A DNA stretch of 64,000 bases, from assembly GCA_045542115.1 (NCBI GenBank), contig JAZQKK010000033.1:488-64487 (forward strand). Reading direction: 5' to 3'. Within the stretch, counting starts at the first letter, position 1. The number at the start of each line of letters is the position of its first letter. The notes below the pieces were generated by a model. The model was given only the letters and a program-made list of their open reading frames with translations. It searched no databases and had not been told where the DNA came from. Below, one piece after another: positions 1 through 64,000 of the stretch. A program made the position numbers and the translations under genes. The stretch comes from Eubacteriales bacterium (GTDB taxonomy: Bacteria > Bacillota > Clostridia > Oscillospirales > UBA644).

Positions 1-1
1 A

Positions 2-949
2 GCAGGCACAGAGCTTAAGATCACGCATACCTATCGTAATTCACAAGAGCTTATTGATATTGCAGGTGGCTTTGTACAAAAGAATTCCGCACAGATAAGA
101 AAGCAACTGATCTCTCCTAAACACCTGGAGAATCCTGTTGTAATTGAGGCATTCGATGATAGTGTGAAACCGATGAAAGCGTTGGCTGAAAAGGTAGAGG
201 AAATCATCGGAAAGATTATTGCCGAATATGGTGAGAAGAACTCTATTCTGCTGATAGGGCGCTATAATTACGATATGTACAAGCTCTATAAGGCTGGCGC
301 GTTTACGGAGCTTCCTAATAATCGTGTGAAGTCTGAGAAGTATCCAAATGCTGATATTACATTCATGACAGCGCACAGTTCCAAAGGCTTGGGATATGAC
401 AATGTAATTCTCATTAATATGTTCGAAGGGAAGTTTGGATTCCCGTGCCAGATTGAGGATGATCCCATTATAAAGCTCGTTATGCACGAGGACAGAAGTA
501 TGCCATTCGCAGAAGAAAGAAGACTTTTCTACGTTGCGATGACAAGAACAAAGAATCGTGTTTATATCGCAACACCTAAGCATAAGCCTTCCAGGTTCCT
601 TGTAGAGCTCATTAAGGATTATAATTTACCGCACGACGAGGGAATCAATATGCATGTGGTTGACCTTTTCAATCTGCGATGCCCGATTTGCGGATTCCCT
701 TTGAAATATGAGTTCAACAAAAACTACGGGCTGAATCTTTGGATATGTACAAATGATTCGGAGGTCTGTGATTTTATGACCAACGATAAAGTGCATAAGC
801 ATGATATATTCAAATGTCCTAAGTGCTCTGACGGATATATGATCGTTAAAATGAATCCCAAAAATGGTAATGTGTTTTATGGTTGTACCAATTATTTTAG
901 CGAAAACAAGTGTACAAATATGATCACACTTCCTTCAGATGCCAAATGA
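2..949 (+). CDS. UvrD/HelD(helicase IV)-like SF1 helicase, C-terminal part with topoisomerase-type zinc ribbons (5' truncated by window)
   Basis: Frame open from base 2 (TYRNSQELI motif IV); MTAHSSKGLGYD and EERRLFYVAMTR motifs; C-terminal CPxC..C zinc ribbons. Confidence 0.85.
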   Translation, partial: AGTELKITHTYRNSQELIDIAGGFVQKNSAQIRKQLISPKHLENPVVIEAFDDSVKPMKALAEKVEEIIGKIIAEYGEKNSILLIGRYNYDMYKLYKAGAFTELPNNRVKSEKYPNADITFMTAHSSKGLGYDNVILINMFEGKFGFPCQIEDDPIIKLVMHEDRSMPFAEERRLFYVAMTRTKNRVYIATPKHKPSRFLVELIKDYNLPHDEGINMHVVDLFNLRCPICGFPLKYEFNKNYGLNLWICTNDSEVCDFMTNDKVHKHDIFKCPKCSDGYMIVKMNPKNGNVFYGCTNYFSENKCTNMITLPSDAK

Positions 950-1154
950 AAAAATATATTCTCTCTGGACTTATCCCTCCTTCTATGATATTGTGTGTGC
1001 TACCAAGAAAAGGAGGCATACATATGACAGGTCAGAAACAAGTTAATAGCAAAAAACAAAACAGAGCGGTTCTGAATCGGGAATTCCCGAGGCGGAGCCG
1101 CTCTCTCATTATCGAGAAAGAAGGATCGAAATGTATAGAGACGGAGGTGCAGAA

Positions 1155-1439
1155 ATGACGACGCTTGAAAATTTATATTACGGGAACATCAATCCAAACG
1201 AGAGGTTTATCAAACGCGGATCGCGGATGGACAAGCTTGTGAAGCTAATCTGCAGAAACGAGGAGGAGCTTGCCTCTACTCTTACAGAAAAGCAGAAAGA
1301 AGTCTTTGAAAAGTTTAAAGACTGTCAGAGCGAGTTGAGCAGCATTGCAGAGCGAGAAGCGTTTGTCTCGGGGTTCGTTCTTGCGACACGAATTATGGTC
1401 GAAGTAATGGACGGGCTTGAAGCGGTTGAAGATATATAG
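1155..1439 (+). CDS. Small hypothetical protein (DUF6809-like)
   Basis: MTTLENLYYGNINP...AFVSGFVLATRIMVE pattern; GGAGG RBS before ATG 1155. Confidence 0.6.
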   Translation: MTTLENLYYGNINPNERFIKRGSRMDKLVKLICRNEEELASTLTEKQKEVFEKFKDCQSELSSIAEREAFVSGFVLATRIMVEVMDGLEAVEDI

Positions 1440-1471
1440 TCAATGCGGCTATAAGACAATTAAATTGCGAC

Positions 1472-1537
1472 ATTATTCCGAAACACACAAAATATTATTC
1501 CGATACACTTGATATTATTCCGATAATATGGTATAAT
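1472..1537 (+). promoter_or_regulatory. sigma-A promoter of fic overlapped by three ATTATTCCGA direct repeats
   Basis: TTGATA(1509-1514)-17-TATAAT(1532-1537); repeats at 1472, 1494, 1514. Confidence 0.7.
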
Positions 1538-1561
1538 ATGTTACGGAAGGAGTTGATTTGT

Positions 1562-2455
1562 GTGTTTATGACTGTAAAAGAGGCGGCTGCCAAGTGGGGT
1601 ATCTCCGATCGCCGCGTAAGAATTTTGTGTAGCGAGGGGAAGATCCCCGGTGCGTTTCAGCAAGGCCGTGGGTGGAAGATTCCCGAAAATGCCGCAAAGC
1701 CGTCAGATGGACGTTATAAGACATCCGCGTCGCTTTTGGAGATCATTGACCAAAAGAAAAAAGAATTGGATTCTCGCCGTCCGCTGACCGAAGGTGAGGT
1801 TAAACGACTAAACGAAGATTTTGCCATTGAATATACCTACAACTCCAATGCTATCGAAGGGAACACTCTAACGCTTAGGGAGACCGATATGGTCCTGCGT
1901 GGTTTGACTATTGATCAGAAGCCCCTGAAGGAGCACATGGAGGTGGTAGGACACAAAGAAGCCTTTGACTTTGTGCGTGAGCTTGTGCAGGAGAAAGCGC
2001 CTTTGTCGGAGCGCGTCATACAGCAAATCCATTTCCTTGTGTTAGCGGATCAGCGAGAGGATCGTGGTGTTTACCGCCGCGTGCCCGTTCGTATTATGGG
2101 CGCCCAACACGAACCGGTGCAGCCTTATATGATACAGCCCAGTATGGAGCAACTGATGATTCGCTATGCAGAGAGCACAGAGCATATCGTAACCAAGCTG
2201 GCTCGGTTCCACATTGAGTTTGAGGGGATCCACCCCTTTATCGACGGAAACGGTAGAACCGGTAGACTCTTGGTCAATCTGGAACTGATGAAGGCGGGTT
2301 ATCCACCTATCGACATCAAGTTCACCGATCGTAAGGCCTATTACGATGCCTTTGATGCCTATTACGTTAAAGGCAACCTTGCACCTATGGAAAAGCTGTT
2401 CGCGGGATATGTGAATGCGAGATTGGATCAGTATCTGAGTATGCTACAGGATTAA
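1562..2455 (+). CDS. Fic-domain protein with N-terminal excisionase-like HTH
   Basis: HPFIDGNGRTGR Fic motif, SNAIEGN inhibitory motif, N-terminal MTVKEAAAKWGISDRRVRILC; start probably GTG 1562 or ATG 1568. Confidence 0.9.
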   Translation: MFMTVKEAAAKWGISDRRVRILCSEGKIPGAFQQGRGWKIPENAAKPSDGRYKTSASLLEIIDQKKKELDSRRPLTEGEVKRLNEDFAIEYTYNSNAIEGNTLTLRETDMVLRGLTIDQKPLKEHMEVVGHKEAFDFVRELVQEKAPLSERVIQQIHFLVLADQREDRGVYRRVPVRIMGAQHEPVQPYMIQPSMEQLMIRYAESTEHIVTKLARFHIEFEGIHPFIDGNGRTGRLLVNLELMKAGYPPIDIKFTDRKAYYDAFDAYYVKGNLAPMEKLFAGYVNARLDQYLSMLQD

Positions 2456-2583
2456 AAAATACCGGATGGCTATGACAAGTCGTCCGGTATTGCTTTTTGT
2501 GGGTGAATAATAAGCAAATTTTACTCGATCCTCTATTTGAACATGTGCTTTTTGAGGCCTTTTTGTGCTCGGGTTTGTGCGAG

Positions 2584-2607
2584 TTCGAACCTGCGGCATC
2601 TTGTTCC
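2584..2607 (-). repeat. Partial copy of the tRNA-Pro anticodon-stem to T-loop segment (att-like scar)
   Basis: Minus strand GGAACAAGATGCCGCAGGTTCGAA matches intact tRNA 2793-2770 at 23/24. Confidence 0.8.
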
Positions 2608-2703
2608 TTTTGGGCGGCTTTGAGGCGGATTTTTGCCAAAAAATGCACTGGTCAAAATTGTGGTCAAAATCGGGGTAAAAATCAGAATTTGTGCACAGTA
2701 ACG

Positions 2704-2753
2704 AAAAATCGACCGATTTTTAAGGTTTTTAGCCTCGAAATCGGTCGATTTTT
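2704..2753 (-). terminator. Inverted repeat immediately downstream of tRNA-Pro
   Basis: AAAAATCGACCGATTT ... AAATCGGTCGATTTTT. Confidence 0.65.
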
Positions 2754-2828
2754 GGTCGGAGTGACAGGATTCGAACCTGCGGCATCTTGCTCCCAAAGCA
2801 AGCGCGCTACCAACTGCGCTACACCCCG
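2753..2828 (-). tRNA. tRNA-Pro(TGG)
   Basis: CGGGGTGTAGCGCAGTTGGTAGCGCG-CTTGC-TTTGGGA-GCAAG-ATGCCGCAGGTTCGAATCCTGTCACTCCGACCA; cloverleaf with encoded CCA. Confidence 0.97.
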
Positions 2829-2970
2829 AGGTATGAAATTGTGGTCAAAATAAGAGGGTTTACAGAACTGGTCAAAATTGTGGTCAAACGATACTTTTAG
2901 GAAATATAAAGTGCGAAAAGTCCAGTGTTTATGCGGGTTTTTGGGGATTGGGGTCTTGCGATATACTTAG

Positions 2971-3009
2971 CTCCCAAATGTCGCGCGCTACCAACTGCGC
3001 CACACCCCG
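2971..3009 (-). pseudogene. tRNA-Pro 5' half (copy nearest intact gene)
   Basis: CGGGGTGTGGCGCAGTTGGTAGCGCG-CGACA-TTTGGGAG, ends at anticodon loop. Confidence 0.9.
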
Positions 3010-3174
3010 ATGGTATGATATTTTGTTTAAAAAGCGATATTTTCTATAAGTGGTCAAATAGTTGGTCAAAATCAATTTTACAGTAATTTTTGAAAACGGT
3101 CAAGTCCCAAAAACCCAGTGTTTATGCGGGTTTGCGAGCACTCGAACTTCGGAGGTGTCGGGACCGACCACTTG

Positions 3175-3213
3175 TTCCCAAACCACCCGCGCTCCCAGCT
3201 GCGCCACACCCGG
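3175..3213 (-). pseudogene. tRNA-Pro 5' half (middle copy)
   Basis: CCGGGTGTGGCGCAGCTGGGAGCGCG-GGTGG-TTTGGGAA. Confidence 0.85.
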
Positions 3214-3372
3214 ATATCTATTCAATTTTTTCTCTTTCTGCGTGGAAGTGGGACAAACTGTGGTCAAACGCAAATTCCACGCCGTTTTGCGTTTTTATAA
3301 GGTGCCGAAAGTCCGCACTGTTAAAGGCTTTTCGGGACTTCCGTAAAATCTCGGCAATTCGTGCTGGGCACG

Positions 3373-3411
3373 CTCCCAAACCAGGCGCTCTACCAGGGGA
3401 GCTACACCTCA
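3373..3411 (-). pseudogene. tRNA-Pro 5' half (promoter-proximal copy)
   Basis: TGAGGTGTAGCTCCCCTGGTAGAGCG-CCTGG-TTTGGGAG. Confidence 0.8.
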
Positions 3412-3426
3412 AAAGAATCTTTGTGT

Positions 3427-3455
3427 ATTATATCAAATTTCAATGAATTTGTCAA
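3427..3455 (-). promoter_or_regulatory. Consensus sigma-A promoter firing into the tRNA-half array
   Basis: Minus strand TTGACA(3455-3450)-17-TATAAT(3432-3427), 15 bp upstream of first tRNA half. Confidence 0.85.
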
Positions 3456-3493
3456 GGGGATTGCATCGGAGAAATTTTCTCCGATGCAAATTG

Positions 3494-4327
3494 TTATTCT
3501 TCTGTTTTTTTGTAAAGCAACACGGAAAAAGCTGCCGTGGTAGTTAATTCTTTCACAGAATCTAATTTTTGAATGTCTGTGGGGGACGTTTTACGGGCAT
3601 ATGGAGTCATTGAAAACAGGTCTTTAACCGTCTGTGTATCGGTTAGGCACAACGGATAACGCAGTTTTGTATCGGAAACGAGTGTAAAACCGTCATATAT
3701 GGGAATAACCACTTCATTTTCATAAACTGAATCATAAACGGCAGTTTTTAACTCCAAAAGATGGTCTTCCAACGGAATTGCCTTCACGTAAACTGCTCCG
3801 GGTTTAAGTATTCGTAAAAATTCTTCTGCACAGTCCGGGGCAAAAACATTCACAACAACATCTGCCCATTGGTCGGGGAGCGGTAGATGATACAAGCTTG
3901 CAACAGCAAATTCCCCGCCGAAATTTCGCTTTGCAGCCGCATTTAAGGCGTCTTTGGAAATGTCTACACCGGCACTCTGCACCTCGTGCCCGGCTTCTTC
4001 CAATTTTTGATGGATTTCTTGCGTGTACCATCCTTCTCCGCATCCGGCATCAAACAGATTTACGGATTTCGAAAGAAAGGGAACGGCAACGTCGTAAATC
4101 GTTTCCATTAACGGTTTGTAATATCCGGCAGAAAGAAAGGCTGTTCGGGAACGAACCATCGCTCGGTCATCGCCGTGTAAGGTTCCTTGTTGGGACATTA
4201 AAAGGTTTACGTAGCCGCTTTTTGCATAATCATAACAATGTCCTTTGGAACAGTGCAAGGTCTTCCCTATTTTTTCCAACGGTTCACTACAAATAGGACA
4301 ACGAAAAGCACTGATGTTATTCTTCAC
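3494..4327 (-). CDS. rlmA: 23S rRNA m1G745/748 methyltransferase (RlmA family)
   Basis: N-terminal CPIC..C..H zinc finger, GYVNLL, DAGCGEG, LFSMTPY. Confidence 0.8.
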   Translation of the reverse strand: MKNNISAFRCPICSEPLEKIGKTLHCSKGHCYDYAKSGYVNLLMSQQGTLHGDDRAMVRSRTAFLSAGYYKPLMETIYDVAVPFLSKSVNLFDAGCGEGWYTQEIHQKLEEAGHEVQSAGVDISKDALNAAAKRNFGGEFAVASLYHLPLPDQWADVVVNVFAPDCAEEFLRILKPGAVYVKAIPLEDHLLELKTAVYDSVYENEVVIPIYDGFTLVSDTKLRYPLCLTDTQTVKDLFSMTPYARKTSPTDIQKLDSVKELTTTAAFSVLLYKKTEE

Positions 4328-4886
4328 TGTTATTCTCCTGTAAAACAATCGGCTCTTCCCCTTCTCTAAACAACACCGGGGTCGTGTTCGGTAAACAATG
4401 TTTGCTGAGATTTTCGCCGTTTTCTATACCATAGATAGCACCGTACAAAGCACCGGAAAAACCTCCGTGGGATACGACTAAGATTCTTCCATCCGGATGC
4501 TTTTCTTTTACCTCAGAATAGAAGTCCTTTGCTCGGGCAATAACATCCTCTATTATTTCCATTCCGTCTACCCGTTCCCGTCCCAGAACCCACCAATTGC
4601 GAAAGAAATCCTCCGGAAACTGTCCGCCTTCAAAGGGTCCAAAGCACCATTCCGTCAATCGGTCATCCAATATAGGAATAGCGCCGGGAAGAGCGTATTC
4701 CAACGTTTGACGCGTACGGAGTAAGGGGGAGCAGTAAATCGCATCAAAGGTATACTTTTGCAGAATTTTTCCTACCCTTTTCGCATCACTAATTCCAGCT
4801 TCATTCAACGGAACATCACTTTGTCCTTGAAGGCGACGTTCCACATTCCACGGGGTCAGACCGTGACGGAGATAAATCAGTTCCAT
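4317..4886 (-). CDS. Histidine phosphatase (phosphoglycerate mutase family)
   Basis: RHGLT, SPLLRT, VSHGG motifs. Confidence 0.9.
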   Translation of the reverse strand: MELIYLRHGLTPWNVERRLQGQSDVPLNEAGISDAKRVGKILQKYTFDAIYCSPLLRTRQTLEYALPGAIPILDDRLTEWCFGPFEGGQFPEDFFRNWWVLGRERVDGMEIIEDVIARAKDFYSEVKEKHPDGRILVVSHGGFSGALYGAIYGIENGENLSKHCLPNTTPVLFREGEEPIVLQENNSEE

Positions 4887-4899
4887 TTAGATTACAACC

Positions 4900-6636
4900 T
4901 CATTGTGCAAATTGACTGCGGTACAATTTCGCATAAAAACCATTCAAAGCCAACAATTCTTCGTGGGTTCCTTGTTCTACAACGGAGCCTTCCTTCATAA
5001 CTAAAATGCGGTCTGCTTCCCGAATTGTGGACAGCCGGTGTGCCACAATAAACGACGTGCGTCCATTCATCATCTTTGCAAAAGCTCGCTGAATCCGATG
5101 CTCGGTCCGAGTATCAATGGACGACGTTGCTTCATCCAAAATCAACATCGGCGGAAGACACAACATAACCCGAGTGATGCAAAGTAACTGCTTTTGCCCT
5201 TGGGATAAACTACCACCGTCTTCTCCGATTTTCGTATCGTAACCTTCCGGGAGTCTTTGAATGAAACTGTGAGCGTGTGATGCTTTTGCTGCGGCAATAA
5301 TCTCATCCTCCATAGCATCGGGGCGTCCCATTGCAATATTTTCCCAAATCGTTCCGGATTTCAACCAAGTTTCCTGCAATACCATCCCGTAATTTTCCCT
5401 AAGATTATCTCTTGGAACGTGACGAACGTCAACGCCATCCACCTGAATGGAACCGGAAACAGGGTCATAAAAGCGCATTAAAAGGTTGATAACCGTAGTT
5501 TTTCCGCATCCGGTGGGACCGACAATTGCAATTCTTTGCCCCGGTTTTACTGTCAAGGACAAATCTTCAATCAATTTTTGTTCCGGAGTATATGCAAAGC
5601 AAACGCGGTCCAATTGAACGTTCCCACGGACAGTGTCCGGGAGTTTTTGATTTTCGTCGGCAGTGGATTCCGAAGTTTCTTCCAACAAATCAAAAACACG
5701 TGCAGCACAAGCCAATGCATTTTGTAATTCCGTCACAACACCGGAAATTTCATTAAAAGGCTTCGTGTATTGGTTGGCATAACTTAAAAAACTGGATAAC
5801 AGCCCAACCGTCAAACCGCCGGAGATAACGGTTAATGCTCCCACAAACCCTACACAGGCGTATACCAGACTGTTCACAAACCTTGTAGAGGGATTGACCA
5901 GTGAAGAATAAAAGATTGCCTTCAAAGAACAGGAACGAAGTCTTTCGTTCACATCTTCAAACCGCTCTTTTCCACGGGATTCATAGGAAAACGCCTGTAC
6001 CAATTTTTGTTGACCCACCATCTCATCAATCAAAGTCGTCTGCTCTCCTCGGGTGGCGGATTGAACTTGAAACATTGAATAGGTTCTTTTGGCAATAAAA
6101 GATGCAACAAACAAGGAGATAGGCGTAACCAAAACCACGACAATTGCAATCCGGTAATCCAAAAAAAGCATAATCCCAAGAGTACCGAGAATCGTTGCAA
6201 GTCCGGTAAATAGTTGCGAAAATCCCATCAACAACCCATCGGCAAACGTGTCTACGTCCACAATTACACGGCTGACCAAGTCGCCTACGGGGTGTTTATC
6301 CAAATAATTCAGGGGCAATTCTAATATCTTGGAAAATGCATCTCTGCGAATATCCCGGACCGTTCCATAGGTGATCCGGTTATTGCAGATACTCATCAAC
6401 CATTGCATAACGGCAGTTACGGCTACTGCAATTCCAATCAAGAAAATGATATGAAAAATTTTTGAAAAATCAACGTTTCCCTTTCCGAGAATTACGTCTA
6501 CGGCCTGCCCTGTAAGGATGGGAACATATAATGTTAACGCCACGGTAGCAAGGGAAAAAATCAATGACAAAACGATATAACCGGAATACGGGCGGAGGTA
6601 TGAAAACACGGTTTTTAACGTCTTTTTACGGTTCAT
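4900..6636 (-). CDS. ABC exporter, fused permease/ATPase (heterodimer subunit)
   Basis: TM domain, GPTGCGKT, LSQGQ, LILDEAT. Confidence 0.93.
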   Translation of the reverse strand: MNRKKTLKTVFSYLRPYSGYIVLSLIFSLATVALTLYVPILTGQAVDVILGKGNVDFSKIFHIIFLIGIAVAVTAVMQWLMSICNNRITYGTVRDIRRDAFSKILELPLNYLDKHPVGDLVSRVIVDVDTFADGLLMGFSQLFTGLATILGTLGIMLFLDYRIAIVVVLVTPISLFVASFIAKRTYSMFQVQSATRGEQTTLIDEMVGQQKLVQAFSYESRGKERFEDVNERLRSCSLKAIFYSSLVNPSTRFVNSLVYACVGFVGALTVISGGLTVGLLSSFLSYANQYTKPFNEISGVVTELQNALACAARVFDLLEETSESTADENQKLPDTVRGNVQLDRVCFAYTPEQKLIEDLSLTVKPGQRIAIVGPTGCGKTTVINLLMRFYDPVSGSIQVDGVDVRHVPRDNLRENYGMVLQETWLKSGTIWENIAMGRPDAMEDEIIAAAKASHAHSFIQRLPEGYDTKIGEDGGSLSQGQKQLLCITRVMLCLPPMLILDEATSSIDTRTEHRIQRAFAKMMNGRTSFIVAHRLSTIREADRILVMKEGSVVEQGTHEELLALNGFYAKLYRSQFAQ

Positions 6637-8357
6637 CGCACTTCCTCCCGTTCAAACTGAGAATAGTAAATTTCCTGATAAACCTCGCAAGACGAAAGCA
6701 ATTCGTTGTGAGTCCCCATTCCGACGACTTCTCCGTCATCTAAAACCAAAATGAGGTCTGCGTGACGAACCGAGGAGGCTCGTTGAGAAACGATAAAAGT
6801 CGTAGGGCGGAAGGGCATATTCTGTAAAGCATTACGCAACGATGCTTCGGTTGCATAATCCAAGGCAGAAGCAGAATCGTCCAATATTAGAATTTCGGGT
6901 TGACGAACCAAAGCTCGGGCAATAGTCAATCGCTGACGCTGACCCCCGGAGAAGTTCCGACCGTTTTGCTCCACGATTGCATCCAGCTTACCGTCTTTTT
7001 CCCGAACAAAATCCTCCGCCTGAGCGATGCGAAGTGCCTGCCAGAGTTCCTCATCGGAAGCATCTTCTTTCCCCCATTTTAAATTGTCCCGAATTGTTCC
7101 GCGGAACAAAACTGCTTTTTGGGGAACGATTCCGATATTTTTCCGAAGACTTTCGGTGTCAAATTCAGAAATAGGAACGCCTTTGTAATAAACTGAACCG
7201 GACGTAGCGTCGTAAAAACGGGGAATCAAATTGATAAGAGACGTTTTCCCGGATCCGGTCCCGCCTAAAATCCCTACGGTCTGTCCGCACTGAACCGAAA
7301 ACGTAACATTGGAAAGTGCCGGCTGAGCATCCGCAAAATATTGAATCCCAACCTTTTCGAAACGAAGGATTTCTGCTTTGGAATCTCCGTCTGTCCGCGT
7401 CCCTGAAATTTGTGACGGCACGATATCAAACACGTCACTGACCCGTTTCGCACCGGCCAACGCCTTCGTAATAGTGACGACCAGATTCGCAAACTTTACA
7501 AGTTCTGTCAAAATTTGGGACATATAGTTAATGAGGGCAACGACCATTCCCTGGCTAATAATTCCAAAGTCTACCCGTACTGCGCCAACATAAAGAAGCA
7601 CAACGATTCCAAGATTTACGATTACGTAGGTCAAAGGATTCATCAATGCGGATATCCGCCCAACGTTACACTGAAAGGCGGCTAACTCTTTATTCATTTC
7701 GTTGAATTCAATCTGCTCGTCCGTCTGTTTATTAAAGGCACGGATCACTCTGACACCGGAAAGGTTTTCCCGGGTTTTCAACACAACCCCATCTACTTTT
7801 TTTTGCAGCATCTTATACTTTGGCAGCGTAACTCTCATAATCAGCCAAACCACCAAGTATAGCAACGGGATGACTGCAACAAAAATCAAAGCAGATACGC
7901 CATCGATAACAAAGGCCATCACCATTGCACCCAAAACAACGAAGGGTGAACGAAGCAACAAGCGGAGAGTCATATTCACCCCGGTCTGCATCAGATTCAC
8001 ATCCCCGGTCATTCGGGTAATCATCGTTGAAGTTCCAAGCGTATCCATATCTTTGTATGACAGAGACTGTAAATGGGAAAATAATGATTTACGAACTCCG
8101 GCAGAAAAACCAACGGCAGATTTTGCAGAAAAGTACTGTGCCGTAACCGCGGCAAGAAGCCCAATAACACCAAGTCCGACTAAAACACAGGACATTCCCA
8201 CGATATAATTTTTATCTTTGTTCGCAATCCCTGTGTCAATAATTGCGGCCATTACCAAGGGAACCAGCAACTCTAAAATAGCCTCAAAAAGTTTAAATAA
8301 CGGGGCAAGAATCGTTTCTTTTTTATATGGTGCCAGATATCGCAACATTTTTTTCAT
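6633..8357 (-). CDS. ABC exporter, fused permease/ATPase (degenerate-site subunit)
   Basis: TM domain, GGTGSGKT, FSGGQ, LILDDS. Confidence 0.93.
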   Translation of the reverse strand: MKKMLRYLAPYKKETILAPLFKLFEAILELLVPLVMAAIIDTGIANKDKNYIVGMSCVLVGLGVIGLLAAVTAQYFSAKSAVGFSAGVRKSLFSHLQSLSYKDMDTLGTSTMITRMTGDVNLMQTGVNMTLRLLLRSPFVVLGAMVMAFVIDGVSALIFVAVIPLLYLVVWLIMRVTLPKYKMLQKKVDGVVLKTRENLSGVRVIRAFNKQTDEQIEFNEMNKELAAFQCNVGRISALMNPLTYVIVNLGIVVLLYVGAVRVDFGIISQGMVVALINYMSQILTELVKFANLVVTITKALAGAKRVSDVFDIVPSQISGTRTDGDSKAEILRFEKVGIQYFADAQPALSNVTFSVQCGQTVGILGGTGSGKTSLINLIPRFYDATSGSVYYKGVPISEFDTESLRKNIGIVPQKAVLFRGTIRDNLKWGKEDASDEELWQALRIAQAEDFVREKDGKLDAIVEQNGRNFSGGQRQRLTIARALVRQPEILILDDSASALDYATEASLRNALQNMPFRPTTFIVSQRASSVRHADLILVLDDGEVVGMGTHNELLSSCEVYQEIYYSQFEREEVR

Positions 8358-8586
8358 TAAACATTCTCCGGACATTATAAGTTGTACCTTTTATTTTAAC
8401 ATAAAACATACGGTAAGTCAAGGGATTCTTGCGGAAAGAATCGAACTTATCGTTACAAATTTTTTCCCTAAAAGATAGTTCAGTTTTTTGTCGAAAAAGA
8501 ACTCTTGCAGAGACCGTCTTATTATGTTATAATAAGAGTGTATTTTATTTTGCAAAGGAATGGGCTAAACCCAAAGGAAAGCAGAA

Positions 8587-10071
8587 ATGGACAAGATTGG
8601 CTTTAACAACGAAGAATACTTGAAACTCCAAACCCAACACATCAAAGAACGAATTTCCAGCTTTGGCGGGAAGCTGTACCTTGAAGTTGGGGGAAAACTG
8701 TTTGACGATTTTCACGCTGCCCGGGTACTCCCCGGCTTTCAACCCGACTCCAAAATCCGTATGCTCCGTCACTTAAAAGACCAGGCGGAAGTTGTCATTG
8801 TAATCAGTGCTTCTTCTATTGAGCAAAGCAAAAAGAGAAATGACCTGGGAATTACTTACGATATGGAAGTGCTTCGGCTAATCGATGCTTTTACGGAATG
8901 TGGCCTTTTTGTCGGAAGCGTTGTCATTACGCAATATGCCTCCCAGCCCTTGGCAAACGCATTTCAAAATCGATTGGAAAACCTGGGAATCCGGGTATAC
9001 CGTCATTATCCCATTCCCGGCTACCCCTCAAACACCAAATTGATCGTCAGCGACGACGGATATGGAAAAAACGAATATATTGAAACTTCCCGTCCTCTCG
9101 TCGTCGTTACTGCTCCCGGTCCCGGAAGTGGCAAAATGGCCACCTGCCTTTCCCAGCTTTATCACGATAATAAGCGGGGTATTTCCGCCGGTTACGCAAA
9201 ATACGAAACCTTCCCCATTTGGAATCTTCCCTTAAAACATCCGGTCAATCTGGCTTACGAAGCCGCGACTGCCGATTTGAATGACGTCAATATGATTGAC
9301 CCTTTCCATCTGGAACATTACGGGAAAACGGCGGTAAACTACAACCGCGACGTGGAAATTTTCCCGGTTTTGAATGCCATCTTTGAAAAAATCTCGGGAG
9401 CATCTCCCTATTATTCTCCCACGGATATGGGAGTAAATATGGCAGGGTTTGCCATTGATGACGATGCCGCGGTAAAACAGGCCGCCCGAAACGAAATCAT
9501 TCGCAGATATTACTCTACCCTGTGTCGAAAGAGAACCGGCATTGCTGACGACGATGAGGTTTATAAACAAGAGCTGATTATGAATCAAGCCGAATGTTCT
9601 CCGGAGGATCGGGCCTGTATTCGGGCAGCACTACTTCGAGCGGAAGCAACGGGAGCACCGTCTACGGCTATCGAATTAAAGGATGGCACCCTTGTTACCG
9701 GTAGAACGTCTCCCCTGTTTGGAGCCTCCTCCGCCTGTATCCTGAACGCATTGAAAGTCCTCGCCGGAATTCCTCACGAAGTACAGGTGATTTCCCCTGC
9801 GGTCATTGAACCGATTCAGGAATTAAAAGTGAAAAACCTGGGCAATCACAATCCCAGATTGCATACCGACGAAACGTTGATCGCCCTTGCCGTATCTGCA
9901 ACGACGAACGAAGCTGCGGCAAAAGCAATGAAAATGCTCCCCAATTTGGCAGGATGTGAAGCTCATTCTACGGTCATTCTCTCCTCGGTGGACAGCGACG
10001 TCTTCCGTAAGTTGGGAATGAATCTCACCTGTGAACCCCAATATCAAAATAAACGTCTTTATCACAAATAA
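8587..10071 (+). CDS. DUF1846/UPF0371 family protein
   Basis: [40 protein letters not shown] signatures. Confidence 0.85.
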
Positions 10072-10082
10072 AGGAGAATATT

Positions 10083-11333
10083 ATGTACGAGAATTATCTT
10101 GATACCATTGATTTTGTCCGTAATTTCGATTCTGAAATTGCCGATGCGATGCAGTTAGAATTAGGTCGACAGAGAGATAACATTGAGCTGATTGCCTCAG
10201 AAAACTACGTTTCGCCTGCCGTAATGGCCGCAATGGGATCGGTTTTAACCAATAAATATGCAGAAGGATATCCCGACCACCGTTATTACGGCGGATGCCA
10301 GTATGTAGATATCGTTGAAAATATTGCAAGAGACCGGGCCAAAGAGTTGTTTGGTGCAGAACACGCAAACGTACAACCCCACTCCGGCGCACAGGCGAAT
10401 ATGGCTGCCTACGCCGCAATCCTTCAACCCGGTGATACGGTGATGGGGATGTCCTTGGCAGAAGGAGGCCACTTGACCCACGGATCCCCGGTCAATGCAT
10501 CGGGAAAACTTTACAAATTCGTCGCCTACGGCGTTAATGAAGACGGCTATATCGATTACGACAAAATGCTGGAAACGGCGAAGGAATGTAAGCCCAAACT
10601 CATCGTTGCCGGTGCATCTGCCTATCCCAGAACCATTCGCTTCGATAAAATTTCCGAAATCGCAAAGGAAGTCGGGGCCTACTTTATGGTAGATATGGCC
10701 CACATTGCCGGACTTGTGGCTGCCGGTCTTCATCCGAATCCCGTACCTTATGCAGACATTGTTACAACAACCACCCATAAGACCCTTCGGGGACCTCGCG
10801 GTGGCTTGATTTTGTGCAAAGAAGCCTTGGCGAAAGCAATTGATAAAGCAATCTTCCCCGGAAATCAAGGGGGTCCGTTGATGCATATCATTGCTGCAAA
10901 AGCCGTTTGTTTCGGCGAAGCCCTCAAACCGGAATTTAAAGAATATCAGCAAAGAATCGTTGACAATGCCCAAACCCTCTCCAAAGCTCTTCTGGAAAAA
11001 GGATTAAAATTAGTGTCCGGAGGAACGGATAACCATCTGATGCTTCTTGACCTGCGCGGAACGGGTGTCACCGGAAAAGAATTGGAACATCGCCTGGATG
11101 AAGTTCATATTACTCTGAACAAAAATGCCGTCCCTGCTGACCCCGAAAAGCCTTTTGTAACCAGCGGCGTCCGCATCGGAACCCCTGCCGTAACTACCCG
11201 GGGATTTGGAAAAGACGAGATGCTTAAAATTGCCGATTTTATTGCCCTTGCTGTTTATGATTTTGAAAACAGCAAGGAATCCATTCTTTCCGGCGTTGCG
11301 GAAATTTGCAAACAATTTCCAATGTACGAATAA
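10083..11333 (+). CDS. glyA: Serine hydroxymethyltransferase
   Basis: [26 protein letters not shown]. Confidence 0.98.
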
Positions 11334-11549
11334 CGTGGATACTGTCAAAAGCCAAGCTCTTGCCAAAGCTTGTGGCGAAAATCTTCGGTACTGTCCCAAA
11401 GAATACTGAACAGAACGATAGCAGATACAATAGTAAATACGGTCATAATCAAGACTCCTTTTTTCTTTTATGCCCCTATTATACCGTATTGTATGTCCTA
11501 TAAAAAGGACTTAATTGTATAAAATCGCTCAAAATAGGAGGAACGAGCA

Positions 11550-14500
11550 ATGTTGTACAAAAAGAACGATTCAAAGGAACTGTCCCCGGAATTGTTCCAA
11601 AACCCCACCGCAGAATACCGTGGAACTCCCTTCTGGGCTTGGAACGGCAAGTTGGAAAAAGACGAACTGCTCCGCCAAATTGAAATTTTTAAGGAAATGG
11701 GATTGGGCGGATTCCATATGCACGTGCGTACCGGCCTGGAAAACACGTATTTGGGAGATGAATTTAAAGAACTGGTCCAGGCTTGTACTAAAAAAGCAAA
11801 GGACGAGCAGATGCTTTCCTGGCTTTATGACGAAGACCGTTGGCCTTCCGGTGCAGCAGGTGGGATTGTCACGAAGGACAAACAATTCCGCAAACGCCAC
11901 GCACTGTTTACTGCAACCCCCTATCAAGGAAACGAAAATAACAAATTTAACGGTTCTCAGGCCCGAGCGGTCCGTCAGGGCGACGGTGAATTGTTGGCAA
12001 TTTACGATATTGAACTGACCGATGACGGCTATTTAAAATCTTATCGCCGTATCAAAGACGTTTCAGAGGCGCAATTCGAAGTTCGCTATCTTTATATCGA
12101 AATTGCCGCGAATTCCACTTGGTACAACAATCAAGCTTACGTCAATACCCTGGACAAAAAAGCAATGGACCGGTTCATTGAAGTTACGTATAACTTCTAT
12201 AAAGATGCCGTTGGGGAAGAATTTGACGAAACGGTTCCCGCCATTTTTACCGATGAACCTCAGTTTACCCGCAAGAGTATGTTGACGTTTGCAAGAGAAA
12301 AGATTGACGTTACCTTACCTTGGACTGATGATTTAAACGATACCTTCCGGGAAGCCTATGGAGAAGATTTGGTTGATTCTTTCCCCGAGCTTATTTGGGA
12401 TTTGGCCGACGGAAAAATTTCTACCGTCCGCTATCATTACCACGACCACGTGGCAGAACGCTTTGCCGTTGCATTTGCAGACAATTGCGGAAATTGGTGT
12501 AAGGAACACAATTTGAAATTGACCGGTCATATGATGGAAGAACCGACGTTGCTCAAACAGACTGCGGCACTGGGTGAGGCGATGCGGTCGTACCGTTCCT
12601 TCCAATTGCCCGGTATCGATATGTTGCAAGCACGGTTCGAATATACCACGGCAAAGCAATGCCAATCCGCTGTACATCAGTACGGATACGAAGGAATGAT
12701 GAGCGAGCTTTACGGTGTAACAGGCTGGGATTTCGATTTCCGCGGTCACAAGCTTCACGGAGACTGGCAAGCCGCACTTGGAGTTACGATTCGTGTCCCC
12801 CACCTTTCTTGGTACACAATGAAGGGGGAAGCAAAACGCGACTATCCCGCGTCGATTCATTATCAATCCCCCTGGTACAAAGAATATTCTTACGTTGAAG
12901 ACCACTTTGCCCGTGTGGCATCTGCAATGACCCGCGGAACGCCGGACGTTAAAGTAGGCGTTATTCACCCTGTGGAAAGTTATTGGCTCCATTGGGGACC
13001 GGAAGAACAGACTTCTGCCATCCGGGAACAAATGGACAACAACTTCCAGAACTTGACACAATGGCTCTTGTTCGGTTCTGTGGACTTTGATTTCATCTCG
13101 GAATCCCTCTTCCCCGCCGAATGTCCCACTCCCGGAGCACCTTTGGCGGTAGGAAAAATGAACTATGATGTTATCATTGTTCCCGAATGTGAAACCCTTC
13201 GTTCCACGACGTTGGAACGATTGGAAACATTCCGAAATGCCGGCGGCCGCTTGATCTTCTTGGGACAAAAACCCTCTCTGGAAAATGCAGTACCCTCCGA
13301 ACGGCCAGGGAAACTCTTTGATCTATCCGAACAAATCACTTTCAGCGAAAATCAGATTTTGAATGCTCTCGAAGACATCCGTGCAATATCCATTAAAGGT
13401 GCCGACGGAAAAAATACCAACAACCTTCTGCATCAGATTCGGGTGGACGGAAACGGGAAATGGGTCTTTATCGCCCACGGCGTGGAACCCTATTCCAAAG
13501 ATATTTCCACACCTCAACAGCTGCGGATTACATTATCCGGAGAATGGAACGTTACCCTTTTCGACACGATGACCGGAAAAATTTCCCCCGTTCAGGCGGA
13601 AGCCAAAAACGGAAAAACCTATCTTGTTACCACAATCTACGATTATGACTCTTTGTTGTATCGCCTGACTCCCGTGGGAGAACCTCTCCCCTTGGGAATC
13701 AATACTTCCGAAACGATCGTTACCGACAATCTCGGTGGAGACTTCTACGTTTATGCTTCTGCGGAAGAACCGGAAGCTGCCGTTCGGGAAACAGGAACAG
13801 TGGACGTCCCCAATATGGTATGCTATACTCTTTCCGAACCCAACGTATGCTTGATTGACCAAGCGGAATTTGCAAAAGATGATGAACCGTACCGTCCTGC
13901 GGAAGAAATTCTTCGGGCAGACAACATTATCCGTAGTGAATTAGGTCTGGAAAAGAGGGGCGGACACGTGGCTCAGCCTTGGGTCTTGGAGAAGATTCCC
14001 GCAACCCATACCATCCGTCTTCGCTACACGGTAAACTGCACCTTCCGTTGCCGTGTTCCTTATTTGGCATTGGAAGATGCCGACAAAGCAACGATTCTTT
14101 TGAATGGAAAGAAAATTCACATCACCGATTGCGGTTATTACGTAGATAAATCCATTCGCAAAGTATTGTTGCCGGCGTTGGCGAAAGGTAAAAACGTCAT
14201 CGAAGTGATTCTTCCCATCGGCCCGAATACCAATACGGAATGGATGTATCTTTTGGGCAATTTTGCAGTTCACAATGAAGGTCGGATGAATACTCTTTCT
14301 CCGTTGCCGGAAAAGATACCTTTTGATGACATCGTTTATCAAGGTTTCCCCTTTTATAGCGGCGAATTTACTTACCACATTCCGGTGAATTCCGCCGGAG
14401 GGGAATTAACCGTCCGTCTTCCCCGGTTCCGTGCTACGGTCAATAAAGTTTCCGTAGATGGGGCGTCTGAATTGATTGCTTATCCTCCTTACGCGGCTAA

Positions 14501-14699
14501 AATCCCTATCGCGGCAGGAAAACACACCGTTGACCTTACCTGCTATATTCCCCGCACCAACGGATTTGCTCCTCTCCACACGGTCGTGGATGAATATCAG
14601 AGTCCCCGGATGTGGCGGCAGACGGAAGACCGTTGGATTTATAACTATCGATTCTATCCCGAAGGCCTTTTGACAGAACCTCAGATTAAAATTAAATAA
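11550..14699 (+). CDS. Large glycoside hydrolase, GH106 (alpha-L-rhamnosidase)-like
   Basis: PFWAWNG, WLYDEDRWPSG, AIFTDEP, PGID motifs; no signal peptide evident. Confidence 0.7.
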   Translation: MLYKKNDSKELSPELFQNPTAEYRGTPFWAWNGKLEKDELLRQIEIFKEMGLGGFHMHVRTGLENTYLGDEFKELVQACTKKAKDEQMLSWLYDEDRWPSGAAGGIVTKDKQFRKRHALFTATPYQGNENNKFNGSQARAVRQGDGELLAIYDIELTDDGYLKSYRRIKDVSEAQFEVRYLYIEIAANSTWYNNQAYVNTLDKKAMDRFIEVTYNFYKDAVGEEFDETVPAIFTDEPQFTRKSMLTFAREKIDVTLPWTDDLNDTFREAYGEDLVDSFPELIWDLADGKISTVRYHYHDHVAERFAVAFADNCGNWCKEHNLKLTGHMMEEPTLLKQTAALGEAMRSYRSFQLPGIDMLQARFEYTTAKQCQSAVHQYGYEGMMSELYGVTGWDFDFRGHKLHGDWQAALGVTIRVPHLSWYTMKGEAKRDYPASIHYQSPWYKEYSYVEDHFARVASAMTRGTPDVKVGVIHPVESYWLHWGPEEQTSAIREQMDNNFQNLTQWLLFGSVDFDFISESLFPAECPTPGAPLAVGKMNYDVIIVPECETLRSTTLERLETFRNAGGRLIFLGQKPSLENAVPSERPGKLFDLSEQITFSENQILNALEDIRAISIKGADGKNTNNLLHQIRVDGNGKWVFIAHGVEPYSKDISTPQQLRITLSGEWNVTLFDTMTGKISPVQAEAKNGKTYLVTTIYDYDSLLYRLTPVGEPLPLGINTSETIVTDNLGGDFYVYASAEEPEAAVRETGTVDVPNMVCYTLSEPNVCLIDQAEFAKDDEPYRPAEEILRADNIIRSELGLEKRGGHVAQPWVLEKIPATHTIRLRYTVNCTFRCRVPYLALEDADKATILLNGKKIHITDCGYYVDKSIRKVLLPALAKGKNVIEVILPIGPNTNTEWMYLLGNFAVHNEGRMNTLSPLPEKIPFDDIVYQGFPFYSGEFTYHIPVNSAGGELTVRLPRFRATVNKVSVDGASELIAYPPYAAKIPIAAGKHTVDLTCYIPRTNGFAPLHTVVDEYQSPRMWRQTEDRWIYNYRFYPEGLLTEPQIKIK

Positions 14700-14708
14700 T
14701 TCTGCAAC

Positions 14709-14740
14709 AAAAAATCCACCTTGACAGGTGGATTTTTTTT
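14709..14740. terminator. Bidirectional intrinsic terminator
   Basis: AAAAAATCCACCT-TGAC-AGGTGGATTTTTTTT between convergent genes. Confidence 0.85.
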
Positions 14741-14745
14741 GCTTT

Positions 14746-15435
14746 TTAGATTGTTTCACAACGGCATAAAACGGCATTTTTTTCCATCACCCGAAATCCG
14801 ACTCGAAATCCGGCACATTCAAAAATGTATTCCCGGTCGGGGGCAGATTGGTAACCCGGTCTTGGGTCTTCTGCAATAACGGAGCAAATCAACTCGGCAA
14901 TTTCTTTTTTGACACTGTCCAATATGTTGTCAGGATCAGAAACTGTAAGAGCGTATTCGCTCATCGACTCTGCAAATCCTCCGGAAGCCTCCGGGACACA
15001 ATCCGCAGACGGAAGATACGGTTTGACGTCATAAATGGGAGTACCATCCATCAAGTCGGCTCCCAAAACCTCAACGTAAGGCCCATCCGGAGAAGATAAT
15101 ACGATATTCGCGATTTTTACACAGGAAAGTCCGATAGAGTTGGGCCGATACGGAGAGCGGGTAGCAAACACTCCCATTCGCTGATTTCCTCCCAGCCGGG
15201 GCGGGCGAACCGTAGGAGACCAACCATCTTTAACTGCCTCGGAAAATTGCCAAAGAATCCACAAGTGGGTAAATCCTTCCAATCCACGAAGGGCATCCGG
15301 ATTTCGATATTCCGGGGTAAAGATAATTTTGGAACGAATCTCAGGAACCCGACGACTTTGCCGGGGGATTCCGAACTTTCCGGGAAACGGACTTTGCATA
15401 TAAGCAATCACTTTCAGAGTCATTTCACCGTTCAT
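14746..15435 (-). CDS. tsaA: tRNA t6A37 N6-methyltransferase TrmO/TsaA
   Basis: [45 protein letters not shown]. Confidence 0.9.
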
Positions 15436-18202
15436 ACGATTTCTCCAACAATGGTTTCAAATATTGACCCGTATAGGATTGTGGGCATTTTGCAACTTCT
15501 CGCGGGGTTCCTTGCGCAACAATCAAACCGCCCTTATCTCCGCCTTCCGGACCAAGGTCGATAACGTAATCGCACACCTTGATTACGTCCAGATTATGCT
15601 CAATAACCACTACGGTATTCCCACTGTCGGTCAATCGTTGCAATACGTCAATCAGCCGATGAACGTCCGCAGAGTGAAGGCCTGTGGTAGGTTCATCCAA
15701 AACGTATACCGTCCGCCCGGTGGAACGTTTACTCAATTCCGTAGCCAACTTCACACGCTGGGCTTCACCTCCGGAAAGGGTGGTAGAAGACTGGCCGATT
15801 TTAATATATCCAAGTCCTACGTCAAACAACGTTTGAAGTTTACGGCGGAGGGATGGGAAGTTTTCAAAGAATTTCAACCCCTCTTCCACCGTCATTTCCA
15901 GGACGTCGTGAATCGTTTTTCCTTTGAATTTGATTTCCAAGGTCTCACGATTATACCGTTTCCCGCCGCAAACGTCACAGGGAACGTAAATGTCCGGCAA
16001 AAAGTGCATCTCAATCTTCGTCACGCCGTCTCCGGAGCACGCTTCACAACGCCCACCGTCTACGTTAAAAGAAAAGCGACTTGCCGTATACCCCTTTGCC
16101 TTCGCATCCGGGGTCGCAGCAAACAATTCCCGAATTTCGGTAAACATCCCCGTATAAGTGGCGGGATTGGACCGGGGAGTACGCCCAATAGGGCTTTGGT
16201 CAATGTTAACGACCTTGTCAACCTGTTCCAAACCGTCAACTCCATCGCATTCTCCCGGCGTTTCGTGAGCACGATTCAAGGTCGAAGCAAGAGTTTTGTA
16301 GAAAATTTCATTGACAAGACTGGATTTTCCCGATCCGGAGACACCGGTAACGCAAGTAAAGGCAGACAGAGGAATAGACACGTCAATTCCCTTCAAATTA
16401 TTTTGCCGAGCATTACGGACCGTGAGATAACGACTGCCTACCGGACGGGTCGTTTTCGGGATTTCAATGGATTTTCTTCCCGAAAGGTATTCGCCCGTGA
16501 TAGACTCTTTGCAGTCCAAAATCCCCTCATATTTACCGGAATAAACCACTTCTCCTCCGTGGATTCCCGGTCCGGGCCCGATATCGACCAGCCAATCGGC
16601 GGCCCGCATCGTGTCTTCGTCGTGTTCTACGACAATTAACGTGTTTCCTTGGTCCCGCAGACGTTTTAAGGTTTCAATCAACTTCGAATTATCTCTCTGA
16701 TGAAGCCCAATACTCGGTTCATCTAAAATATACAATACCCCGGTCAAAGAAGAGCCGATTTGGGTAGCAAGACGAATCCGTTGGGATTCGCCTCCGGACA
16801 AGGTTCCCGACGCCCGGGCAAGGGTCAGATATTCCAACCCTACACTGGATAAAAAACCAAGGCGGGAACGAATTTCTTTCAGTATCATATCCGCAATAGA
16901 GGCTTCTCTTTGCGAAAGTTTTAAGTTATTGACAAAATTTAACGCGTCCCCCACCGGAAGACGACAGAACTCATCAATATTTAAACCGCCTACCGTAACG
17001 GCAAGAGACAACTCGTTCAACCGTGCCCCGTGACAGTCCGGGCAAGGCTTGTTGCTCATCAATGCTTCGTATTCTGCTTTTGCATAAGGACTGGACGTGG
17101 CTTTATACCGACGTTCCACCGTAGGAATAATCCCCTCAAATCCATCGCATCCGTATAACATATCGTGAAGGGTTTCGGGGTTTAAATCCTGAATAGGGGT
17201 GCTTAATTTATCTCCGTGAGCTTTGTAAATTGCATTGACAGCCTTCATTAAATAGGGATTTCCGGTAACACTCCCGAAACCCATAACACCAATTCCGCCG
17301 TCAAGAATATTTTTCTCGGGATCGGGGAAAACCCGGTCCGGGTCAATGCGCATCAAATATCCGATACCGCTACAAGTTTTACAGGCTCCCATCGGATTGT
17401 TAAAGGAAAACATCCGGGGCGTCAATTCTTCGATTCCGATTTCGTGTTCCGGGCAGGAATACCGCTGAGAAAACATACGGTCTTCTACGCCATCAAAAAT
17501 AACGATAAGTCCCTTGCTGATCCGGGACGCAGTCCCACAGGAATCGGTCAGTCTGCGACGAACGTCACTACGCACCGAAAGGCGATCCACGACGATTTCA
17601 ATATTATGTTTTTTATTCTTTTCCAGGGGAATTTCATCCATTAGATCGCAGATAACCCCGTCGACACGTGCACGAACGAACCCGTGTTTCCGGTAGTCGG
17701 AAAACAACTTGGCAAATTCACCCTTTCGTCCCCGGATAACCGGTGCCAAAACCTGAATTCGCGTCCCCTCGGGATATTCCATAATACGGTCAACGATTTG
17801 GTCCAAGGGTTGTTTTTTTATCTCAATTCCGCAAACCGGACAATGGGGAATTCCAATGCGGGCATACAAAAGACGAAGATAATCGTAAATCTCAGTCGTT
17901 GTACCCACCGTGGAGCGAGGATTTTTAGAGGTGGTCTTCTGGTCAATGGAAATCGCGGGAGAAAGACCGTCAATGCTGTCTACGTCCGGTTTTTCCATCT
18001 GCCCTAAAAACATCCGCGCATAAGAAGAAAGAGACTCTACGTATCGTCTCTGACCTTCCGCATAGATGGTATCAAAAGCCAAGGATGATTTTCCTGAACC
18101 GGAAAGACCGGTAAAGACCACGAACTGGTCACGGGGGACAGTTAAATCAATATTTTTCAGATTATTCTGCCGCGCACCGCGAATCACCAATTTATCAATC
18201 AT
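15425..18202 (-). CDS. uvrA: Excinuclease ABC subunit A
   Basis: GARQNNLKN, two ABC ATPase modules and zinc fingers; start at MIDKLVIRG. Confidence 0.98.
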
Positions 18203-20183
18203 TTTCTTTTGCTCCTTTGATTCTGCGAATCTCGTCCCGCAATTTGGCGGCGTATTCAAAGTCCAGAACTTTTGCCGCTTGCTTCATTTCATCGGTCAAC
18301 CGTTCCAACATACGTCGACGTTCGTCCTTGGAGAGCTTGGACGGGTCTATCTTCTCTTGTTCCAGATTCTGAACGTCTTTTGCTACGGTAGAGAAAGTCA
18401 TATTGTTATCCACTTTTTTCACGATTGTCTTCGGAGTAATTCCGTGAACACGGTTATATTCCGATTGAATCGAACGGCGACGCTCAGTCTCTCGAATGGC
18501 AGCTTCCATTGCGGGAGTAACTGAATCCCCATACATCACGACCTTGCCTTCCGCATTTCGCGCAGCCCGGCCGATAATCTGAATCAAAGAGGTTTCATTC
18601 CGCAAAAATCCTTGTTTATCCGCATCAAGAATTGCTACCAAAGACACCTCCGGTAGATCCAGGCCTTCTCGGAGAAGATTGATACCAACCAAAACGTCAA
18701 AATCCCCGTTGCGTAGATCCCGCAAGATCTGTATGCGGTCCAACGTCTCGATATCGTGGTGTAAATAGCGAACCCGAATTTCCATTTTTTCCAGATATTG
18801 CGCCAGAGATTCCGCTAATTTTTTGGTTACCGTCACCACCAGCACACGTTCTTTTTTCGCTACGCGCACGTTGATTTCACTCAAAAGGTCGTCAATCTGT
18901 CCTTCGGTAGGCCGAACGGAGATTTCGGGATCTAACAAACCCGTGGGACGAATAATCTGCTCCACAGTTTGAGCCGAATTGGTCTTTTCAAATTCACCGG
19001 GAGTTGCAGATACGTAGACTACCTGATTCACCCGATCGTCGTATTCCTGAAAATTCAAAGGTCGATTATCGAATGCAGAAGGCAACCGAAATCCATAATC
19101 AACCAAACTGGTTTTTCGAGAACGGTCTCCTCCGCCCATTCCGCGAACTTGCGGCAACGTGACGTGGCTTTCGTCCACAAACATCAAATAATCTTTGGGG
19201 AAATAGTCCAGTAACGTATGCGGGGTTGAGCCGGGAGCTCGTCCTTCCAAAATTCGAGAGTAATTTTCCACACCTTTGCAATACCCAACTTGCTTCAAGA
19301 ACTCGACGTCATACATCGTCCGTTCCGTAATTCGTTGGGCTTCAATTAATTTTCCTTGGGCGGTAAACCAAGCGGCACGCTCTTCCGTTTCCCGCAGAAT
19401 TTCTTCAATCGCCTTATCCATTTTATCCGGCGTAGTTAAATAGTGTACTGCGGGGAAAATCGCATAATAGTCATACCGGCAAATCAATTCTCCGGTAATC
19501 GGGTCAATCTCGGAAATTCGGTCAATTTCATCGTCAAAAAACTCTACACGGACAAAGGTCTTTTCCGAATCCGCAGGGAAAATTTCCACAATATCGCCGT
19601 GTACACGGAAGGTTCCGCGGGCAATGTCAAAATCGTTCCGGGAATAATGTATCGAGACCAATTCCCGCAAAAAAACGTCTCGGTCTTTCCGCTGCCCTAC
19701 ACGGACCGAAGTCATCTGGGAACGATAGGACTCCGGGTCACCTAACGCGTAAATGCAAGAAACACTGGCAACGATAATTACGTCTCGCCGCTCAAACAAC
19801 GCCGAGGTTGCAGAATGTCGCAACCGGTCAATCTCATCATTGATACTCATATCTTTCTCAATATAAGTATCCGTATGAGCGATATAGGCTTCCGGCTGGT
19901 AATAATCGTAATAGGATACAAAATATTCTACGGCATTATTGGGAAAGAACTCCCGAAATTCCGCACACAATTGAGCCGCAAGGGTCTTATTATGGGCAAG
20001 AATTAAGGTCGGACGATTCATCTGAGCAATAATGTTAGCCATCGTAAAGGTCTTCCCCGACCCGGTTACCCCCAACAGTGTCTGTCGTTTTTCGCCATTT
20101 TGAAGACCGCGAACCAATTGTTCAATCGCTTTCGGCTGGTCTCCCGTAGGTTGATATTCCGACACCAATTCAAAACGGTCCAT
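18195..20183 (-). CDS. uvrB: Excinuclease ABC subunit B
   Basis: [23 protein letters not shown]-terminal UVR domain. Confidence 0.98.
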
Positions 20184-20283
20184 AACGGCCTCCTCTCCCT
20201 ATAAAAGAAATTGTATCACCTTGTATTATACCACGTTTTCTTGAAAAATGGAAGGATAACGACAAAGATGTTACAAAAAAATC

Positions 20284-21351
20284 TCATTTTCCTTTTCTTC
20301 GTTTCCGACGAATCCGATTGAGATGCCGCTCGAACTCACCGCTATCCAAAAGTTCGGTCAAAAAATACTGTTCCAAAACCGGAACCGGACAGGAAAAAGA
20401 GCCTAAGACCTGTTGAAAGACAGGTAGCAGTCGGTCGGGAAGAACCATATATCCCACACGAACCGACGGAGCCACCGTCCTGGAAAACGTATTCATATAA
20501 ATGACTCTGTGTGGGTCCAGGGAAAATACCGTATCTTCCGATTTGGTCAAAGCGGTAAATTCTGAATCGTAATCATCTTCAACAATATATCCGTCCCGCT
20601 TTTCAGCCCAACGAACGTATTCGTGGCGTTTAGACGCAGTAGCGGTTACACCGCTGGGGAAACTACGGAAAGGGGTCACGTGGAGAACCGAAGCGTCGGT
20701 CCGTTGGAGTTCCGAAGACAAAATCCCGTCGTTTCCCATTGTAAGCCGGTCACAAGAGGCTCCGTTCGACCGATAAACCGTTAAAATTTTATCATACGAC
20801 GGGTTTTCAATGCCATAACGGCGGGTTCGGCCTAGCATTTGCACCACCAAGCCGTACAGATACTCTGCCCCCGAACCAATAATGATTTGTTCCGGAGTTA
20901 CGGGAAGGAAACGGCTTCGCAACAAATAATCAGCTAACGCTTTTCGCAATTCATAGCATCCCGTATTGGGACTGCGACAAAGTAAAGTCTCCCCTGCTTC
21001 ATTCAGAACTTTTCGATATACTTTTGCAAGCGTCGAATAAGGAATGGCATCTTCGGAAACCGCTGCAAGCGAAGGTACTCTTTCCACAGAAGAAGCATTA
21101 GAAGTTGAAACGGTATCGTGCAAACGATACGTTACGTAATACCCGCTTCTGCACCGTGACTCCAAATACCCTTCATCGCATAAAATACCGTAGGCGTGCT
21201 CTACCGTAATTACACTTACATTATAGCGTTCCGCCGTTTTTCTTTTTGAGGGAATTTTTTGACCGTAGGAAAAGACACCGCCAACAATATCCTTTCGAAA
21301 CTGTTGATACAGTCGAAGATAAGCAGGATTAAAAGAATCATTATGTCTCAT
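20284..21351 (-). CDS. MocR/GabR-family (GntR HTH + PLP aminotransferase fold) regulator
   Basis: N-terminal GntR wHTH, EDDYDSEF, TFSRTVAPSVRVGY. Confidence 0.9.
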   Translation of the reverse strand: MRHNDSFNPAYLRLYQQFRKDIVGGVFSYGQKIPSKRKTAERYNVSVITVEHAYGILCDEGYLESRCRSGYYVTYRLHDTVSTSNASSVERVPSLAAVSEDAIPYSTLAKVYRKVLNEAGETLLCRSPNTGCYELRKALADYLLRSRFLPVTPEQIIIGSGAEYLYGLVVQMLGRTRRYGIENPSYDKILTVYRSNGASCDRLTMGNDGILSSELQRTDASVLHVTPFRSFPSGVTATASKRHEYVRWAEKRDGYIVEDDYDSEFTALTKSEDTVFSLDPHRVIYMNTFSRTVAPSVRVGYMVLPDRLLPVFQQVLGSFSCPVPVLEQYFLTELLDSGEFERHLNRIRRKRRKGK

Positions 21352-21507
21352 CTGACCTTATTAAATTATCCTTTCTAAAAAAGTGGATATCACCAAATTC
21401 ATTATAACTCATTTTTTCACTTTTGTAAAGAATCTTTGCGCAGATTACCAAAAAAAGAGGAAATTTCATATAATGGACAGAAAACGAGCAACGGGAGGGA
21501 CCTCACA

Positions 21508-22560
21508 TTGAACGGAACGACCATTAGAACCTTTCTGGGAGCAAACTCGGCAAAAGGATTTGCGTCGCTTTATCCTTCGTTTACCGAAAACAACCGCACT
21601 ATCATCATTAAGGGTGGGCCGGGAAGCGGAAAAAGCAGTATTATGAAAAGATTTGCAGCCAAGGCATTGAAAGAAAACTTCTTTGTAGAATATTGCTATT
21701 GCTCTTCCGATGCAGACTCCCTGGATGCAATCCGAATTCCGGAAAAATCTTTGTGCGTCGTCGATGGAACTGCACCCCACCTACTCGAACCACGATTTCC
21801 GGGCGCACACGATGAAATTTTCTACACAGGACAATTTTGGAATCGGGATACGTTAGAAAAATCATTCCCGGAAATTCAACAATTGACTCATCACATCAAA
21901 GGATGCTTCGCCCGAGCATACCGTTATCTTGCGGCCGCAGAAAAAACGGCAGATGATATCCGCGCTACGGCACTAAATAACGCACAAAAAGAAAAGCTTT
22001 GTAAATTTGCGCGGGATATGAGCAGGCGACTCATCCCCAGAAGAAACGGTTTCACCCTTTTGCGACCTCGATTTTTGAATTCTATCAGTCCCCAGGGATA
22101 CGTAATTGCCCGGGACACTGTTTATACCTTAGCGGAACGGGTTTTCGTTTTGGATGACCCCTATCGCATTTCCGATGTTTTTTTGGATGAACTAATGAAA
22201 AGCGCCGAAGACAGCGGCCAAGAAATCTATCTGTTTTACGACCCATTATGTCCGGATAAATTGCAGCATTTAGTCTTCCCTGAATGCGGGATTGCTTTTG
22301 TAACTGCAAACAAAACCTTCACATTTGAAGCGCAAAATGCATATAGAATTCATCTGGAACGCTTTTTAGATATCAATAATGATATTAAAAAAGTATGCCG
22401 CGTTGCCGAACAGCAAATTGATTTCTGTTACCAACAAGCGCTGTGTTCTTTGAAAAAAGAAAAAGCATACCACGACGATTTGGAAGAGTTTTATATTGAG
22501 GCAATGGATTTCAAAGGATTAAACAATTACGTTACTAAATTTATGAAGCAATTTTTCTGA
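21508..22560 (+). CDS. PRK06851-like P-loop ATPase
   Basis: FLGANSAKGF, KGGPGSGKS, CSSDADSLD, DGTAPH; start uncertain (TTG after GGGAGG). Confidence 0.7.
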   Translation: MNGTTIRTFLGANSAKGFASLYPSFTENNRTIIIKGGPGSGKSSIMKRFAAKALKENFFVEYCYCSSDADSLDAIRIPEKSLCVVDGTAPHLLEPRFPGAHDEIFYTGQFWNRDTLEKSFPEIQQLTHHIKGCFARAYRYLAAAEKTADDIRATALNNAQKEKLCKFARDMSRRLIPRRNGFTLLRPRFLNSISPQGYVIARDTVYTLAERVFVLDDPYRISDVFLDELMKSAEDSGQEIYLFYDPLCPDKLQHLVFPECGIAFVTANKTFTFEAQNAYRIHLERFLDINNDIKKVCRVAEQQIDFCYQQALCSLKKEKAYHDDLEEFYIEAMDFKGLNNYVTKFMKQFF

Positions 22561-22563
22561 CAT

Positions 22564-22597
22564 AAAAAACGCCGGCAGAGACTTTCTGTCGGCGTTT
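22564..22597. terminator. Intrinsic terminator between convergent genes
   Basis: AAACGCCGGCAGA-GACTT-TCTGTCGGCGTTT. Confidence 0.75.
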
Positions 22598-22602
22598 CAG
22601 CG

Positions 22603-23118
22603 TTAAAATCGTGTTCGGTATTGATATTGATTTCTTTTCCTTTTCTTGAACAGTTCCGGAAATTCTCGTTTTAATTTAAGATAATATACCGAAAACACTC
22701 CGGCCCAAATCAAAAAAATAAGGTGTTCTGCTAAAAGAAAGTACATCTGCCATCCGTTTGCGGAATTTATTATATCCAAGACGATCCAAACACTGTCCGC
22801 AATCCACAATCCGCAAATTGCCCAAATACACACGGCTTTTCCATTGCGTCGAAACAGAACAAGCAAAGTCAAAATCGTCAATATGACAAAAGAACTAAGA
22901 TAAATAAAATACAACCATCGGGTCGCGGCTAAATAATTTTCCGATAACCAATCTTCATTATACTCAGAATAGAGAAAAACCCATTTAAAGTAATAAACAC
23001 CAAAAAACGGCGGAAGATAATTCTGTGTAATCTGCCATATCAGCGTCATTACAAACGTAGATAGCAACGGATACGTGGATAAAAGCGAAAACAATTGTAA
23101 TTTTTGTTTTTGGGTCAT
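22603..23118 (-). CDS. Hypothetical membrane protein
   Basis: About four hydrophobic segments, GGAG RBS. Confidence 0.65.
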   Translation of the reverse strand: MTQKQKLQLFSLLSTYPLLSTFVMTLIWQITQNYLPPFFGVYYFKWVFLYSEYNEDWLSENYLAATRWLYFIYLSSFVILTILTLLVLFRRNGKAVCIWAICGLWIADSVWIVLDIINSANGWQMYFLLAEHLIFLIWAGVFSVYYLKLKREFPELFKKRKRNQYQYRTRF

Positions 23119-23131
23119 AATTTACTCCATT

Positions 23132-24283
23132 TTATTTCATTTCATTCTGCAAAAATGCCGTGAGTATCTTAGCACGCAAGGGAATGGATGAAACTTCAAT
23201 GTATTCTTTATTCGTATGGCAAAATCTTCCCACGCCACCCATTCCGCAAATCGACGGAACACCTGCCGCCTGGGTATAACAAGAATCCGAGCCGCCCCCA
23301 GATTCCACAGGGGTCAGACTGCCCAAATCATAATCCTTACAAACCTTTAACAACTTTTCAAACAACGCCAACGTTTCCGCATTTTTCACCATCGGGGGGC
23401 GTCTTGATTCAAACACGACCGAAGACTCCGTCCCTCTTACAAAACTTGTATTTACGATTTGTTTCACCGTTTCTTCGGCAGTCTCCATATCCTCGGGTCG
23501 CGGAACACGAACGTCAACCGACAACGTACAAGTATCCGGTATTACGTTAAAAGCAGAACCGCCTTCTACAATATTACAACTGTACGTAACACCGCCCACT
23601 TGACTTTTTTCTTGGAGCGCAACAATCTTATAGGCAGCCTCTTGAATCGGATTGCTGCACTGAAAATAGTGAATTCCGGAATGGCCGGAAACTCCGTGAA
23701 TCTCCATCTGGCACCGATAGACTCCCTTCCGAGAGATAACGACCTCATCGCTTTCCGTCGTTTCACAATTGATGGCATAGGGAAATCCCTTGGATTTATC
23801 CTCAAAAAAACGCATTTCCGCAGGGCCGCCCAAACGATTGGAAACCTCTTCGTCGGAAGTTAAAAGCAAGCGAATCTGTTTGGAATATCCACTGTCTTTC
23901 AAAGCTTTCATTGCCAACAATGCGATGGCAATTCCCCCTTTGCAATCAATCACCCCGGGAGCAATAATACGATCTTCCAAACACGTTACCGGGTTTGGAC
24001 CAAACAAACCGGGCTCGTGAACCGTATCGGTGTGACCCAAAAACAGACATCCCTTTTCCGAACCGGGATTCATATCAATCGTTAAAAAATCTCCGCAAGC
24101 ATCCATTGGAGTTCTCTCGACGACAAATCCTTGGGCAACCGCAAAATTTTCAATAAAATCCATCAATCGGTCGATGACCGCTTTATCCGTCGCTTGGGCT
24201 TCAAAGGAACAAATATCACACAAAAAATCGGTGAATTTTTCCACCTGTTCATCAACAATAGAAAATATTTCTCGAATCTCCAT
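23132..24283 (-). CDS. M20 family metallopeptidase/amidohydrolase (carboxypeptidase G2-like)
   Basis: GHTDTV, PGVIDCKGG, SDEE, GGGSD, HTNKE; start MEIRE after GGGGAG. Confidence 0.88.
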   Translation of the reverse strand: MEIREIFSIVDEQVEKFTDFLCDICSFEAQATDKAVIDRLMDFIENFAVAQGFVVERTPMDACGDFLTIDMNPGSEKGCLFLGHTDTVHEPGLFGPNPVTCLEDRIIAPGVIDCKGGIAIALLAMKALKDSGYSKQIRLLLTSDEEVSNRLGGPAEMRFFEDKSKGFPYAINCETTESDEVVISRKGVYRCQMEIHGVSGHSGIHYFQCSNPIQEAAYKIVALQEKSQVGGVTYSCNIVEGGSAFNVIPDTCTLSVDVRVPRPEDMETAEETVKQIVNTSFVRGTESSVVFESRRPPMVKNAETLALFEKLLKVCKDYDLGSLTPVESGGGSDSCYTQAAGVPSICGMGGVGRFCHTNKEYIEVSSIPLRAKILTAFLQNEMK

Positions 24284-24376
24284 CTTTTCTCCCCTTTTTT
24301 CAAGTATATCATACGTTGGTAAAAATGTCAAGACATTATCCACCCATCACGATTTGAATTCAAAGAAGAATTATAT

Positions 24377-24408
24377 ATGAAAGCAACAGGAATAGTTCGT
24401 AGAATCGA
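24377..24408 (+). pseudogene. Displaced 5' fragment of spoVT (copy 1, synonymous codon differences)
   Basis: ATGAAAGCAACAGGAATAGTTCGTAGAATCGA = MKATGIVRRI. Confidence 0.9.
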
Positions 24409-24424
24409 GGCTCGTGTTATAATT

Positions 24425-25219
24425 TTACTCCGCTTTTGTCATATAACAGTTCCGGTATTCTGTTGGTGACATCTGATAGTGCTTTTTGAACATTTTATTA
24501 AAATATATTGAGTCGCTGACGCCTACCTCTGCTGCTATTTGGTTAATGGACTTTGTCGTTCCTTGCAGTAGCTCTGCTGCTATGGACATCCGATAATTAT
24601 TAAGGAAACAAATCGGGGAAACGCCCATTTGTTTCTTAAAGACTGCAAACAAATGTGAAGTAGAAAGATGGGTTTTGTGTGCAATATCCTCGACCGATAT
24701 TTTTTCTCTGTAGTTATCTTTTATATAACGTAAGGCTTGCTCTATATATGGGGATGACGGCTGTTCTTTTTCATCTGCAACCAAAGAAAGAAGTTTGACT
24801 ATTTGATAATAATAAATAGATTCGTTAAAAGCATTATCTGTATCAAACAATCTGTCAAAAACCGAATTCATTTCTGCCTTGACTTCTTCCGGCAAAATTG
24901 TCGGAAAACTGAATTTTTCATCAAAATCATAAACATCGTTGATTTTGACTTTAATAAAAACCCAACGGCAGATCATACTTTTACTGGCGAGGTCTGTATT
25001 ATGTACAATGCGTTGGTATACGTTTGACGGGGCAATAAAAAAGCCGCCATTTCCTGTATTGTGCATCGCTCCGTTGTCAAGCTGAATGTCATACGACCCT
25101 TCAACTGCCTGCACAACTGATAAATATGGCAGCACCTTTGAGTGACAAGAACCGTCACACGTGGTAGAAGAAAAACCACTTTTATGGGCATATTCTATAT
25201 TGATTTTTCCAATATGCAT
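24425..25219 (-). CDS. AraC family transcriptional regulator
   Basis: C-terminal double HTH (LSTSHLFAVFKKQMG...YFNKMFKKHYQMSPTEYR). Confidence 0.92.
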   Translation of the reverse strand: MHIGKINIEYAHKSGFSSTTCDGSCHSKVLPYLSVVQAVEGSYDIQLDNGAMHNTGNGGFFIAPSNVYQRIVHNTDLASKSMICRWVFIKVKINDVYDFDEKFSFPTILPEEVKAEMNSVFDRLFDTDNAFNESIYYYQIVKLLSLVADEKEQPSSPYIEQALRYIKDNYREKISVEDIAHKTHLSTSHLFAVFKKQMGVSPICFLNNYRMSIAAELLQGTTKSINQIAAEVGVSDSIYFNKMFKKHYQMSPTEYRNCYMTKAE

Positions 25220-25310
25220 ATTCTCACCTCAATAGTATTATACCAAAAAATAGTATTATTGTCAATTGTTTATAATAGTTTTATTTGTTATAATTTAGTT
25301 GAGGTGATAG

Positions 25311-27446
25311 ATGATGGATTTTTTTGCAGTTAATGGAAAAAGACCGATAAGAATGAGTGAAGAAACAAGAAAATTTGCTTTTGATTCTTTAAATCATAAA
25401 TACGGCCTTGAAACCTGGAGTACGCCCGCTGTTTCAATGGACGATTATGAGGGGTTTGAGAATTTATCCCCACTTCAAAAATACGATGCGGCCATAGAGT
25501 GTATTGTAAAAACTGCACCTATTCGGATATGTGACGGAGAAAGAATCAGTGGTGCGGCAACTTTGGGACTTGCTATGACCCACCAAATCCCTGCTACATT
25601 TCATCGCGAACAAGGGATTTTCGGATCCATAAGTCATTTGACAATTGATTTTGAAACAGTAATCAAAAAAGGCATTAATCACATTCAAAAGCAAGCTGAA
25701 GAAAGCCTAAAAAACCACATAGGAACAGACAAAGAACCTTTTATACGGAGTTGTTTGCATTGCCTTGATTGTATGCGAATATGGCACGGGCGATATTTGA
25801 ACGCATTGCAAAACAAGCCTGGGTATCGTGCAAACTATGAGAATCTGCAACGTGTACCATTTGAACCGGCAAGAAATTTTTATGAAGCAGTACAAAGCAT
25901 TTGGTTCACTTTTGCGTTTGTTCGCCTTTGCGGAAATTGGACGGGAATTGGCAGAATTGACTGGCTTTTGGGCGACTATCTTGAAAATGATTTAACAAAC
26001 GGTGATTTGACCGTTGATGAGGCACGAGAAATATTGGCACACCTTTTTATTAAGGGTTGCGAATGGGTAAAAGGCGGCAACTATGGTTCCGGTGATGCTC
26101 AGCACTATCAGAATATCCTACTCGGTGGCGTTGATGAAAACGGTAACGGTGTCAACAATACAGTTACATACCTCGTGTTAGATATATTGGAAGAATTTGG
26201 AATAAGCGATTTCCCCACAACTGTACGTATCAACAAAAACACAGACGTCAAACTGTTAAATCGCATTTCAGAGGTTATACGATACGGTGGCGGTGTTATT
26301 GCCGTATATAACGAAGATTTGATTATAGAATCGCTTGTTGATTACGGATACGAACTTAGCGAGGCGAGAAAATTTGCCAATGACGGATGCTGGGAAATTC
26401 AAATACCTGGCAAAACATTTTTTACATATATCCCGTTTGATGCCTTGCAAATTTTGCAGCAAAACACGCTTGATAATTATAGCGGAAAGGTTAATTTTTC
26501 AGATTTTGATTCATTGTACAAAGTCTTTGTTAATGATTTAAAAAGCAAGGTTACAGACATTGTTGTTTCAAGAAATAAGAAATGTTTTATATATACCGCA
26601 GTGCCGAAAAAGGATTGGAAATGGAAACCGTCAACTCCGTGCACGGTAGTTTCTCTTTTTGAGCAGGGTTGCGTTGAAAATGGTCTCTCATACCTTGAAG
26701 GCGGACCGATTTATAATGTTGTTTCTCCCCATATCGGCGGCTTGCCGGATGTAGTTAACAATCTTTATGCAATTAAAAAGTTGGTATTCGATGAACAAAA
26801 AGTAACGTTTGAAGAACTTATGCAGTTGTTAAAAACCAATTGGGAAGATAACGAAGCACTTCGACAATATGCTCTTAATAAGTATCCTTATTTTGGAAAC
26901 GATAATGACGAAGTGGATAGCATTGCTAAAAATATCATAAGTGAATTCGCTGATATCTGCGACAATTTAGAAAGCGGATATAAAACCCCCGCAGGTGTCA
27001 GTACGTTTGGGCGACAATTAGAATGGTCCCGTCTGCGAATGGCAACCGCCTACGGCAAGAAAGCACACAACGTGTTAGCAGGAAACTTCTCGCCAACTCC
27101 CGGCACCGATAAAGAAGGGGCAACAGCTATTATCAAATCATATTGTAAGGTTGATCTAAAACAAACCGTATCGGGCGCAGCACTCGATATCAAATTGTTG
27201 CCGTCCTCTGTCAACGGTGAAAACGGCGTTGAGGCTATAAGTTCTTTGATTAAGGGTTTTGTTACACTTGGTGGGCATTTTATGCAGTTGGATATTGCCG
27301 ATACAGAGCTACTGAAAAAAGCACAAGAGCATCCGGAAGAATACCAAAATTTATCAGTGCGTGTGTCCGGTTGGAATGCTCGTTTTGTCACATTGAATCG
27401 GGAATGGCAGGATATGATTATCGCGCAGACAGGAAGTGAATTATGA
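25311..27446 (+). CDS. Glycyl radical enzyme (PFL-like family), function unknown
   Basis: GRIDWLL, Cys loop NDGCWE, Gly loop LSVRVSGWNARF. Confidence 0.92.
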   Translation: MMDFFAVNGKRPIRMSEETRKFAFDSLNHKYGLETWSTPAVSMDDYEGFENLSPLQKYDAAIECIVKTAPIRICDGERISGAATLGLAMTHQIPATFHREQGIFGSISHLTIDFETVIKKGINHIQKQAEESLKNHIGTDKEPFIRSCLHCLDCMRIWHGRYLNALQNKPGYRANYENLQRVPFEPARNFYEAVQSIWFTFAFVRLCGNWTGIGRIDWLLGDYLENDLTNGDLTVDEAREILAHLFIKGCEWVKGGNYGSGDAQHYQNILLGGVDENGNGVNNTVTYLVLDILEEFGISDFPTTVRINKNTDVKLLNRISEVIRYGGGVIAVYNEDLIIESLVDYGYELSEARKFANDGCWEIQIPGKTFFTYIPFDALQILQQNTLDNYSGKVNFSDFDSLYKVFVNDLKSKVTDIVVSRNKKCFIYTAVPKKDWKWKPSTPCTVVSLFEQGCVENGLSYLEGGPIYNVVSPHIGGLPDVVNNLYAIKKLVFDEQKVTFEELMQLLKTNWEDNEALRQYALNKYPYFGNDNDEVDSIAKNIISEFADICDNLESGYKTPAGVSTFGRQLEWSRLRMATAYGKKAHNVLAGNFSPTPGTDKEGATAIIKSYCKVDLKQTVSGAALDIKLLPSSVNGENGVEAISSLIKGFVTLGGHFMQLDIADTELLKKAQEHPEEYQNLSVRVSGWNARFVTLNREWQDMIIAQTGSEL

Positions 27447-28258
27447 TGCTTATCAGCGATATACAACGCTTTTGTATACACGACGGTCCCGGAATCAGAA
27501 CAACGGTGTTTTTCAAAGGCTGTCCGCTTCGCTGCGAGTGGTGTCACAATCCCGAAACGCAATGCCGTCAAAAAGAACTTTTGTTTTATAAAGAAAAGTG
27601 TATTGGGTGCGGAATTTGCGGAGTTTGTGATAACAAAACTTGTATTGTCTGCGGCGAGTGTGCCAAAAACTGTCCAACAGGTGCAAGAGAGGTTGCAGGA
27701 TATGAGTACACAGCACAAGAATTATACGACCAAATTCAAAGAGACATTGCTTTTTACGGTGAAAACGGTGGTGTCACCTTTTCGGGCGGCGAATGTATGA
27801 TGCAAATTGAACCATTGGCAGAAGTGCTTAAAATGTGCAAAGAAAAGGCTATACATACTGCTATTGACACCGCGGGCCACGTGCCGTTTGAGAATTTTCA
27901 AAAAATTCTGCCGTATACGGATATTTTTCTTTATGACATTAAAACCATTGATTCCGCAAAGCATAAACAATACACGGGTGTAGGGAATGAACAGATTTTA
28001 AACAACTTGAAAATGTTATTTAAAACCGGAATCACCATATGGATTCGCATTCCGATTATTCCTTCGGTTAATGATACGATAGAAGAAATGCAAAAAATAA
28101 AAGCTTTTTTGGATATGAGTGGTTCACCTGAAAAGATAGAATTGCTACCCTATCACCCAATGGGCGAGAGTAAAAATCAAGCACTTGGAAAATCTCAACG
28201 CACATTCAAAATTCCCGATCCCCCAAAAATGAAATTACTTAGAGAAATCTTCAAGTAA
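27443..28258 (+). CDS. Glycyl radical enzyme activating enzyme (radical SAM)
   Basis: HDGPGIRTTVFFKGCPLRCEWCHNPE, ferredoxin-like insert, GGVTFSGGE, ELLPYH. Confidence 0.95.
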   Translation: MMLISDIQRFCIHDGPGIRTTVFFKGCPLRCEWCHNPETQCRQKELLFYKEKCIGCGICGVCDNKTCIVCGECAKNCPTGAREVAGYEYTAQELYDQIQRDIAFYGENGGVTFSGGECMMQIEPLAEVLKMCKEKAIHTAIDTAGHVPFENFQKILPYTDIFLYDIKTIDSAKHKQYTGVGNEQILNNLKMLFKTGITIWIRIPIIPSVNDTIEEMQKIKAFLDMSGSPEKIELLPYHPMGESKNQALGKSQRTFKIPDPPKMKLLREIFK

Positions 28259-28264
28259 ACATAA

Positions 28265-28321
28265 GTATAAATCTCCTTGTTTTACACATAATAGTATCAC
28301 TATTACCAGAACAAGGAGATT
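28265..28321 (+). promoter_or_regulatory. Forespore sigma-G/F-type promoter plus RBS-pairing inverted repeat (cassette A right end)
   Basis: GTATA-17-CATAATA; AATCTCCTTGTT(28270-28281)/AACAAGGAGATT(28310-28321). Confidence 0.7.
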
Positions 28322-28330
28322 GATTTATAT

Positions 28331-28362
28331 ATGAAAGCAACAGGTATTGTACGTCGCATCGA
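28331..28362 (+). pseudogene. Displaced 5' fragment of spoVT (copy 2)
   Basis: 39-bp identity 28324-28362 with 35390-35428. Confidence 0.93.
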
Positions 28363-28462
28363 GGAATGTGTTATATTAGGACAAAAGTTGTCGAAACACA
28401 TAAACACTGGAGTTTTAGCAGTTTATGATTGGTCTTAATTTGCACAAAACAAATATTTACAT

Positions 28463-28496
28463 AGTAAAATCGAGGTGAATTCACCTCGATTTTACT
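28463..28496. terminator. Perfect 34-bp palindrome, probable terminator of araC
   Basis: AGTAAAATCGAGGTGAATTCACCTCGATTTTACT. Confidence 0.75.
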
Positions 28497-28502
28497 TATA
28501 GA

Positions 28503-29270
28503 TTAATAGGAATGTCTTGTCGGATCCGCAAGATATTCCCTGATGCATTTTCCTAGCTTTCTTTTAAATACTGTTCTGAAATAGCCTACATCTGTATAAC
28601 CGCAGCGGCAGCTAATTTCTTTTTGAGAAAAGTAACCTGTTTCTAAAAGTGATTTTGCGTACTGTATGCGTAGCGTTTCAAGATAGTCTTTGGGAGATGT
28701 GCCATATACCCGATTGAATTCCCGGCGATAGTAAGCAGGTGAAACACACGCCTGCATCGCCAAATTCTCTATTGAAAGTTCAGAGTTCCAAAAGTTTTGG
28801 CGCATATATTCGGCGGATTCTAAAATTCTGTTATCTTTTAAATTGGCGGTAAAACCAACATCGCGAGTAAGCTCGGATAAAATTTCATATACAACCGATG
28901 TGATGCGGTAGGTTGAACCGACATCATTTTCATATTTAATGGTTAATGCTTTTGTAAACAATACCTTGTATTTTTCAGCGTCAGGCACTTTATATACCTG
29001 AATTTCTTCCATTACGTAATTGAACATGTGAAAATGAATAACAAGGATATCCTCTTCCAAATTGTTTCGCTCATAAGCAACGCCTGCGGGAATGATGCAA
29101 ATACTTCCGGGCTCAAAGGAGATGGTTTTATTTTTGCATGTATATTTGCCCGGAGTTTTTAATCTTAATGTTATGGCAGAATAGGTGCGTGCCGATACAA
29201 AAACTTTTTCGCGTTTTTGATGATAGTTTAAAACATCGGTAACTGATATTGCAAGATTTTCGGGAAGCAT
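28503..29270 (-). CDS. AraC family transcriptional regulator
   Basis: Cupin-like N-terminus, VSPAYYRREFNRVYG...YFRTVFKRKLG HTH. Confidence 0.92.
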   Translation of the reverse strand: MLPENLAISVTDVLNYHQKREKVFVSARTYSAITLRLKTPGKYTCKNKTISFEPGSICIIPAGVAYERNNLEEDILVIHFHMFNYVMEEIQVYKVPDAEKYKVLFTKALTIKYENDVGSTYRITSVVYEILSELTRDVGFTANLKDNRILESAEYMRQNFWNSELSIENLAMQACVSPAYYRREFNRVYGTSPKDYLETLRIQYAKSLLETGYFSQKEISCRCGYTDVGYFRTVFKRKLGKCIREYLADPTRHSY

Positions 29271-29397
29271 TGTATCACCTCAAATGAATTATAACACTTA
29301 TTGTAGCGAAAGTCAAGTGTTTTATAGCGAAAAACGACTTGATTTATATCGAAATTTATATATAATTGAATTATAGTAATTTTTGAGGTGATAAAAA

Positions 29398-30735
29398 ATG
29401 AATTTTTGTTCTAACCCAACAGATTTAAAAATCACAGATATGCGTTTTGTCGATATCGACGGTGCGCCTAAAAGATGCACAATTCTGCGAATTGACACTA
29501 ACCAAGGCATAAGCGGTTTCGGTGAAGTTCGTGATGCATCTTCAAAGACTTATGCGCTTATGCTTAAAAGTCGTATTTTAGGTGAAAACCCTTGTAATGT
29601 AGATAAAATTTTTCGCAAGATTAAGCAGTTTGGCGGACCTTCACGTCAAGGCGGTGGTGTAAGCGGTATTGAAATTGCACTTTGGGATTTAGCAGGCAAG
29701 GCTTACGGAGTGCCTTTATATCAGTTGTTAGGCGGTAAGTTCCGTGATGAAATACGGGTTTATTGTGATACTGATGTTGACGGTAAGCATACAGGTCACG
29801 ATATGGGACTTGCCTTAAAGAAGAGAATGGATATGGGCTTTACATTCCTTAAAATGGATTTGGGTATTGGTCTTTTGCTGGATGAACCCGGAACACTTAA
29901 TGCACCCTTAGGCTTTATTGATGATATGAAGAAATATGCAAGTCATATTCTTAATGTTCAGGGCGGCAGTGTTACCGCAGATATGGTAAAGCATCAAAAG
30001 AGCTATTCTATTGTAACAACTGCACACCCTCATACCGGCATACACTTAACCGAAAAGGGTCTTGATTTCCTTGAAAACTATGTTAAAGAGGTAAGAGAAG
30101 TTATCGGCTACGAAGTGCCTTTAGCAATCGACCATTTCGGTCATATATGTGTTGAGGATTGTATCCGATTTGCTCGCAGAATGGAACCCTACAATCTTGC
30201 TTGGATTGAGGATATGGTGCCTTGGATGTATACCGACCAGTATGTAAGACTTAAAAATTCTACTACAATTCCTGTTTGCACAGGTGAGGATATTTATCTT
30301 AAAGAGGGATTTGAAACTCTTATTAAAGCAGGTGGTGTATCGGTAATTCACCCTGATATTTTAACTTGCGGCGGTGCTTTGGAGCTTAAGAAAATAGCTG
30401 ATATTGCCGATGAATACGGTGTTGCAACCGCAATACATATGGCAGAAAGTCCTGTTGCTTGTTTGGCGGCTGTTCACACTGCTGCAGCAATGCACAATGT
30501 TTTAGCACTTGAATTCCACTCGGTAGATGTTCCTTGGTGGGCAGATATGGTAACAGGAATTGAAAACCCGATATTTAAAGACGGATTCATAAAAGTTCCT
30601 GAAAAACCCGGTCTTGGTTTTGATGACCTTAATGAAGAAGTGTTAAGACAACACATCAATCCTAATATCCCCGGATATTTTGAGCCGACAGATGAATGGA
30701 ATAGGGAATTTTCAAACGATAGAATTTGGAGTTAG
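29398..30735 (+). CDS. Mandelate racemase/muconate lactonizing (enolase superfamily) enzyme, probable sugar-acid dehydratase
   Basis: SGIEIALWDLAGK, KMD, AIDH, WIED, TGED, HPD, LEFH. Confidence 0.88.
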   Translation: MNFCSNPTDLKITDMRFVDIDGAPKRCTILRIDTNQGISGFGEVRDASSKTYALMLKSRILGENPCNVDKIFRKIKQFGGPSRQGGGVSGIEIALWDLAGKAYGVPLYQLLGGKFRDEIRVYCDTDVDGKHTGHDMGLALKKRMDMGFTFLKMDLGIGLLLDEPGTLNAPLGFIDDMKKYASHILNVQGGSVTADMVKHQKSYSIVTTAHPHTGIHLTEKGLDFLENYVKEVREVIGYEVPLAIDHFGHICVEDCIRFARRMEPYNLAWIEDMVPWMYTDQYVRLKNSTTIPVCTGEDIYLKEGFETLIKAGGVSVIHPDILTCGGALELKKIADIADEYGVATAIHMAESPVACLAAVHTAAAMHNVLALEFHSVDVPWWADMVTGIENPIFKDGFIKVPEKPGLGFDDLNEEVLRQHINPNIPGYFEPTDEWNREFSNDRIWS

Positions 30736-30740
30736 TAGTA

Positions 30741-31379
30741 ATGTTTTGCGAGAAGAAATTTATTTCTAAAAAGCATTTAGGTGAACACTTAAATTTTTTG
30801 GAATATAATCCGTTTGATGATAAAAGCAAAAAACCATTGCTTATTTACATACATGGCGCTGGCAGTCGTGGTGATACTCTTTCAAAAATGGCTAATGTAG
30901 GACCTATAAAAGAGTTAAATGATGGCAGAAATATTGATGCGATAATCATTGCACCACAATGTCATAGCGATACATGGTTCGATTTGTTTTCTGTTTTAGC
31001 GGAATTTATAGAAGATTATAAAATCAGAGAAAACGTTGATGAAAGCAGAGTGTATATTACGGGTGTAAGTATGGGAGCCTACGCTACATGGCAAATGTGT
31101 ATATCTCATCCTGATTGGTTTGCTGCTGCGGTACCAGTTTGCGGTGGTGGAATGTATTGGAATGCTGCTCGACTCAAATATTTGCCAATATGGGCTTTTC
31201 ACGGTGCCTTAGATAATGTTGTATTTGCTGAAGAAAGCGTTGAAATGGTTTCCGCAATTAACAGCAATGGTGGAAATGCAAAACTAACAATTTTTTCTCA
31301 TGATAGTCATAATTCGTGGGATAATACATTTAGTAACGATGAGTTGTGGCAATGGTTGTTTGAACAAAAAAGGAGATAA
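30741..31379 (+). CDS. Alpha/beta hydrolase (esterase/peptidase-like)
   Basis: IHGAG, GVSMG nucleophile, FHGALD, HNSW. Confidence 0.85.
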   Translation: MFCEKKFISKKHLGEHLNFLEYNPFDDKSKKPLLIYIHGAGSRGDTLSKMANVGPIKELNDGRNIDAIIIAPQCHSDTWFDLFSVLAEFIEDYKIRENVDESRVYITGVSMGAYATWQMCISHPDWFAAAVPVCGGGMYWNAARLKYLPIWAFHGALDNVVFAEESVEMVSAINSNGGNAKLTIFSHDSHNSWDNTFSNDELWQWLFEQKRR

Positions 31380-31384
31380 GTTTT

Positions 31385-32299
31385 ATGAATTTTAATGATA
31401 GAGAAAAAATTATACAGTTAACACCTCTTTGGAAAGGGGAAAGACTTCCTGACGGCAGACCAAAGGTAGAGGATAAATATTTAGATGCACTTTATTGTAT
31501 GACTTTAGAGGAAGTTTGGAAGCCAATTTTTGTTCTCGGTTATGAGCATCAGTTTGTAGGTGGCGGTGAAAACCCGATGTTTGCCTTACATAACGACGAA
31601 AGAAAGCTTGTGGGTAGAGCGGTTACATGTACATACTGTCCTACCCGTCCCGATCTGCATTACGTACAGTTTGCTCGCGGTGCGGAGGACGGTCTGCAGG
31701 GCAACTATAATCAGTGGGTAATAGACCACCTATATGAGCGTGATGTAGTGGTTTGCGATATGTACGATAAAATTTATAAAGGCACATTTTTGGGCGGTAA
31801 TCTTACTACCGCTTTACAAAATCGCACGAAAAATGGCGGTGCAGTTGTTTGGGGCGGTATAAGAGATGTTGAACAAATGAAAAAAGTGCCTGATGTTCAG
31901 GTTTATTACCGTGGTATCGACCCAACACCCATACGTGAGTTTGTTATGAAGGATTGGAATGATATTACTAATTTCGGTGGTGCTGTTTGCTTGCCAGGTG
32001 ATATTGTATTCGGTGCAGGCGGCGGAGTGTTATTTATTCCGTCACATTTAGTTGCAGATGTTGTTGAAGGCGCGGCGAAGACCCACGTTAAAGACGATTT
32101 CGGCTTTGAAATGATTTGTCAGGGTAAGTTCACAACGGCTCAGATTGACCGCAACACCTGGAGTGAAGAAATGCTTGATATGTTGCTTGAGTGGATAAAG
32201 ACAGATCCAAGAGGTGAGGAATACCGTGACCTTGATTGGTCAAAGGAATATGACCTTGCAAGAAACGGTGACCCGGACGATACTCAGACAGCACTTTAA
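31385..32299 (+). CDS. RraA/HMG-aldolase family protein
   Basis: LVGRAVT, GGNL, WGGIRD, PGDIVFG. Confidence 0.8.
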   Translation: MNFNDREKIIQLTPLWKGERLPDGRPKVEDKYLDALYCMTLEEVWKPIFVLGYEHQFVGGGENPMFALHNDERKLVGRAVTCTYCPTRPDLHYVQFARGAEDGLQGNYNQWVIDHLYERDVVVCDMYDKIYKGTFLGGNLTTALQNRTKNGGAVVWGGIRDVEQMKKVPDVQVYYRGIDPTPIREFVMKDWNDITNFGGAVCLPGDIVFGAGGGVLFIPSHLVADVVEGAAKTHVKDDFGFEMICQGKFTTAQIDRNTWSEEMLDMLLEWIKTDPRGEEYRDLDWSKEYDLARNGDPDDTQTAL

Positions 32300-32313
32300 T
32301 TGGAGTTATAGAT

Positions 32314-32868
32314 ATGGAAAAATATATACCTGTAGTAGTTATAAAAGAACTCAGCGAAACAGATAAAATTTTAACTGCACTTAAAAATAACGGCATTAAC
32401 TGTGCGGAGATTACTTTCCGTACCGCTTGTGCCAAAGAGGCAATAGAATATGCTTGTAAGAACTATCCTGAAATGTCTATCGGTGCAGGTACAGTTATTA
32501 ATGCAAAGCAGTGCGAGGATGCATTAGAAGCAGGTGCGCAGTTTATTGTGTCACCCGGTCTTTCTGTGTCAGTCGCAAACATTTGTAATGAAAGAAATAT
32601 ACCTTATTATCCCGGTTGTGTAACACCGACAGAAATTATGCAGGCGTTAGAATTGGGTATTACCACAGTTAAGTTTTTCCCTGCAAACGTTTACGGCGGT
32701 CTTAAGGCGCTTAAAACTCTTTCAGCACCTTTCCCGCAGGTTAAATTCATTCCTACGGGCGGGGTAGACCGAAGCAATATTGACGAATTTTTAGCATTTG
32801 ATAAAATTGCGGCTATCGGTGGTAGCTTCTTTGTAAAAGAAGCACTTGAAAAGATGGGAGAAAACTAA
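32314..32868 (+). CDS. eda: KDPG/KHG aldolase
   Basis: EITFRT, GAGTV, FIVSPG, VKFFPA, IPTGG. Confidence 0.9.
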   Translation: MEKYIPVVVIKELSETDKILTALKNNGINCAEITFRTACAKEAIEYACKNYPEMSIGAGTVINAKQCEDALEAGAQFIVSPGLSVSVANICNERNIPYYPGCVTPTEIMQALELGITTVKFFPANVYGGLKALKTLSAPFPQVKFIPTGGVDRSNIDEFLAFDKIAAIGGSFFVKEALEKMGEN

Positions 32869-32869
32869 T

Positions 32870-33892
32870 ATGGCAAGAGTAGTTACTTTCGGAGAGTTAA
32901 TGTTAAGACTTGCTCCTAACGGATATTATAGATTTTTCCAAAACGACCAAATGCAGGCAACCTTCGGCGGCGGTGAAGCTAATGTTGCAGTAAGTCTTGC
33001 AAACTATGGAATGGATAGCGTTTATGTAACTAAATTACCTAAACACGCTATCGGTCAGGCTGCGGCAGACAGTCTTCGTTATTTCGGCGTTGATACCTCT
33101 AAAATCGTTCGTGGCGGTGAAAGAGTAGGCATTTACTATCTTGAAAAAGGCGCTTCACAGAGAGGCTCAGTTTGTATATATGACCGCAAGTATTCTGCCA
33201 TTCAGCAGGCAACAACTGAAGATTTTGATTGGGATAGCATTTTTGATGGTGCAGATTGGTTCCATTTTACAGGAATTACTCCCGCTTTAGGCGAAAATGT
33301 AGTAGAAATCTGTAAAGAGGCTTGTATAAAAGCAAAAGAAAAGGGAGTTAAAATATCCTGTGACTTAAATTACAGAGGTAAGCTCTGGACAAGGGAAGAA
33401 GCAAACAAAGCTATGACCGAATTATGCCAATATGTAGATGTTTGCATCTCTAACGAAGAAGATGCAAAGGATGTATTCGGCATTGAGGCAGAGGGCACAG
33501 ATATTTATGGTGGTAAACTAAACCATAAGGGGTACAAGTCTGTAGCAAAGCAGTTAGCTGATAAATTTGGTTTCGAAAAGGTAGCTATAACACTTAGAAC
33601 CTCAATTTCTGCTAATGATAATGATTGGGCAGGTATGCTTTACGACGGAGAGGATTACTATTTCTCAAAGTCTTATCATTTGCATATAGTTGACCGTGTT
33701 GGCGGTGGTGACTCTTTCGGCGGCGGACTGATTTATTCGTTACTTAGCGGTAAATCTTCAAAAGAAGCTATTGAATTTGCAGTTGCAGCATCTGCGCTTA
33801 AACACACCGTTGAGGGTGACTACAACCGTGTATCCGTTTCTGAGGTTGAAAAACTTGCAGGCGGAGATGGAAGCGGTAGAGTGCAAAGGTAA
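32870..33892 (+). CDS. kdgK: 2-keto-3-deoxygluconate kinase (PfkB family)
   Basis: FGELMLRL, GGGEANVA, DLNYR, DRVGGGDSF. Confidence 0.85.
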   Translation: MARVVTFGELMLRLAPNGYYRFFQNDQMQATFGGGEANVAVSLANYGMDSVYVTKLPKHAIGQAAADSLRYFGVDTSKIVRGGERVGIYYLEKGASQRGSVCIYDRKYSAIQQATTEDFDWDSIFDGADWFHFTGITPALGENVVEICKEACIKAKEKGVKISCDLNYRGKLWTREEANKAMTELCQYVDVCISNEEDAKDVFGIEAEGTDIYGGKLNHKGYKSVAKQLADKFGFEKVAITLRTSISANDNDWAGMLYDGEDYYFSKSYHLHIVDRVGGGDSFGGGLIYSLLSGKSSKEAIEFAVAASALKHTVEGDYNRVSVSEVEKLAGGDGSGRVQR

Positions 33893-33902
33893 AGGTGATA
33901 AA

Positions 33903-34631
33903 ATGAAGACAGCATTTGTGACAGGCTCTTCAATGGGAATAGGCAGAGCTATAGCTATAAGATTAGCACAGGATGGATATAAAGTTATTGTTCACGGCGC
34001 AAAAAACATAGCAAAAGCCAACGAAACCAAACAAATAATTGAACAAAACGGCGGAGTGGCGGAAGTGATTGTTTCCGATTTGACTGACATTGAGAAAACC
34101 CGTGAGCTTTGTGAAATGGTTAAAGAAACGGATGTACTTATATTAAATGCATCTCTCCAGTACCGCACACCATGGCAAGAAATAACAATAAAGGCTTGCT
34201 ATGAACAACTCAACTGCAATTTTGTTTCAAGTATGATGTTAATTCAAGCTGTAGCCGATAATATGAAGAAAAAAGGTTGGGGAAGAATTGTGACTATAGG
34301 CTCTGTTCAGGAAGCGAAGCCTCACCCCGATATGCTTGTATATTCGGCGAGTAAAGCGGCGCAAACAAATATGATGAAATCGCTTTCTCTTCAACTAGCA
34401 AAGGATGGAATTACTGTTAATAATGTAGCTCCGGGTGTGATTTATACTAATAGAAATGTTGAAGCACTCAGTGACCCCGAATACGCTAAAAAGGTTACGG
34501 ATAGTATTCCTGTTGGTTTTTATGGTGAACCCGAAGACTGCGCAGGAATAGTCAGTCTTTTGTGTAGTGATGAGGGAAGATATATAACCGGTCAGAATAT
34601 TTTTGTTGATGGGGGAAAAAGCGTACAATGA
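33903..34631 (+). CDS. Short-chain dehydrogenase/reductase
   Basis: TGSSMGIG, YSASK; start MKTAFV after AAGGTG. Confidence 0.92.
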   Translation: MKTAFVTGSSMGIGRAIAIRLAQDGYKVIVHGAKNIAKANETKQIIEQNGGVAEVIVSDLTDIEKTRELCEMVKETDVLILNASLQYRTPWQEITIKACYEQLNCNFVSSMMLIQAVADNMKKKGWGRIVTIGSVQEAKPHPDMLVYSASKAAQTNMMKSLSLQLAKDGITVNNVAPGVIYTNRNVEALSDPEYAKKVTDSIPVGFYGEPEDCAGIVSLLCSDEGRYITGQNIFVDGGKSVQ

Positions 34632-35314
34632 CAATAAGGTTTTTAGGTCAAAGCGGTTATATTATCAAAACCAAAAAAGCAGAAATAATGATAGACCCGT
34701 ATCTTTCTGATAGTGTTAATCGTGTTGCAGGAAGACCGCGCACTTTACCCATACCGATTAACCCTCAAAATATATCTTGTGAAGCAGTGATATGCACCCA
34801 CAATCATCTGGACCACTTAGATCCCGATACGGTAGCACAAATAAACGATGAACAATTTTTTATCACCACAAATGAGGGTAAAATAGAGCTGAATCAACTT
34901 GGCAAGGATCATGTTGTTTCGTTAAACGTTGGCGAAAGTACAGTTGTAGGCGACGTCGAAATAACCGCTGTTTTTGCTGATCATACTGTAGAGGCTTTTG
35001 GTTTAATTGTTAAAGCCGAAAATAAAACCTTATATTTCAGTGGAGATACTATATACAACGAAAAACTGTTTGATATTGCAAAATACCATCCTGACATTAC
35101 ATTGATTTGTATAAACGGCAGACTTGGAAATATGAATGTAAAAGAAGCGTTAATGACTGCAAAAAGAATTGGAGCAAAAATAAATATTCCCAATCATTAT
35201 GATATGTTTGCTTCAAATTCTGAAAATCCGCGCACATTTACTAATCAAATCGCAAATGGATTTATTATGGAATTTAATAAAGAGTATGATGTTCTGAATA
35301 TTTTAAAGACATAA
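34628..35314 (+). CDS. Metallo-beta-lactamase fold hydrolase (UlaG-like lactonase)
   Basis: IDPYLS, THNHLDH, FSGDT, PNHYDMF. Confidence 0.85.
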   Translation: MTIRFLGQSGYIIKTKKAEIMIDPYLSDSVNRVAGRPRTLPIPINPQNISCEAVICTHNHLDHLDPDTVAQINDEQFFITTNEGKIELNQLGKDHVVSLNVGESTVVGDVEITAVFADHTVEAFGLIVKAENKTLYFSGDTIYNEKLFDIAKYHPDITLICINGRLGNMNVKEALMTAKRIGAKINIPNHYDMFASNSENPRTFTNQIANGFIMEFNKEYDVLNILKT

Positions 35315-35332
35315 ATAAAAAACATATTTGAA

Positions 35333-35391
35333 GCATAAATCTCCTTGTTTTACAGATACTAACAGTACAAATTTGTAAAGCGAGGAGTTTT
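35333..35391 (+). promoter_or_regulatory. Forespore sigma-G/F-type promoter plus RBS-pairing inverted repeat (cassette B right end, drives spoVT)
   Basis: GCATA-17-GATACTA; AAATCTCCTTGTTTTACA pairs with TGTAAAGCGAGGAGTTTT. Confidence 0.7.
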
Positions 35392-35396
35392 TATAT

Positions 35397-35939
35397 ATGA
35401 AAGCAACAGGTATTGTACGTCGCATCGACGATTTGGGACGTATTGTTATTCCCAAGGAAATTCGAAAAACGATGCACATTCGGGAAGGGGCGCAATTGGA
35501 GATTTTCACCGACAGTGAAGGGGGCGTTATTTTTAAAAAGTACTCTCCCATCGGTGAATTGGACGAATCGGTGGCAGATTACGCGGAAACAGTAGCAAAA
35601 ATCACCGGAAATACCGTTGTGGTAACCGATAAAGATACGGTAATTGCCGCGGCCGGAAACAACCGTCGAGAACTTCTCCATAAACGTATTTCTTCCGAAA
35701 CAGAAGAATTGATGGAACAACGCCGTCAATACGTTTACAAAATCGGAGAAGATCGAAAACCCATTTGTAAAGAATTGGAAAAAGCGTATGCCGGTATCGT
35801 CAACCCGATTTTGTTGGAAGGAGACGCCGTAGGAGCCATTATTATGCTGATTCCCGAAATGGGAAATGCACCGGGAGAAGCAGATGTAAAAGTTTTAGCC
35901 GCCGCCACTCAAATTTTGGGAAAACAAATTGAAACGTAA
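35397..35939 (+). CDS. spoVT: Stage V sporulation protein T (AbrB domain + GAF)
   Basis: MKATGIVRRIDDLGRIVIPKEIR...KKYSPIGEL; 180 aa. Confidence 0.95.
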   Translation: MKATGIVRRIDDLGRIVIPKEIRKTMHIREGAQLEIFTDSEGGVIFKKYSPIGELDESVADYAETVAKITGNTVVVTDKDTVIAAAGNNRRELLHKRISSETEELMEQRRQYVYKIGEDRKPICKELEKAYAGIVNPILLEGDAVGAIIMLIPEMGNAPGEADVKVLAAATQILGKQIET

Positions 35940-35940
35940 C

Positions 35941-35970
35941 AAAAGACCGCCAAGTTTGGCGGTCTTTTTT
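35941..35970. terminator. Bidirectional intrinsic terminator
   Basis: AAAAGACCGCCAA-GT-TTGGCGGTCTTTTTT. Confidence 0.85.
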
Positions 35971-35971
35971 C

Positions 35972-36277
35972 TTAGGTCTCCTCTGCTTCAAGCAAAAAAC
36001 TGACGGGGCGAAATCCGTCGTTACAAGAAATCATTGCGGAATTTTTATTCTTCATCCAACCGTCATAAAAATCGCCGCCTCCGTAAGCAAGGGTCATCAC
36101 AAAGGGATACATACATTCCCAAGCCGCGGAACACAACCCTTCCGGACGTGTCAAATCTTTTGAGATAAAAACCTCCCCTATTTTCATCTCACAAGCGTGT
36201 TCTATGGGGTTTTCGTACAACTCCATCAAGTCGGGATAAACCGAACGCCGCATTACCGTAATCTTTACATTTTTCAT
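35972..36277 (-). CDS. TIGR04076-like conserved protein
   Basis: PEGLCSAAW, ISCNDGFRPVSFLLE. Confidence 0.75.
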   Translation of the reverse strand: MKNVKITVMRRSVYPDLMELYENPIEHACEMKIGEVFISKDLTRPEGLCSAAWECMYPFVMTLAYGGGDFYDGWMKNKNSAMISCNDGFRPVSFLLEAEET

Positions 36278-36404
36278 AGCGAACCCACCCTTCTTCATCC
36301 TGTTTTTTATTATACTATCAAAAATCGGTTTTGTCAATCTCCATTCTTGACAAAACCGATAAAAAATGATAAAATTATGTTGTTATAAAAGAGAGGATTA
36401 CATT

Positions 36405-37196
36405 ATGAGAAAACCGCTTCACATCGCAATCATTGTTGGGCCGGAACAAATTGCCGCCATATCTCGCACAATGAAAATGTACGTCGGAATCAACAATGTA
36501 CTTGCATCTGTAAACCCGGGAGACTTGCTTCCCATTGCCGAGAAACTTTCACCCAAAGCGTTGATTATCGACCCGGAACTTCTTTGTGATTGTGATATGA
36601 CTCCACAGGATATTTTGACAATGAAGAGGCAGTATCGTTTTAAAATCGTTACCCTCTCACAAGAACCACCAAACAGACAGGTCCGCTCTCTTATTGATCA
36701 GTTATGTCCGGAGAAAGAATACGTCGCTCCAACGGAATATTTAACGATGGCAACGGAACTTCCGGAGCTTACTCTTACAAAATATGTGAAACGAAAAGAA
36801 CTTCGCTTACTGCAAACCCAAGAAAATATAGATGCAATTTTCAGGGAGTGCGGATTTCATTGTGATACGAAGGGTTTTGTATTTTTAAAAGAAGCCATTT
36901 ATATGATTTTGTTGAACCCGGACTTATTACGCTGGGGCGGCGGCAAGTTTATATACAAGACCCTTTCCGAGAAGTACGGAGACTCCCCGCGAATTGTTGC
37001 CCGTTCGATGATTCGCTTTTTGGAATTATCAATGTCTCCGGAAACGGAAAAACAATTCCGAAAGAAATTGCAAATTCCCGAACGAACCGAATTATTCCCA
37101 CTCAGCTTTTTCCGTTTTACCGGTATTTTTACTGCATATTATGCCGGGGTGTACGAAGACCCAAGTCAACCCATTAAATACCCGAGAAAACGTTAA
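36405..37196 (+). CDS. Spo0A-like protein: degenerate receiver + Spo0A C-terminal DNA-binding domain
   Basis: KGFVFLKEAIYM...IYKTLSEKYGDSPRIVARSMIR resembles Spo0A C-domain; GAGG RBS. Confidence 0.65.
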   Translation: MRKPLHIAIIVGPEQIAAISRTMKMYVGINNVLASVNPGDLLPIAEKLSPKALIIDPELLCDCDMTPQDILTMKRQYRFKIVTLSQEPPNRQVRSLIDQLCPEKEYVAPTEYLTMATELPELTLTKYVKRKELRLLQTQENIDAIFRECGFHCDTKGFVFLKEAIYMILLNPDLLRWGGGKFIYKTLSEKYGDSPRIVARSMIRFLELSMSPETEKQFRKKLQIPERTELFPLSFFRFTGIFTAYYAGVYEDPSQPIKYPRKR

Positions 37197-37912
37197 CCGA
37201 TTTCCTTCAGACGCTCTTTGAGGTTGCTCAGTATCTTCTTTTCCAAGCGGGATATGTACGATTGCGATATTCCAAGAAGGTCGGCAACCTCTTTTTGCGT
37301 ATAGGTTCTCCCTCCGGAAAAGCCGTATCGCAATTCAATGATTTTTCTTGACCGCTGAGATAATTTCCCCACCTCAGCCTTTAACAGTGCGGCCTCGTCT
37401 TCTCGTTCAATCTCTTTCCCCACTTCGTCGCCCCCGGAATCCAAAACGTCACTGAGCAACAATTCGTTTCCGTCCCAATCAATGTTCAGAGGTTCTTCAA
37501 TAGAGACTTCATTTCGAAGGTTTCCGGTTTTTCGCAGATACATCAATATTTCATTCTCAATACAACGGGACGCATAGGTGGCTAATTTAATGTTTTTCCC
37601 GGGACAATACGTATTCACCGCTTTTATTAAACCAATCGTTCCAATAGAAATAAGGTCTTCAATGGAGCAAGACAGGGTTGAGATTTCAAATTTTCGTGCA
37701 ATGTAAACCACAAGTCGAAGATTATGCTCAATTAAAGTATCCCGGGCAGATACGTCTCCCGTAATCAAACGTGACACCATCGTTTGCTCTTCTTCCGGTG
37801 AGAGCGGAACGGGAAGAATATCACTTCCGTTGATGTAAAACAAACCGTTTTCTTCCAAAGGATGCTTTCGAAAAAAGTCAGTGAGTTTTCGCAAAAACTG
37901 TTCAAGATTCAT
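37193..37912 (-). CDS. sigE: Sporulation sigma factor E (pro-sigma-E)
   Basis: YINGSDILPVPL, KLATYASRCIENEILMYLR, EPLNIDWDGNELLLSDVL. Confidence 0.95.
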   Translation of the reverse strand: MNLEQFLRKLTDFFRKHPLEENGLFYINGSDILPVPLSPEEEQTMVSRLITGDVSARDTLIEHNLRLVVYIARKFEISTLSCSIEDLISIGTIGLIKAVNTYCPGKNIKLATYASRCIENEILMYLRKTGNLRNEVSIEEPLNIDWDGNELLLSDVLDSGGDEVGKEIEREDEAALLKAEVGKLSQRSRKIIELRYGFSGGRTYTQKEVADLLGISQSYISRLEKKILSNLKERLKEIG

Positions 37913-37915
37913 CTG

Positions 37916-38746
37916 TCATTCTCCTTCTATTAAATCCGGACCGATTATACCGGAATACTGACCACGGGATTCCATTGGTCGATCTATCACCGCAACTACA
38001 ACTTTTCTCGTTTTTCCATTGACGGTAAATCGTTCCGGAACAAACGCCGACAACACCTGTCCGTCTCCGGACACAGAATGATAAGGAATTACCCTTGCAC
38101 GGTGAGAAAAACGAAGAGCAAATTCATACGTCATTGGTCGGGGAAACGCTCCACCAAACGCCTTTTTCAACACTCCGTATTCCAATACTACAACCGGCTC
38201 ACCGGAAACCGGGTCCGATAAGAAATTTCCTGTATCTATGTAAGAGCGAAATAATATGCTTTTTCCTTCCACATATAAATTACATTCTCCATATGCTCTG
38301 GTATGCTTTTTCTTTCTGATATAAAAAAATTTGCATAACAACAAATAGCTAAAAACGATGGCGATCACAGTTTTCAGAAACGAAAGATGAAAATATCCGA
38401 ATGACTCCCAAACAACGCAAGAAAGTCCCAAAATCAGCCCGGAGAAGCAAAGTAAAAATCCCCAGAAGAAAATGTAGACCAATAGTCCGGAACACAAATT
38501 CTTAAAACTGCCTTTTATCGTTTTTCCCCGAAGGAAAAATGCAAACACCGGAATTGTCAATAAGGACAAGACCACGCCGAAAACTGATGGTATCATTATT
38601 CCGGCAGACAAAAAACCGGTTATCAGAACCGAAAGTACAAATTCCCAACGGGAGCGTTGCAATTCCAGCAATATTATTGACAGATGAAACACCGCTCCGT
38701 AAATTAAAACCCAGAGAAAAAACGCTAAATCCGGATATACGGTCAT
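37916..38746 (-). CDS. spoIIGA: Sigma-E processing aspartic peptidase
   Basis: MTVYPD start, TM helices, DTGNFLSDP, directly upstream of sigE. Confidence 0.9.
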   Translation of the reverse strand: MTVYPDLAFFLWVLIYGAVFHLSIILLELQRSRWEFVLSVLITGFLSAGIMIPSVFGVVLSLLTIPVFAFFLRGKTIKGSFKNLCSGLLVYIFFWGFLLCFSGLILGLSCVVWESFGYFHLSFLKTVIAIVFSYLLLCKFFYIRKKKHTRAYGECNLYVEGKSILFRSYIDTGNFLSDPVSGEPVVVLEYGVLKKAFGGAFPRPMTYEFALRFSHRARVIPYHSVSGDGQVLSAFVPERFTVNGKTRKVVVAVIDRPMESRGQYSGIIGPDLIEGE

Positions 38747-38763
38747 TCCCTCACCCCGAATTC

Positions 38764-38797
38764 ATTATACATAAAATATTGAGTAGAATTTGTCAAA
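38764..38797 (-). promoter_or_regulatory. spoIIG-type promoter with over-long spacer and 0A-like box
   Basis: Minus TTGACA-21-TATAAT; TGTCAAA (0A-like) overlaps -35, resembling B. subtilis PspoIIG. Confidence 0.6.
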
Positions 38798-38841
38798 GGG
38801 ACAGACGCGTTAAAAGATGTTCCATTTTTTTCATAAATAAA

Positions 38842-38873
38842 AGCACCCCTATGATTTTTCATCATAGGGGTGC
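38842..38873 (-). terminator. Terminator of rny
   Basis: GCACCCCTATGAT ... ATCATAGGGGTGC stem. Confidence 0.75.
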
Positions 38874-38890
38874 AACTGTTGTAAATAAAA

Positions 38891-40450
38891 TTATTTCGCG
38901 TATTCGATAGCGCGGTTCTCACGGATAACGTGAACTTTAATCTGGCCGGGATATTCCAATTCGCTTTCAATACGTTTTGCAATATCACGGGCAAGAATCA
39001 CCATATCGTCGTCGTTGATGTCTTCGGGACGAACCATCACGCGGATCTCACGGCCGGCCTGAATCGCATAAGTGCGTTCAACGCCTTTGAAATCGTTTGC
39101 AAGAGATTCCAATTTTTCAAGACGCTTGATGTAATTCTCAATATCCTCTCTGCGGGCACCGGGACGGGCAGCAGAAATCGCATCGGCAGCCTGCACGATG
39201 GCTGCAAGAACCGTCTTGGCTTCCACGTCGCCGTGGTGCGCTTCAATCGCGTGAACAATATTTTCGTGTTCTTTGTATTTCCGGGCAAGGTCCACACCAA
39301 TGGAAATATGAGACCCTTCCGTTTCCTGGTCTACGGATTTACCGATATCGTGAAGCAGACCGGCACGCTTCGCAGCGTTTACGTCAACCTTCAACTCTCC
39401 GGCAAGAATCCCCGAAAGATGAGCCACTTCAATAGAGTGATTCAAAACGTTTTGACCAAACGAAGTACGATAATGGAGTCGTCCGAGCAGTTTAACAAGT
39501 TCCGGATGAATTCCGTGAACGTTCGTCTCGAAAATGGCGCGTTCGCCTTCCTTTTTGATGACTTGGTCCACTTCTTTCCGTGCCTTTTCGACCATATCGC
39601 CAACGCGGGTGGGATGAATCCGCCCATCCTGAATCAACCGTTCCAAAGCAATTCGTGCAATTTCACGGCGAACCATATCAAAGCTGGAAAGGACAATGGT
39701 CTCAGGAGTGTCGTCGATAATCAAATCAACGCCGGTAAGATTTTCAAGGGCACGAATGTTTCGGCCTTCACGACCGATAATACGTCCTTTCATTTCATCG
39801 TTGGGCAAAGTCACGGAAGAAACGGTAGCTTCGGAAACGTGGTCGGAAGCGCATTTCTGAATGGCACGGGTAATCAGTTCCCGAGCCTGAACTTCTGCTT
39901 CTTCCTTCGTCCGGGCTTCCATATCTTTAATCATCGCGGCAGATTCGTGCTTCAAATCATTTTGCAGGGTCTCTAACAAATAAGCGCGAGCCTGGTCTGC
40001 GGTCATCGAAGAAATCTGTTCCAGCATCTTTCGTTGCTGAGCAATAACTTCGTTTTTTTCCACCTCCAAGGCTTCCATCTTTTTCATCTGGCGGTCCAGA
40101 TTCTCTTCCTTGGTCACAAAGGATGTTTCACGCTTATCCAGCATTTCTTCCTTTTGAACCAAGCGTTTTTCCATCCGTTGCAGTTCTCCGCGGCGTTCCC
40201 GGATTTCCCGTTCCGCTTCGGTGCGGTTGCGATGGATTTCTTCTTTTGCTTCCAATAAAGATTCTTTGGATTTGGTTTCTGCTGTTTTAATGGCGTCGTT
40301 TACAATATTCCGTGCTTTTTCTTCTGCGGAGCCAATGGCGGCTTCGCCGATTTTTTTCCGGTAAATCATACCGATAAGGAACCCGATAACAACAGCTATT
40401 ACAACGGCAACAACCGTGATAATGATTTCTGTGGTGCTAATGGTAATCAA
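38891..40450 (-). CDS. rny: Ribonuclease Y
   Basis: N-terminal TM, coiled coil, KH ([13 protein letters not shown]), HD (LLHDIGK); exact start uncertain. Confidence 0.97.
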
Positions 40451-40673
40451 CCTCCTAAACCTAATTTTTCTGTATTTGAAAATTCGGAGAATTTAACATA
40501 TACAAATATATAATATAATATTTTATCATAAATGTCAATGATTTTCAAAATAAAATTGCTTTTTTGTCACAATTAAACCCCACAGAAACTTTTCAGTTTA
40601 GGGGTTGAAATTATTCTGAAAATATGATATAATGAAGATAACAACAATCATTCTTGACAGGGAGGATACTTCG

Positions 40674-40961
40674 ATGCGAAGTCAAACGAATAAAAACAGC
40701 ACGGCCTTTTCCCGGAAAAAAAAGATTGATTTGATCTTTGCCGGAATTGCTCTCACGTTCTTGATTCTAATGGTTATTTTGCTGATTCAATTCTCCGGGT
40801 TGCGAAAACAGAATGCAGCACGCCCCGAAGAATACGGAACGGTGATGCAACAGTTGAACGAGGTAAAAACGCAGAAGAACGATTTGGAATCCAAAGTTGA
40901 TGCCCTGATGAGAGAGATTGACGAGTTAAACAAAAAAATCTCTTCTCTGAGCGGAAATTGA
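40674..40961 (+). CDS. Small membrane-anchored coiled-coil protein
   Basis: GGAGG RBS, one TM segment then heptad pattern. Confidence 0.65.
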   Translation: MRSQTNKNSTAFSRKKKIDLIFAGIALTFLILMVILLIQFSGLRKQNAARPEEYGTVMQQLNEVKTQKNDLESKVDALMREIDELNKKISSLSGN

Positions 40962-40970
40962 GGTGTCAGT

Positions 40971-41864
40971 ATGAGATTTGCAAGCGTATTTATAACCTTT
41001 GTTGCCGCATTGGCCTCATTGCTATTGATATTCGGTTGTTACAAAGAGAAAACCGCGATTGAAAACATTGGCGGATTTGAAGACGTAGTCCAAAAAACCG
41101 AATCCTATCGAAAAGAAATTGGCGACCTTGAAACGAAATTAACGGAACTTACAACGCAAAAAGCCAAGGCGGAAGAAACTTTGTCACTGTTGCAAAGTCG
41201 TGAAAATTACAAAACGACTCCCACGGCATTTTTAACCTTTGACGGCGGATTTTCACAAAACACCGTTGACGTAGTCAAAACGTTGGACAAACACGAATTA
41301 AAAGGTACCTTTTTCGTGGTTGGAACGAATCTTAAAACCAGCGAAACCTTGCGCGGAGCACTGAAATCCGCCTGGGAATCCGGGCACAAAATCGGAATCC
41401 GCTCCTATTCCGACGATTTTAAAAAGGTCTATTCCAGCGAAGACGCATATTTTCAAGATTTATACGCCTGCCGCGATATGGTCAAAGAAATTACAGGTGA
41501 GGTACCCATATTAGTCCGGATGCCCGGAGGAACAGCAACTGCGGAAGTTCTGTTTAAACGGTACACGGGAAGCAAGGACGTCTTCCCCAAAGTATTGGCT
41601 CGTCTGGAAGCAGAAGGTTTTATGGTCAACGACTGGACCGTAGACTCGGAAAACGCCACGAATTCCGATATCGACGATATTGTTTCTACCACTTTAAAAG
41701 GTTCTTCCCGGACGTTGAAAGCAACGTATAAGACCTGTGTGGTTTTGTTTACGGATAACAAACGGGCAAACACCTCCCTTTCCCGAATTATTGCCGGACT
41801 GAAAGAGCAAGGTTATACCTTCGCATCTCTCCCCACCGGAATTTGCATTACAAGACAAAGATAA
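40971..41864 (+). CDS. Polysaccharide deacetylase (CE4/NodB)-like protein with degenerate active site
   Basis: FLTFDGG, TFFVVG, RMPGG, DWTVDS. Confidence 0.75.
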   Translation: MRFASVFITFVAALASLLLIFGCYKEKTAIENIGGFEDVVQKTESYRKEIGDLETKLTELTTQKAKAEETLSLLQSRENYKTTPTAFLTFDGGFSQNTVDVVKTLDKHELKGTFFVVGTNLKTSETLRGALKSAWESGHKIGIRSYSDDFKKVYSSEDAYFQDLYACRDMVKEITGEVPILVRMPGGTATAEVLFKRYTGSKDVFPKVLARLEAEGFMVNDWTVDSENATNSDIDDIVSTTLKGSSRTLKATYKTCVVLFTDNKRANTSLSRIIAGLKEQGYTFASLPTGICITRQR

Positions 41865-41876
41865 GGAGTTTCCATT

Positions 41877-42473
41877 ATGTATAAACCGGAAGCTATGGAA
41901 GAAAATAAGAAAGTCTTTATCAACCTTTTGAAATCGGTTGACCGAAAAGGAATCGACAAACTTTTGGAATACCTTGAATCAAAGACCGACTTTTATACCG
42001 CCCCGGCTTCGACGAAGTACCATAATAACTGTCTGGGGGGACTGTTGGCGCATACGTTGAACGTGTACAAGAGCTTCAAAGACCTTTTGACTCTCCGCGA
42101 AATTGAAATGTCGGAAGAGAGTATTGTAATCGTTGCATTGCTCCACGATATCTGCAAGTGCAATTATTACGTATTGGAACAAAGAAATCGTAAAATTAAC
42201 GGAAAATGGGAACAAGTGGACGTTTGGTCCAACACAAAGACCGTCTCTCCTCCGCTGCCTCATTCCTATCGTTCCATTCGGATGCTTCAATCCTTTATTC
42301 GCCTTACCCCCCAAGAAGAATTATGTATTTATTATCATATGGGACCCTATGGCGGAGAAGATTACGAGTACCGCTCACTGTTACAGAAAGTCAATTCAGA
42401 TTACCCCGAAACGTTGCTTTTTTATACGGCAGACCTCTTCTCTACTTACCTGGACGAAGAGACCTATGAATAA
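41877..42473 (+). CDS. HD-domain phosphohydrolase
   Basis: DFYTAPASTKYH, GGLLAH, LLHDICK, HMG. Confidence 0.85.
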   Translation: MYKPEAMEENKKVFINLLKSVDRKGIDKLLEYLESKTDFYTAPASTKYHNNCLGGLLAHTLNVYKSFKDLLTLREIEMSEESIVIVALLHDICKCNYYVLEQRNRKINGKWEQVDVWSNTKTVSPPLPHSYRSIRMLQSFIRLTPQEELCIYYHMGPYGGEDYEYRSLLQKVNSDYPETLLFYTADLFSTYLDEETYE

Positions 42474-42521
42474 GATTTCGTCGCTTCACAATTTCGTTTC
42501 AAATATGTTACATTATCGCCA

Positions 42522-42550
42522 TTGACAAAGTGGAAAAAATGTAGTATAAT
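42522..42550 (+). promoter_or_regulatory. sigma-A promoter of tRNA pair
   Basis: TTGACA-17-TATAAT. Confidence 0.85.
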
Positions 42551-42583
42551 GGTCGAGCGCCGATAAGTGAAGCGGCAAGCTAT

Positions 42584-42660
42584 GGCGGAATAGCTCAGTT
42601 GGCTAGAGCATACGGTTCATACCCGTACGGTCGCCGGTTCAAATCCAGCTTCCGCTACCA
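42584..42660 (+). tRNA. tRNA-Met(CAT), elongator type
   Basis: GGCGGAATAGCTCAG...TACGG-TTCATAC-CCGTA...CCGCTACCA. Confidence 0.93.
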
Positions 42661-42663
42661 AAC

Positions 42664-42738
42664 GGCCCGTTGGTCAAGTGGTTAAGACACGGCCCTTTCA
42701 CGGCTGTAACAGGAGTTCGACTCTCCTACGGGTCACCA
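42664..42738 (+). tRNA. tRNA-Glu(TTC)
   Basis: GGCCCGTTGGTCAAG...CGGCC-CTTTCAC-GGCTG...GGGTCACCA. Confidence 0.96.
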
Positions 42739-42777
42739 AAAAATAGCATCCGATTTTTTCGGATGTTATTTTTTTTG
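42739..42777 (+). terminator. Terminator after tRNA-Glu
   Basis: AAATAGCATCCGA ... TCGGATGTTATTTTTTT. Confidence 0.8.
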
Positions 42778-42798
42778 CTTTCTTTTCCCAGAATAATG

Positions 42799-42827
42799 TT
42801 GACAATCTTAACGTAAAGTGTTATAAT
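42799..42827 (+). promoter_or_regulatory. sigma-A promoter
   Basis: TTGACA-17-TATAAT. Confidence 0.75.
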
Positions 42828-42870
42828 GAATTAGTCATCAACATCAACTATTCTTTAAGGAGTATTTAAT

Positions 42871-43323
42871 ATGAAATGTAATGTTTGTAATGCTGAAATT
42901 ACGGAAGGCCAGGCCTTCTGTTCTTACTGCGGAACCAAAATTGAACCCCCTCAAACGGTCACAGCCGAAACCTATGCAACTACGGAATCTGCGGTACAAC
43001 AACCGGTCATTACGTCGGACCTTCCCGCAAGTGACACTACAAAAAATGCAAAGATTGGCTTAATCTTTGGAATTCTTTCGGTGGCAATCAGCTGTCTCGG
43101 TCTGATCTTCGGAATTATCGGACTTACCAATTCCATAAAAGGAATGAAAACTCCCACCGCAAAGGGAATGGCCATCCCCGGAATGATACTTTCCATCGTC
43201 GGAATAGTCTCCAGCTTCTTTTCCGTTATATACTTATTTGCCTTCATCTACGGTATCGCAATGGGGATAATGGAAGAAAGCATTCCTTCTTATTTAATCA
43301 CGGTCGTTTCCAATCTTCTTTAA
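42871..43323 (+). CDS. Zinc-ribbon + DUF4190-like membrane protein
   Basis: CNVC...FCSYCG, two C-terminal TM segments, AAGGAG RBS. Confidence 0.75.
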   Translation: MKCNVCNAEITEGQAFCSYCGTKIEPPQTVTAETYATTESAVQQPVITSDLPASDTTKNAKIGLIFGILSVAISCLGLIFGIIGLTNSIKGMKTPTAKGMAIPGMILSIVGIVSSFFSVIYLFAFIYGIAMGIMEESIPSYLITVVSNLL

Positions 43324-43337
43324 AATTCTATAAAATC

Positions 43338-43373
43338 AAGCGGCACTTTTTCATTGAAAAAGTGCCGCTTTTT
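43338..43373. terminator. Bidirectional terminator
   Basis: AAGCGGCACTTTTTCA-T-TGAAAAAGTGCCGCTT. Confidence 0.8.
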
Positions 43374-43377
43374 CTCT

Positions 43378-44352
43378 TTAATTCTCGTCTGCGGGATATT
43401 GAATTCCAACAGTTTTGCGAATCATATCCAAAATTTGAAAGGCAGCTTGATGCGGTTTTGGGTCTGTCTGAATCCCCGCAGCCAAACTGTCAGCAAAGGC
43501 CTCACATTCGTACACCATATCGTTCTCTTCCGTATAAGGACTAAAAACGGTGCGTTCTCCCGTTTTTAAGGTCATTTCGATCGTCCGGGGTGAGGAGATG
43601 GCATCGACCGTCATCGTGCCGTTTTCCCCCTGGATCTCACATTGTCTGGACCCGGTGGAAACCTTAGAATAATTCAAATTCACCAGGAAATCGCGATACT
43701 TCAACACGGCAGACCCCAGTCCGTCCACTCCACCGGGAACTAAAATTCCCGATGCAGTCACGGACTCCGGATTTCCAAACAAATCCAGGGCCGGATACAA
43801 ACAATAAACGCCAAGGTCCAACAGTGCGCCGTTGGAGAATTCCGCTTTAAAGGTATTGACGTCTTCCCTGCGGAGATGAGCATCATAACGGCTGGAATAC
43901 TTTGAAAAATTGAAATTCACGTTACGAATTGTTCCCAACAACGGCAACTTTTCCTTCATCAGTTTATATGCAGGCATAAACTGTGACTTATATGCTTCTG
44001 CAAGATAGACATTGTTTTTTTGTGCATACTCCGTCATTTTGGTAACTTCTGCAAGATTGGATGCCAAAGGTTTTTCACACAAAACGGGAATATTTCGTTC
44101 CAAAAAGAACATCGTTTGCCGGAAATGGAATGAATTCGGGGATGCGATATACACCGTATCCACGCATTGTGCCATCTCATCCAACGTCTGGCAAGAATGG
44201 GGAATGTGATTCTTCCGGGCAAAGGTCTCCCCTTTCTCCTTGGACCGGGAGTAGATACACCACGGAATCGTCTTTGGGCAAATCGCCAACGCTTGTGCCA
44301 TCTTCTCCGAAATCTCCGACGTACCCACCAAACCGAATCGAATTCGCTTCAT
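43378..44352 (-). CDS. Gfo/Idh/MocA family oxidoreductase
   Basis: YIASPNSFH, VLCEKP, GALLDLGVY. Confidence 0.92.
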   Translation of the reverse strand: MKRIRFGLVGTSEISEKMAQALAICPKTIPWCIYSRSKEKGETFARKNHIPHSCQTLDEMAQCVDTVYIASPNSFHFRQTMFFLERNIPVLCEKPLASNLAEVTKMTEYAQKNNVYLAEAYKSQFMPAYKLMKEKLPLLGTIRNVNFNFSKYSSRYDAHLRREDVNTFKAEFSNGALLDLGVYCLYPALDLFGNPESVTASGILVPGGVDGLGSAVLKYRDFLVNLNYSKVSTGSRQCEIQGENGTMTVDAISSPRTIEMTLKTGERTVFSPYTEENDMVYECEAFADSLAAGIQTDPKPHQAAFQILDMIRKTVGIQYPADEN

Positions 44353-44629
44353 ATTCTTTTCTATCCTCCGGAATAATTTCTGTCAATACATCTTCGCATC
44401 GCACCTGTTTCACCCAATTCCGGCTCAACCACAATAGTCCGGCAGACAACACAACAGACAGAGAAATCTGCAACCATAACGGTCCGGAACAAAGACAAAC
44501 CATCAATCCGCCCGTACATCCCACGGAAACCCACAGAGCACGATACCGGAGAAAAAACAGTTCCGTAAAAGCAAACAATGCGATAAGACAAAGCCAGGAC
44601 AAGCCGGGATTTGAAAATAGAAAATCCAT
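44177..44629 (-). CDS. NfeD-like small membrane protein (N-terminal TM part)
   Basis: AAGGAG RBS, W..L...F...E hydrophobic pattern, PLWLQI; tail overlaps next gene. Confidence 0.45.
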   Translation of the reverse strand: MDFLFSNPGLSWLCLIALFAFTELFFLRYRALWVSVGCTGGLMVCLCSGPLWLQISLSVVLSAGLLWLSRNWVKQVRCEDVLTEIIPEDRKEYEANSIRFGGYVGDFGEDGTSVGDLPKDDSVVYLLPVQGERGDLCPEESHSPFLPDVG

Positions 44630-44778
44630 ATAATCACTCCTTTTACGGATATCCTATGCTCGTCCGGAAGTCCCTATGACATCAGTATAACAAATTATAA
44701 AGACAATGTCAAGCATCAACTTTTCGGCATAAGATGAATTGAGCCGTTACGGCTACTTTGTCTAAAAGAGTGATAATT

Positions 44779-45003
44779 ATGAGAACCAAATGCATCGGCG
44801 TTCGGTCTGTCACGTATGCTCAAAAAGCACAGAACGTTTTAAAAAAATACGGAATTAAAGCCTCACCCCGAAAACGATCGGATTTATCTTCCTCCGGATG
44901 CGGCTGGTGTGTTGACGTACCTCTCCTTCAATCCGAGACTGCCCTGACATTATTAAAAAACAATGGCGTTCGGGTTACCGGTGAAATGTATGATTTACCT
45001 TGA
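44779..45003 (+). CDS. DUF3343-like small protein
   Basis: SVTYAQKAQNVL, GCGW; precedes cysteine desulfurase. Confidence 0.7.
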   Translation: MRTKCIGVRSVTYAQKAQNVLKKYGIKASPRKRSDLSSSGCGWCVDVPLLQSETALTLLKNNGVRVTGEMYDLP

Positions 45004-46108
45004 CAATGCAGCCTCTTCCCATCCGAAACCACCGGAAGTGGTTCGGGCTGTAACCCGTCAATTACGAAGCAACGGTGCAAATCCGGGGCGAAGCGGTCAT
45101 CAAATGGCAATCAACGCCTCGGAAACCGTCTTCAAGTGCAGAACCCAATTAGCAGATTTTTTCGGTGCAGAGCCGGAGACCGTTTTGTTTACCGCAAACA
45201 CGACCGAGGCAATCAATCGGGTGTTTAAAGGGATATTACGACAGGGAGACCACGTGCTGATTTCCGATTTGGAACACAATTCGGTATTACGCCCTTTAAT
45301 TGCAATGAGGGATCGGGGCATCATCTCCTTTGATGTCGTTTCCACCGGGACCCGCGACGAGGAAACGGCGAAAAACTTTGCTGATTCGGTTACTAAAAAA
45401 ACAAAACTTATCTTTTGTACTCACGCATCCAACGTTACCGGTAGGATTTTACCCATTCAACAAATCGGTACGTTTTGTCGGGAAAAGGGAATTTTATTTG
45501 GCGTAGACGGTGCACAAACTGCCGGAACCCAAGCATATAACTTAAAAGAAGACCCTGTGGATATGCTTTGCATTCCCGGTCATAAAGGCCTGTTGGGTCC
45601 ACAGGGAACCGGGGCTTTACTCTTAGCAAAACCCTTGGATATGCTCCCTCTGACCGAAGGCGGCACCGGTTCTGATTCCTTATTGGTACGACAACCGTTG
45701 ATTTTTCCCGACGGGTACGAAAGTGGAACGCTGAATACCCCGGGGATTGCCGGTCTTCGAGAAGGAGTACGTTACGTTAATACCCATAAAGAAAAAATCC
45801 GAAAATTAGAAGAGAGATTAAGGGATTATTTTCTCAACGAAATTTCAGATTTACAGGATTTTCGCATTATAAGTCCGGGGGAACACTTCGTTTCCACGAT
45901 TTCCCTTGCCCACAAACGTGACCACTCCGAAAAAATAGTCCAATGGCTCGACCATTGCAACATTTGTACCCGTGGTGGATTTCATTGCTCCGCATTAGCT
46001 CATCGGACCTTGAATACCACTTCGCAAGGAACAGTTCGAATCAGCTTCGGATATCAGAATACCGAACGAGACGTAGCGGAATGTGTGAAATGTTTGAAGA
46101 AATATTAA
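44990..46108 (+). CDS. Cysteine desulfurase (class V aminotransferase)
   Basis: IYLDNAASS, PGHKGLLGPQG, ESGT, RGGFHCS. Confidence 0.92.
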   Translation: MIYLDNAASSHPKPPEVVRAVTRQLRSNGANPGRSGHQMAINASETVFKCRTQLADFFGAEPETVLFTANTTEAINRVFKGILRQGDHVLISDLEHNSVLRPLIAMRDRGIISFDVVSTGTRDEETAKNFADSVTKKTKLIFCTHASNVTGRILPIQQIGTFCREKGILFGVDGAQTAGTQAYNLKEDPVDMLCIPGHKGLLGPQGTGALLLAKPLDMLPLTEGGTGSDSLLVRQPLIFPDGYESGTLNTPGIAGLREGVRYVNTHKEKIRKLEERLRDYFLNEISDLQDFRIISPGEHFVSTISLAHKRDHSEKIVQWLDHCNICTRGGFHCSALAHRTLNTTSQGTVRISFGYQNTERDVAECVKCLKKY

Positions 46109-46241
46109 AAAAATTGGTAATTCTCTTGATTTTTCTCGCGTTTACTGTTAAAATGATAATATAATGTTAATTTAAATAAACCGGGTAACACCCGTGCTAC
46201 CCGGTCATACGTGAGAATCCAAGACAAAGGAGTGGGAAAAC

Positions 46242-47111
46242 GTGCTTCCGTTTTTTCAAAGCATCGGCGACTTTATTATAACGACGGTAAAGAATTTCAT
46301 TTGGCAGGATATTGTTGATATCGTATTCGTTGCTATCATCATCTTTTATGTCCTGAAATTTATTCGCGATACCCGTGCGGCACAATTGATGAAAGGAATC
46401 CTTTTGATTGTCCTACTCTTTCAGTTGGCAAAAGTTTTGCAGCTGCAAGCCACTTCTTTTATACTTAACAGCACTTTGGAATTTGGGATTCTCGCCGTTC
46501 TCATTGTGTTTCAACCGGAATTGCGGACACTCCTGGAACGTATTGGCCGCAGCCGAGGTGGAAAGAGCATTCCTTTCTTTGGAGTAGACCGCAATCAGAC
46601 CGACGTTCAGATCGCATCGGACATTACCAATATCGTGGACGCAGTCTCCAATATGTCCGCAACAAGGACAGGGGCCCTCATCGTAGTCGAACGTTCCACG
46701 AAGCTGGGAGAAGTCATCAACACGGGGACAACTCTGGATGCGGGCATTGTGTCCGAAATGATTACAAACATCTTTTTTCCGAAGGCACCTCTTCACGACG
46801 GAGCAATGATCATTCGGGACGGTCGGATCAAGGCGGCCGGATGTTTCTTGCCGTTGACGACGAAAACCCTTGAAAGTGAATTGGGGACACGCCATCGGGC
46901 AGGAATCGGAGTCAGTGAAATTTCCGACGCCGTAGTTATTTTGGTCTCGGAAGAAACCGGCATTATTTCCGTTGCGATGGAAGGGCGTCTGCAACGTAGA
47001 CTCACGCCCGATGCCTTGGAAGCACTTTTGACAAAGGAACTGATTTCTTCGGAAAAAGAGAAAAAGGAATCTATCTTCAACATTTTCAAGGGAAGGGGGA
47101 ATAAATCGTGA
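46242..47111 (+). CDS. cdaA: Diadenylate cyclase
   Basis: Three TM, FQPELR, PLHDGA, GTRHRA, VSEETG. Confidence 0.96.
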   Translation: MLPFFQSIGDFIITTVKNFIWQDIVDIVFVAIIIFYVLKFIRDTRAAQLMKGILLIVLLFQLAKVLQLQATSFILNSTLEFGILAVLIVFQPELRTLLERIGRSRGGKSIPFFGVDRNQTDVQIASDITNIVDAVSNMSATRTGALIVVERSTKLGEVINTGTTLDAGIVSEMITNIFFPKAPLHDGAMIIRDGRIKAAGCFLPLTTKTLESELGTRHRAGIGVSEISDAVVILVSEETGIISVAMEGRLQRRLTPDALEALLTKELISSEKEKKESIFNIFKGRGNKS

Positions 47112-48367
47112 ATAAAAAAAGAAGCGTCAGTGCCTTTTTGGGGAAATTACTTCACGATAACCGTTTTCTTGCGATCCTTTCCATCCTTCTTGCACTTTTT
47201 GTTTGGTTTTACATTCTTTACATCGTCAATCCGGTCAACGAGACGGTCTTTGATAAAGTAGAAGTCGATCTTGCATACGAAGGCTCCGTTCCGGACCGAA
47301 ACGGTTATATGTATTTAATGACCGACCCGAACCTGACCGTCAGCGTCACCGTTTCCGGGTCCCGTTCGGAACTGCTTAATCTATCCAAAGAAAACATTAA
47401 AGCTACTTTGAATATGGATTCTGTCATTTCGGAAGGAACTTACAACATCAGCGTTTCCGCCTCTACCGGAAACAGTAAATTGACTGTTACCGATATCTAT
47501 CCGAAAGCTTTTACCATTGAATTTGCCGCAGAAACCTCGAAGCAAGTTCCGGTAGAACTTCTACCCTCCGGAGCACTTCCTTCCGGGTATGAAATCAACG
47601 ACCAATCCGTCTCCCCTCAGACCATTACCGTTACCGGACCTTCTAAAACAGTCGAAACTGTCAGCAAGGCCTACGTAACCGTTCCGCTGACAAACGTCAA
47701 GGAAGATATTTCTGCCGCATACGACGTTTCTCTCGTGACCGAAACGGGGGAAAACGTAGACCGTCGTTATCTGACACTCTCCGACACGTCAGTGCAAGCC
47801 GCCGTCGACGTATGCTACCGAAAAACGCTCCAAACCGTCGTTGAATTGGATAATCCTTTTGGAAGCAACAAAGAAGATTCTTTTATTACCGTTACTTTGG
47901 ACAATCCCTATATCAAAGCCACCGGAGAGGAAAAGACCCTCTCTGCGGTCGAAAATCTGTTAATCGGTCAAATCAATACGTCTGAAATCACAAAAAATAC
48001 CGAGATCACTTTACCGGTCCCAAAGATAGAAGGTGTAACTTTTAGCGCGGAACAAGTGGTTGCATCCATCACTTTTGATAAGTCCACAGCGACAAAAACA
48101 TTGACGTTCAAGGCCTCAGATATTACACCGGTCAATACTCCGGAAGGGAAAATTGCAACAATCGGAACGAATTACGTTTCCATTCGCATCCGAGGAAAAG
48201 CAGAAACGCTCAAAGATTTGACTACGACAACCCTAAAATGCGAAGTAGACCTTTCCGAAAACAGTGCTGACGGAAGTTTCCCTTTAAGAGTCATCCCCAC
48301 GGCATCCGTATCCAACGCTGGCTATGACGTTGTCGGCTCTTATTATGCAAAAGTAAATCTGCAATGA
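47108..48367 (+). CDS. cdaR: CdaR/YbbR-domain regulator
   Basis: N-terminal TM, repeated VTVSG/ITVTGP YbbR modules, follows cdaA. Confidence 0.85.
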   Translation: MNKKRSVSAFLGKLLHDNRFLAILSILLALFVWFYILYIVNPVNETVFDKVEVDLAYEGSVPDRNGYMYLMTDPNLTVSVTVSGSRSELLNLSKENIKATLNMDSVISEGTYNISVSASTGNSKLTVTDIYPKAFTIEFAAETSKQVPVELLPSGALPSGYEINDQSVSPQTITVTGPSKTVETVSKAYVTVPLTNVKEDISAAYDVSLVTETGENVDRRYLTLSDTSVQAAVDVCYRKTLQTVVELDNPFGSNKEDSFITVTLDNPYIKATGEEKTLSAVENLLIGQINTSEITKNTEITLPVPKIEGVTFSAEQVVASITFDKSTATKTLTFKASDITPVNTPEGKIATIGTNYVSIRIRGKAETLKDLTTTTLKCEVDLSENSADGSFPLRVIPTASVSNAGYDVVGSYYAKVNLQ

Positions 48368-49896
48368 GTTACCAACTTCTCAACGACATTCGGGTATCGA
48401 TAGAAAAACCGGAAGAAGATGCGATTGCGAAGGCAAAAAAAGAATTAGGACTCCCCTCTTCTGTTCCAGCGTTTGTCTATCGAAAATCTCTCGACACCCG
48501 GAAAGACCGATTTTCTTTTGTTTATACTATTGCTGTCAAGACCGAGAAAAAAGATGGCAGACTTCGACCTTTCCCGGAGTATCAGTTCCCGGAATCCGTA
48601 GTTTCTCAAAAAATTATTCCGGTCGTCGGATTTGGACCCGCCGGAATGTTTTGCGCCTGGTTGTTGGCAAAGTGCGGCCTTCGCCCTCTGGTTTTGGAAC
48701 GAGGACAGGCAATTGAACAACGAATTTCCGACGTGGAGCGATTCTGGAATGGCGGAGCACTTGACCCGGAATCCAACGTACAGTTTGGAGAGGGGGGGGC
48801 CGGAACCTTTTCTGACGGAAAACTGACTACACGAATCAATGACCCTCGATGCCGAAAAATTCTTGAAACGTTCGTTTCCTTTGGAGCCCCTGAGGAAATT
48901 CTGACCTTAGCAAAACCCCACATCGGAACCGACCGACTGAGAAACGTTGTCACCGCAATGCGTAAAGAGATTCAAAAACTCGGAGGCGAAATTCGATTTG
49001 GTGCAAAGGTCACAGACCTGTTTTTTAACAACGGAAGGCTTTCTGCCATTTTCGTAAACGGTGAACGACTGGATACGGACATCGCAGTGCTTGCCATCGG
49101 AAACGGAGCAAGGGATTCCTACGAAATGTTGTTAAAAAAACCGCTTGCCATTCAGGCGAAACCCTTTTCGGTTGGGTTTCGGGTAGAACACAGCCAAGAA
49201 GCGTTAAATCAGCGAATATACGGAAAATTCAACGGAAATACGAATCTCGGGCCCGCGGACTATTTATTCAGCTACGTCACGGATAAAAGCACGTCCGAAG
49301 CCGTCTATTCCTTCTGTATGTGCCCTGGGGGACAAGTAGTCAACGCCTCTTCCCTGCCAGATCAACTGGTTACCAATGGGATGAGTCATTATACCAGAGA
49401 TGGGAAAAATGCAAACGCCGCCATTTTGGCATCGGTACGCCCGGCAAGTGTCAAAGAAGGATTAGACCTGCAAAAATCCATTGAAATTGCCGCGTATCAC
49501 GTTGCAAACGGGATGGGGCCGACAACAACCGGAAAAGATTTTTTAAACCAAACCTGCCCTTCCCGATTATCCGGACCGATGGCAACGTTTTTACCGGGCG
49601 TCACTCCCTTTGACATTAACGAATTATTCCCTTCGATGGTTTCTCATCGTTTAAGAGAAGGTTTTTCAAAATTTAAGGAACGGATTCTTGGAGATGAACC
49701 CGCCCTCTTGACAGCACCCGAAACCAGAACGTCCGCCCCCTTGCGGATTCTTCGAAATGAAGATTCGTTGCAAGCGGTAAACGGAGCTGGGCTGTATCCT
49801 TGCGGAGAAGGTGCCGGATATGCGGGAGGAATTATGTCCTCCGCAGTAGACGGGCTCCGAGTTGCAGAACAGATTATCGCACGGGAGTTATTATGA
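48364..49896 (+). CDS. FAD-dependent oxidoreductase (conserved family)
   Basis: GFGPAG, SNVQFGEGGAGTFSDGKL, GEGAGYAGGI. Confidence 0.88.
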   Translation: MSYQLLNDIRVSIEKPEEDAIAKAKKELGLPSSVPAFVYRKSLDTRKDRFSFVYTIAVKTEKKDGRLRPFPEYQFPESVVSQKIIPVVGFGPAGMFCAWLLAKCGLRPLVLERGQAIEQRISDVERFWNGGALDPESNVQFGEGGAGTFSDGKLTTRINDPRCRKILETFVSFGAPEEILTLAKPHIGTDRLRNVVTAMRKEIQKLGGEIRFGAKVTDLFFNNGRLSAIFVNGERLDTDIAVLAIGNGARDSYEMLLKKPLAIQAKPFSVGFRVEHSQEALNQRIYGKFNGNTNLGPADYLFSYVTDKSTSEAVYSFCMCPGGQVVNASSLPDQLVTNGMSHYTRDGKNANAAILASVRPASVKEGLDLQKSIEIAAYHVANGMGPTTTGKDFLNQTCPSRLSGPMATFLPGVTPFDINELFPSMVSHRLREGFSKFKERILGDEPALLTAPETRTSAPLRILRNEDSLQAVNGAGLYPCGEGAGYAGGIMSSAVDGLRVAEQIIARELL

Positions 49897-50312
49897 AAAT
49901 TACCGGACAAGTTATTAGAATCAAAGACCGTTTTGCATACGTTCGTACTGCCCGACCGGAGTCTTGTGAGCATTGTGCCAATGCAGGAATCTGCAACAAG
50001 AAAGACGTGGAAATTTGTGCTTACAATGATATTGGTGCAGAAAAAGGCAATTTTGTCACGGTTGAAACCAACGAGGACCGCACCGCACCTTTGATTTTGT
50101 CCTATCTGTTCCTTACACCAATTGCTATCTTGTTTGCATCTTATTTTCTCTACACGATCTATCCCTGGCTCGCATTGGTAGCAATTCCTTTTACTGCTGT
50201 ATATTATATTGTTCTGCGAAAAATAAACAAAAACCACCCGGTACGGGCTCGAATCGTTTCTCCCGCACTTCCCCCAAACGAATGTTCAGAGCTTATGACT
50301 GATGAAAAATAA
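49893..50312 (+). CDS. RseC/MucC family protein
   Basis: C..C...GIC, NDIGA..G..V.V, two TM segments. Confidence 0.8.
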   Translation: MKITGQVIRIKDRFAYVRTARPESCEHCANAGICNKKDVEICAYNDIGAEKGNFVTVETNEDRTAPLILSYLFLTPIAILFASYFLYTIYPWLALVAIPFTAVYYIVLRKINKNHPVRARIVSPALPPNECSELMTDEK

Positions 50313-50326
50313 GGAGCACACGTATT

Positions 50327-51226
50327 ATGAAGGCTCAAATCAAATCCTTTTGTCTGGAATACGACTATCCGGAAGAAGCAATCAAATCCCTGTTGGCCGA
50401 TTTTGATGCAATAAAAAAAACGGAATACTATCCGCTGTTTAAAGCATACGTTGATATGTACAATGACGACGATCCTTCGTTTTCTTTTCCCAAAGCCTTG
50501 AAGGCGATGGAGATCGTTGCAAACGGAACCGGGATCAGTGAATATGCGATAAAATTTCTGCTTCACGTCTGTATGGCACAACATTGCCGTGAACTGTACG
50601 ACCAAGCGGGAATTCCCCTTAAAATTTATCACGACTCAATGCTTGATCTGAAATGGAAATTGATGGAGTGTAAGAAAAACTTTAACGTTTGGGGGTCCTT
50701 TGTTGCCTCTTGGTTTAATCGTTTCTTTGAACTCTCTCGCTTTGCCCTTGGCAGATTGCAATTTGAAGACGACCCTGCACAAGAGACTTATGAAAAGAAT
50801 GGTGTCAAATTAAATTACGGAGATTGGGTCCTCAACGTACATATTCCCTCATCCGGGAAATTGAGTGTGGAGGATTGTATGGAATCCTTCCGTATTGCCT
50901 CTGAATTTTTTGCAGACCGCTTCCCCGATGGAATTATAAAATTCCGTTGCAGCTCTTGGCTGTTAGCCCCCATCCACGATAAATATCTTCCCCCGGAATC
51001 CGGGATCCGAAAATTTGCAGATATGTTTGACGTAACAAAAGTTACGCCGAAACCGGAAGGAAACGACCTTTGGAGAATCTTCAACAAAGAGTATAACGGC
51101 TCTACCGAAGGTTTTCCGGCAGAAACGTCCCTGCAACGAGCGTATCTGAAACTTCTGTCTGACGGAAACGTTCCGGAAAGCGGGCTTGGTTTTATCTTGA
51201 TGAAAGACGGGAAAATAATCAACTGA
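50327..51226 (+). CDS. DUF5596/GNAT-like acyltransferase-domain protein
   Basis: FALGRLQFE, LNVHIP, CSSWLL, TSLQR. Confidence 0.65.
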   Translation: MKAQIKSFCLEYDYPEEAIKSLLADFDAIKKTEYYPLFKAYVDMYNDDDPSFSFPKALKAMEIVANGTGISEYAIKFLLHVCMAQHCRELYDQAGIPLKIYHDSMLDLKWKLMECKKNFNVWGSFVASWFNRFFELSRFALGRLQFEDDPAQETYEKNGVKLNYGDWVLNVHIPSSGKLSVEDCMESFRIASEFFADRFPDGIIKFRCSSWLLAPIHDKYLPPESGIRKFADMFDVTKVTPKPEGNDLWRIFNKEYNGSTEGFPAETSLQRAYLKLLSDGNVPESGLGFILMKDGKIIN

Positions 51227-51301
51227 TTATATGAACAGTTTGGGGCAATGCGGGAAAGCATTGCCCTATTTTTATGAACCGATAAGAAAGGAGACAGTAT
51301 T

Positions 51302-52663
51302 ATGAAAGAATCTTATTCGGAAATCACAAACTACATCCGCCAAATGGCAAATCTTTCCAACCGCAATCACAACATTACTCCTGATATGTACCGGGAGCAT
51401 AACGTCAACCGAGGCCTACGTGATATGAACGGGAACGGTGTCGTTACCGGCCTTACGGAAGTTTCCACGGTACTGTCCAAAGAAAAGGCTCCGGACGGAA
51501 CCCTGGTTCCCTGCCACGGGAGATTGTATTATCGGGGAATCAACATCAACGAATTGGTCCAAGGGTTTCAGAAGGACGACCGTTTCGGATTTGAAGAAAT
51601 CGTCTATCTCTTGTTATTCTCTCAATTACCAAACCAAACCGAACTGACTCGTTTTACGGAAGAATTGGCAGATTATCGCAGTCTTCCCCCGTCCTTCGTC
51701 CGGGATATGATTTTAAAAGCCCCGGGGAAAGATATGATGAATATCCTATCCCGTTGCGTACTGGCCCTGTATGCATACGATGATGATCCGGACAATATTT
51801 CGGTGGAAAACGTATTAAGACAAAGTATGCAGCTGATTGCAACTTTTCCGATGCTGGCAGTCTACGCCTACCTTTCCTATCGCCACTACCATCAGGGGAA
51901 AAGCCTCTACATCCATAACCCGAACCCCGCTCTTTCTACGGCGGAAAATTTTCTTGCAATGCTGAGAGAAGATGGAAAATATTCACCCCTCGAAGCAAAA
52001 ATTTTGGACTTGGCGTTCGTATTACACGCTGAGCACGGCGGCGGAAACAATTCCACATTCACCACCCACGTTGTCACCTCCTCCGGCACGGACACTTACT
52101 CTTCCGTTGCCGCTGCCTTAGGGTCTTTGAAAGGACCTCGCCACGGCGGAGCCAACGTAAAAGTCGTGCAGATGTTTGAAGATATGAAAGCAAGCGTAGA
52201 TACGGAAAATGTAGACGAGATCAAGGCCTATCTTTCTCGGCTCTTGGACAAGGAAGCCTTTGACCAGAAGGGCTTGATTTATGGGATGGGTCACGCGGTC
52301 TACTCCAAATCTGATCCACGTGCGGACATATTAAAGGTCTGCGCAAAAGAATTGTCCGAAGAAAAAGGATATCAAAAAGAATTTGCATTATATGAGACGG
52401 TGGCAAAATTAGCTCCGGAAATCATTGGGGAAAAGCGAAAGATCTATAAAGGCGTCAGCCCGAATGTAGACTTTTTCTCCGGTTTGATTTATAAAATGCT
52501 GGAACTCCCCTTCGAACTTTACACTCCTATATTTGCGGTTTCCCGCATCGCAGGGTGGTCCGCTCATCGAATTGAAGAAATCCAAAATGCGGAAAAAATT
52601 CTCCGACCCGCATATATTGGCGTAAAAACCGAAACACCGTATCTTCCGTTAAACGAACGATAA
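51302..52663 (+). CDS. Citrate/2-methylcitrate synthase
   Basis: LHAEHGGGNNST, GPRHGGAN, GMGHAVY, NVDFFSG. Confidence 0.93.
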   Translation: MKESYSEITNYIRQMANLSNRNHNITPDMYREHNVNRGLRDMNGNGVVTGLTEVSTVLSKEKAPDGTLVPCHGRLYYRGININELVQGFQKDDRFGFEEIVYLLLFSQLPNQTELTRFTEELADYRSLPPSFVRDMILKAPGKDMMNILSRCVLALYAYDDDPDNISVENVLRQSMQLIATFPMLAVYAYLSYRHYHQGKSLYIHNPNPALSTAENFLAMLREDGKYSPLEAKILDLAFVLHAEHGGGNNSTFTTHVVTSSGTDTYSSVAAALGSLKGPRHGGANVKVVQMFEDMKASVDTENVDEIKAYLSRLLDKEAFDQKGLIYGMGHAVYSKSDPRADILKVCAKELSEEKGYQKEFALYETVAKLAPEIIGEKRKIYKGVSPNVDFFSGLIYKMLELPFELYTPIFAVSRIAGWSAHRIEEIQNAEKILRPAYIGVKTETPYLPLNER

Positions 52664-52698
52664 AAATATCCCGTCATCCAACGATGACGGGATATTTT
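52663..52698. terminator. Bidirectional terminator
   Basis: AAAATATCCCGTCATC-CAAC-GATGACGGGATATTTT. Confidence 0.85.
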
Positions 52699-52712
52699 GT
52701 ATAAGCATTAAA

Positions 52713-54065
52713 TTAGATAATGCCGTGGGCAATCATTGCATCGGCAACTTTTTCAAATCCGGCGATATTAGCACCGGCAATCAAGTCACCTTCCATACCG
52801 TATTTCTTAGCGGCTTCGTAAGAATTCTTATAGATGTCAGCCATAATCTGATACAACTTTGCATCAACCTCTTCCGCGGTCCAGCTGTAACGCATCGAGT
52901 TCTGGCTCATTTCCAGACCGGAAACGGCAACCCCACCGGCGTTAACAGCCTTGGAAGGAGCAATCACAACACCGTTTTCTTTAAAGTAGGCAACGGCATC
53001 AGCGGTCGTGGGCATATTTGCAACTTCTACGTAATATTTTACACCGTTTGCAACGATATTCTTCGCATCTTCAATACGAACTTCGTTCTGGGTCGCACAG
53101 GGCATACAGACGTCAACCTTTTGTTCCCAAGGTTTTTTGCCGGCAAAGAAGGGAACGCCGAACTTGTCTGCATAATCCTGAACTTTATCCCGACCGGAGG
53201 CACGCATCTCCAACAGGAAGTTAATCTTTTCTTCGGTCACAACACCGTCAGCATCGTAAACATAACCATCGGGACCGGAGATGGTAACGACCTTACCGCC
53301 CAGTTCCGCAACTTTCTTCGCAGTACCCCAAGCAACGTTACCGAATCCGGAGATAGCAAAGGTCTTGCCCTTTACTTCTTCGCCGAAGGTCTTCAACATT
53401 TCCACAACGTAATAGACCGCACCAAAACCGGTGGCTTCGGGACGAATCAAAGAACCGCCGAAGGAACGGCCTTTACCAGTCAAAACGCCGGTAAATTCAT
53501 TGCGGAGTCTCTTATACTGACCGAACATATAACCGACTTCCCGAGCACCAACACCGATATCACCGGCAGGAACGTCAGTGTCCGCACCGATATGTCTGGA
53601 AAGTTCCGTCATAAAGGCTTGGCAAAACCGCATAATCTCTCCATCGCTCTTTCCACGGGGGTCGAAGTCGGAACCACCCTTACCACCGCCCATAGGAAGA
53701 CCGGTCAGGCTGTTCTTAAAGGTCTGTTCAAATCCGAGGAACTTCATAATGGAATAGTTTACGGAAGGATGGAAACGAATTCCGCCCTTATAAGGCCCAA
53801 TAGCAGAATTGAATTGAATTCTGTATCCGCGATTTACCTGTACCTTTCCGTTATCGTCAACCCAGGAAACACGGAAGGAAATCTGACGTTCCGGTTCCAC
53901 CATACGTTCGATAACACCGGACTGTTCAAACTTGGGGTTTTGCTCGATTACAGGTTCGAGAGATTCCAAAACCTCATACACGGCCTGGAGAAATTCAGGC
54001 TCGCCGGGATTGCGTTTTTCAACGCCTTCGTAAACATCGTTAAGGTATTTACTTTTGAAGCTCAT
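52713..54065 (-). CDS. gdhA: NADP-specific glutamate dehydrogenase
   Basis: GPYKGG, GGGKGG, DVPAGD, RPEATG, GFGNVA; start MSFKS after GGAGG. Confidence 0.96.
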   Translation of the reverse strand: MSFKSKYLNDVYEGVEKRNPGEPEFLQAVYEVLESLEPVIEQNPKFEQSGVIERMVEPERQISFRVSWVDDNGKVQVNRGYRIQFNSAIGPYKGGIRFHPSVNYSIMKFLGFEQTFKNSLTGLPMGGGKGGSDFDPRGKSDGEIMRFCQAFMTELSRHIGADTDVPAGDIGVGAREVGYMFGQYKRLRNEFTGVLTGKGRSFGGSLIRPEATGFGAVYYVVEMLKTFGEEVKGKTFAISGFGNVAWGTAKKVAELGGKVVTISGPDGYVYDADGVVTEEKINFLLEMRASGRDKVQDYADKFGVPFFAGKKPWEQKVDVCMPCATQNEVRIEDAKNIVANGVKYYVEVANMPTTADAVAYFKENGVVIAPSKAVNAGGVAVSGLEMSQNSMRYSWTAEEVDAKLYQIMADIYKNSYEAAKKYGMEGDLIAGANIAGFEKVADAMIAHGII

Positions 54066-54342
54066 TGCACTTACCTCCATAACTAATGATGGAATAATTA
54101 TATAACTTTCCGTGACAAAAATCAAGTATTTGCGAAAAAATATACAAAATGTTCCGATTTTTCTCCATTCAAAAATTGGTTGCAACAGAATTTTCGAACA
54201 AAATGATAAAAATATGAAACGCAAACCGAAACAAAAAGTAAAATCTATTGCTTTTTTAGGCCGTTTGTTGTATAATAAGATAAAATTATTTACCGTTATA
54301 AGTATGACGTGATTAAATACCGATACGGAGGATGGAAACATT

Positions 54343-55440
54343 ATGGCAGACGCACAGGAAAACAGAAAAAAAGCCCTTGAAACCGCGCTGAGTCAAATTG
54401 AAAAAACCTTTGGGAAAGGTTCGGTTATGACGTTGGGTCAAAACTCTACGTTGAGCGTAGAAAGCGTTTCGACCGGGTCCTTTGGTCTGGACCTGGCCCT
54501 CGGGGTCGGGGGAATTCCCAAAGGACGTATTACTGAAATCTACGGACCGGAAAGCTCCGGGAAAACGACCGTTGCCCTGCATACCATTGCAGAATGTCAG
54601 AAAAAAGGCGGAACGGCAGCATTTATCGATGCCGAGCACGCGCTTGACCCCGTTTATGCCGCAGAATTGGGCGTTGACGTAGATTCCTTGCTGGTCTCCC
54701 AGCCGGATAACGGAGAACAGGCACTGGAAATCACCGAGACCTTAGTTCGTTCCGGTGCGGTGGATATCATCGTCGTTGACTCCGTCGCTGCCCTTGTGCC
54801 CAAAGCGGAAATCGAAGGTGATATGGGAGACTCCCACGTAGGTCTTCACGCCCGGATGATGTCTCAGGCTTTGCGGAAACTGGCCGGTATTATCTCTAAA
54901 ACCAAATGTATCTGCATCTTTATCAATCAGCTGCGTTCCAAAATCGGCGTAATGTACGGCCCCACGGAAGTAACCACCGGGGGGAACGCGCTGAAATTCT
55001 ACGCTTCGGTTCGCTTGGACGTCCGCCGCATCGAAACGTTGAAAAACGGTACGGAAGCCTACGGTTCCCGCACCCGCGTCAAGATTGTGAAAAATAAAGT
55101 GTCTCCTCCCTTCCGCGAAACCGAATTTGACCTGATTTACGGAAAAGGGATTTCCCGCTCCGGCGAAATGTTAGACTGTGCCGTAAAATTGGGCATCCTT
55201 CAAAAATCCGGCGGCTGGTTCTCTTACGGCGATGAACGGCTTGGGAACGGTCGGGAAAACATTAAAAAGATGATTGAAACCGACGAAGCTTTGGCCGCCC
55301 GTCTGGAAAAGGATTTGTTTGCAAAACTCCACGGAAACGAAGCCGCTGTGGAAGAAGTCACAAAATCTTCCCGGCAACCCAAAACCGCCACGGAGAAGTC
55401 TGCAAATATTAATATTTCCGCCGACGACTTTGAAGGCTGA
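54343..55440 (+). CDS. recA: Recombinase A
   Basis: [22 protein letters not shown]. Confidence 0.99.
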
Positions 55441-55442
55441 GT

Positions 55443-56081
55443 ATGGTTTTAATTACTGAAATTCGTCCCCGCCGCAGAACAAAACTCTTTGAAGTCTATT
55501 CTGAAAACGGATTGGAATTTCTTGCCAACGAGAAATTTCTGAACGGGAACGACATTCTCCCCTATGCGGAGTTTAATGAGGAAGAGTTTGAATTGATTCG
55601 TGCGAAAGCTCACCTTTTGGACGGAATCCGCAAGTGTGTGGACATTCTGAGCCGAAAAGACTATTCCAAGCAAGAGCTTCTTCGTAAACTTGCAGATAAG
55701 GGGATTCCGGAAGATGCTGCCGAAGCCGCTGTTACGTATATGACAGACCACGGCTACCAAGACGACACCCGCTATGCAAAGCGCTTGGCGGAACTGGGAG
55801 CAAATTCCTACGGTCGCCGACGGGTGGAACAAATGCTTTATACCCACGGAATTGATAAAGATATCGCCCGTACCGTTTGTGATGAGGTCTTTGATGATTG
55901 GGACCGGGAAGCGGAAAAAATTGACTCAATTCTTGAAAAAACCATTCGGGATAACGATATCAGCGACCCAAATCAACGAAACAAAATCTTTGCAAAATTA
56001 GCCCGTTTAGGGTATTCTTCTTCCGCTATCTCGGCAGCGTTTGCCCGGTATCGGGAAAAGAGAAAGGATGAATCCTTTTGA
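55443..56081 (+). CDS. recX: Regulatory protein RecX
   Basis: LSRKDYSKQEL, GYQDD, LARLGY; follows recA. Confidence 0.88.
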   Translation: MVLITEIRPRRRTKLFEVYSENGLEFLANEKFLNGNDILPYAEFNEEEFELIRAKAHLLDGIRKCVDILSRKDYSKQELLRKLADKGIPEDAAEAAVTYMTDHGYQDDTRYAKRLAELGANSYGRRRVEQMLYTHGIDKDIARTVCDEVFDDWDREAEKIDSILEKTIRDNDISDPNQRNKIFAKLARLGYSSSAISAAFARYREKRKDESF

Positions 56082-57376
56082 ACGTCGGAATGATTGCTTT
56101 GGGGTGTGCAAAAAACCGCATTGATGCGGAAATGATGTTGCAACAACTTCACGACGAAGGGTTTGAGATCACCTCGGACCTGTCTGAGTGCCACGCTGTT
56201 GTCGTCCACACCTGCACCTTTATCGATGCTGCAAAATCGGAATCCATTGATGCGATTTTGGAGGCTGCGGCATATAAAAAGAACGGAAAGCTGAAACGCC
56301 TTATCGTCACCGGATGTATGGCAGAACGATATCAAAATGAAGTTTTGAAACTTCTCCCCGAAGTAGACGCCTGCCTTGGATCCAGAAGTTTTGACAAGGT
56401 GGTTGAGGCCATTCGTTGTGATGGCACATTTGAGGAATACAAACCTCTCACCTGTTGTCCGCCGGAATACGACCGGATGCTTACCACAGGAAACAAATCG
56501 GTTTATTTGCGGATTGGCGAAGGATGTTCCAATCACTGTTCCTACTGTGTTATCCCTTCGGTCCGAGGGGAATTTATCCCCCGGTCCTATGAGTCAATTA
56601 TGGCAGAAGCCAAAACATTGGCAATGGGCGGTGCGGTTGAAATCAATCTGATTGCTCAGGATACGACAAAACACCCCGACCTGTGCCGTTTGATTCGCGA
56701 CATCGCGGCGATTGATACGGTTCGCTGGATGCGAATCCTCTACTGCCGTCCGGAAGAAATTACCGATGAATTGTTGCAAACAATGGCGGACGTGGAAAAA
56801 TGCGTGCCCTACATCGACGTTCCGCTGCAACACGCATCGGGAAGGATTCTGAAAAAGATGAATCGCACCGGTGACGACAAATCTCTTACGGATCTTATTT
56901 CGCATATTCGGGAAGTTCTTCCCGATTGCAGTGTTAGAACTACCTTCATTACCGGGTTTCCCACCGAAAACGAAGAAGACTTCGAAATTCTCTGCAACTT
57001 TGTCAAGACCAACCGTTTTGCCAATCTCGGCGTTTTTCCCTATTCCCGGGAAGAAGGTACGCCGGCCGGTCGGATGCGGGGACAAATCGACGAAGAGACA
57101 AAACAACGTCGCGCGGACTTGATTATGGAAATTCAGCATAATCTTCTGGAAGAAACAAACCGTCCGCTGTTAGGGAAAACCGTAGACGTTCTTTGCGAAG
57201 GGAAAAACGAAGACGGAACCTTTTTTGGACGTGCCTATTTCCAGGCACCGGAAGTCGACGGGCAGGTTATATTCACAACAAACACCCCCGTAACCCCCGG
57301 CGAATTTGTTCCGGTTCTTTTAAGGAAATACAACGAATATGATTTTTACGGAACAGTCTCGTTCCCCCAGGAGTGA
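56078..57376 (+). CDS. rimO: Ribosomal protein S12 methylthiotransferase
   Basis: LGCAKN, GCMAERY, CSNHCSYC, APEVDG TRAM domain. Confidence 0.93.
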   Translation: MNVGMIALGCAKNRIDAEMMLQQLHDEGFEITSDLSECHAVVVHTCTFIDAAKSESIDAILEAAAYKKNGKLKRLIVTGCMAERYQNEVLKLLPEVDACLGSRSFDKVVEAIRCDGTFEEYKPLTCCPPEYDRMLTTGNKSVYLRIGEGCSNHCSYCVIPSVRGEFIPRSYESIMAEAKTLAMGGAVEINLIAQDTTKHPDLCRLIRDIAAIDTVRWMRILYCRPEEITDELLQTMADVEKCVPYIDVPLQHASGRILKKMNRTGDDKSLTDLISHIREVLPDCSVRTTFITGFPTENEEDFEILCNFVKTNRFANLGVFPYSREEGTPAGRMRGQIDEETKQRRADLIMEIQHNLLEETNRPLLGKTVDVLCEGKNEDGTFFGRAYFQAPEVDGQVIFTTNTPVTPGEFVPVLLRKYNEYDFYGTVSFPQE

Positions 57377-57381
57377 TTACA

Positions 57382-57984
57382 ATGCAGAAAAAAGACATTC
57401 CCAACGCAATATGCTGGTTTCGAATTGCCTTAATTCCCTTGGTTTTGTTCTTTCTTATTGAAAGCAATCTAACCGGGTGGATTTCCTATTCCGTTTCCCT
57501 GTTGGTATCTGGAATCTTATATGGCGTTGCGATGATTTCCGACGCCGTAGACGGAAAAATTGCAAGAAAATACAATTACGTTTCCGACCTTGGGAAATTT
57601 TTGGATCCCATTGCGGATAAAATGTTAGTATTGAGCGTATGTATTGCCTTTGCCGGAATCGGCGCCTTTGGGCACATTATGCTGATCTCGGTCATCGCAA
57701 TCCTCTTGCGTGAATTGATGATTTCGGGGCTTCGACTTTCCGCGGCATCTCACGGAGTTGTCGTTGCCGCAAATTGGTGGGGCAAGGTTAAGACTATTAT
57801 TCAGGGGATTTCCATCGGCATTACCTATCTGTTTCTGTTCTTGGATTCCATTGCTGTCTGCAACCCTTATGTTCCTTGGTATTTTCTGCTGATTCCCGAA
57901 CTTCTTTTTGCAATCAACGCAATTTACACTTGGATTTCCGCAATTCCCTACATTAAGGCCTGTGCGCCGTATTTGAAAGGCTGA
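57382..57984 (+). CDS. pgsA: Phosphatidylglycerophosphate synthase
   Basis: DAVDGKIAR...GKFLDPIADK CDP-alcohol motif. Confidence 0.9.
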   Translation: MQKKDIPNAICWFRIALIPLVLFFLIESNLTGWISYSVSLLVSGILYGVAMISDAVDGKIARKYNYVSDLGKFLDPIADKMLVLSVCIAFAGIGAFGHIMLISVIAILLRELMISGLRLSAASHGVVVAANWWGKVKTIIQGISIGITYLFLFLDSIAVCNPYVPWYFLLIPELLFAINAIYTWISAIPYIKACAPYLKG

Positions 57985-57993
57985 CCGCTCGCT

Positions 57994-58653
57994 ATGTTCA
58001 AAAATCTGCGTTATGATATTCGTGCCATTCGGGAACGGGACCCTGCGGCCCGCTCCAATGCGGAAGTGTTTTTCTGCTACCCCGGACTGCACGTTCTCAT
58101 CTACCATCGTATCGCAAACTATTTTTATCGACACAATCATAAGCTGATTGCCCGTATGATTTCCCAGCACGCCCGCAAACGTACCGGCATTGAAATTCAC
58201 CCTGCGGCAAAAATCGGACGAGGGCTTCTCATTGACCACGGGATGGGTGTTGTAATTGGAGAAACGGCGGAAATCGGCGATAACTGTACCATCTATCACG
58301 GAGTTACCTTAGGCGGTACGGGGAAAGAATCCGGGAAACGACATCCGACCATCGGAAATAATGTGTTTATCGGAGCACATTCTCAACTGCTTGGCTCCTT
58401 TTCGGTCGGCGACAACAGTAAGATTGCCGCCGGTTCCGTGGTTCTGGGCGACATCCCCCCCAACAGCACCGCCGTCGGCTCCCCTGCTCGTATCGTGAAA
58501 CGAGACGGCGTGCGGATGGATAATTTTGATAACGTTCACATTCCCGACCCCGTATCCCAGGAAATCTGCAAATTGCGAATTCAGTTGGAGCGGTTGGCGA
58601 AGGATTGTACCGATATAAAAAATCAAGAGAGCAAAACACAGGAGAACGAATAA
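57994..58653 (+). CDS. cysE: Serine O-acetyltransferase
   Basis: RDPAA, TGIEIHP, IDHGMG, KRHPT. Confidence 0.96.
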   Translation: MFKNLRYDIRAIRERDPAARSNAEVFFCYPGLHVLIYHRIANYFYRHNHKLIARMISQHARKRTGIEIHPAAKIGRGLLIDHGMGVVIGETAEIGDNCTIYHGVTLGGTGKESGKRHPTIGNNVFIGAHSQLLGSFSVGDNSKIAAGSVVLGDIPPNSTAVGSPARIVKRDGVRMDNFDNVHIPDPVSQEICKLRIQLERLAKDCTDIKNQESKTQENE

Positions 58654-58654
58654 T

Positions 58655-60061
58655 ATGCTGAAACTCTACAACTCCCTTACCAATAAAGTGGAAGAATTTA
58701 AACCGGCAGACAATACCGTCCGTATCTATGCCTGCGGTCCTACCGTGTATAACTTTTTCCACGTAGGAAACGGCCGCTCTTTTATGATGTTCGACACCCT
58801 GCGGCGGTATTTGGAATTCAAAGGCTACGACGTGAAATACGTTCAAAATTTCACCGACGTGGACGATAAAATGATTAAGAGGGCAAACGAAGAAAACATT
58901 ACCGTAGCCCAAGTTGCGGAAAAATATATCAACGAGTACTTTACCGACGCTGACGGCCTGAATATCAAGCGCGCTACCGTTCACCCCCGGGCCACGGAGA
59001 ACATTGATGGAATCATTGAGTTGGTCTCCTCGCTGATTGAAAAGGGCCACGCGTACGAAAGTAACGGCGACGTATATTTCCGTGTCCGCAGTTTTCCGGA
59101 ATACGGAACCAGCCTCTTAAAACAATCCATTGAAGACTTGGCCTCCGGCGCCCGGATTGACGTGAGTGAAATCAAGGAGGACCCCCTGGACTTTGCGCTG
59201 TGGAAGGCTTCCAAACCCGGAGAACCCCATTGGACGTCTCCTTGGGGTGAAGGGCGTCCCGGATGGCATATCGAATGCAGTGCAATGGCAAAACGCTATT
59301 TAGGTGACACGATCGACATTCACTGTGGCGGTCACGACTTAAAATTCCCTCACCACGAAAACGAAATTGCCCAATCCCAATGTGCAAATGGATGTACTTT
59401 TGCAAAATCCTGGTTCCATATCGGATTTGTTAACGTTAACAATGAAAAAATGAGCAAATCCAAAAACAACTTCTTTACCGTCCGCGACCTCTCCAAGGTT
59501 TACGGATATCTGCCTTTACGTTATTTTGCAGTATCCGCCCACTATCGGATGCCCATCAACTACGAACCCGGCATTATTGAACAGGCAAAAGCATCCTTGG
59601 AACGCATCAATAATTGCTTGACCAATTTGAAATTCCTTGCCAAAAATGCTCCCGAAGCAGAATTGACCGAAGAACAAAAGGAATATCTGGATTCCTTCCG
59701 GGTTTATCGCGACCGGTTCGAAGCCGCAATGGACGACGACCTGAATACGGCAAATGCATTGACGGCAATTTTTGACCTTATCAAACAAATCAACGTTACC
59801 GCCAAAGAGGGGTATCCAAAAGCCGTATACGAGGGGCTCGTGGCGAAAGTCGAAGAATTGATTGACGTGCTTGGACTTCTTGCAAAGGAAGAAGCAAACG
59901 AAGACGATGCCGCGATTGATGCCCTTATCGAAGAACGTACGGCCGCTCGCAAAGCGAAAGACTGGGCAAAAGCAGATGCCATCCGAGACCAGTTGACTGC
60001 AATGGGAATCATCCTAGAAGACACCCCGGCCGGAATTCGCTGGAAGCGGGCGGAAAAATAA
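58655..60061 (+). CDS. cysS: Cysteine--tRNA ligase
   Basis: [24 protein letters not shown]. Confidence 0.98.
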
Positions 60062-60079
60062 GAAATTACGGAAAATAAG

Positions 60080-62107
60080 ATGATTGACGTTTTAAACAGC
60101 CCCGTAACGGTGTTGCGGGGAATCGGCTCAAAGCGTGCCGAACTGCTGAAAAAACTGAATATCATTACCTGTGCGGATTTGATTCAATACTTTCCGCGGG
60201 GGTACTTGAATATGTCGGAAATCAACCCCATTGACAAATTAGTTAACGGGCAGACCGCCACCGTCGTGGCTAAGGTGAGTTCCGACATATCCAAGCGAGT
60301 GGGGAAGCGTGTGACTCGCTTCCTCTTTTCCGTTTCCGATTCCCGCGGGAATTCAGTCTACGTTACTATATACAATCAAAAATACACCGCCGAACATCTC
60401 CATCCCGGGATGACGATTCTCCTTCACGGGCCGGTAAAAGTAACAGGCATCGTGCGACAGATGGAATCTCCTCAAATTCGCATCGATGCCATCCCCGAAA
60501 TCGAGCCTATTTATCCGTTGACCGAAGGGGTAACGCAAGCCTCTTTGGCCCGCAATATAGAAACTGCACTTCAAGCCTGTGACGCCCAATTAAAGGAGAT
60601 GTTGCTTCCCTCTCTTCGGGAGCAGTACAATCTCCCCGAAATCCACGAAGCATTTCGTTCCATCCACTTTCCGAAGACAATGCAAGAGGCGGAACGGGCG
60701 AAAAATCGCTTTATTTTTGAAGAATTGTTTCTCTTTACCGTTGGAGTACGAATTTTAAAACTGAGAGTCAAAAAATTAGATGCTCCGAAACTGAAACCGG
60801 CAGACCTGACCCCCTTTCTGAATCGTCTCCCCTACGCGCTAACCGGAGCGCAGAAACGAGTGATAAAGGAATGTTTTGATTCCATCCGTTGTCCCCATCC
60901 GATGTCCAGACTGATTCAGGGCGACGTGGGGAGCGGAAAAACCGTCATTGCGGCGGCAGTCTCCTATCTTGCCGCACGCAACGGTATGCAGACGGCCCTA
61001 ATGGTTCCGACGGAAATTTTAGCAATCCAACATTACGAAACTCTTTCCAGATTGTTGACTCCTTGCGGAATTCGGGTAGAATTACTCACCAGGTCGATGC
61101 GCGCCACGGACAAAAGAGATGTTCTACTTCGTTTGGAAGGTGGAGAAACACAACTTGTCATCGGCACCCACGCCTTGATTCAGAAAAACGTCAAATTTAA
61201 AAATCTTGCCGTTGCCATCGCGGATGAGCAGCATCGCTTTGGAGTTCAACAACGGGCGGCAATGCAGGAAAAAGGGCAAAATCCCCATATGATTTTCTTG
61301 TCCGCAACGCCGATTCCCCGTTCTTTGGCATTGGTTTTATACGGCGATTTGGACATCTCCATCTTGGATGAACTGCCTCCGGGAAGAATACCGGTAGCGA
61401 CCCGAAAGGTTGGAAGTGAACTTGCTCCGAAGATGTATACCTATTTAAAAGAGAAAACCCTTTCCGGAGAACAGGCGTACATCGTATGTCCCTCGGTGGA
61501 GGGAAGCGACGATATGAAAAGTGCCGTGGATTTTTGTGAAGAACTGCGGCAAACTTATCTCAAAGACGTTTCTGTTGCTTGCCTTCACGGTCGGATGAAG
61601 AGCGAAGAAAAAGAACGGATTCTTTCCGATTTTGTTAAAAACAAAATATCGGTCTTAGTATCCACCACAGTCATCGAAGTAGGTGTAAACGTACCGAACG
61701 CTACTACTATGATTATTGAAAATGCTGAGAGATTCGGTCTATCTCAGCTTCATCAGCTGCGGGGACGGGTTGGCCGCGGGAAAAAGAAATCCTATTGCTT
61801 TATCGTCTCAGATGATGAAAACGAAGAAACAAAAGAACGCCTTTCCGCTTTTTGTTCCACAAACGACGGATTTGAAATCAGCCGAAAGGATTTAGAATTA
61901 CGCGGTCCAGGAGACTTTTTAGGCAATCGACAACACGGATTACCCCCTTTTAAAATTGCAGACCTAACCCGAGATATGAAAATTCTTGAACAAGTTTCCA
62001 AGGTAGCGGACCGTCTTTTTGAGGACCCTTCCTGGTTCATTCTTCCGGAAAATCGGGCACTGTTTATCGCCTCTTCGGAAATGCTTCGTTCCGCAATGTT
62101 ACAATAG
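60080..62107 (+). CDS. recG: ATP-dependent DNA helicase RecG
   Basis: QGDVGSGKT, DEQHRFG, SATPIPR, QLRGRVGR. Confidence 0.97.
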   Translation: MIDVLNSPVTVLRGIGSKRAELLKKLNIITCADLIQYFPRGYLNMSEINPIDKLVNGQTATVVAKVSSDISKRVGKRVTRFLFSVSDSRGNSVYVTIYNQKYTAEHLHPGMTILLHGPVKVTGIVRQMESPQIRIDAIPEIEPIYPLTEGVTQASLARNIETALQACDAQLKEMLLPSLREQYNLPEIHEAFRSIHFPKTMQEAERAKNRFIFEELFLFTVGVRILKLRVKKLDAPKLKPADLTPFLNRLPYALTGAQKRVIKECFDSIRCPHPMSRLIQGDVGSGKTVIAAAVSYLAARNGMQTALMVPTEILAIQHYETLSRLLTPCGIRVELLTRSMRATDKRDVLLRLEGGETQLVIGTHALIQKNVKFKNLAVAIADEQHRFGVQQRAAMQEKGQNPHMIFLSATPIPRSLALVLYGDLDISILDELPPGRIPVATRKVGSELAPKMYTYLKEKTLSGEQAYIVCPSVEGSDDMKSAVDFCEELRQTYLKDVSVACLHGRMKSEEKERILSDFVKNKISVLVSTTVIEVGVNVPNATTMIIENAERFGLSQLHQLRGRVGRGKKKSYCFIVSDDENEETKERLSAFCSTNDGFEISRKDLELRGPGDFLGNRQHGLPPFKIADLTRDMKILEQVSKVADRLFEDPSWFILPENRALFIASSEMLRSAMLQ

Positions 62108-62149
62108 TAACAAGATTGTGACATTTTAGAGGAAAACTCGGACTATCTC

Positions 62150-62214
62150 TTGACAAATGATGGAAAAAGTGGTAGAGTATTCATAGGTTAGCACTCACCA
62201 ACGAAGAGTGCTAA
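62150..62214 (+). promoter_or_regulatory. sigma-A promoter and CIRCE operator
   Basis: TTGACA-17-TAGAGT; perfect TTAGCACTC-N9-GAGTGCTAA at 62188-62214. Confidence 0.95.
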
Positions 62215-62240
62215 TATACCGGAACGGAAAGGATGGTTTT

Positions 62241-63257
62241 ATGGAACTTGATTCCCGGAAACGGCTGATTTTATCAGCTATCGTATCTGCGTATATTGAA
62301 ACCGGCGAGCCGGTTGGTTCCAAGACACTTCTTGTCCGTGAAAATTTGGGGGTATCCCCTGCTACGGTCCGAAACGAAATGTCAGAATTGGAGCAATTGG
62401 GTTACCTAAAAAAAACGCACACTTCTTCCGGGCGGATTCCTTCCAATTTAGGATACCGATTCTATGTTGGCACGCTTACTCCGTATCGTTTAACCCAGGG
62501 AGAACAGGATGTATTAGACAGCCCCTTCCGAACCAGTGCCGGATTGGAAGAACTGTTGGAAGCTTCAACACAGAGGCTTGCATCCTTTTCCGGTTGCACT
62601 GTTTTCGGTGTTTCCCCTCATTGCCCGGACGGAATCTACCAATTTGAAGTATTACCGGCGGGAAAACGGATCCTTGCCGTAATGGTCATTGCTTCCGGCG
62701 GTTCCGTTAAGAATTATTTTTATCGCGCCACCGAAGATGTCACTCCGGAAGATGCTTCAATTCTTACCCAAATATTAAACAAGACTTTTTCCGGATTTCC
62801 CATCGACCGAATCGGAACCGTGCGGATGATGTTGTTGGAACACGAAATAAAGACCCATTGCCCGAAGCATACGGGAATTCTCGATACGGTCCATAAAATT
62901 CTTTCCGGTGTTCAGGACTATGCCCTGCATATCGGCGGAACGGAAAATCTTTTAACTTACCCTGAATTTTCCAATATTGAAACTGCCCGCGGCTTTATTG
63001 AGATGCTATCCACAAGAGAACATATCCTCGATGCATTGTTGTCAAATCGCCCCAATGATGAAATTGAGATTCGCATTGGTGCGGAAAACGGATTGTTCGC
63101 AAGTCCTCACGCAAGCCTGATTACGTTGTTCTGTAATCAAAAATTTCCGGTTATGTTGGGACTTATGGGCCCCACGCGAATGGATTACGCCCGAACCATT
63201 GCAGGATGCAATCATATGCTGGCTCACCTGAAATCTTTTATCGAACAAGAATACTGA
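62241..63257 (+). CDS. hrcA: Heat-inducible transcription repressor
   Basis: EPVGSK, SPATVRNEM, HTSSGRIPS, GPTRMDY. Confidence 0.96.
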   Translation: MELDSRKRLILSAIVSAYIETGEPVGSKTLLVRENLGVSPATVRNEMSELEQLGYLKKTHTSSGRIPSNLGYRFYVGTLTPYRLTQGEQDVLDSPFRTSAGLEELLEASTQRLASFSGCTVFGVSPHCPDGIYQFEVLPAGKRILAVMVIASGGSVKNYFYRATEDVTPEDASILTQILNKTFSGFPIDRIGTVRMMLLEHEIKTHCPKHTGILDTVHKILSGVQDYALHIGGTENLLTYPEFSNIETARGFIEMLSTREHILDALLSNRPNDEIEIRIGAENGLFASPHASLITLFCNQKFPVMLGLMGPTRMDYARTIAGCNHMLAHLKSFIEQEY

Positions 63258-63273
63258 CGGAAAGGATTCCACT

Positions 63274-63786
63274 ATGAAAGATAAGAAAAAAGAAACTCCT
63301 GCCGAAGAGTTGGAAGAAGAAGTTCTGGAAACAGAAGTTTCCGAAACTTCGGAAGAAGCCCCCAAAAACGAACCGGTCCAGGACGAATGGCACGACCGCT
63401 TTGTCCGTTTGGCTGCGGATTTTGATAATTTTAAAAAGCGTTCTGCGGCAGAGAAAAATGCAGTCTATGCAAATGCCACCGCCGACGCCGTGGCGGAATT
63501 GCTTCCCATTATCGACAATCTGGAACGGGCAATTGCAGCCGCGGAAGACAGTCCGATGAAATCCGGCGTGGAAATGGTATTGTCGCAAGCGTTAAAAGCG
63601 TTTGAGAATCTGAACGTCTTCCCCGTGGGAACCCCCGGTGAACCCTTTGACCCCCAAATTCACAACGCCGTAATGCACGTGGATGATGAATCTATGGAAG
63701 AAAACGTGATTGCAGAAGTTTTTCAAAAAGGATATAAATTGGGCGATAAAGTCGTACGCCACGCTTTGGTAAAAGTGGCAAACTGA
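63274..63786 (+). CDS. grpE: Nucleotide exchange factor GrpE
   Basis: ADFDNFKKR, FDPQIHNA, QKGY. Confidence 0.96.
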   Translation: MKDKKKETPAEELEEEVLETEVSETSEEAPKNEPVQDEWHDRFVRLAADFDNFKKRSAAEKNAVYANATADAVAELLPIIDNLERAIAAAEDSPMKSGVEMVLSQALKAFENLNVFPVGTPGEPFDPQIHNAVMHVDDESMEENVIAEVFQKGYKLGDKVVRHALVKVAN

Positions 63787-63792
63787 ATTTAA

Positions 63793-64000
<208 letters not shown>

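Follow-up and report, generated by a model that had tools for sequence, protein, structure and literature searches.

The 64,000-nt stretch of DNA analysed here (the window) carries on its minus strand a predicted promoter followed by three orphan 5' halves of tRNA-Pro(UGG) and a final, intact copy of the gene, the successive copies being 198, 204 and 181 bp apart, and we consider it likely (probability about 0.8) that this array is a stack of attL sites left by the serial integration of one mobile-element family into the anticodon loop of tRNA-Pro(UGG), each half being best read as an attL scar. The layout with its three periods had been described in the initial annotation and was confirmed by repeat and tRNA calls. 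A 41-nt repeat occurs in four minus-strand copies (3412-3372, 3214-3174, 3010-2970 and 2829-2789), which are 78, 80, 88 and 100% identical, respectively, to the copy in the intact gene. Both ARAGORN and Rfam called a single tRNA-Pro(tgg), at 2753-2828 (70.6 bits), and neither called any of the halves as a tRNA; tRNA-Pro(UGG) is single-copy in the assembly, being 1 of its 46 tRNAs. The features of the array and its flanks are collected in Table 1.

Table 1. Features of the tRNA-Pro(UGG) array and its flanks, in window coordinates; assignments to elements follow the proposed reading.
Feature	Position	Strand	Details
Putative cargo of the innermost element, truncated where the contig ends	2..2455	+	UvrD_C/zinc-ribbon ORF 2-949; ORF 910-1158; DUF6809 1131-1439; HTH_17-Fic 1538-2455
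Relic	2570..2682	-	Paired TTTGACCAC motif (2682-2647), degenerate core, tRNA fragment copy (2607-2584)
Inverted repeat, terminator-like hairpin behind the tRNA	2704..2752	-	Read from the sequence
Intact tRNA-Pro(UGG), CTTGC/GCAAG allele	2753..2828	-	Only tRNA-Pro(UGG) of the assembly; read as that of element 3
Spacer B3, putative P' arm of element 3	2829..2969	-	Motifs 2888-2867 and 2851-2836; promoter-like site 2875-2847
h3, orphan 5' half, read as that of element 2's tRNA-Pro	2970..3009	-	CGACA allele; loop 2978-2972
Spacer B2, putative P' arm of element 2	3010..3173	-	Motifs 3070-3049; promoter-like site 3103-3075
h2, orphan 5' half, read as that of element 1's tRNA-Pro	3174..3213	-	GGTGG allele; loop 3182-3176
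Spacer B1, putative arm of element 1 past the core (P' arm)	3214..3371	-	Paired motif TTTGACCACAGTTTGTCCCAC at 3268-3247
h1, orphan 5' half (positions 1-40), read as native tRNA-Pro(UGG)	3372..3411	-	CCTGG; loop TTTGGGA 3380-3374; first base mutated
Promoter TTGACA-17-TATAAT, sigma-70-type	3455-3427	-	12/12 consensus matches, TG before -10; predicted native promoter of the chromosomal locus
rlmA-like methyltransferase gene, host flank	3494..4348	-	Marks the chromosomal side of the first junction

The halves end at the anticodon loop, as had been noted before: the tRNA likeness of each stops after TTTGGGAGC (in h2 after TTTGGGAAC), and the sequence 3' of each core is non-tRNA. The differing anticodon-stem 5' strands, CCTGG in h1, GGTGG in h2 and CGACA in h3 as against CTTGC in the intact gene, were likewise recovered, and none of them pairs with the 3' strand of the intact gene; the orphans are different alleles, and each allele exists as a full gene elsewhere. 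The first half is 95.7% identical to the first half of G009, a genome of the same genus, the h2 allele is intact at the same position in G011, G006 and G001, and the h3 allele is intact in G009, G073 and G075. The intact gene of the window is 100% identical to a gene of G012 and 99% identical to one of G026, both from another genus, and it is not a hybrid, both of its stems pairing. Since the spacers are only 58-65% alike in pairwise comparison (shuffled level: mean 57, maximum 63) and B1 is 82-89% identical to the spacer that separates first half from intact tRNA in G011 and G006, the units of the window are not local copies, and the earlier view of them as different alleles rather than local duplications stands.

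The spacers contain related blocks, a point absent from the initial annotation. A paired TTTGACCAC-type motif is present in every spacer, and a 20-mer of this arm motif has three matches in the window versus 0.01 expected, which argues that the array is not a product of chance; no further copy of the 20-mer was found elsewhere in the 1.93-Mb assembly. These pairs may be integrase arm sites. B2 opens with a decayed stretch resembling a 3' half, and the end of B3 follows a different orphan allele in G005, whose contig ends there.

The layout of promoter and first half recurs in congeners, and the rlmA-like gene directly upstream of the promoter is kept in G011, G006, G005 and G003. At this rlmA-flanked locus the number of halves is one in G011, G006, G001 and G009, at least two in G005 and three in the window, and in G011 and G006 the locus is in the state of h1 and B1 followed by an intact GGTGG tRNA. 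An uninvaded locus, with rlmA, promoter and native tRNA, was not found in the genus. The locus of G003 is a deletion form, where the promoter is fused to the tail of a spacer and the half has been lost altogether, which demonstrates that deletions do happen here.

Related genomes contain both halves of the split gene. In G009 the promoter is followed by a 5' half (CCTGG), TTTGGGA, a spacer and an intact tRNA (CGACA), and then, after 29.7 kb, by the orphan 3' half matching the first half; it starts CCAGG and adjoins the host E1 dehydrogenase gene. The two G009 orphans joined in silico yielded a tRNA-Pro(tgg) call by ARAGORN, and of two orphan/resident hybrids made in silico one gave no tRNA and the other a misplaced anticodon. 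That the halves end in the anticodon loop and that the G009 orphans join to a proper tRNA-Pro places attB within the tRNA gene. The 29.7-kb island encodes two tandem tyrosine integrases, Fic, HTH_17, DUF6809 and AbiH proteins, restriction-modification genes, an IS110 element and a UvrD helicase. G380 holds a 5' half and a 3' half of an element-type allele, the GGTGG allele of h2, in one genome, with the 3' half (on G380:C16) followed by a terminator of its own, showing that an element-borne tRNA was itself split. Downstream of an intact tRNA, G070 carries 19.3 kb of DNA encoding two integrases and, beyond it, a non-tRNA flank, the TTTGGGA core and an orphan 3' half. Nesting in the strict sense does not hold there: the innermost 5' half should have a GCAAG partner, but this 3' half, the first one downstream, is native-type CCAAG.

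Two parts of the initial interpretation fared differently in the light of these genomes. The proposal of nested elements, each bringing a full replacement tRNA, was upheld by the related genomes that contain such elements, whereas the proposal that only the 5' part is displaced was not, given that replacement concerns the entire gene and leaves both its parts as orphans. Accretion of cargo-less units, which had been offered as the other possibility, is not the general mechanism; cargo-less scars can nevertheless arise by recombination at the internal tRNA core, as the hybrid tRNAs of G076 and G012 demonstrate. In G076 a P arm, a core and a spacer are followed by a 5' half (CCGCA), a core and a 3' half that belongs to a different allele; this is a hybrid whose halves are not separated by cargo, and G012 has a similar hybrid tRNA.

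An integrase search of the species collection yielded 409 stretches, and in relatives PF00589 integrases are located behind the tRNA. Of 80 integrase loci, 63 had at least 5 kb beyond the gene, and in 43 of these 63 an intact tRNA-Pro(UGG) lies on the opposite strand at a median of 1866 bp from the end of the integrase; at least one orphan 5' half was counted at 40 of the 63 and at least two at 5, although these frequencies are not unbiased because loci were chosen by motif or integrase, and the custom regular expressions used for counting missed some halves and over-called others. On inspection, 9 of 11 cases apparently without an orphan contained a decayed or missed half and a spacer. An intact tRNA-Pro(tgg) lies 140-200 bp past each core, and the sequence common to the junctions is TTTGGGA, with an additional GC in some cases. 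A TTGACCAC-type motif was present about 130-145 nt before the core at all six right-end junctions examined (G009, G070, G076, G380, G360 and G291); in each of the seven spacers measured, it stood 52-60 nt ahead of the tRNA.

Taken together, these observations suggest the following sequence of events. The att site of an element would consist of a P arm, the 7-nt core TTTGGGA and a P' arm, the latter comprising a 140-200-bp spacer with paired TTTGACCAC-type sites, a complete tRNA-Pro(UGG) and then the cargo, with two tandem tyrosine integrases found 1-7 kb past the tRNA in relatives. Integration would cut the resident gene without rebuilding a tRNA, leaving the resident 5' half at the promoter, just upstream of the incoming tRNA, and moving the resident 3' half to the far end of the element. 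Because it has the same loop, the incoming tRNA would be a new target, to be split by the next element so that one more 5' half is stacked; the 5' halves would pile up at the promoter only because the incoming tRNA lies about 140-200 bp from the crossover core. Applied to the window, h1 would be the native half, h2 and h3 would derive from the tRNAs that came with elements 1 and 2, and the intact gene, the only tRNA-Pro(UGG) of the cell, would be the tRNA of element 3. Of this scheme, the sequences establish how the array is built, how the element with its two orphan halves is organized in relatives and that it is associated with the integrases; the stepwise course in this lineage is inferred.

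Families common to the cargo of the window and the G009 island are Fic, HTH_17, DUF6809 and UvrD helicase, the DUF6809 proteins being 48% identical. The hairpin directly behind the tRNA was not called by a consensus terminator scan, because its loop is too long. Further on lies a relic that the initial annotation did not mention, in which positions 2607-2584 are a 24-nt copy (96%) of the anticodon-to-T-loop part of the tRNA; neither this relic nor the 2300-2752 stretch behind the tRNA had a match in any comparison locus. The contig ends 487 bp to the left of the window, that is, 3.2 kb behind the tRNA, in an assembly that is a bin of 37 contigs. Two regular-expression scans of this assembly, one strict and one relaxed, returned no orphan 3' half, and neither a further copy of the arm motif nor another core junction was found in it. 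The integrase family was found neither on the contig, over the 3.2 kb behind the tRNA, nor elsewhere in the assembly, where the best match has 32% identity and lies at the end of another contig; the ortholog of the E1 dehydrogenase gene, the far-end host gene of G009, is on contig C35 with no adjoining tRNA piece. Because the contig ends where it does and no 3' half or integrase was found, we infer the nesting in this genome, and since the genome also has no second arm motif, the array is linked to the elements through the homology of spacers, alleles and cargo families with relatives. The element bodies would still lie beyond the contig end.

The alternative that comes closest shares this origin: elements 1 and 2 would have lost their bodies, so that the units of the window are now bare scars and only the last element remains behind the tRNA. 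Such loss could have occurred by recombination between the internal tRNA core and the right-end core of an element, or by homologous recombination between related nested elements. The hybrids of G076 and G012, the promoter-spacer fusion of G003, the missing inner 3' halves expected in G070 and the lack of any 3' half in the window's assembly all point in this direction. However, the intact tRNA of the window is non-hybrid, and the absence of element bodies cannot be judged because the assembly stops 3.2 kb behind the tRNA; three of four fetched congener contigs also end 1.5-3.4 kb behind it, as is expected of repeated mobile DNA. We regard these losses as possible, though somewhat improbable.

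It is also conceivable, but unlikely, that the stack, or the part comprising h2, B2, h3, B3 and the tRNA, was delivered as a unit in the arm of one element that had acquired it in earlier hosts, so that the order of the halves would be no record of events in this lineage. The same sub-array adjoins a holin gene in 17 of 17 informative phage-linked contigs, with varying ends, and multi-half arrays occur in the IMG/VR contigs L055 and L118. Logan contigs from four runs of four studies contain the junction piece from the start of h3 through B2 to the h2 loop (3004-3201, 2999-3192, 3016-3174 and 3035-3191) with 0-3 differences, and further pieces cover 2855-2978 and 2773-2978; these are contigs and not reads, with no more than 0.31 of the sampled words found in any run, and the host flank at 3428-3700 has no cover, which alone is no evidence for arrival in one piece. 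Against it stands the intermediate of h1, B1 and intact GGTGG tRNA at the same locus in G011 and G006, which implies that at least the first step was separate. The chronological record proposed in the initial annotation is plausible for the stack but not assured, given the mismatch of 3' half and innermost 5' half in G070 and the travel of arrays in phage-linked contigs.

The phage-linked contigs also bear on the cores themselves: in 17 of 17 informative cases a non-tRNA flank is joined via the core to the spacer, so a core need not be part of a tRNA half. The 21-mer arm motif of the window had no exact match in the viral contigs scanned, and the G070 right-end arm was present in 3 viral contigs only, too few for a survey of target alleles. 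Not one contig was found to combine two or more 5' halves with two or more 3' halves in the reverse order, L257 has no 3' half in the 56 kb of contig downstream of its two-half array, and a search for native-type 3' halves in five congeners returned none beyond the G009 intact gene and one unrelated tRNA.

A selected leader, in which halves and spacers are kept since the long transcript or RNA pieces resembling tRNA halves act, is very unlikely. The predicted promoter is perfect, no terminator-like site is predicted on the minus strand inside the array, and the first half and spacer are conserved throughout the genus (78-89% identity), but the number and alleles of the halves differ between congeners, h1 has lost its first base, the half is gone from G003, and no Rfam family matched. 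Leader RNAs of the T-box or another kind were set aside, there being no Rfam match at the threshold of any family. Integron-like cassettes were likewise dropped, as the units have no attC-like structure and no gene. The idea that stem alleles protect against re-invasion was weakened by the frequent occurrence of an orphan ahead of a gene of its own allele, such as GGTGG in both.

Two further origins are contradicted by the data already in hand and are highly improbable. The first is that classical islands lying upstream supplied a new 5' portion to the gene, each leaving its displaced 5' fragment, and later lost their bodies by deletion. Islands with 5' fragments are on record (159 of 3919 in Islander; PMC4383910), but the conserved host gene abuts the promoter and first half, both G009 and G070 have the element downstream of the intact tRNA with the 3' half at its far end, what follows each core is non-tRNA sequence, and neighbouring alleles have anticodon stems that do not pair with one another. 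The second is that the 5' region of the tRNA gene was multiplied by local tandem duplication or unequal crossing-over. Local duplication does occur with another spacer type, as evident from three to four identical copies of half and spacer with a 204-bp period in G073, but the window has three different alleles, each a full gene elsewhere, and spacers diverged to near the shuffled level. A misassembly of the repeated tRNA region can hardly be credited: the genome is a metagenome bin, the halves are repeats that break k-mer graphs, and no Logan contig spans the whole array, leaving joints between halves ambiguous, yet the unit junctions recur in four independent runs and the same architecture recurs at other loci.

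The closest known system is the tRNA-dependent lysogeny described for the actinobacteriophages Fionnbharth, LeBron, Gaia and others, with Lactobacillus johnsonii prophage Lj965 also mentioned, in the passages of Guerrero-Bustamante and Hatfull (2024; PMC10865867) drawn on here. Common to both, as far as those passages describe it, are a tyrosine integrase (seen here in relatives), an attB inside a tRNA gene, a short common core (8-17 bp there, 7-9 here), because of which the tRNA is not rebuilt, a complete tRNA of the same anticodon on the element and a single-copy host tRNA (PMC10865867). The need for the phage tRNA was established by experiment in the actinobacteriophages, according to the same passages, whereas the tRNA requirement here is predicted. 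The present hosts are gut Clostridia, and most carriers look like defence or cargo islands, not phages; the replacement tRNA lies inside the arm, 140-200 bp from the core; two tandem integrase genes are present in the relatives; and the replacement tRNA appears to be re-targeted, giving stacks of 5' halves. Stacking has no mention in the passages of PMC10865867 used here. The mechanism is already in the literature as tRNA-dependent lysogeny (PMC10865867), and the three-deep stack is its new aspect.

A second comparison is with islands that restore their tRNA target at the junction, where nothing is restored in the present case. Classical tRNA-restoring islands and prophages were reportedly treated by Williams in 2002. 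In Islander (PMC4383910), 3760 islands restore the gene with their own 3' portion, 2083 sites are 'anticodon centered', a known sublocation, and 125 tandems of two or more islands are listed. Tyrosine integrases, an anticodon-loop crossover and displaced tRNA fragments at the ends are shared with these islands, as there described; the displaced fragment there matches the intact gene, whereas the orphans here are other alleles, and the 5' orphan here lies less than 2 kb from the intact gene and would be rejected by the length filter of Islander (PMC4383910).

Tandem islands at one tRNA gene also arise by accretion of integrative elements. Such arrays resemble the present one in that one tRNA gene is reused by related elements and tRNA fragments stand in rows. 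In them the islands adjoin one another and an entire island separates one 3' fragment from the next, as in the row of 3' fragments behind a tRNA-Pro(GGG) in G081:C6, whereas here the elements would lie inside one another, with 5' fragments about 200 bp apart. Each member of a side-by-side tandem has an integrase and a tRNA fragment of its own, set apart by the island body, whereas the units here measure 181-204 bp and are gene-free.

These results carry tRNA-dependent integration beyond a few actinobacteriophages, into a large family of islands and phage-linked elements in animal and human gut Clostridia. Re-targeting of the replacement gene, by which elements would nest and the chromosome would keep a row of dead 5' halves, is a consequence undescribed in the literature searched. 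Island finders that require the displaced fragment to match the intact tRNA and to lie more than 2 kb away would miss such elements, orphan and hybrid tRNA-Pro genes will confront tRNA annotation pipelines, and the 7-bp core common to all tRNA-Pro(UGG) genes could make the integrases broadly usable tools. We suggest, tentatively and as a doubtful generalization, that the tRNA-Pro(UGG) locus may be a self-renewing docking site: each invader would destroy the resident gene and install its own, so that the only tRNA-Pro(UGG) would always be hostage to the newest element. The universal loop TTTGGGA might let the family cross at least 14 bacterial families together with tRNA alleles, and leftover halves and cores might serve as additional landing pads or recombination points that give rise to cargo-less scars, hybrid tRNAs and array-bearing phages; the stack would then preserve part of the invasion history and at the same time be an active platform for recombination. 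The one essential tRNA-Pro(UGG) that the host has may itself be foreign in origin.

The array lies on the window's minus strand and consists of a promoter, three orphan 5' halves of tRNA-Pro(UGG) (h1 to h3, numbered from the promoter), a spacer behind each half (B1 to B3) and one intact gene. Repeat comparison, ARAGORN and Rfam, and a promoter scan reproduced exactly the promoter, halves, stems and periods described in the initial annotation, with start-to-start distances of 198, 204 and 181 bp from h1 through h2 and h3 to the intact gene. All three halves retain the acceptor strand, the D arm, one anticodon-stem strand and the anticodon loop TTTGGGA (the core), and their tRNA likeness is gone two bases past that loop.

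Features of the tRNA-Pro array in the window
Feature	Position	Strand	Basis
Perfect sigma-70-type promoter	3455-3427	minus	consensus scan
h1, 40 nt, positions 1-40 of tRNA-Pro(UGG), stem strand CCTGG	3411-3372	minus	repeat comparison
h2, 40 nt, positions 1-40 of tRNA-Pro(UGG), stem strand GGTGG	3213-3174	minus	repeat comparison
h3, 40 nt, positions 1-40 of tRNA-Pro(UGG), stem strand CGACA	3009-2970	minus	repeat comparison
Intact tRNA-Pro(UGG), stem CTTGC/GCAAG, sole gene accepted in the array	2828-2753	minus	ARAGORN + Rfam

The overall mutual identity of B1, B2 and B3 is 58-65%, near the level of shuffled sequence (mean 57, maximum 63), and the spacers are therefore not recent copies of one another. 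Each carries paired TTTGACCAC-type motifs with 11-12 nt between the members, and the spacer-motif 20-mer occurs 3 times in the window versus 0.01 expected. The intact gene is followed on its 3' side by a hairpin and a further motif pair; at 2607-2584 there is also a 24-nt stretch that repeats the tRNA from anticodon to T loop. Neither the spacer motifs nor these features behind the gene figure in the initial annotation. Mutually related, decayed stretches resembling a tRNA-Pro 3' half (GGAACAAG ... GTTCGA ... AAACCCG) were seen on the minus strand at the start of B2 (3120-3173) and in a relic at 2570-2682, which lies behind the intact gene after the motif pair and whose tRNA-like part spans 2610-2570. 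These may be remains of an older, classical 3'-restoring form from which the attachment sites of the window descend.

A homology search with the 901-bp array covered 60 related genomes and the window's own. Four congeners (G011, G006, G001 and G009) carry the promoter, first half and first spacer, and then an intact tRNA-Pro where the window has h2, while a fifth (G005) has at least two halves on a contig that breaks off within a spacer whose sequence matches the end of B3 exactly. Since promoter, first half and spacer recur together with an rlmA-like flank (kept in G011, G006, G005 and G003), this is one and the same locus with a variable number of halves, from one in the four congeners to three in the window. 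The first half of G009 is 95.7% identical to h1, and the congeners' spacer is 82-89% identical to B1. The h2 allele occurs intact in G011, G006 and G001 and the h3 allele in G009; the intact gene of the window is 100% and 99% identical to genes of G012 and G026, respectively, both of another genus. In G026 this allele adjoins tRNA-Ala without a spacer and looks native. In G003 (L028, contig C80, 1360-1560) the promoter runs straight into the final ~40 nt of a type-B spacer, with an intact tRNA-Pro of the CGAAG allele behind them; the orphan half has been deleted along with most of that spacer.

Elements with both orphan halves are seen in relatives. On an 88-kb contig of G009, a CCTGG first half lies beneath the promoter, followed by a spacer and an intact CGACA tRNA; 29.7 kb further, a non-tRNA flank leads into TTTGGGA and a 3' half starting CCAGG, directly followed by a host dehydrogenase gene. 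When joined by script, the two orphan halves are called by ARAGORN as tRNA-Pro(tgg); combining the orphan 5' half with the resident 3' half misplaces the anticodon, and no tRNA is called for the opposite combination. Between the orphans lie genes for a zinc-ribbon protein, HTH_17, Fic, two tandem tyrosine integrases, an IS110 element, an S24 repressor, DUF6809, AbiH, methylases, a UvrD/PD-(D/E)XK helicase and an NgoFVII-type restriction system. These junctions indicate that the island cut the native tRNA gene within the loop, left it unmended and brought a whole tRNA-Pro ~200 bp past the core. In the IMG/VR record G070, two halves precede an intact tRNA, and 19.3 kb with two integrases separate this gene from an arm, TTTGGGA and an orphan 3' half. 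Additional orphan 3' halves were found in G360 and G291. In G380, a decayed half and a 5' half of the element-type GGTGG allele share one contig with an intact GGTGG gene, and a second contig carries an arm, TTTGGGA, the 3' half matching the GGTGG half and the old terminator of the split gene; the tRNA gene that was split here had therefore itself come with an element. A TTGACCAC-type motif precedes the core by ~130-145 nt at all six right-end junctions read (G009, G070, G076, G380, G360 and G291), and a motif pair stands 52-60 nt ahead of the next tRNA in 7/7 spacers measured. Their position on both arms suggests putative integrase arm sites; the motifs could also be -35 boxes.

Taken together, the G009 island and the re-split GGTGG tRNA of G380 largely bear out one of two alternatives offered initially, that nested elements each brought a full replacement tRNA that the next one split. 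As for the other, accretion of cargo-less attachment units, hybrid tRNAs with halves of different alleles in G076 and G012 show that cores within tRNA genes do recombine, and such recombination could leave scars devoid of cargo. Hybrid tRNA-Pro genes with mismatched anticodon stems lie at 30772-31010 of G076 (L192) and at 1734-1809 of locus L009. Strict nesting is violated in G070, where the first 3' half encountered is of the native type rather than the one that would pair with the innermost 5' half. In contigs carrying the lysis genes of one phage (L086, L118, L055, L044, L125, L133 and L166-L177 from IMG/VR; whole records G070, G075 and G076), the phage end is joined via TTTGGGA to a spacer and constant sub-array in 17/17 informative cases, always in the order holin gene, non-tRNA flank, TTTGGGA, type-A spacer with its own TGTTATAAT promoter, GGTGG half and type-B spacer. 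The other phage end, in G075, adjoins an intact tRNA-Pro of native type, with neither a core at that point nor an integrase in the 16.5 kb. This phage-linked array may be a secondary attachment site in a defective phage, or else a phage may have an island embedded in it.

Other spacer and fragment types were also observed. A third spacer type (C) occurs in G073 (L046, L165, L180), L257, L299, L258 and L301, and probably represents another element family or local duplication; in G073 a half plus ~165 nt is present in three to four identical copies with a 204-bp period, ending at TTTGGGC, and in L258 and L301 tRNA likeness stops as early as the D loop. Some type-B spacers (L008, L013, L215, L263, G380:C30) have a GC-rich hairpin insert of ~45-60 nt (GGCGGGGAGCCCCCGC...) directly past the core, which others, the window's included, lack. 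A row of 3' fragments (~35 and ~16 nt, ~220 bp apart) behind tRNA-Pro(GGG) in L303 (G081:C6, 1-530) is the ordinary, classical counterpart of the window's 5'-half array within the same genome group.

Using the tRNA-proximal integrase of G009 as query against a species collection (409 stretches, best 80 kept), we obtained 63 loci with at least 5 kb past the gene. Among these 63 from the best 80 of 409, an intact tRNA-Pro(UGG) on the strand opposite the integrase was present in 43 (median distance 1866 bp), at least one orphan 5' half in 40 and at least two in 5; 9 of 11 seemingly orphan-free loci had a decayed, truncated or missed half, then TTTGGGAGCGTG and a spacer. By record title, the hits of this search belong to uncultured Eubacteriales, Oscillospiraceae, Acutalibacteraceae and other Clostridia, and ruminant guts are the source of many. 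Tandem tyrosine integrase genes of ~390-410 and ~405-495 aa were noted at L203:14337-16965, L178:15823-18496 and L086:6040-8683, with tblastn identities of ~35% to the second tandem copy. The GGTGG-allele 3' pattern occurs in 45 of 401 genomes and 26 of 177 genera of the order; 22 of the 30 loci listed lack an orphan, so the GGTGG stem is also native in some families. A regular-expression count over 101 distinct tRNA-Pro(UGG) loci, picked by motif or by integrase and excluding the window's, gave 42 with no orphan, 50 with one, 7 with two, one with three (L055) and one with four identical tandem copies, which places the three-allele stack of the window at the upper end of the range among sampled loci.

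For the window genome, we infer nesting of elements. In this reading h1 would be half of the native gene, B1 and h2 the left end of a first element, B2 and h3 that of a second, and B3 with the intact tRNA that of a third whose cargo would continue off the contig. Host genes upstream of the promoter encode an rlmA-like methyltransferase, a histidine phosphatase and ABC transporters; past the tRNA, HTH_17-Fic and DUF6809 genes and the end of a zinc-ribbon UvrD-type helicase occupy the opposite strand, typical island cargo that is interrupted by the contig end. The source bin comprises 37 contigs (1.93 Mb), and the window starts at base 488 of its contig, so 487 bases remain past the left edge. 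A search of this assembly found no family integrase, no further arm motif and none of the 3' halves of split tRNAs to which the initial annotation had pointed as a sign of nesting. The assembly has 1 tRNA-Pro(UGG) copy among 46 tRNAs; in the window, a plus-strand pair of tRNA-Met(cat) and tRNA-Glu(ttc) at 42584-42738, with 3 nt between them, is unremarkable. In contigs of public sequencing runs, where the share of sampled window words reached at most 0.31, the B2 junctions with both adjacent halves were confirmed by contigs from four runs of four studies, and B1 and B3 in part.

The mechanism corresponds to that of tRNA-dependent lysogeny, in which a tyrosine integrase uses an 8-17-bp core in a tRNA gene with no rebuilding and a cognate phage tRNA is required for viable lysogens, as demonstrated in actinobacteriophages and suspected for prophage Lj965 (PMC10865867). 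In the Islander database, 3' fragments mark 3760 islands and 5' fragments 159, and candidates <2 kb are discarded (PMC4383910). Rows of 5' halves from nested replacement were not found described in a full-text literature search that drew mostly on abstracts, with passages of PMC9897764. The array is a real feature whose mechanism is known in kind; what is new is how widely this mechanism occurs in gut Clostridia, the location of the replacement gene within the arm, the presence of tandem integrases and a stack three levels deep.

Follow-up and report, generated by a model that had tools for sequence, protein, structure and literature searches.

A short box shared by 5'-displacing cassettes at tRNA-Pro and spoVT and by other mobile elements of Clostridia, with a possible accessory-protein role

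Why should a tRNA gene and a sporulation gene of one bacterium be bordered by the same short sequence? The question is raised by a stretch of 64,000 nucleotides from a Eubacteriales bacterium (GCA_045542115.1, JAZQKK010000033.1:488-64487), hereafter called the window, in which a 28-bp motif recurs near displaced 5' ends of both genes. An initial annotation ascribed this recurrence to one family of 5'-displacing elements that share a binding site for an accessory factor and receive their recombinase in trans. We have followed the box through the window, the source genome and related mobile elements, weighing this accessory-site reading, which we tentatively prefer, against other explanations.

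At the tRNA-Pro locus three displaced 5' halves lie upstream of the intact gene, in gene-free units of ~190 bp each:

1..2455, plus strand: end of a larger element abutting the locus, with a UvrD-like helicase with zinc ribbon, DUF6809 and HTH_17-Fic
2584..2607, minus strand: internal tRNA-Pro fragment from anticodon stem to T loop (96%), downstream of the intact gene
2753..2828, minus strand: intact tRNA-Pro(TGG), the integration target (ARAGORN; Rfam tRNA 70.6 bits)
2847..2875, minus strand: promoter-like site TTGACC-17-TATTTT, supplied by the last unit to the rebuilt tRNA
2906..2933, minus strand: box copy 1 (28-mer), in the unit adjoining the intact tRNA-Pro
2970..3010, minus strand: displaced tRNA-Pro 5' half (88% identity to the intact gene)
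3099..3126, minus strand: box copy 2, with an exact 12-mer core at 3115-3126 and 7 mismatches over the 28-mer
3140..3214, minus strand: displaced tRNA-Pro copy, 5' half (3174-3214 at 80%) plus decayed 3' part
3297..3332, minus strand: box copy 3, degenerate, in the outermost tRNA unit (read from the sequence)
3372..3412, minus strand: outermost displaced tRNA-Pro 5' half

The outermost half is probably the original host copy, since a perfect TTGACA-17-TATAAT promoter (12/12 match) lies by it at 3455-3427. Each TTTGACC word that recurs in the tRNA units is the -35 box of a promoter-like site such as the one at 2847..2875. The internal fragment at 2584..2607 had gone unrecorded in the initial annotation; past it come a decayed box-like stretch and then the Fic/DUF6809/helicase element, an arrangement that is the same in L004. 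The same helicase, DUF6809 and Fic gene set is found downstream of tRNA-Pro in L004, L009, L012, L019, L020 and L038.

The second array lies ahead of spoVT and consists of two cassettes:

24377..24408, plus strand: spoVT 5' fragment A, displaced (the gene's first 32 nt)
24409..28330, plus strand: cassette A, encoding an AraC regulator and a glycyl-radical enzyme with its activase, plus a spoVT promoter of its own
28331..28362, plus strand: spoVT 5' fragment B, displaced
28363..28398, plus strand: cassette B junction segment, conserved among spoVT-targeting cassettes, a presumed recombinase half-site
28363..35396, plus strand: cassette B, with 8 cargo genes followed by its own sigma-G-type spoVT promoter and leader
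28399..28426, plus strand: box copy (28-mer)
28466..28493, no strand assigned: hairpin and T run between the box and a convergent AraC gene (read from the sequence)
35397..35939, plus strand: intact spoVT, the integration target (SpoVT_C 2.3e-33; MazE_antitoxin/AbrB-type N-terminus)

Fragment A is a third copy of the spoVT 5' end and, like the box-less cassette A that it precedes, is an addition to the initial annotation; neither a box nor a recombinase was found in cassette A. Fragment B sits in a 39-nt stretch (28324-28362) that is identical to the surroundings of the intact spoVT start. The cargo of cassette B comprises AraC, an enolase-superfamily enzyme, a hydrolase, an RraA-like aldolase, a KDPG aldolase, a PfkB kinase, an SDR and an MBL-fold protein. 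The hairpin at 28466..28493 is likely a bidirectional terminator. A terminator consensus scan did not flag it, and in 28 related left ends the homologous hairpin shows compensatory changes in 6/8 pairs.

The two 28-mers (28399-28426, plus; 2906-2933, minus) are identical at 25 of 28 positions, with 3 mismatches, a match that none of 100 dinucleotide-shuffled windows reproduced. Both point away from the displaced 5' fragment of the target gene. At spoVT, 36 nt separate the last position of gene homology (28362) from the first of the box (28399); in the tRNA unit, 38 nt separate the end of the displaced half's anticodon loop (2972) from the box start at 2933. The 12-mer CATAAACACTGG, with at most one mismatch, has three matches in the window, at 2922-2933 (minus), 3115-3126 (minus) and 28399-28410 (plus), against a chance expectation of 0.27 and no shuffle in 100 with at least three. 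The 19-bp identity between 2922-2940 and 3115-3133 is exact, and copy 2 starts 49 nt past the anticodon loop of its near-full-length pseudo-tRNA. When all 37 contigs of the 1.93-Mb genome were scanned with the 28-mer, nothing with fewer than 8 mismatches appeared outside the known sites. The genome holds the two 28-mers and two more copies in the tRNA-Pro array; the degenerate copy at 3297..3332 escapes a scan allowing up to 8 mismatches and is visible on inspection. The descriptive part of the initial annotation thus holds: a motif shared by the two loci, about 35-37 bp past the breakpoint and reading away from the 5' fragment, with versions in the other tRNA units, in two arrays of 5'-displacing insertions.

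The spacing recurs in other genomes, where the initial annotation had proposed to look for it. In 33 of 41 non-redundant spoVT junctions the box, with at most 2 mismatches in 12, begins 36-38 nt from where the gene homology stops. Among 30 displaced tRNA-Pro halves that carry it, it starts 38 nt past the anticodon loop in 21, 49 nt in eight and 47 nt in one; the unit type of copy 1, a 38-nt junction followed by the box, is also present in L020, L035 and L038. A single junction type is found behind many different tRNA 5'-half variants, which places the crossover at the anticodon loop. Like CIME arrays, these loci consist of tandem units that have target-gene repeats at their borders, and the intact target stands at one end. 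Recombinase or transfer genes are absent from the cassette units: none in the 11 ORFs of the two spoVT cassettes, none in 36 ORFs of metagenome loci and none in 18 cargo ORFs of genome loci outside L260. The window yielded no tyrosine recombinase, and the 5 tyrosine and 3 large serine recombinases of the source genome are located elsewhere, none linked to a box site. The recombinase-less cassettes agree with the proposal of a recombinase acting in trans; no co-occurring enzyme was found near the sites in this genome. Judged from sequence, the data fit a cis-acting protein site together with a recombinase in trans.

The box extends well beyond these two targets. Its 15-nt core is present in 36 of 401 sampled Clostridia genomes (42 matches versus 4 for the reversed control), in 3/46 genomes of the family and in 0/11 other genomes of the genus, a patchiness which argues that the box is mobile rather than a host regulatory element. 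Among the 29 class-sample loci that were read, junction-proximal positions include the 3' end of lysS (6) or guaA (3), a site within 150 nt of a tRNA (4, and 1 judged by eye), one upstream of ctsR (3) and spoVT (2); the lysS and guaA elements, which have the box in either orientation, replace the 3' ends of those genes. Among the nearest ORFs of 78 viral loci, a collection in which some matches are due to chance (by our own estimate, ~100 occurrences of a 15-mer are expected), there are tyrosine integrases in 6, large serine recombinases in 5 and DUF927, DUF5906 or AAA_25 replication proteins in 6. Inverted iterons flank the box in Anaerostipes phage AC844P1, an isolate; a Rep3 replicon has it beside four 22-bp iterons; and in phage and plasmid origins identical iterons occur on either side. 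Short repeats cluster around 20 of 53 flank-supported copies, with a 7-mer present three or more times within 100 bp, versus 25 of 212 control windows. The orientation varies: both orientations occur behind guaA, and L187 keeps the outer repeat but has the box turned round inside it. The claim of one 5'-displacing family sharing an accessory site therefore stands in part: offset and orientation are the same at both targets, but the box is not private to the family, being found also at lysS and guaA 3' ends, at tRNA 3' ends, with both recombinase classes and in iteron origins. Nor do all units possess it, as 20 of 50 displaced tRNA-Pro halves and cassette A are without a box.

What kind of signal could be so widely shared? 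The conserved box measures ~35 bp, and its core CCGCATAAACACTGG has A-rich sequence to the left and T-rich sequence to the right; in the majority-rule flanks A runs and T runs are spaced ~10 bp. Core conservation partly reflects collection, because copies were gathered by searches that demanded an exact 12- or 15-mer. A promoter or small-RNA start reading into the cassette is highly improbable. The promoter scan does call TAAACA-17-TATGAT and TAAACA-17-TATATT in both window copies (9/12 each), and a TGTTATAAT word in the junction segment of spoVT cassettes is followed by ~130 nt ending in a hairpin and T run. Yet a -10-like hexamer at a spacing of 16-18 nt occurs in just 2-4 of 85 flank-supported copies, as at other spacings, and the box is found in both orientations relative to neighbouring genes. 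No Rfam 15 covariance model matched at the box (E up to 10, and 18 loci at the gathering threshold). G-U is not in excess over A-C: the palindrome around the box counts 13 G-T and 13 A-C mismatches, and this lack of strand asymmetry fits duplex DNA rather than RNA.

We give little credence to the box as part of a bidirectional terminator or insulator at element edges, which would block read-through from displaced promoters and from host genes with replaced ends. It does lie downstream of transcription units (displaced gene fragments with their promoters, lysS, guaA, genes for recombinases and helicases, tRNAs), preceded by an A run and followed by a T run; it forms the loop of a 10-11-bp stem in L222 and L232, and in L233 and L213 it pairs with its own inverted copy, ahead of a T run behind a tRNA operon. 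However, a terminator-grade hairpin exists at the box in some copies only, and a scan for intrinsic terminators (G+C-rich hairpin and T run) found none there. The window copies fold no better than shuffles (z -1.4, +1.3, -1.7), among 87 distinct copies 45 have a stem of just 3 bp, and pairing between flanking positions does not exceed what column composition would give. In spoVT cassettes, moreover, the covarying hairpin is a separate structure ~60 nt beyond the box, and a conserved 12-15-nt loop is not required for termination.

The main rival to an accessory site is a crossover site of a second site-specific recombinase, at which cargo modules are swapped; it earns this rank because left and right parts reshuffle exactly at the box, an observation that counts against an accessory site and fits a crossover site equally or better. 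The gene 5' fragment and junction segment would then form a constant platform, making an integron-like cassette system of Clostridia. The type of left and right parts switches at the box in the hybrids L036, L198 and L208; in one contig of run X6, 24423 is connected to 28399 by 22 other letters; contigs from other metagenomes are missing cassette B or show the cassettes in a different order; and the inverted box of L187 may be added. In the main spoVT-type left end, inner and outer inverted repeats surround the box to give a 52-bp quasi-palindrome centred on it (L207:159-210; -26.9 kcal/mol, z -4.8), which is not seen in the window copies. In size and layout this palindrome resembles the attP of large serine recombinases, a quasi-palindrome of ~40-50 bp around a central dinucleotide, and in four viral loci (L096, L103, L144, L109) only 23-30 nt separate the box from the end of a large serine recombinase gene. 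This proximity also weighs against an accessory site, as we know of no need of large serine recombinases for host factors. We nevertheless consider a second crossover unlikely. The arrays of many species end in an intact target, and their gene fragments vary while the junction is constant, which therefore places the integration crossover in the gene and not in the box. Array boxes are mostly unsplit, with one type on both sides; none of the 36 box-bearing genomes of the class sample has two boxes flanking an element on a single contig; phage and plasmid origins have the same iterons flanking the box both ways; no recombinase was found in 36 ORFs of the metagenome loci or 18 cargo ORFs of the genome loci; and hybrids could come from homologous recombination across ~30 conserved bases.

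The mobile contexts of the box also bring up a conserved nick region or central element of a transfer or replication origin, with the cassettes as minimal hitchers on helper elements, an explanation that we hold to be quite unlikely. The lysS elements L234, L226 and L227 are ordered as lysS end, box, short repeats and an operon for an HTH_36 or RepA_N protein and a MobL relaxase; a coupling-protein gene starts 170 nt past the box in L225, and the spoVT-integrated element L201 has TrbL-like and NlpC/P60 conjugation genes. MOBT origins of transfer likewise have a conserved centre between element-specific repeats: in the part of the source available, their nick site is conserved and the relaxase-binding repeat is 68 nt away (PMC9371924). 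Genomic islands with an origin of transfer alone are reported, in the accessible text, to be common (10.64898/2026.01.13.699239). On the other hand, the MOBT/Rep_trans nick described in that part of PMC9371924 is CT'AA in the loop of a G+C-rich hairpin; CTAA is absent from the box, whose stems are A/T-rich or missing, and the box is unlike the pLS20 nick region as given in the consulted portion of PMC5313138. There are no relaxases among the 139 nearest ORFs of the viral loci, and in the phage isolate the box lies between iterons of a helicase in which no nickase domain was found. An origin would also leave unexplained the fixed 36-38-nt spacing from two different crossover points.

We thus return to a site for an architectural or accessory protein in integration and replication complexes, which we regard as a possible, tentative answer by analogy with lambda H'. 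At unrelated targets the box lies in the arm at a fixed distance from the crossover, and this points to such a site, as do the use of the box by unrelated machines (tyrosine and serine recombinases, replication origins), the short-repeat clusters, the variable orientation, the phasing of A and T runs and the equal mismatch counts. On the opposite side, the box is dispensable, given the halves and the cassette that are without it; the repeats by the box in tRNA units are -35 boxes of the unit promoters rather than proven arm sites; and E. coli IHF sites are far less conserved than the box core. The H' site of lambda attP, bound by IHF, has an architectural role and separates the core from the P' arm sites. 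Like the box, it acts in cis, is situated in the element-side arm within a few helical turns of the crossover and has A/T tracts on its flanks; such sites also serve in iteron origins and other nucleoprotein complexes. The box has a different sequence from H' and also adjoins serine recombinase genes. The IHF consensus WATCAANNNNTTR was rejected as its description (~5/9 specified positions match, by eye), and we know of no sequence-specific IHF in Clostridia.

An accessory site suggests the following course of events. For integrative cassettes the crossover point would be the anticodon loop in tRNA-Pro and codon 11 in spoVT; the incoming cassette would supply a promoter and gene 5' end, displacing the resident 5' end and leaving the box 36-38 nt inside the left junction, and repeated integration would build the arrays. 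In the attachment-site arm the box would act in cis as a protein-binding, probably DNA-bending site, placed like H' between the crossover core and the remaining arm, and iteron replication origins would use the same site. As the cassettes are without a recombinase, one would be required in trans, together with a protein, contributed by the host or by a helper element, that binds the box. The sequences themselves document the anatomy, the constant spacing, the broad but patchy occurrence, the independence of orientation, the link with clustered short repeats and the lack of RNA, promoter or terminator signatures, whereas binding, bending and who the binder and the recombinase are is what we infer from them.

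Among known systems, integrons offer a first comparison. Their attC sites are imperfect palindromes ending in RYYYAAC and GTTRRRY, in an array headed by the integron integrase. Integron cassettes and integrase-less attC clusters likewise form arrays of small, recombinase-less cassettes that have diverse cargo and one imperfectly palindromic site each, whereas each cassette here has the target gene's promoter and 5' end as well as its own regulators and promoters, its palindrome is without attC end motifs and no integron integrase is nearby. An attC identity was rejected, as the 52-bp palindrome, inspected by eye, agrees only in part with these ends and the window has no tyrosine recombinase.

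To our knowledge, the islands in dusA have no shared accessory box. In the part of the source at hand, dusA-specific integrases direct islands into the 5' end of dusA (PMC4482086); integration into the 5' end of a conserved gene is common to both systems, whereas dusA islands encode their own integrase and differ in targets and host phyla. CIMEs, with their tandem accretion at the att sites of streptococcal ICEs and IMEs, as described in the sections available (PMC5704250), resemble the cassettes in having no integration or transfer genes, in retaining att sites and in standing in tandem at one gene; CIME accretion depends on recombinases supplied in trans, as we propose for these cassettes. 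According to the same sections, however, known CIMEs are decayed ICEs at gene 3' ends (PMC5704250), whereas here the 5' end and promoter are replaced, the tRNA units measure only ~190 bp, the spoVT units are cargo cassettes of 1-7 kb and a common box is shared across targets. iOriTs, in the accessible text of 10.64898/2026.01.13.699239, are likewise minimal integrated elements, reduced to their cis sites and dependent on helpers for a ride, and both iOriTs and box loci have defence genes near the cis site. The box differs from the published nick sequences compared (available parts of PMC9371924 and PMC5313138), and an origin-of-transfer role is only a candidate.

Our literature search found no description of the box. 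Its recurrence next to attachment sites and replication origins in a wide range of unrelated mobile elements of gut Clostridia gives it the look of a common docking place, as yet undescribed, for a helper protein.

Both 28-mers by which the initial annotation had recognized the conserved motif, hereafter the box, at 2906-2933 (minus strand) and 28399-28426 (plus strand) of the window, are present with 25 of 28 bases identical, while 100 shuffles gave 0 matches. The window contains three copies of the 12-mer core CATAAACACTGG (0.27 expected), the 19-bp identity between 2922-2940 and 3115-3133 is borne out by repeat comparison, and a decayed copy is seen in the sequence near 3297-3332. The window corresponds to positions 488-64487 of contig C33. 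Across the genome containing the window (1.93 Mb, 37 contigs), the 28-mer has no match with fewer than eight mismatches besides these sites. The box is real, and broader in length and spread than initially claimed. Its conserved part covers approximately 35 bp and includes the 15-mer CCGCATAAACACTGG, which mostly has AAAC before it and a T run behind it; all box sets were gathered by an exact 12- or 15-mer, and conservation of the core is therefore set partly by the search. The 15-mer is present in 3 of 46 genomes of the family, in 0 of 11 other genomes of the genus, and in 36 of 401 genomes of the class (42 matches vs. 4 for the reversed control). This patchy distribution points to mobile DNA rather than to a host regulatory site. 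No relevant paper in the open-access literature searched contains the box 12-mers.

At the spoVT locus, two repeats of the 5' end of the gene delimit two cassettes:

24377-24408, first 32 nt of spoVT, repeated
24409-28330, cassette A: AraC regulator, glycyl-radical enzyme, activase
28331-28362, first 32 nt of spoVT, repeated
28363-35396, cassette B: AraC regulator plus eight enzymes from a pathway of sugar-acid type
35397-35939, spoVT, intact

None of the 11 ORFs of cassettes A and B is a recombinase, and each cassette ends with its own copy of the spoVT promoter and leader. In cassette B, the box starts 36 nt past the end of the spoVT homology; cassette A lacks a box because its AraC gene ends at the junction. 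The spoVT junction word was found in 15 of 401 genomes of the order (0 matches for the control) and in 23 distinct metagenome contigs. A box with at most two mismatches lies 36-38 nt past the breakpoint at 33 of the 41 non-redundant spoVT left ends, and with at most three mismatches a box is found at 36 of the 41; one left end has it inverted. Arrays comprise up to three or four cassettes, and other gut metagenomes contain a form without cassette B as well as a form with a different cassette order (contigs of at least 90% likeness, at low depth). The cargo ranges from metabolic and regulatory proteins (malic enzyme, Ldh_2, DeoR and TetR regulators, another glycyl-radical enzyme, radical-SAM proteins) to TIR proteins, an OLD-family nuclease, a type IIG methylase-nuclease, a beta-lactamase-fold protein and an MBG-domain giant protein; no recombinase was found in the cargo of spoVT cassettes from other loci. 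spoVT is an integration hotspot (window 24377-35939; loci L187, L192, L199 and L255-L262), which we did not find described as an integration target in the open-access literature searched. The cassettes that sit there in front of the gene are 1-7 kb long and without recombinase, and each supplies the first 32 nt of spoVT along with a promoter of sigma-G type.

By eye, codons 6-17 of the spoVT target form a quasi-palindrome around ATCGACGAT (window 28355-28395 and 35421-35460). The element-side junction segment resembles the inverted left half of this quasi-palindrome and includes TGTTATAAT, which can also be read as an extended -10 box (both by eye). Immediately upstream of the array (21436-23118), an nSTAND3-type NTPase gene and an ORF of 171 aa without family may belong to the variable region. 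Pfam gave no match at E 1e-4 for a 1049-aa ORF (11550-14699), whose neighbors are trmO and the gene for serine hydroxymethyltransferase.

The second target in the window is a tRNA-Pro gene preceded by an array of displaced 5' halves:

2753-2828, minus strand, tRNA-Pro(TGG), intact
2970-3010, displaced tRNA-Pro 5' half upstream of the intact gene, 88% identity to it
3174-3214, displaced tRNA-Pro 5' half upstream of the intact gene, 80% identity to it
3372-3412, outermost displaced tRNA-Pro 5' half upstream of the intact gene, 78% identity to it

The outermost 5' half has a perfect TTGACA-17-TATAAT promoter (3455-3427), whereas the promoters of the inner units, with TTGACC, are weaker (3103-3075 and 2875-2847). 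From the promoter and 5' half present in each unit, it follows that each insertion supplied a promoter and a new 5' half and moved the older half outward. Between the displaced half's anticodon loop and the box behind it, the distance is 38 nt for the first unit and 49 nt for the second. A survey with a degenerate 25-letter pattern yielded 38 loci in the species collection, mostly from Clostridia. Together with the window this gives 39 sources; in 22 of these a box follows one or more displaced 5' halves of tRNA-Pro(TGG), with a unit length of 190-200 bp in these box-bearing arrays. Counted by displaced half, the box follows in 30 of 50 cases, at offsets of 38 nt (21), 49 nt (8) or 47 nt (1). 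One and the same junction sequence stands behind many differing 5'-half variants, so that the crossover maps to the anticodon loop. Three junction types are distinguished at tRNA-Pro and two at spoVT.

Many species have such arrays upstream of tRNA-Pro(TGG), with two to five units of ~190-200 bp that hold no gene and are composed of tRNA 5' half, junction, box and promoter (window 2840-3460; loci L003-L038). At least seven genomes, this one included, share a conserved element on the downstream side of the intact tRNA-Pro (window 1-2700; loci L004, L009, L012, L019, L020 and L038) that encodes an HTH_17-Fic protein, DUF6809 and a zinc-ribbon helicase of UvrD/RecQ-like type, and that is preceded by an internal tRNA fragment and a decayed box-like stretch.

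We tentatively propose that the box may be a protein site on duplex DNA that would aid the assembly of nucleoprotein complexes. Several features argue for such a site: a spacing fixed at 36-38 nt although the two crossover points are unrelated, a location within the element arm, use by unrelated recombinases and replication initiators, orientation independence, repeat clusters nearby, and A/T runs that are phased. In textbook terms it would be comparable to the IHF H' site of lambda attP. We infer the binding and bending of the box, as well as its binder. The strongest rival explanation is that the box itself is the crossover site. Four independent sequences (loci L036, L198 and L208, and one contig of metagenome run X6) change type exactly at the box, the box can be inverted inside the repeat that surrounds it, and in size the palindrome of the main type equals a serine-integrase attP. 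However, the crossover of an integration into the own gene of each species must lie in that gene, and no element between two boxes was seen; we regard this explanation as unlikely.

That the box acts as a promoter or small RNA is extremely improbable. A -10 box at promoter spacing is not enriched, and an Rfam search gave no family match at the box. The box copies of the window fold no better than shuffles. A conserved hairpin was rejected as well, since flank pairing across 87 distinct copies does not exceed what column composition predicts and 45 of the 87 have a 3-bp stem only. In the commonest spoVT type, the box is the center of a 52-bp quasi-palindrome with a strong fold; both sides have changed in just 2 of 18 pairs and G-T equals A-C (13 vs. 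13), giving no sign of selection on one RNA strand. A role as insulator or terminator is very unlikely: in spoVT cassettes a separate hairpin ~60 nt beyond the box, with 6 of 8 covarying pairs, is the likely terminator. Behind tRNA genes at three loci (L233, L213 and L024), the box and an inverted copy of itself form a stem of 13, 9 and ~13 bp, respectively, with a T run after it, and this two-box structure resembles a true terminator.

By eye, none of the DnaA box, CtsR box, sigma-54, ECF and parS consensus sequences fits the box. In the tRNA units, the TTTGACC repeats look like CtsR half-sites, yet are called as -35 boxes. A Xer/dif-like site was also rejected, as a loose dif-like pattern gave only poor matches in the genome containing the window; CGCATAA may resemble a XerC arm.

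Beyond the two targets of the window, the box was located as follows among the 29 class-sample loci read:

7-13 nt past the lysS stop codon, 6 of 29
At the guaA 3' end, in either orientation, 3 of 29
At most 150 nt from a tRNA gene, 4 of 29, plus one by eye
At spoVT, 2 of 29
Upstream of ctsR, 3 of 29
Within long ORFs, probably by chance, 2 of 29
Elsewhere, 8 of 29

In three genomes of one family (loci L236, L237 and L238) the box lies 40-280 nt upstream of ctsR. This gene may be one more target at its 5' end; alternatively, the box may serve a different function at ctsR. Elements integrated at the lysS 3' end (loci L234, L226 and L227) encode a MobL-family relaxase along with a small protein, HTH_36 or RepA_N, and these genes point away from the box and a GGCTTAA repeat set.

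On viral contigs, the gene nearest the box, among the matches listed (78 loci), encodes a tyrosine integrase (6), a large serine recombinase (5), a helicase-primase with DUF927, DUF5906 or AAA_25 (6), a small terminase (3) or an HNH nuclease (3); part of the viral matches must be chance. In the phage and plasmid collections, the isolated Anaerostipes phage AC844P1, which can infect Anaerostipes caccae, is the sole informative match, and the E. coli genomes searched gave no match. Among cultivable strains, Ructibacterium gallinarum DSM 107454 has the box (locus L001). In AC844P1, where the box is on the opposite strand, and at several loci, inverted element-specific iteron sets flank the box directly after the helicase gene. 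Four 22-bp iterons adjoin the box in a Rep3 replicon (locus L014), and a cluster of short repeats lies within 100 bp of the box in 20 of 53 copies, roughly three times the frequency in control windows (25 of 212). The box could also be read as an origin of replication or of transfer, which we consider quite unlikely. MOBT origins are marked by the nick sequence CT'AA (PMC9371924), and the box lacks CT'AA; the nick region of pLS20 (PMC5313138) is unlike the box. In one viral contig (L083, 4138-4413) a RAGATH-8 RNA is situated ~125 nt from the box, and another contig (L067) has a ROOL RNA in a tRNA cluster (6839-7427) and encodes a 961-aa protein with a weak RdRP-family match.

No recombinase acting on these cassettes was found. 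The five tyrosine and three large serine recombinases of the genome are all located on other contigs, and a genome-wide search using the tRNA array and the fragments of spoVT as queries revealed no further copy of either target site beside them. Extension of eight spoVT-junction loci by up to 20 kb showed just cassettes of 1-6 kb. Downstream of tRNA-Pro, locus L029 carries two tandem tyrosine recombinases. Locus L260 (G668:C10:1-5800) contains two tandem large serine recombinase genes (571 and 578 aa) at 1.8 kb from a junction-word match; it was rejected as a recombinase-bearing spoVT junction because it has the junction word but no spoVT fragment. A 366-aa ORF of locus L017 is integrase-like by eye, but was discarded as it has no Pfam match.

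Under the protein-site reading, the cassettes would behave like CIMEs, elements known from streptococci that lack integration and transfer genes, retain their att sites and stack in tandem at one target gene (PMC5704250); they differ in that the target 5' end is replaced. The box might alternatively be the recombination site of an integron-like cassette system of Clostridia without a resident integrase, which we deem distinctly improbable. spoVT, tRNA-Pro, lysS and guaA would then be platforms that present one box each, a helper-encoded recombinase would capture, lose and reshuffle cargo at the box (metabolic operons, TIR, OLD-family and restriction genes), and phages, plasmids and islands would trade modules through the same site.

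In metagenome bins, many contigs break within a few hundred bases of the box, which is a practical marker of mobile-element edges in such bins. The spoVT arrays accumulate small recombinase-less cassettes with sugar-acid pathways, glycyl-radical enzymes and defence-type genes, and each of these cassettes supplies a fresh sporulation promoter to the target gene. Should the box serve different elements as a common docking site, a single factor would be needed by integrases, replication initiators and perhaps relaxases of gut Clostridia that are otherwise unrelated.

Follow-up and report, generated by a model that had tools for sequence, protein, structure and literature searches.

Staphylococcal SCCmec, pseudo-SCC elements and SCC composite islands are located at rlmH (orfX) and are mobilised by the serine recombinases CcrAB or CcrC. 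Accretion-mobilisation is associated with the CIMEs at the att sites of ICESt1 and ICESt3 in Streptococcus thermophilus, where ICE att sites flank elements that lack genes for recombination or transfer, lie stacked next to the ICE and would be mobilised with it through use of the distal att site. We know of no description of CIMEs in arrays of 4-5 units, or of CIMEs whose right arm duplicates a host promoter together with 5′ coding sequence. As the available portions of the relevant papers describe them, skin in sigK, SPbeta in spsM and gin in gerE are sporulation gene-intervening elements (PMC5595907, PMC4191935, PMC5499854, PMC5025042) that split the gene and are excised in the mother cell, gin being a non-phage element with three serine recombinase genes; the available text of PMC5595907 gave no occurrence of spoVT in a term search. 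Streptococcal ICEs that are integrated by serine recombinase triplets have also been reported (PMC4701971), and in the available part of that source they are conjugative elements whose three serine recombinases lie in tandem and whose integration is specific to particular genes.

The locus considered here is in the window, by which is meant the whole 64,000-nucleotide stretch of an Eubacteriales bacterium (GCA_045542115.1, JAZQKK010000033.1:488-64487) that was analysed. In it the first 32 nt of spoVT are present three times on the plus strand (at 24377, 28331 and 35397). These are the only window matches to a degenerate MKATGIVRRI(D/E) pattern, for which 100 shuffles gave an expectation of 0, and the rest of the 1.93-Mb genome has no further match. 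Only copy 3 continues as SpoVT; its ORF has Pfam SpoVT_C and an AbrB-type N-domain, and its best NCBIfam match is to spore_V_T at 194 bits (cut-off 236), while the truncated copies stop after 30 codons (copy 1) and 35 codons (copy 2). Copies 2 and 3 have 39 identical bases in common (TTTATAT and the 32 nt), and the differences of copy 1 from them are confined to third codon positions. A 21-nt promoter block further upstream is also common to copies 2 and 3. The break in copies 1 and 2 is at the same base, after ...ATCGA, from which they enter related left ends, GGCTCGTGTTATAAT and GGAATGTGTTATATT respectively. At the corresponding place in copy 3 the dyad CGTCG-CAT-CGACG (35417-35433) is present, and a nested dyad, ACGTC-GC-ATCG-A-CGAT-TTGG-GACGT (35415-35439), surrounds the GA. 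The pattern search, ORF and domain analysis and inspection of the sequence thus bear out what a first-pass annotation had reported of the three starts with one continuation, the identities among the copies, the common break with related continuations, and the dyad. Upstream of copy 1 the putative native promoter region retains the ..CATCACGATTTGA..AAGAAG..TATAT block of same-genus native promoters, with its -35/-10 part diverged.

The units delimited by these copies, cassette A (3954 bp) and cassette B (7066 bp), are as AT-rich as had been claimed (G+C is 0.36-0.43 over 24-36 kb, against values mainly of 0.44-0.50 on either side), and their ORFs encode AraC regulators, a glycyl-radical enzyme and the activase belonging to it, and the enzymes of a sugar-acid pathway. 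Also in agreement with the annotation, no match to recombinase, transposase, relaxase or phage families of Pfam and NCBIfam was found among the ORFs of both units; the scan for DDE, HUH and IS110-type enzymes covered the window. The family-model alignment of the glycyl-radical enzyme begins only at about position 154, and every NCBIfam match to it is under its cut-off, while the activase matches TIGR02494 at 306 bits (cut-off 174). Among the NCBIfam matches for the seven genes of the cassette B operon, only that of Eda passes its cut-off. About 16 nt remain of the approximately 125 nt of the cassette A left end; that of cassette B is full-length, has a terminator-like hairpin and can be aligned with 41 other left ends, ICE ones included. 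The right-end promoters of both cassettes are presumably of forespore type, judging by the consensus for such promoters.

Table 1. Features of the spoVT locus, in coordinates of the window
Feature	Coordinates	Strand	Basis or detail
Native spoVT promoter/RBS region, displaced and decayed (putative)	24290-24376	+	Upstream of copy 1
Truncated spoVT 5′ copy 1 (B arm, attL-type junction)	24377-24408	+	Probable crossover GA 24407-24408
Cassette A left-end remnant (P′ arm)	24409-24424	+	TATAAT 24418-24423
Cassette A AraC-family regulator, 264 aa	24425-25219	-	Pfam HTH_18, HTH_AraC
Cassette A glycyl-radical enzyme, 711 aa	25311-27446	+	Pfam PFL-like, Gly_radical
Cassette A glycyl-radical enzyme activase, 271 aa	27443-28258	+	Pfam Radical_SAM, Fer4
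Cassette A right end: putative forespore-type promoter and RBS	28259-28330	+	Sequence; GTATA 28265-28269, 17-nt spacer, CATAATA 28287-28293
Truncated spoVT 5′ copy 2	28331-28362	+	GA 28361-28362
Cassette B full-length left end (P′ arm)	28363-28500	+	TATATT 28372-28377, ..CATAAACACTGG.., hairpin 28463-28496
Cassette B AraC-family regulator, 255 aa	28503-29270	-	Pfam
Cassette B seven-gene sugar-acid catabolic operon	29398-35314	+	Pfam, NCBIfam
Cassette B enolase-superfamily dehydratase	29398-30735	+	
Cassette B esterase	30726-31379	+	
Cassette B RraA-like	31385-32299	+	
Cassette B Eda aldolase	32314-32868	+	
Cassette B KDG-type kinase	32846-33892	+	
Cassette B SDR	33771-34631	+	
Cassette B MBL-fold hydrolase	34628-35314	+	
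Cassette B right end: putative forespore-type promoter and RBS, now driving spoVT	35315-35396	+	Sequence; GCATA 35333-35337, 17-nt spacer, GATACTA 35355-35361; block common to copy 2
Intact spoVT, 180 aa, regenerated attB (putative)	35397-35939	+	GA 35427-35428 inside nested dyad

The polarity of insertion can be read in the genus g139, in which two genomes have an empty site and two have one 1192-bp cassette: the promoter of the empty-site genomes is that of the leftmost truncated copy in the cassette-bearing pair, where the intact spoVT copy is under a foreign promoter. In other genomes of the window's own genus spoVT follows immediately on a 171-aa gene (22603-23118 in the window), and so 23121-35392 is extra in the window. 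An M20 peptidase gene (23132-24343) is likewise extra with respect to the same-genus genomes; like the 21-nt promoter block, it went unremarked in the first-pass annotation. The junction pattern has matches in 60 of the 401 genomes of the order (4 matches with the reversed control), and reading of the 91 listed matches left approximately 51 genomes, of many families, with genuine junctions. The arrays reach 5-6 copies, and cassette number and cargo vary among the relatives; the fixed gene content that the first-pass annotation had given as a refutation was not observed. These comparisons support the proposal, made from the window, of insertion at a fixed base with a replacement promoter and 5′ end, such that the site is restored and spoVT remains whole. 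All 41 nt-32-site cassettes that were examined break at one identical base, which is also that of the ICE crossover described below. Since the 32-mers flanking one cassette in G267 differ up to nt 30 (ATTGA versus ATCGA) and the sequences beyond GA are unrelated between the junctions compared, the common core, shared by all junctions, is at most this GA.

The 53 complete cassettes are from 839 to 12059 bp, many of them having a single gene in 0.84-1.6 kb, and their ends are uniform, with approximately 125 nt on the left and 110 nt plus the 32 nt on the right. None has a tblastn match to the six serine and two tyrosine recombinases used as queries, and scans for PF00589 and PF00239 in the window's genome and five other array genomes gave no match on any array contig. 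The cassettes have spread horizontally: their interiors are 86-96% identical across different families, where spoVT within the window's genus has only 71-78% identity. Furthermore, among 29 native-promoter loci, 19 of them from the window's own family, the best match of cassette right arms from four other families is the native promoter of the window's genus (85-93% over 60-117 nt).

The opinion that this is not a described system has to be revised, as the site and left end in relatives are those of an ICE with three large serine recombinases; the recombinase-bearing versions that the first-pass annotation had thought worth seeking do exist. An element with VirB4 and a T4CP opens with a cassette-type left end right after truncated spoVT in G412, G343 and G185, and in G359 a ParA-led element opens with a variant of that left end. 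Cassette and ICE left ends can be aligned over about 125 nt and both follow the same GA. At that GA three tandem Resolvase plus Recombinase ORFs, most also with Zn_ribbon_recom, adjoin the spoVT remainder in G343 and G185, and the triplet is found there in G273, G403, G251, G324 and G014 as well; the resolvase, recombinase and zinc-ribbon domains were confirmed in five of the triplet proteins. G054, where the recombinase is absent from the short contig, has the same right-arm junction, which makes eight such relatives. Orthologues of the third recombinase (at least 42% identity) are present in at least 7 of the 401 genomes, all 7 at the spoVT GA junction, and as three candidates per genome were scored some may be missed. 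The recombinase at the junction is a feature of relatives and not of the window itself; in the window's genome no close orthologue of any of the three is present (best match 31-33% identity). With the same scoring of three candidates per genome, approximately 6 of the 51 or so array genomes have a triplet orthologue, and so most arrays are currently immovable by a resident enzyme.

The ICE left arm has TATAAT 9 nt from the crossover and its right arm TTGACA 6 nt from it, giving an inferred attP with TTGACA-17 nt-TATAAT across the junction in the four of four genomes with both arms read. Because the halves sit on opposite arms, a consensus promoter would be present only in the excised circle. 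In ICE-bearing relatives the sole SpoVT match starts at residue 7-8 and the gene is interrupted. In Bacillus spoVT is a forespore gene, and so, where the parent ICE interrupts it, excision in the mother cell, as with skin, would be of no help. The one mixed array found, in G343, is a cassette and then the ICE. In neither G343 nor G185 do the conjugation (left) part and the recombinase part share a contig; the unity of the ICE therefore rests on the split spoVT and the matched promoter halves, and no relative's genome showed a complete ICE on a single contig.

As the ICE of relatives has the same site and left end, the arrays look like recombinase-less accretions at its att site. (Accretion of integrase-less elements at ICE att sites was a principle already named in the first-pass annotation.) It is probable that the spoVT site is the attB of a family of serine-recombinase ICEs and that the window cassettes are recombinase-less satellites; the array most likely formed by accretion and resolution. 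This family of conjugative elements would have its chromosomal attachment site at the spoVT GA of nt 31-32 (codon 11), with integration being carried out by the three large serine recombinases encoded in tandem at the ICE right end. A 2-bp crossover is the norm for such enzymes, and the spoVT attB appears to have the short core and imperfect dyad of their sites. The ICE alone disrupts spoVT. A cassette, whose left arm is of the ICE type and whose right arm duplicates a spoVT promoter with the initial 32 nt of the gene, leaves it intact; from this layout of arms, left junctions are attL-like and the rightmost would again be a working attB, with intact spoVT. An incoming ICE could integrate into the regenerated attB, then excise via the distal attL to carry cassettes to a new host, and there leave them behind by excising via the proximal attL. 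The right arm may have been born by capture of a host promoter region, though, because the ICE right arm is dissimilar to that of the cassettes, this birth is unexplained by the ICE as seen.

The locus is like SCC in the use of large serine recombinases, in the single defined position, within one end of a conserved gene, at which insertion occurs, in the restoration of the interrupted coding end that regenerates the site, and in tandem arrays with many recombinase-less units. It differs in that insertion is into the 5′ end of the gene, and hence each cassette must bring a promoter and start codon; in that the recombinase-bearing parent is conjugative, has three recombinases and alone does not repair the gene; and in hosts and cargo, these being spore-forming gut Clostridia and metabolic, defence-like or membrane genes. 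Bounded by apparent ICE att-type sites and without recombination or transfer genes, the cassettes would qualify as CIMEs or pseudo-SCC elements, though ICESt1 and ICESt3 use tyrosine integrases and identity segments at the fda 3′ end. In contrast to skin-type elements, as the available portions of the papers describe them, which are likewise serine-recombinase elements inside a sporulation gene, the cassettes leave spoVT intact without excision. The ICE of relatives, non-phage and with its three serine recombinase genes, is similar to gin. For the window, a sporulation gene-intervening element was considered and rejected because spoVT is intact there; it is the ICE in relatives that interrupts the gene. 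From streptococcal ICEs the hosts and target genes differ, and recombinase-less cassette arrays do not appear in the available part of that source. The likeness to integrons, on which the annotation had settled, lies in the ordered array of short cassettes, variable and for the most part with one gene each, at a single site that can be used again; unlike integrons, the spoVT-site cassettes carry their own regulators and promoters, and there is no IntI-type tyrosine recombinase, attI, Pc or folded attC. An integron was rejected, there being no PF00589 match on the array contig in G000 (the window's genome), G048, G173, G410, G363 and G356, and RNAalifold on 42 left ends, the part of the cassettes that was folded, predicting 0 pairs.

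A serine-recombinase counterpart of the integron merits separate thought. In it, single-cassette circles with an attL-type site, composed of a spoVT-like arm, GA and an ICE-type left arm, would be inserted in trans by a recombinase into intact spoVT, and since products equal substrates the array would be integron-like. The discreteness and uniform ends of the cassettes, many of them single-gene, and the clean single-cassette insertion in g139 speak for this, as does the absence of ICE core gene remnants from the cassettes, which fits poorly with random decay of ICEs and counts against the satellite reading; arrays are also about seven times commoner than the recombinase (~51 versus 7 of 401 genomes). 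However, to our knowledge an attL-type site is no substrate with attB for known large serine recombinases unless special factors are present, no circle junction was observed, the search of public runs having returned none that contains this array, no array-linked recombinase was found in the six genomes scanned, and cassettes riding with an ICE account for the data equally well. Such a platform is unlikely in our estimate, and it is similarly doubtful that the recombinases of visiting ICEs capture and release single cassettes one at a time.

Still less probable is that there is no site-specific cassette step and that the ends and spoVT serve as portable homology, by which incoming DNA, for instance from an ICE-bearing chromosome, swaps or adds cassettes much as orphan toxin-immunity modules build up behind rhs and cdi genes. 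The ends are long enough for this, the flanking 32-mers of a G406 cassette differ at one base only, suggesting conversion between repeats, and one cargo gene is at both an nt-32 and an nt-100 site (89% over 713 nt), for which recombination inside cassettes is required. Yet the uniform break is at the ICE crossover, a first insertion at an empty site would have just 32 nt and a divergent promoter as left homology, and the cassette left end is the ICE's own arm rather than chromosomal sequence. That the array was made in assembly, with inserts upstream of spoVT from strain variants being joined through the repeat in a MAG, is scarcely credible. The genome is MAG-like with 37 contigs, and the contigs of many relatives stop no more than 0.3-2 kb from a junction, which makes this a difficult locus for assembly; but copies 2 and 3 are exactly repeated over just 39 bp, with a separate block of about 21 nt, copy 1 differs from both, the window junctions have left ends distinct from one another, this architecture is found again in the approximately 51 genomes, and the related nt-100 form is in the finished record of a cultured isolate.

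Codon 11 of spoVT is a hot spot of gene gain, seen in roughly one of every eight genomes sampled from this order of gut spore-formers, and no description of it was found in the literature searched. It is an uncommon case in which mobile DNA enters an essential developmental gene at its 5′ end harmlessly, the insert supplying promoter, RBS and the first ten codons. Orphan cassettes can here be tied to a concrete set of enzymes, a serine recombinase triplet, with a defined attB and an inferred attP, and the triplet and its att sites may interest collectors of site-specific integrases as tools. Were cassettes captured singly, gut spore-formers would have gained a shelf of exchangeable metabolic and defence genes with sporulation never being lost, and the split promoter would report excision. 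For annotation, the ORFs of 20-60 codons that precede spoVT and are labelled ‘AbrB family’ are relics of junctions and not genes.

A degenerate pattern built on spoVT codons 1-11 gives three matches in the window, all on the forward strand (none expected, from 100 shuffles), and no further match in the rest of the 1.93-Mb, 37-contig genome. The third copy alone leads to a full-length protein, with SpoVT_C and AbrB-type N-terminal domains (Pfam) and with spore_V_T as its top NCBIfam match at a score below the curated cut-off. In each truncated copy the break follows ...ATCGA, and the continuations, which are related, contain TATAAT or TATATT. Copies 2 and 3 are identical over 39 bases and also have a promoter block of about 21 nt in common, while copy 1 differs from them at third codon positions. 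The two units so formed are lower in G+C than their flanks, and their ORFs have no Pfam or NCBIfam match to recombinase, transposase, relaxase or phage families. The first-pass annotation, which had described three starts, a shared break base and AT-rich units lacking mobility genes, was correct in every element.

Coordinates of features in the window and in compared records
Feature	Record	Position	Strand	Remarks
nSTAND3-type NTPase gene	window	21436-22560
171-aa gene	window	22603-23118
Extra segment	window	23121-35392		about 12.3 kb
M20/M25/M40 peptidase gene	window	23132-24343	-
spoVT copy 1	window	24377	+	ORF stops after 30 codons
Unit 1	window			3954 bp; AraC regulator, glycyl-radical enzyme, its activase (Pfam/NCBIfam)
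Glycyl-radical enzyme gene	window	25311-27446		711 aa
spoVT copy 2	window	28331	+	ORF stops after 35 codons
Unit 2	window			7066 bp; AraC regulator and seven sugar-acid pathway genes (dehydratase, esterase, RraA-like, Eda aldolase, KDG-type kinase, SDR, MBL hydrolase)
spoVT copy 3	window	35397	+	180 aa, intact
Genes 3′ of spoVT	window	36366-38746		276-aa protein (weak Spo0A_C match), sigma-70-family sigma factor, SpoIIGA peptidase
Truncated spoVT copy	G412 (IMG/VR)	443-474
Tyrosine integrase region	G412 (IMG/VR)	25.6-27.1 kb		380 aa; about 5630-7090 in locus L075
Catabolic island at spoVT	Vescimonas fastidiosa MM35, NZ_AP023416.1	815385-828484		loci L118, L119
Recombinase-spoVT fusion	G359:C122	1981-4137		locus L120

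In same-genus genomes spoVT is single and has the 171-aa gene directly upstream, so that a segment of the window between the two is extra. It takes in a peptidase gene, with the 171-aa gene on one side and the displaced spoVT promoter on the other, that is absent here in the same-genus genomes and has no spoVT copy bounding it; this gene may have been inserted earlier or may be particular to the lineage. The construction of a unit can be read from another genus, g139, in which the site is empty in two genomes and occupied by a single 1192-bp cassette in two others. In the latter the truncated left copy has the promoter of the empty-site genomes and the intact copy has a different one, and so a cassette is cargo set between a left and a right end, the right one supplying spoVT nt 1-32 together with their promoter and ribosome-binding site. 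The earlier claim that each unit brings its own spoVT promoter and 5′ end is borne out by these empty and filled sites. The native promoter is displaced leftward and decays there, as upstream of copy 1. The predicted right-end promoters in the window, with GTATA or GCATA, a 17-nt spacer and CATAATA or GATACTA, are presumably like those of forespore sigma-F/G. Cassette right arms from four other families have their best match, within a reference set biased to the window's family, in the promoter native to the window's genus, and the sequence likeness suggests capture of right arms from a host locus; unequal exchange, or homology-facilitated illegitimate recombination following insertion of the conjugative element (ICE) considered below, is our guess at the route.

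Among 61 relatives (handles with G denote compared genomes or records) there are five tandem spoVT-start copies in G048 and two each in G053 and G047. Across the order the start pattern is present in 331 of 401 genomes and a junction-specific pattern in 60 (reversed control, 4 matches); on reading the 91 listed matches, 9 of the 60 proved to have a different AbrB-type gene only, leaving about 51 genomes with a genuine junction. In the fetched loci 53 cassettes are complete, with lengths of 839-12059 bp; the break is at nt 32 of spoVT in 41 of them and near nt 100 in 12. The longest arrays have six copies (G173) and five (G048, G410 and G363). Cargo, which includes regulators, catabolic enzymes, membrane proteins and restriction- or defence-like genes, varies from cassette to cassette. 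The first-pass annotation had proposed cataloguing repeated spoVT starts in relatives and looking for versions with a recombinase; the catalogue shows variation in both copy number and cargo, and relatives do have a recombinase version, with a serine-recombinase triplet at the spoVT junction. Cassette interiors can be 86-96% identical across families, more than the 71-78% of spoVT within the window's genus, and so cassettes move horizontally. For the window's own cargo there are gene-level relatives at 65-89% only, and the same cassette was beside spoVT in none of 296 genomes searched. The window's array is in no public sequence run (top share of window words, 0.17); four runs compared with it consist of contigs from relatives that are 88-95% alike, and their joints are matches between the repeats of other cassettes.

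Phage and plasmid collections searched for a parent element yielded short matches to the spoVT/abrB start only, save for the junction-pattern match G412, and it was this viral-collection record that led to the ICE. Behind its truncated spoVT copy lie, in this order, a typical left end and a conjugation module that encodes a VirB4-like ATPase and a coupling protein. This module recurs after a truncated copy in G185 and also in G343, where one ordinary cassette precedes it; G343 is the one direct example of cassette and ICE in a single array. The truncated copy of G359 leads into a ParA-led element whose left end is a variant. The remainder of spoVT in G343 and G185 is on a separate contig, directly preceded by three tandem genes whose 528-575-aa products have Resolvase and Recombinase domains and, in most, a zinc ribbon. 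The left part and the recombinase part of the ICE are thus on different contigs, and no single contig spans it end to end. At least 7 of the 401 genomes have an orthologue of the third recombinase (at least 42% identity, scoring the best three candidates per genome), and in all seven the triplet lies right beside the rest of spoVT, at an identical position; a distant triplet (35% identity) in G255 is away from spoVT. The right junction reads TTGACA, 6 nt, GA, then spoVT from nt 33, and a short contig of G054 has the same right-arm junction; this would place the crossover, as positioned from the sequence, at the base where all cassettes of the nt-32 type break. The ICE leaves MKATGIVRRI unrepaired. 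The sole SpoVT match in these genomes begins at residue 7-8, and translation of the fusion from a TTG would yield MT(Q/R)x-DDLGR... in 6 of 8 genomes, with a stop in the other 2.

A short common core, a dyad-flanked target and recombinase genes at the junction fit the mechanism of large serine recombinases. GA is the sole sequence common to all junction types, the dyad of the spoVT target is nested around it and the genes at the junction are those of serine recombinases. The locus is probably the attB of a serine-recombinase ICE family that bears recombinase-less, self-repairing cassettes. The cassette left arm matches that of the ICE over about 125 nt and the right arm is a spoVT promoter and 5′ end; internal junctions would therefore be attL-like and the last junction a regenerated attB. 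A new ICE would integrate at this attB, and its excision via a distal attL would carry cassettes along, or via the proximal attL would leave them behind with spoVT intact. When right arm, GA and left arm are joined in silico, TTGACA is exactly 17 nt from TATAAT in all four genomes with both arms, often with a TG extension. By this prediction the invariant TATAAT of cassette left ends would be the -10 element of a promoter that is made whole only when the ICE circularises on excision.

Of the earlier interpretation, self-repairing cassettes at a reusable spoVT site stand, given the g139 sites and the regenerated attB, and the integron-like array does not, since profile scans of the array contigs of six genomes find no IntI and RNAalifold of 42 left ends predicts no pairs, and so no folded attC. 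With the TATAAT explained by a split promoter, the idea of a guide RNA in the left end was dropped; Rfam at a permissive E-value gave terminator look-alikes only over 23500-36500, with nothing of a bridge-RNA, IS110-like or riboswitch kind. One codon variant of the site is, we take it, like a Bacillus dif arm, but other codon variants have no such resemblance and the spacing is unfit for a Xer/dif-like site. A tyrosine recombinase was rejected as the enzyme, none being on array contigs or on contigs with intact or remaining spoVT in 10 genomes; the tyrosine integrase of G412 is mid-record, between perfect inverted repeats that each measure about 27 bp, and could be an invertible or self-contained module. 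Some features sit awkwardly with the ICE reading. Most array genomes have no recombinase orthologue among the best three candidates per genome, and the cassettes are uniform, often single-gene and free of ICE remnants, looking purpose-built rather than debris; randomly decayed ICEs are a poor fit, with ICE core remnants in none of the 53. To our knowledge attL-type x attB recombination is not expected of canonical serine integrases, so independent movement of a single cassette is only hypothetical.

PF00589 and PF00239 have no match on the window's contig or on the array contigs of G048, G173, G410, G363 and G356, and none of the 53 cassettes has a tblastn match to six serine and two tyrosine recombinases. 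The left-end motif is confined to arrays in the window's genome and five others searched. The top match to the triplet in the window's genome is at 31-33% identity, with no close orthologue, so that its array is probably static until an ICE arrives.

A second cassette family, represented at nine loci, breaks spoVT near nt 100, after ..GGNGA(C/G)CC, and the 41-81-codon ORFs left behind carry annotations as small proteins of the AbrB family. The conserved left end of this cassette family (..ACATTGACACC..) is distinct from the nt-32 type. In the cultured Vescimonas fastidiosa MM35 a catabolic island of 12.4 kb, with regulators of the GntR and TetR types, separates a 60-aa copy from the intact spoVT. 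In G359, where a different contig carries a left junction of the nt-32 type, one large serine recombinase ORF runs through the nt-100 junction into the spoVT remainder, its 718-aa frame having Resolvase, Recombinase, zinc ribbon and SpoVT_C together (Pfam), and so the nt-100 site is a serine-recombinase target also. A 229-aa cargo gene (713 nt at 89%) is common to an nt-100 cassette in G079 and an nt-32 cassette in G088, genomes of different families, and so the two cassette families exchange cargo.

Among known arrangements, the spoVT arrays come closest to the rlmH-located arrays of SCCmec and pseudo-SCC elements and to the CIMEs that occupy att sites of ICEs. A description of spoVT as an attachment site was not found in the openly accessible papers searched. 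The ICE resembles sporulation gene-intervening elements, above all gin in gerE, a non-phage element with three serine recombinases according to PMC5595907, and is also like the streptococcal ICEs with recombinase triplets of PMC4701971.

The family-model alignment of the glycyl-radical enzyme begins only at about position 154, so about 150 N-terminal residues are missing compared with characterised dehydratases and lyases, and every equivalog score is far under its cut-off. The sigma factor and SpoIIGA genes beside spoVT put the island within a sporulation gene neighbourhood. Of 20 stretches fetched downstream of a junction, 9 run into a contig end after about 0.3-3.8 kb, and the spoVT locus is thus a frequent assembly breakpoint. 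Many assemblies break off 0.3-2 kb from a junction, which suggests population heterogeneity or repeats here. The conjugation module also occurs away from spoVT, in G048 (G048:C8, L099-L101) downstream of a lysyl-tRNA synthetase-like gene and in G255 (G255:C1, L102-L104, L116), where a 278-aa tyrosine recombinase-like ORF follows and a separate recombinase triplet is about 85 kb on; integration modules seem to have been swapped within this ICE family.
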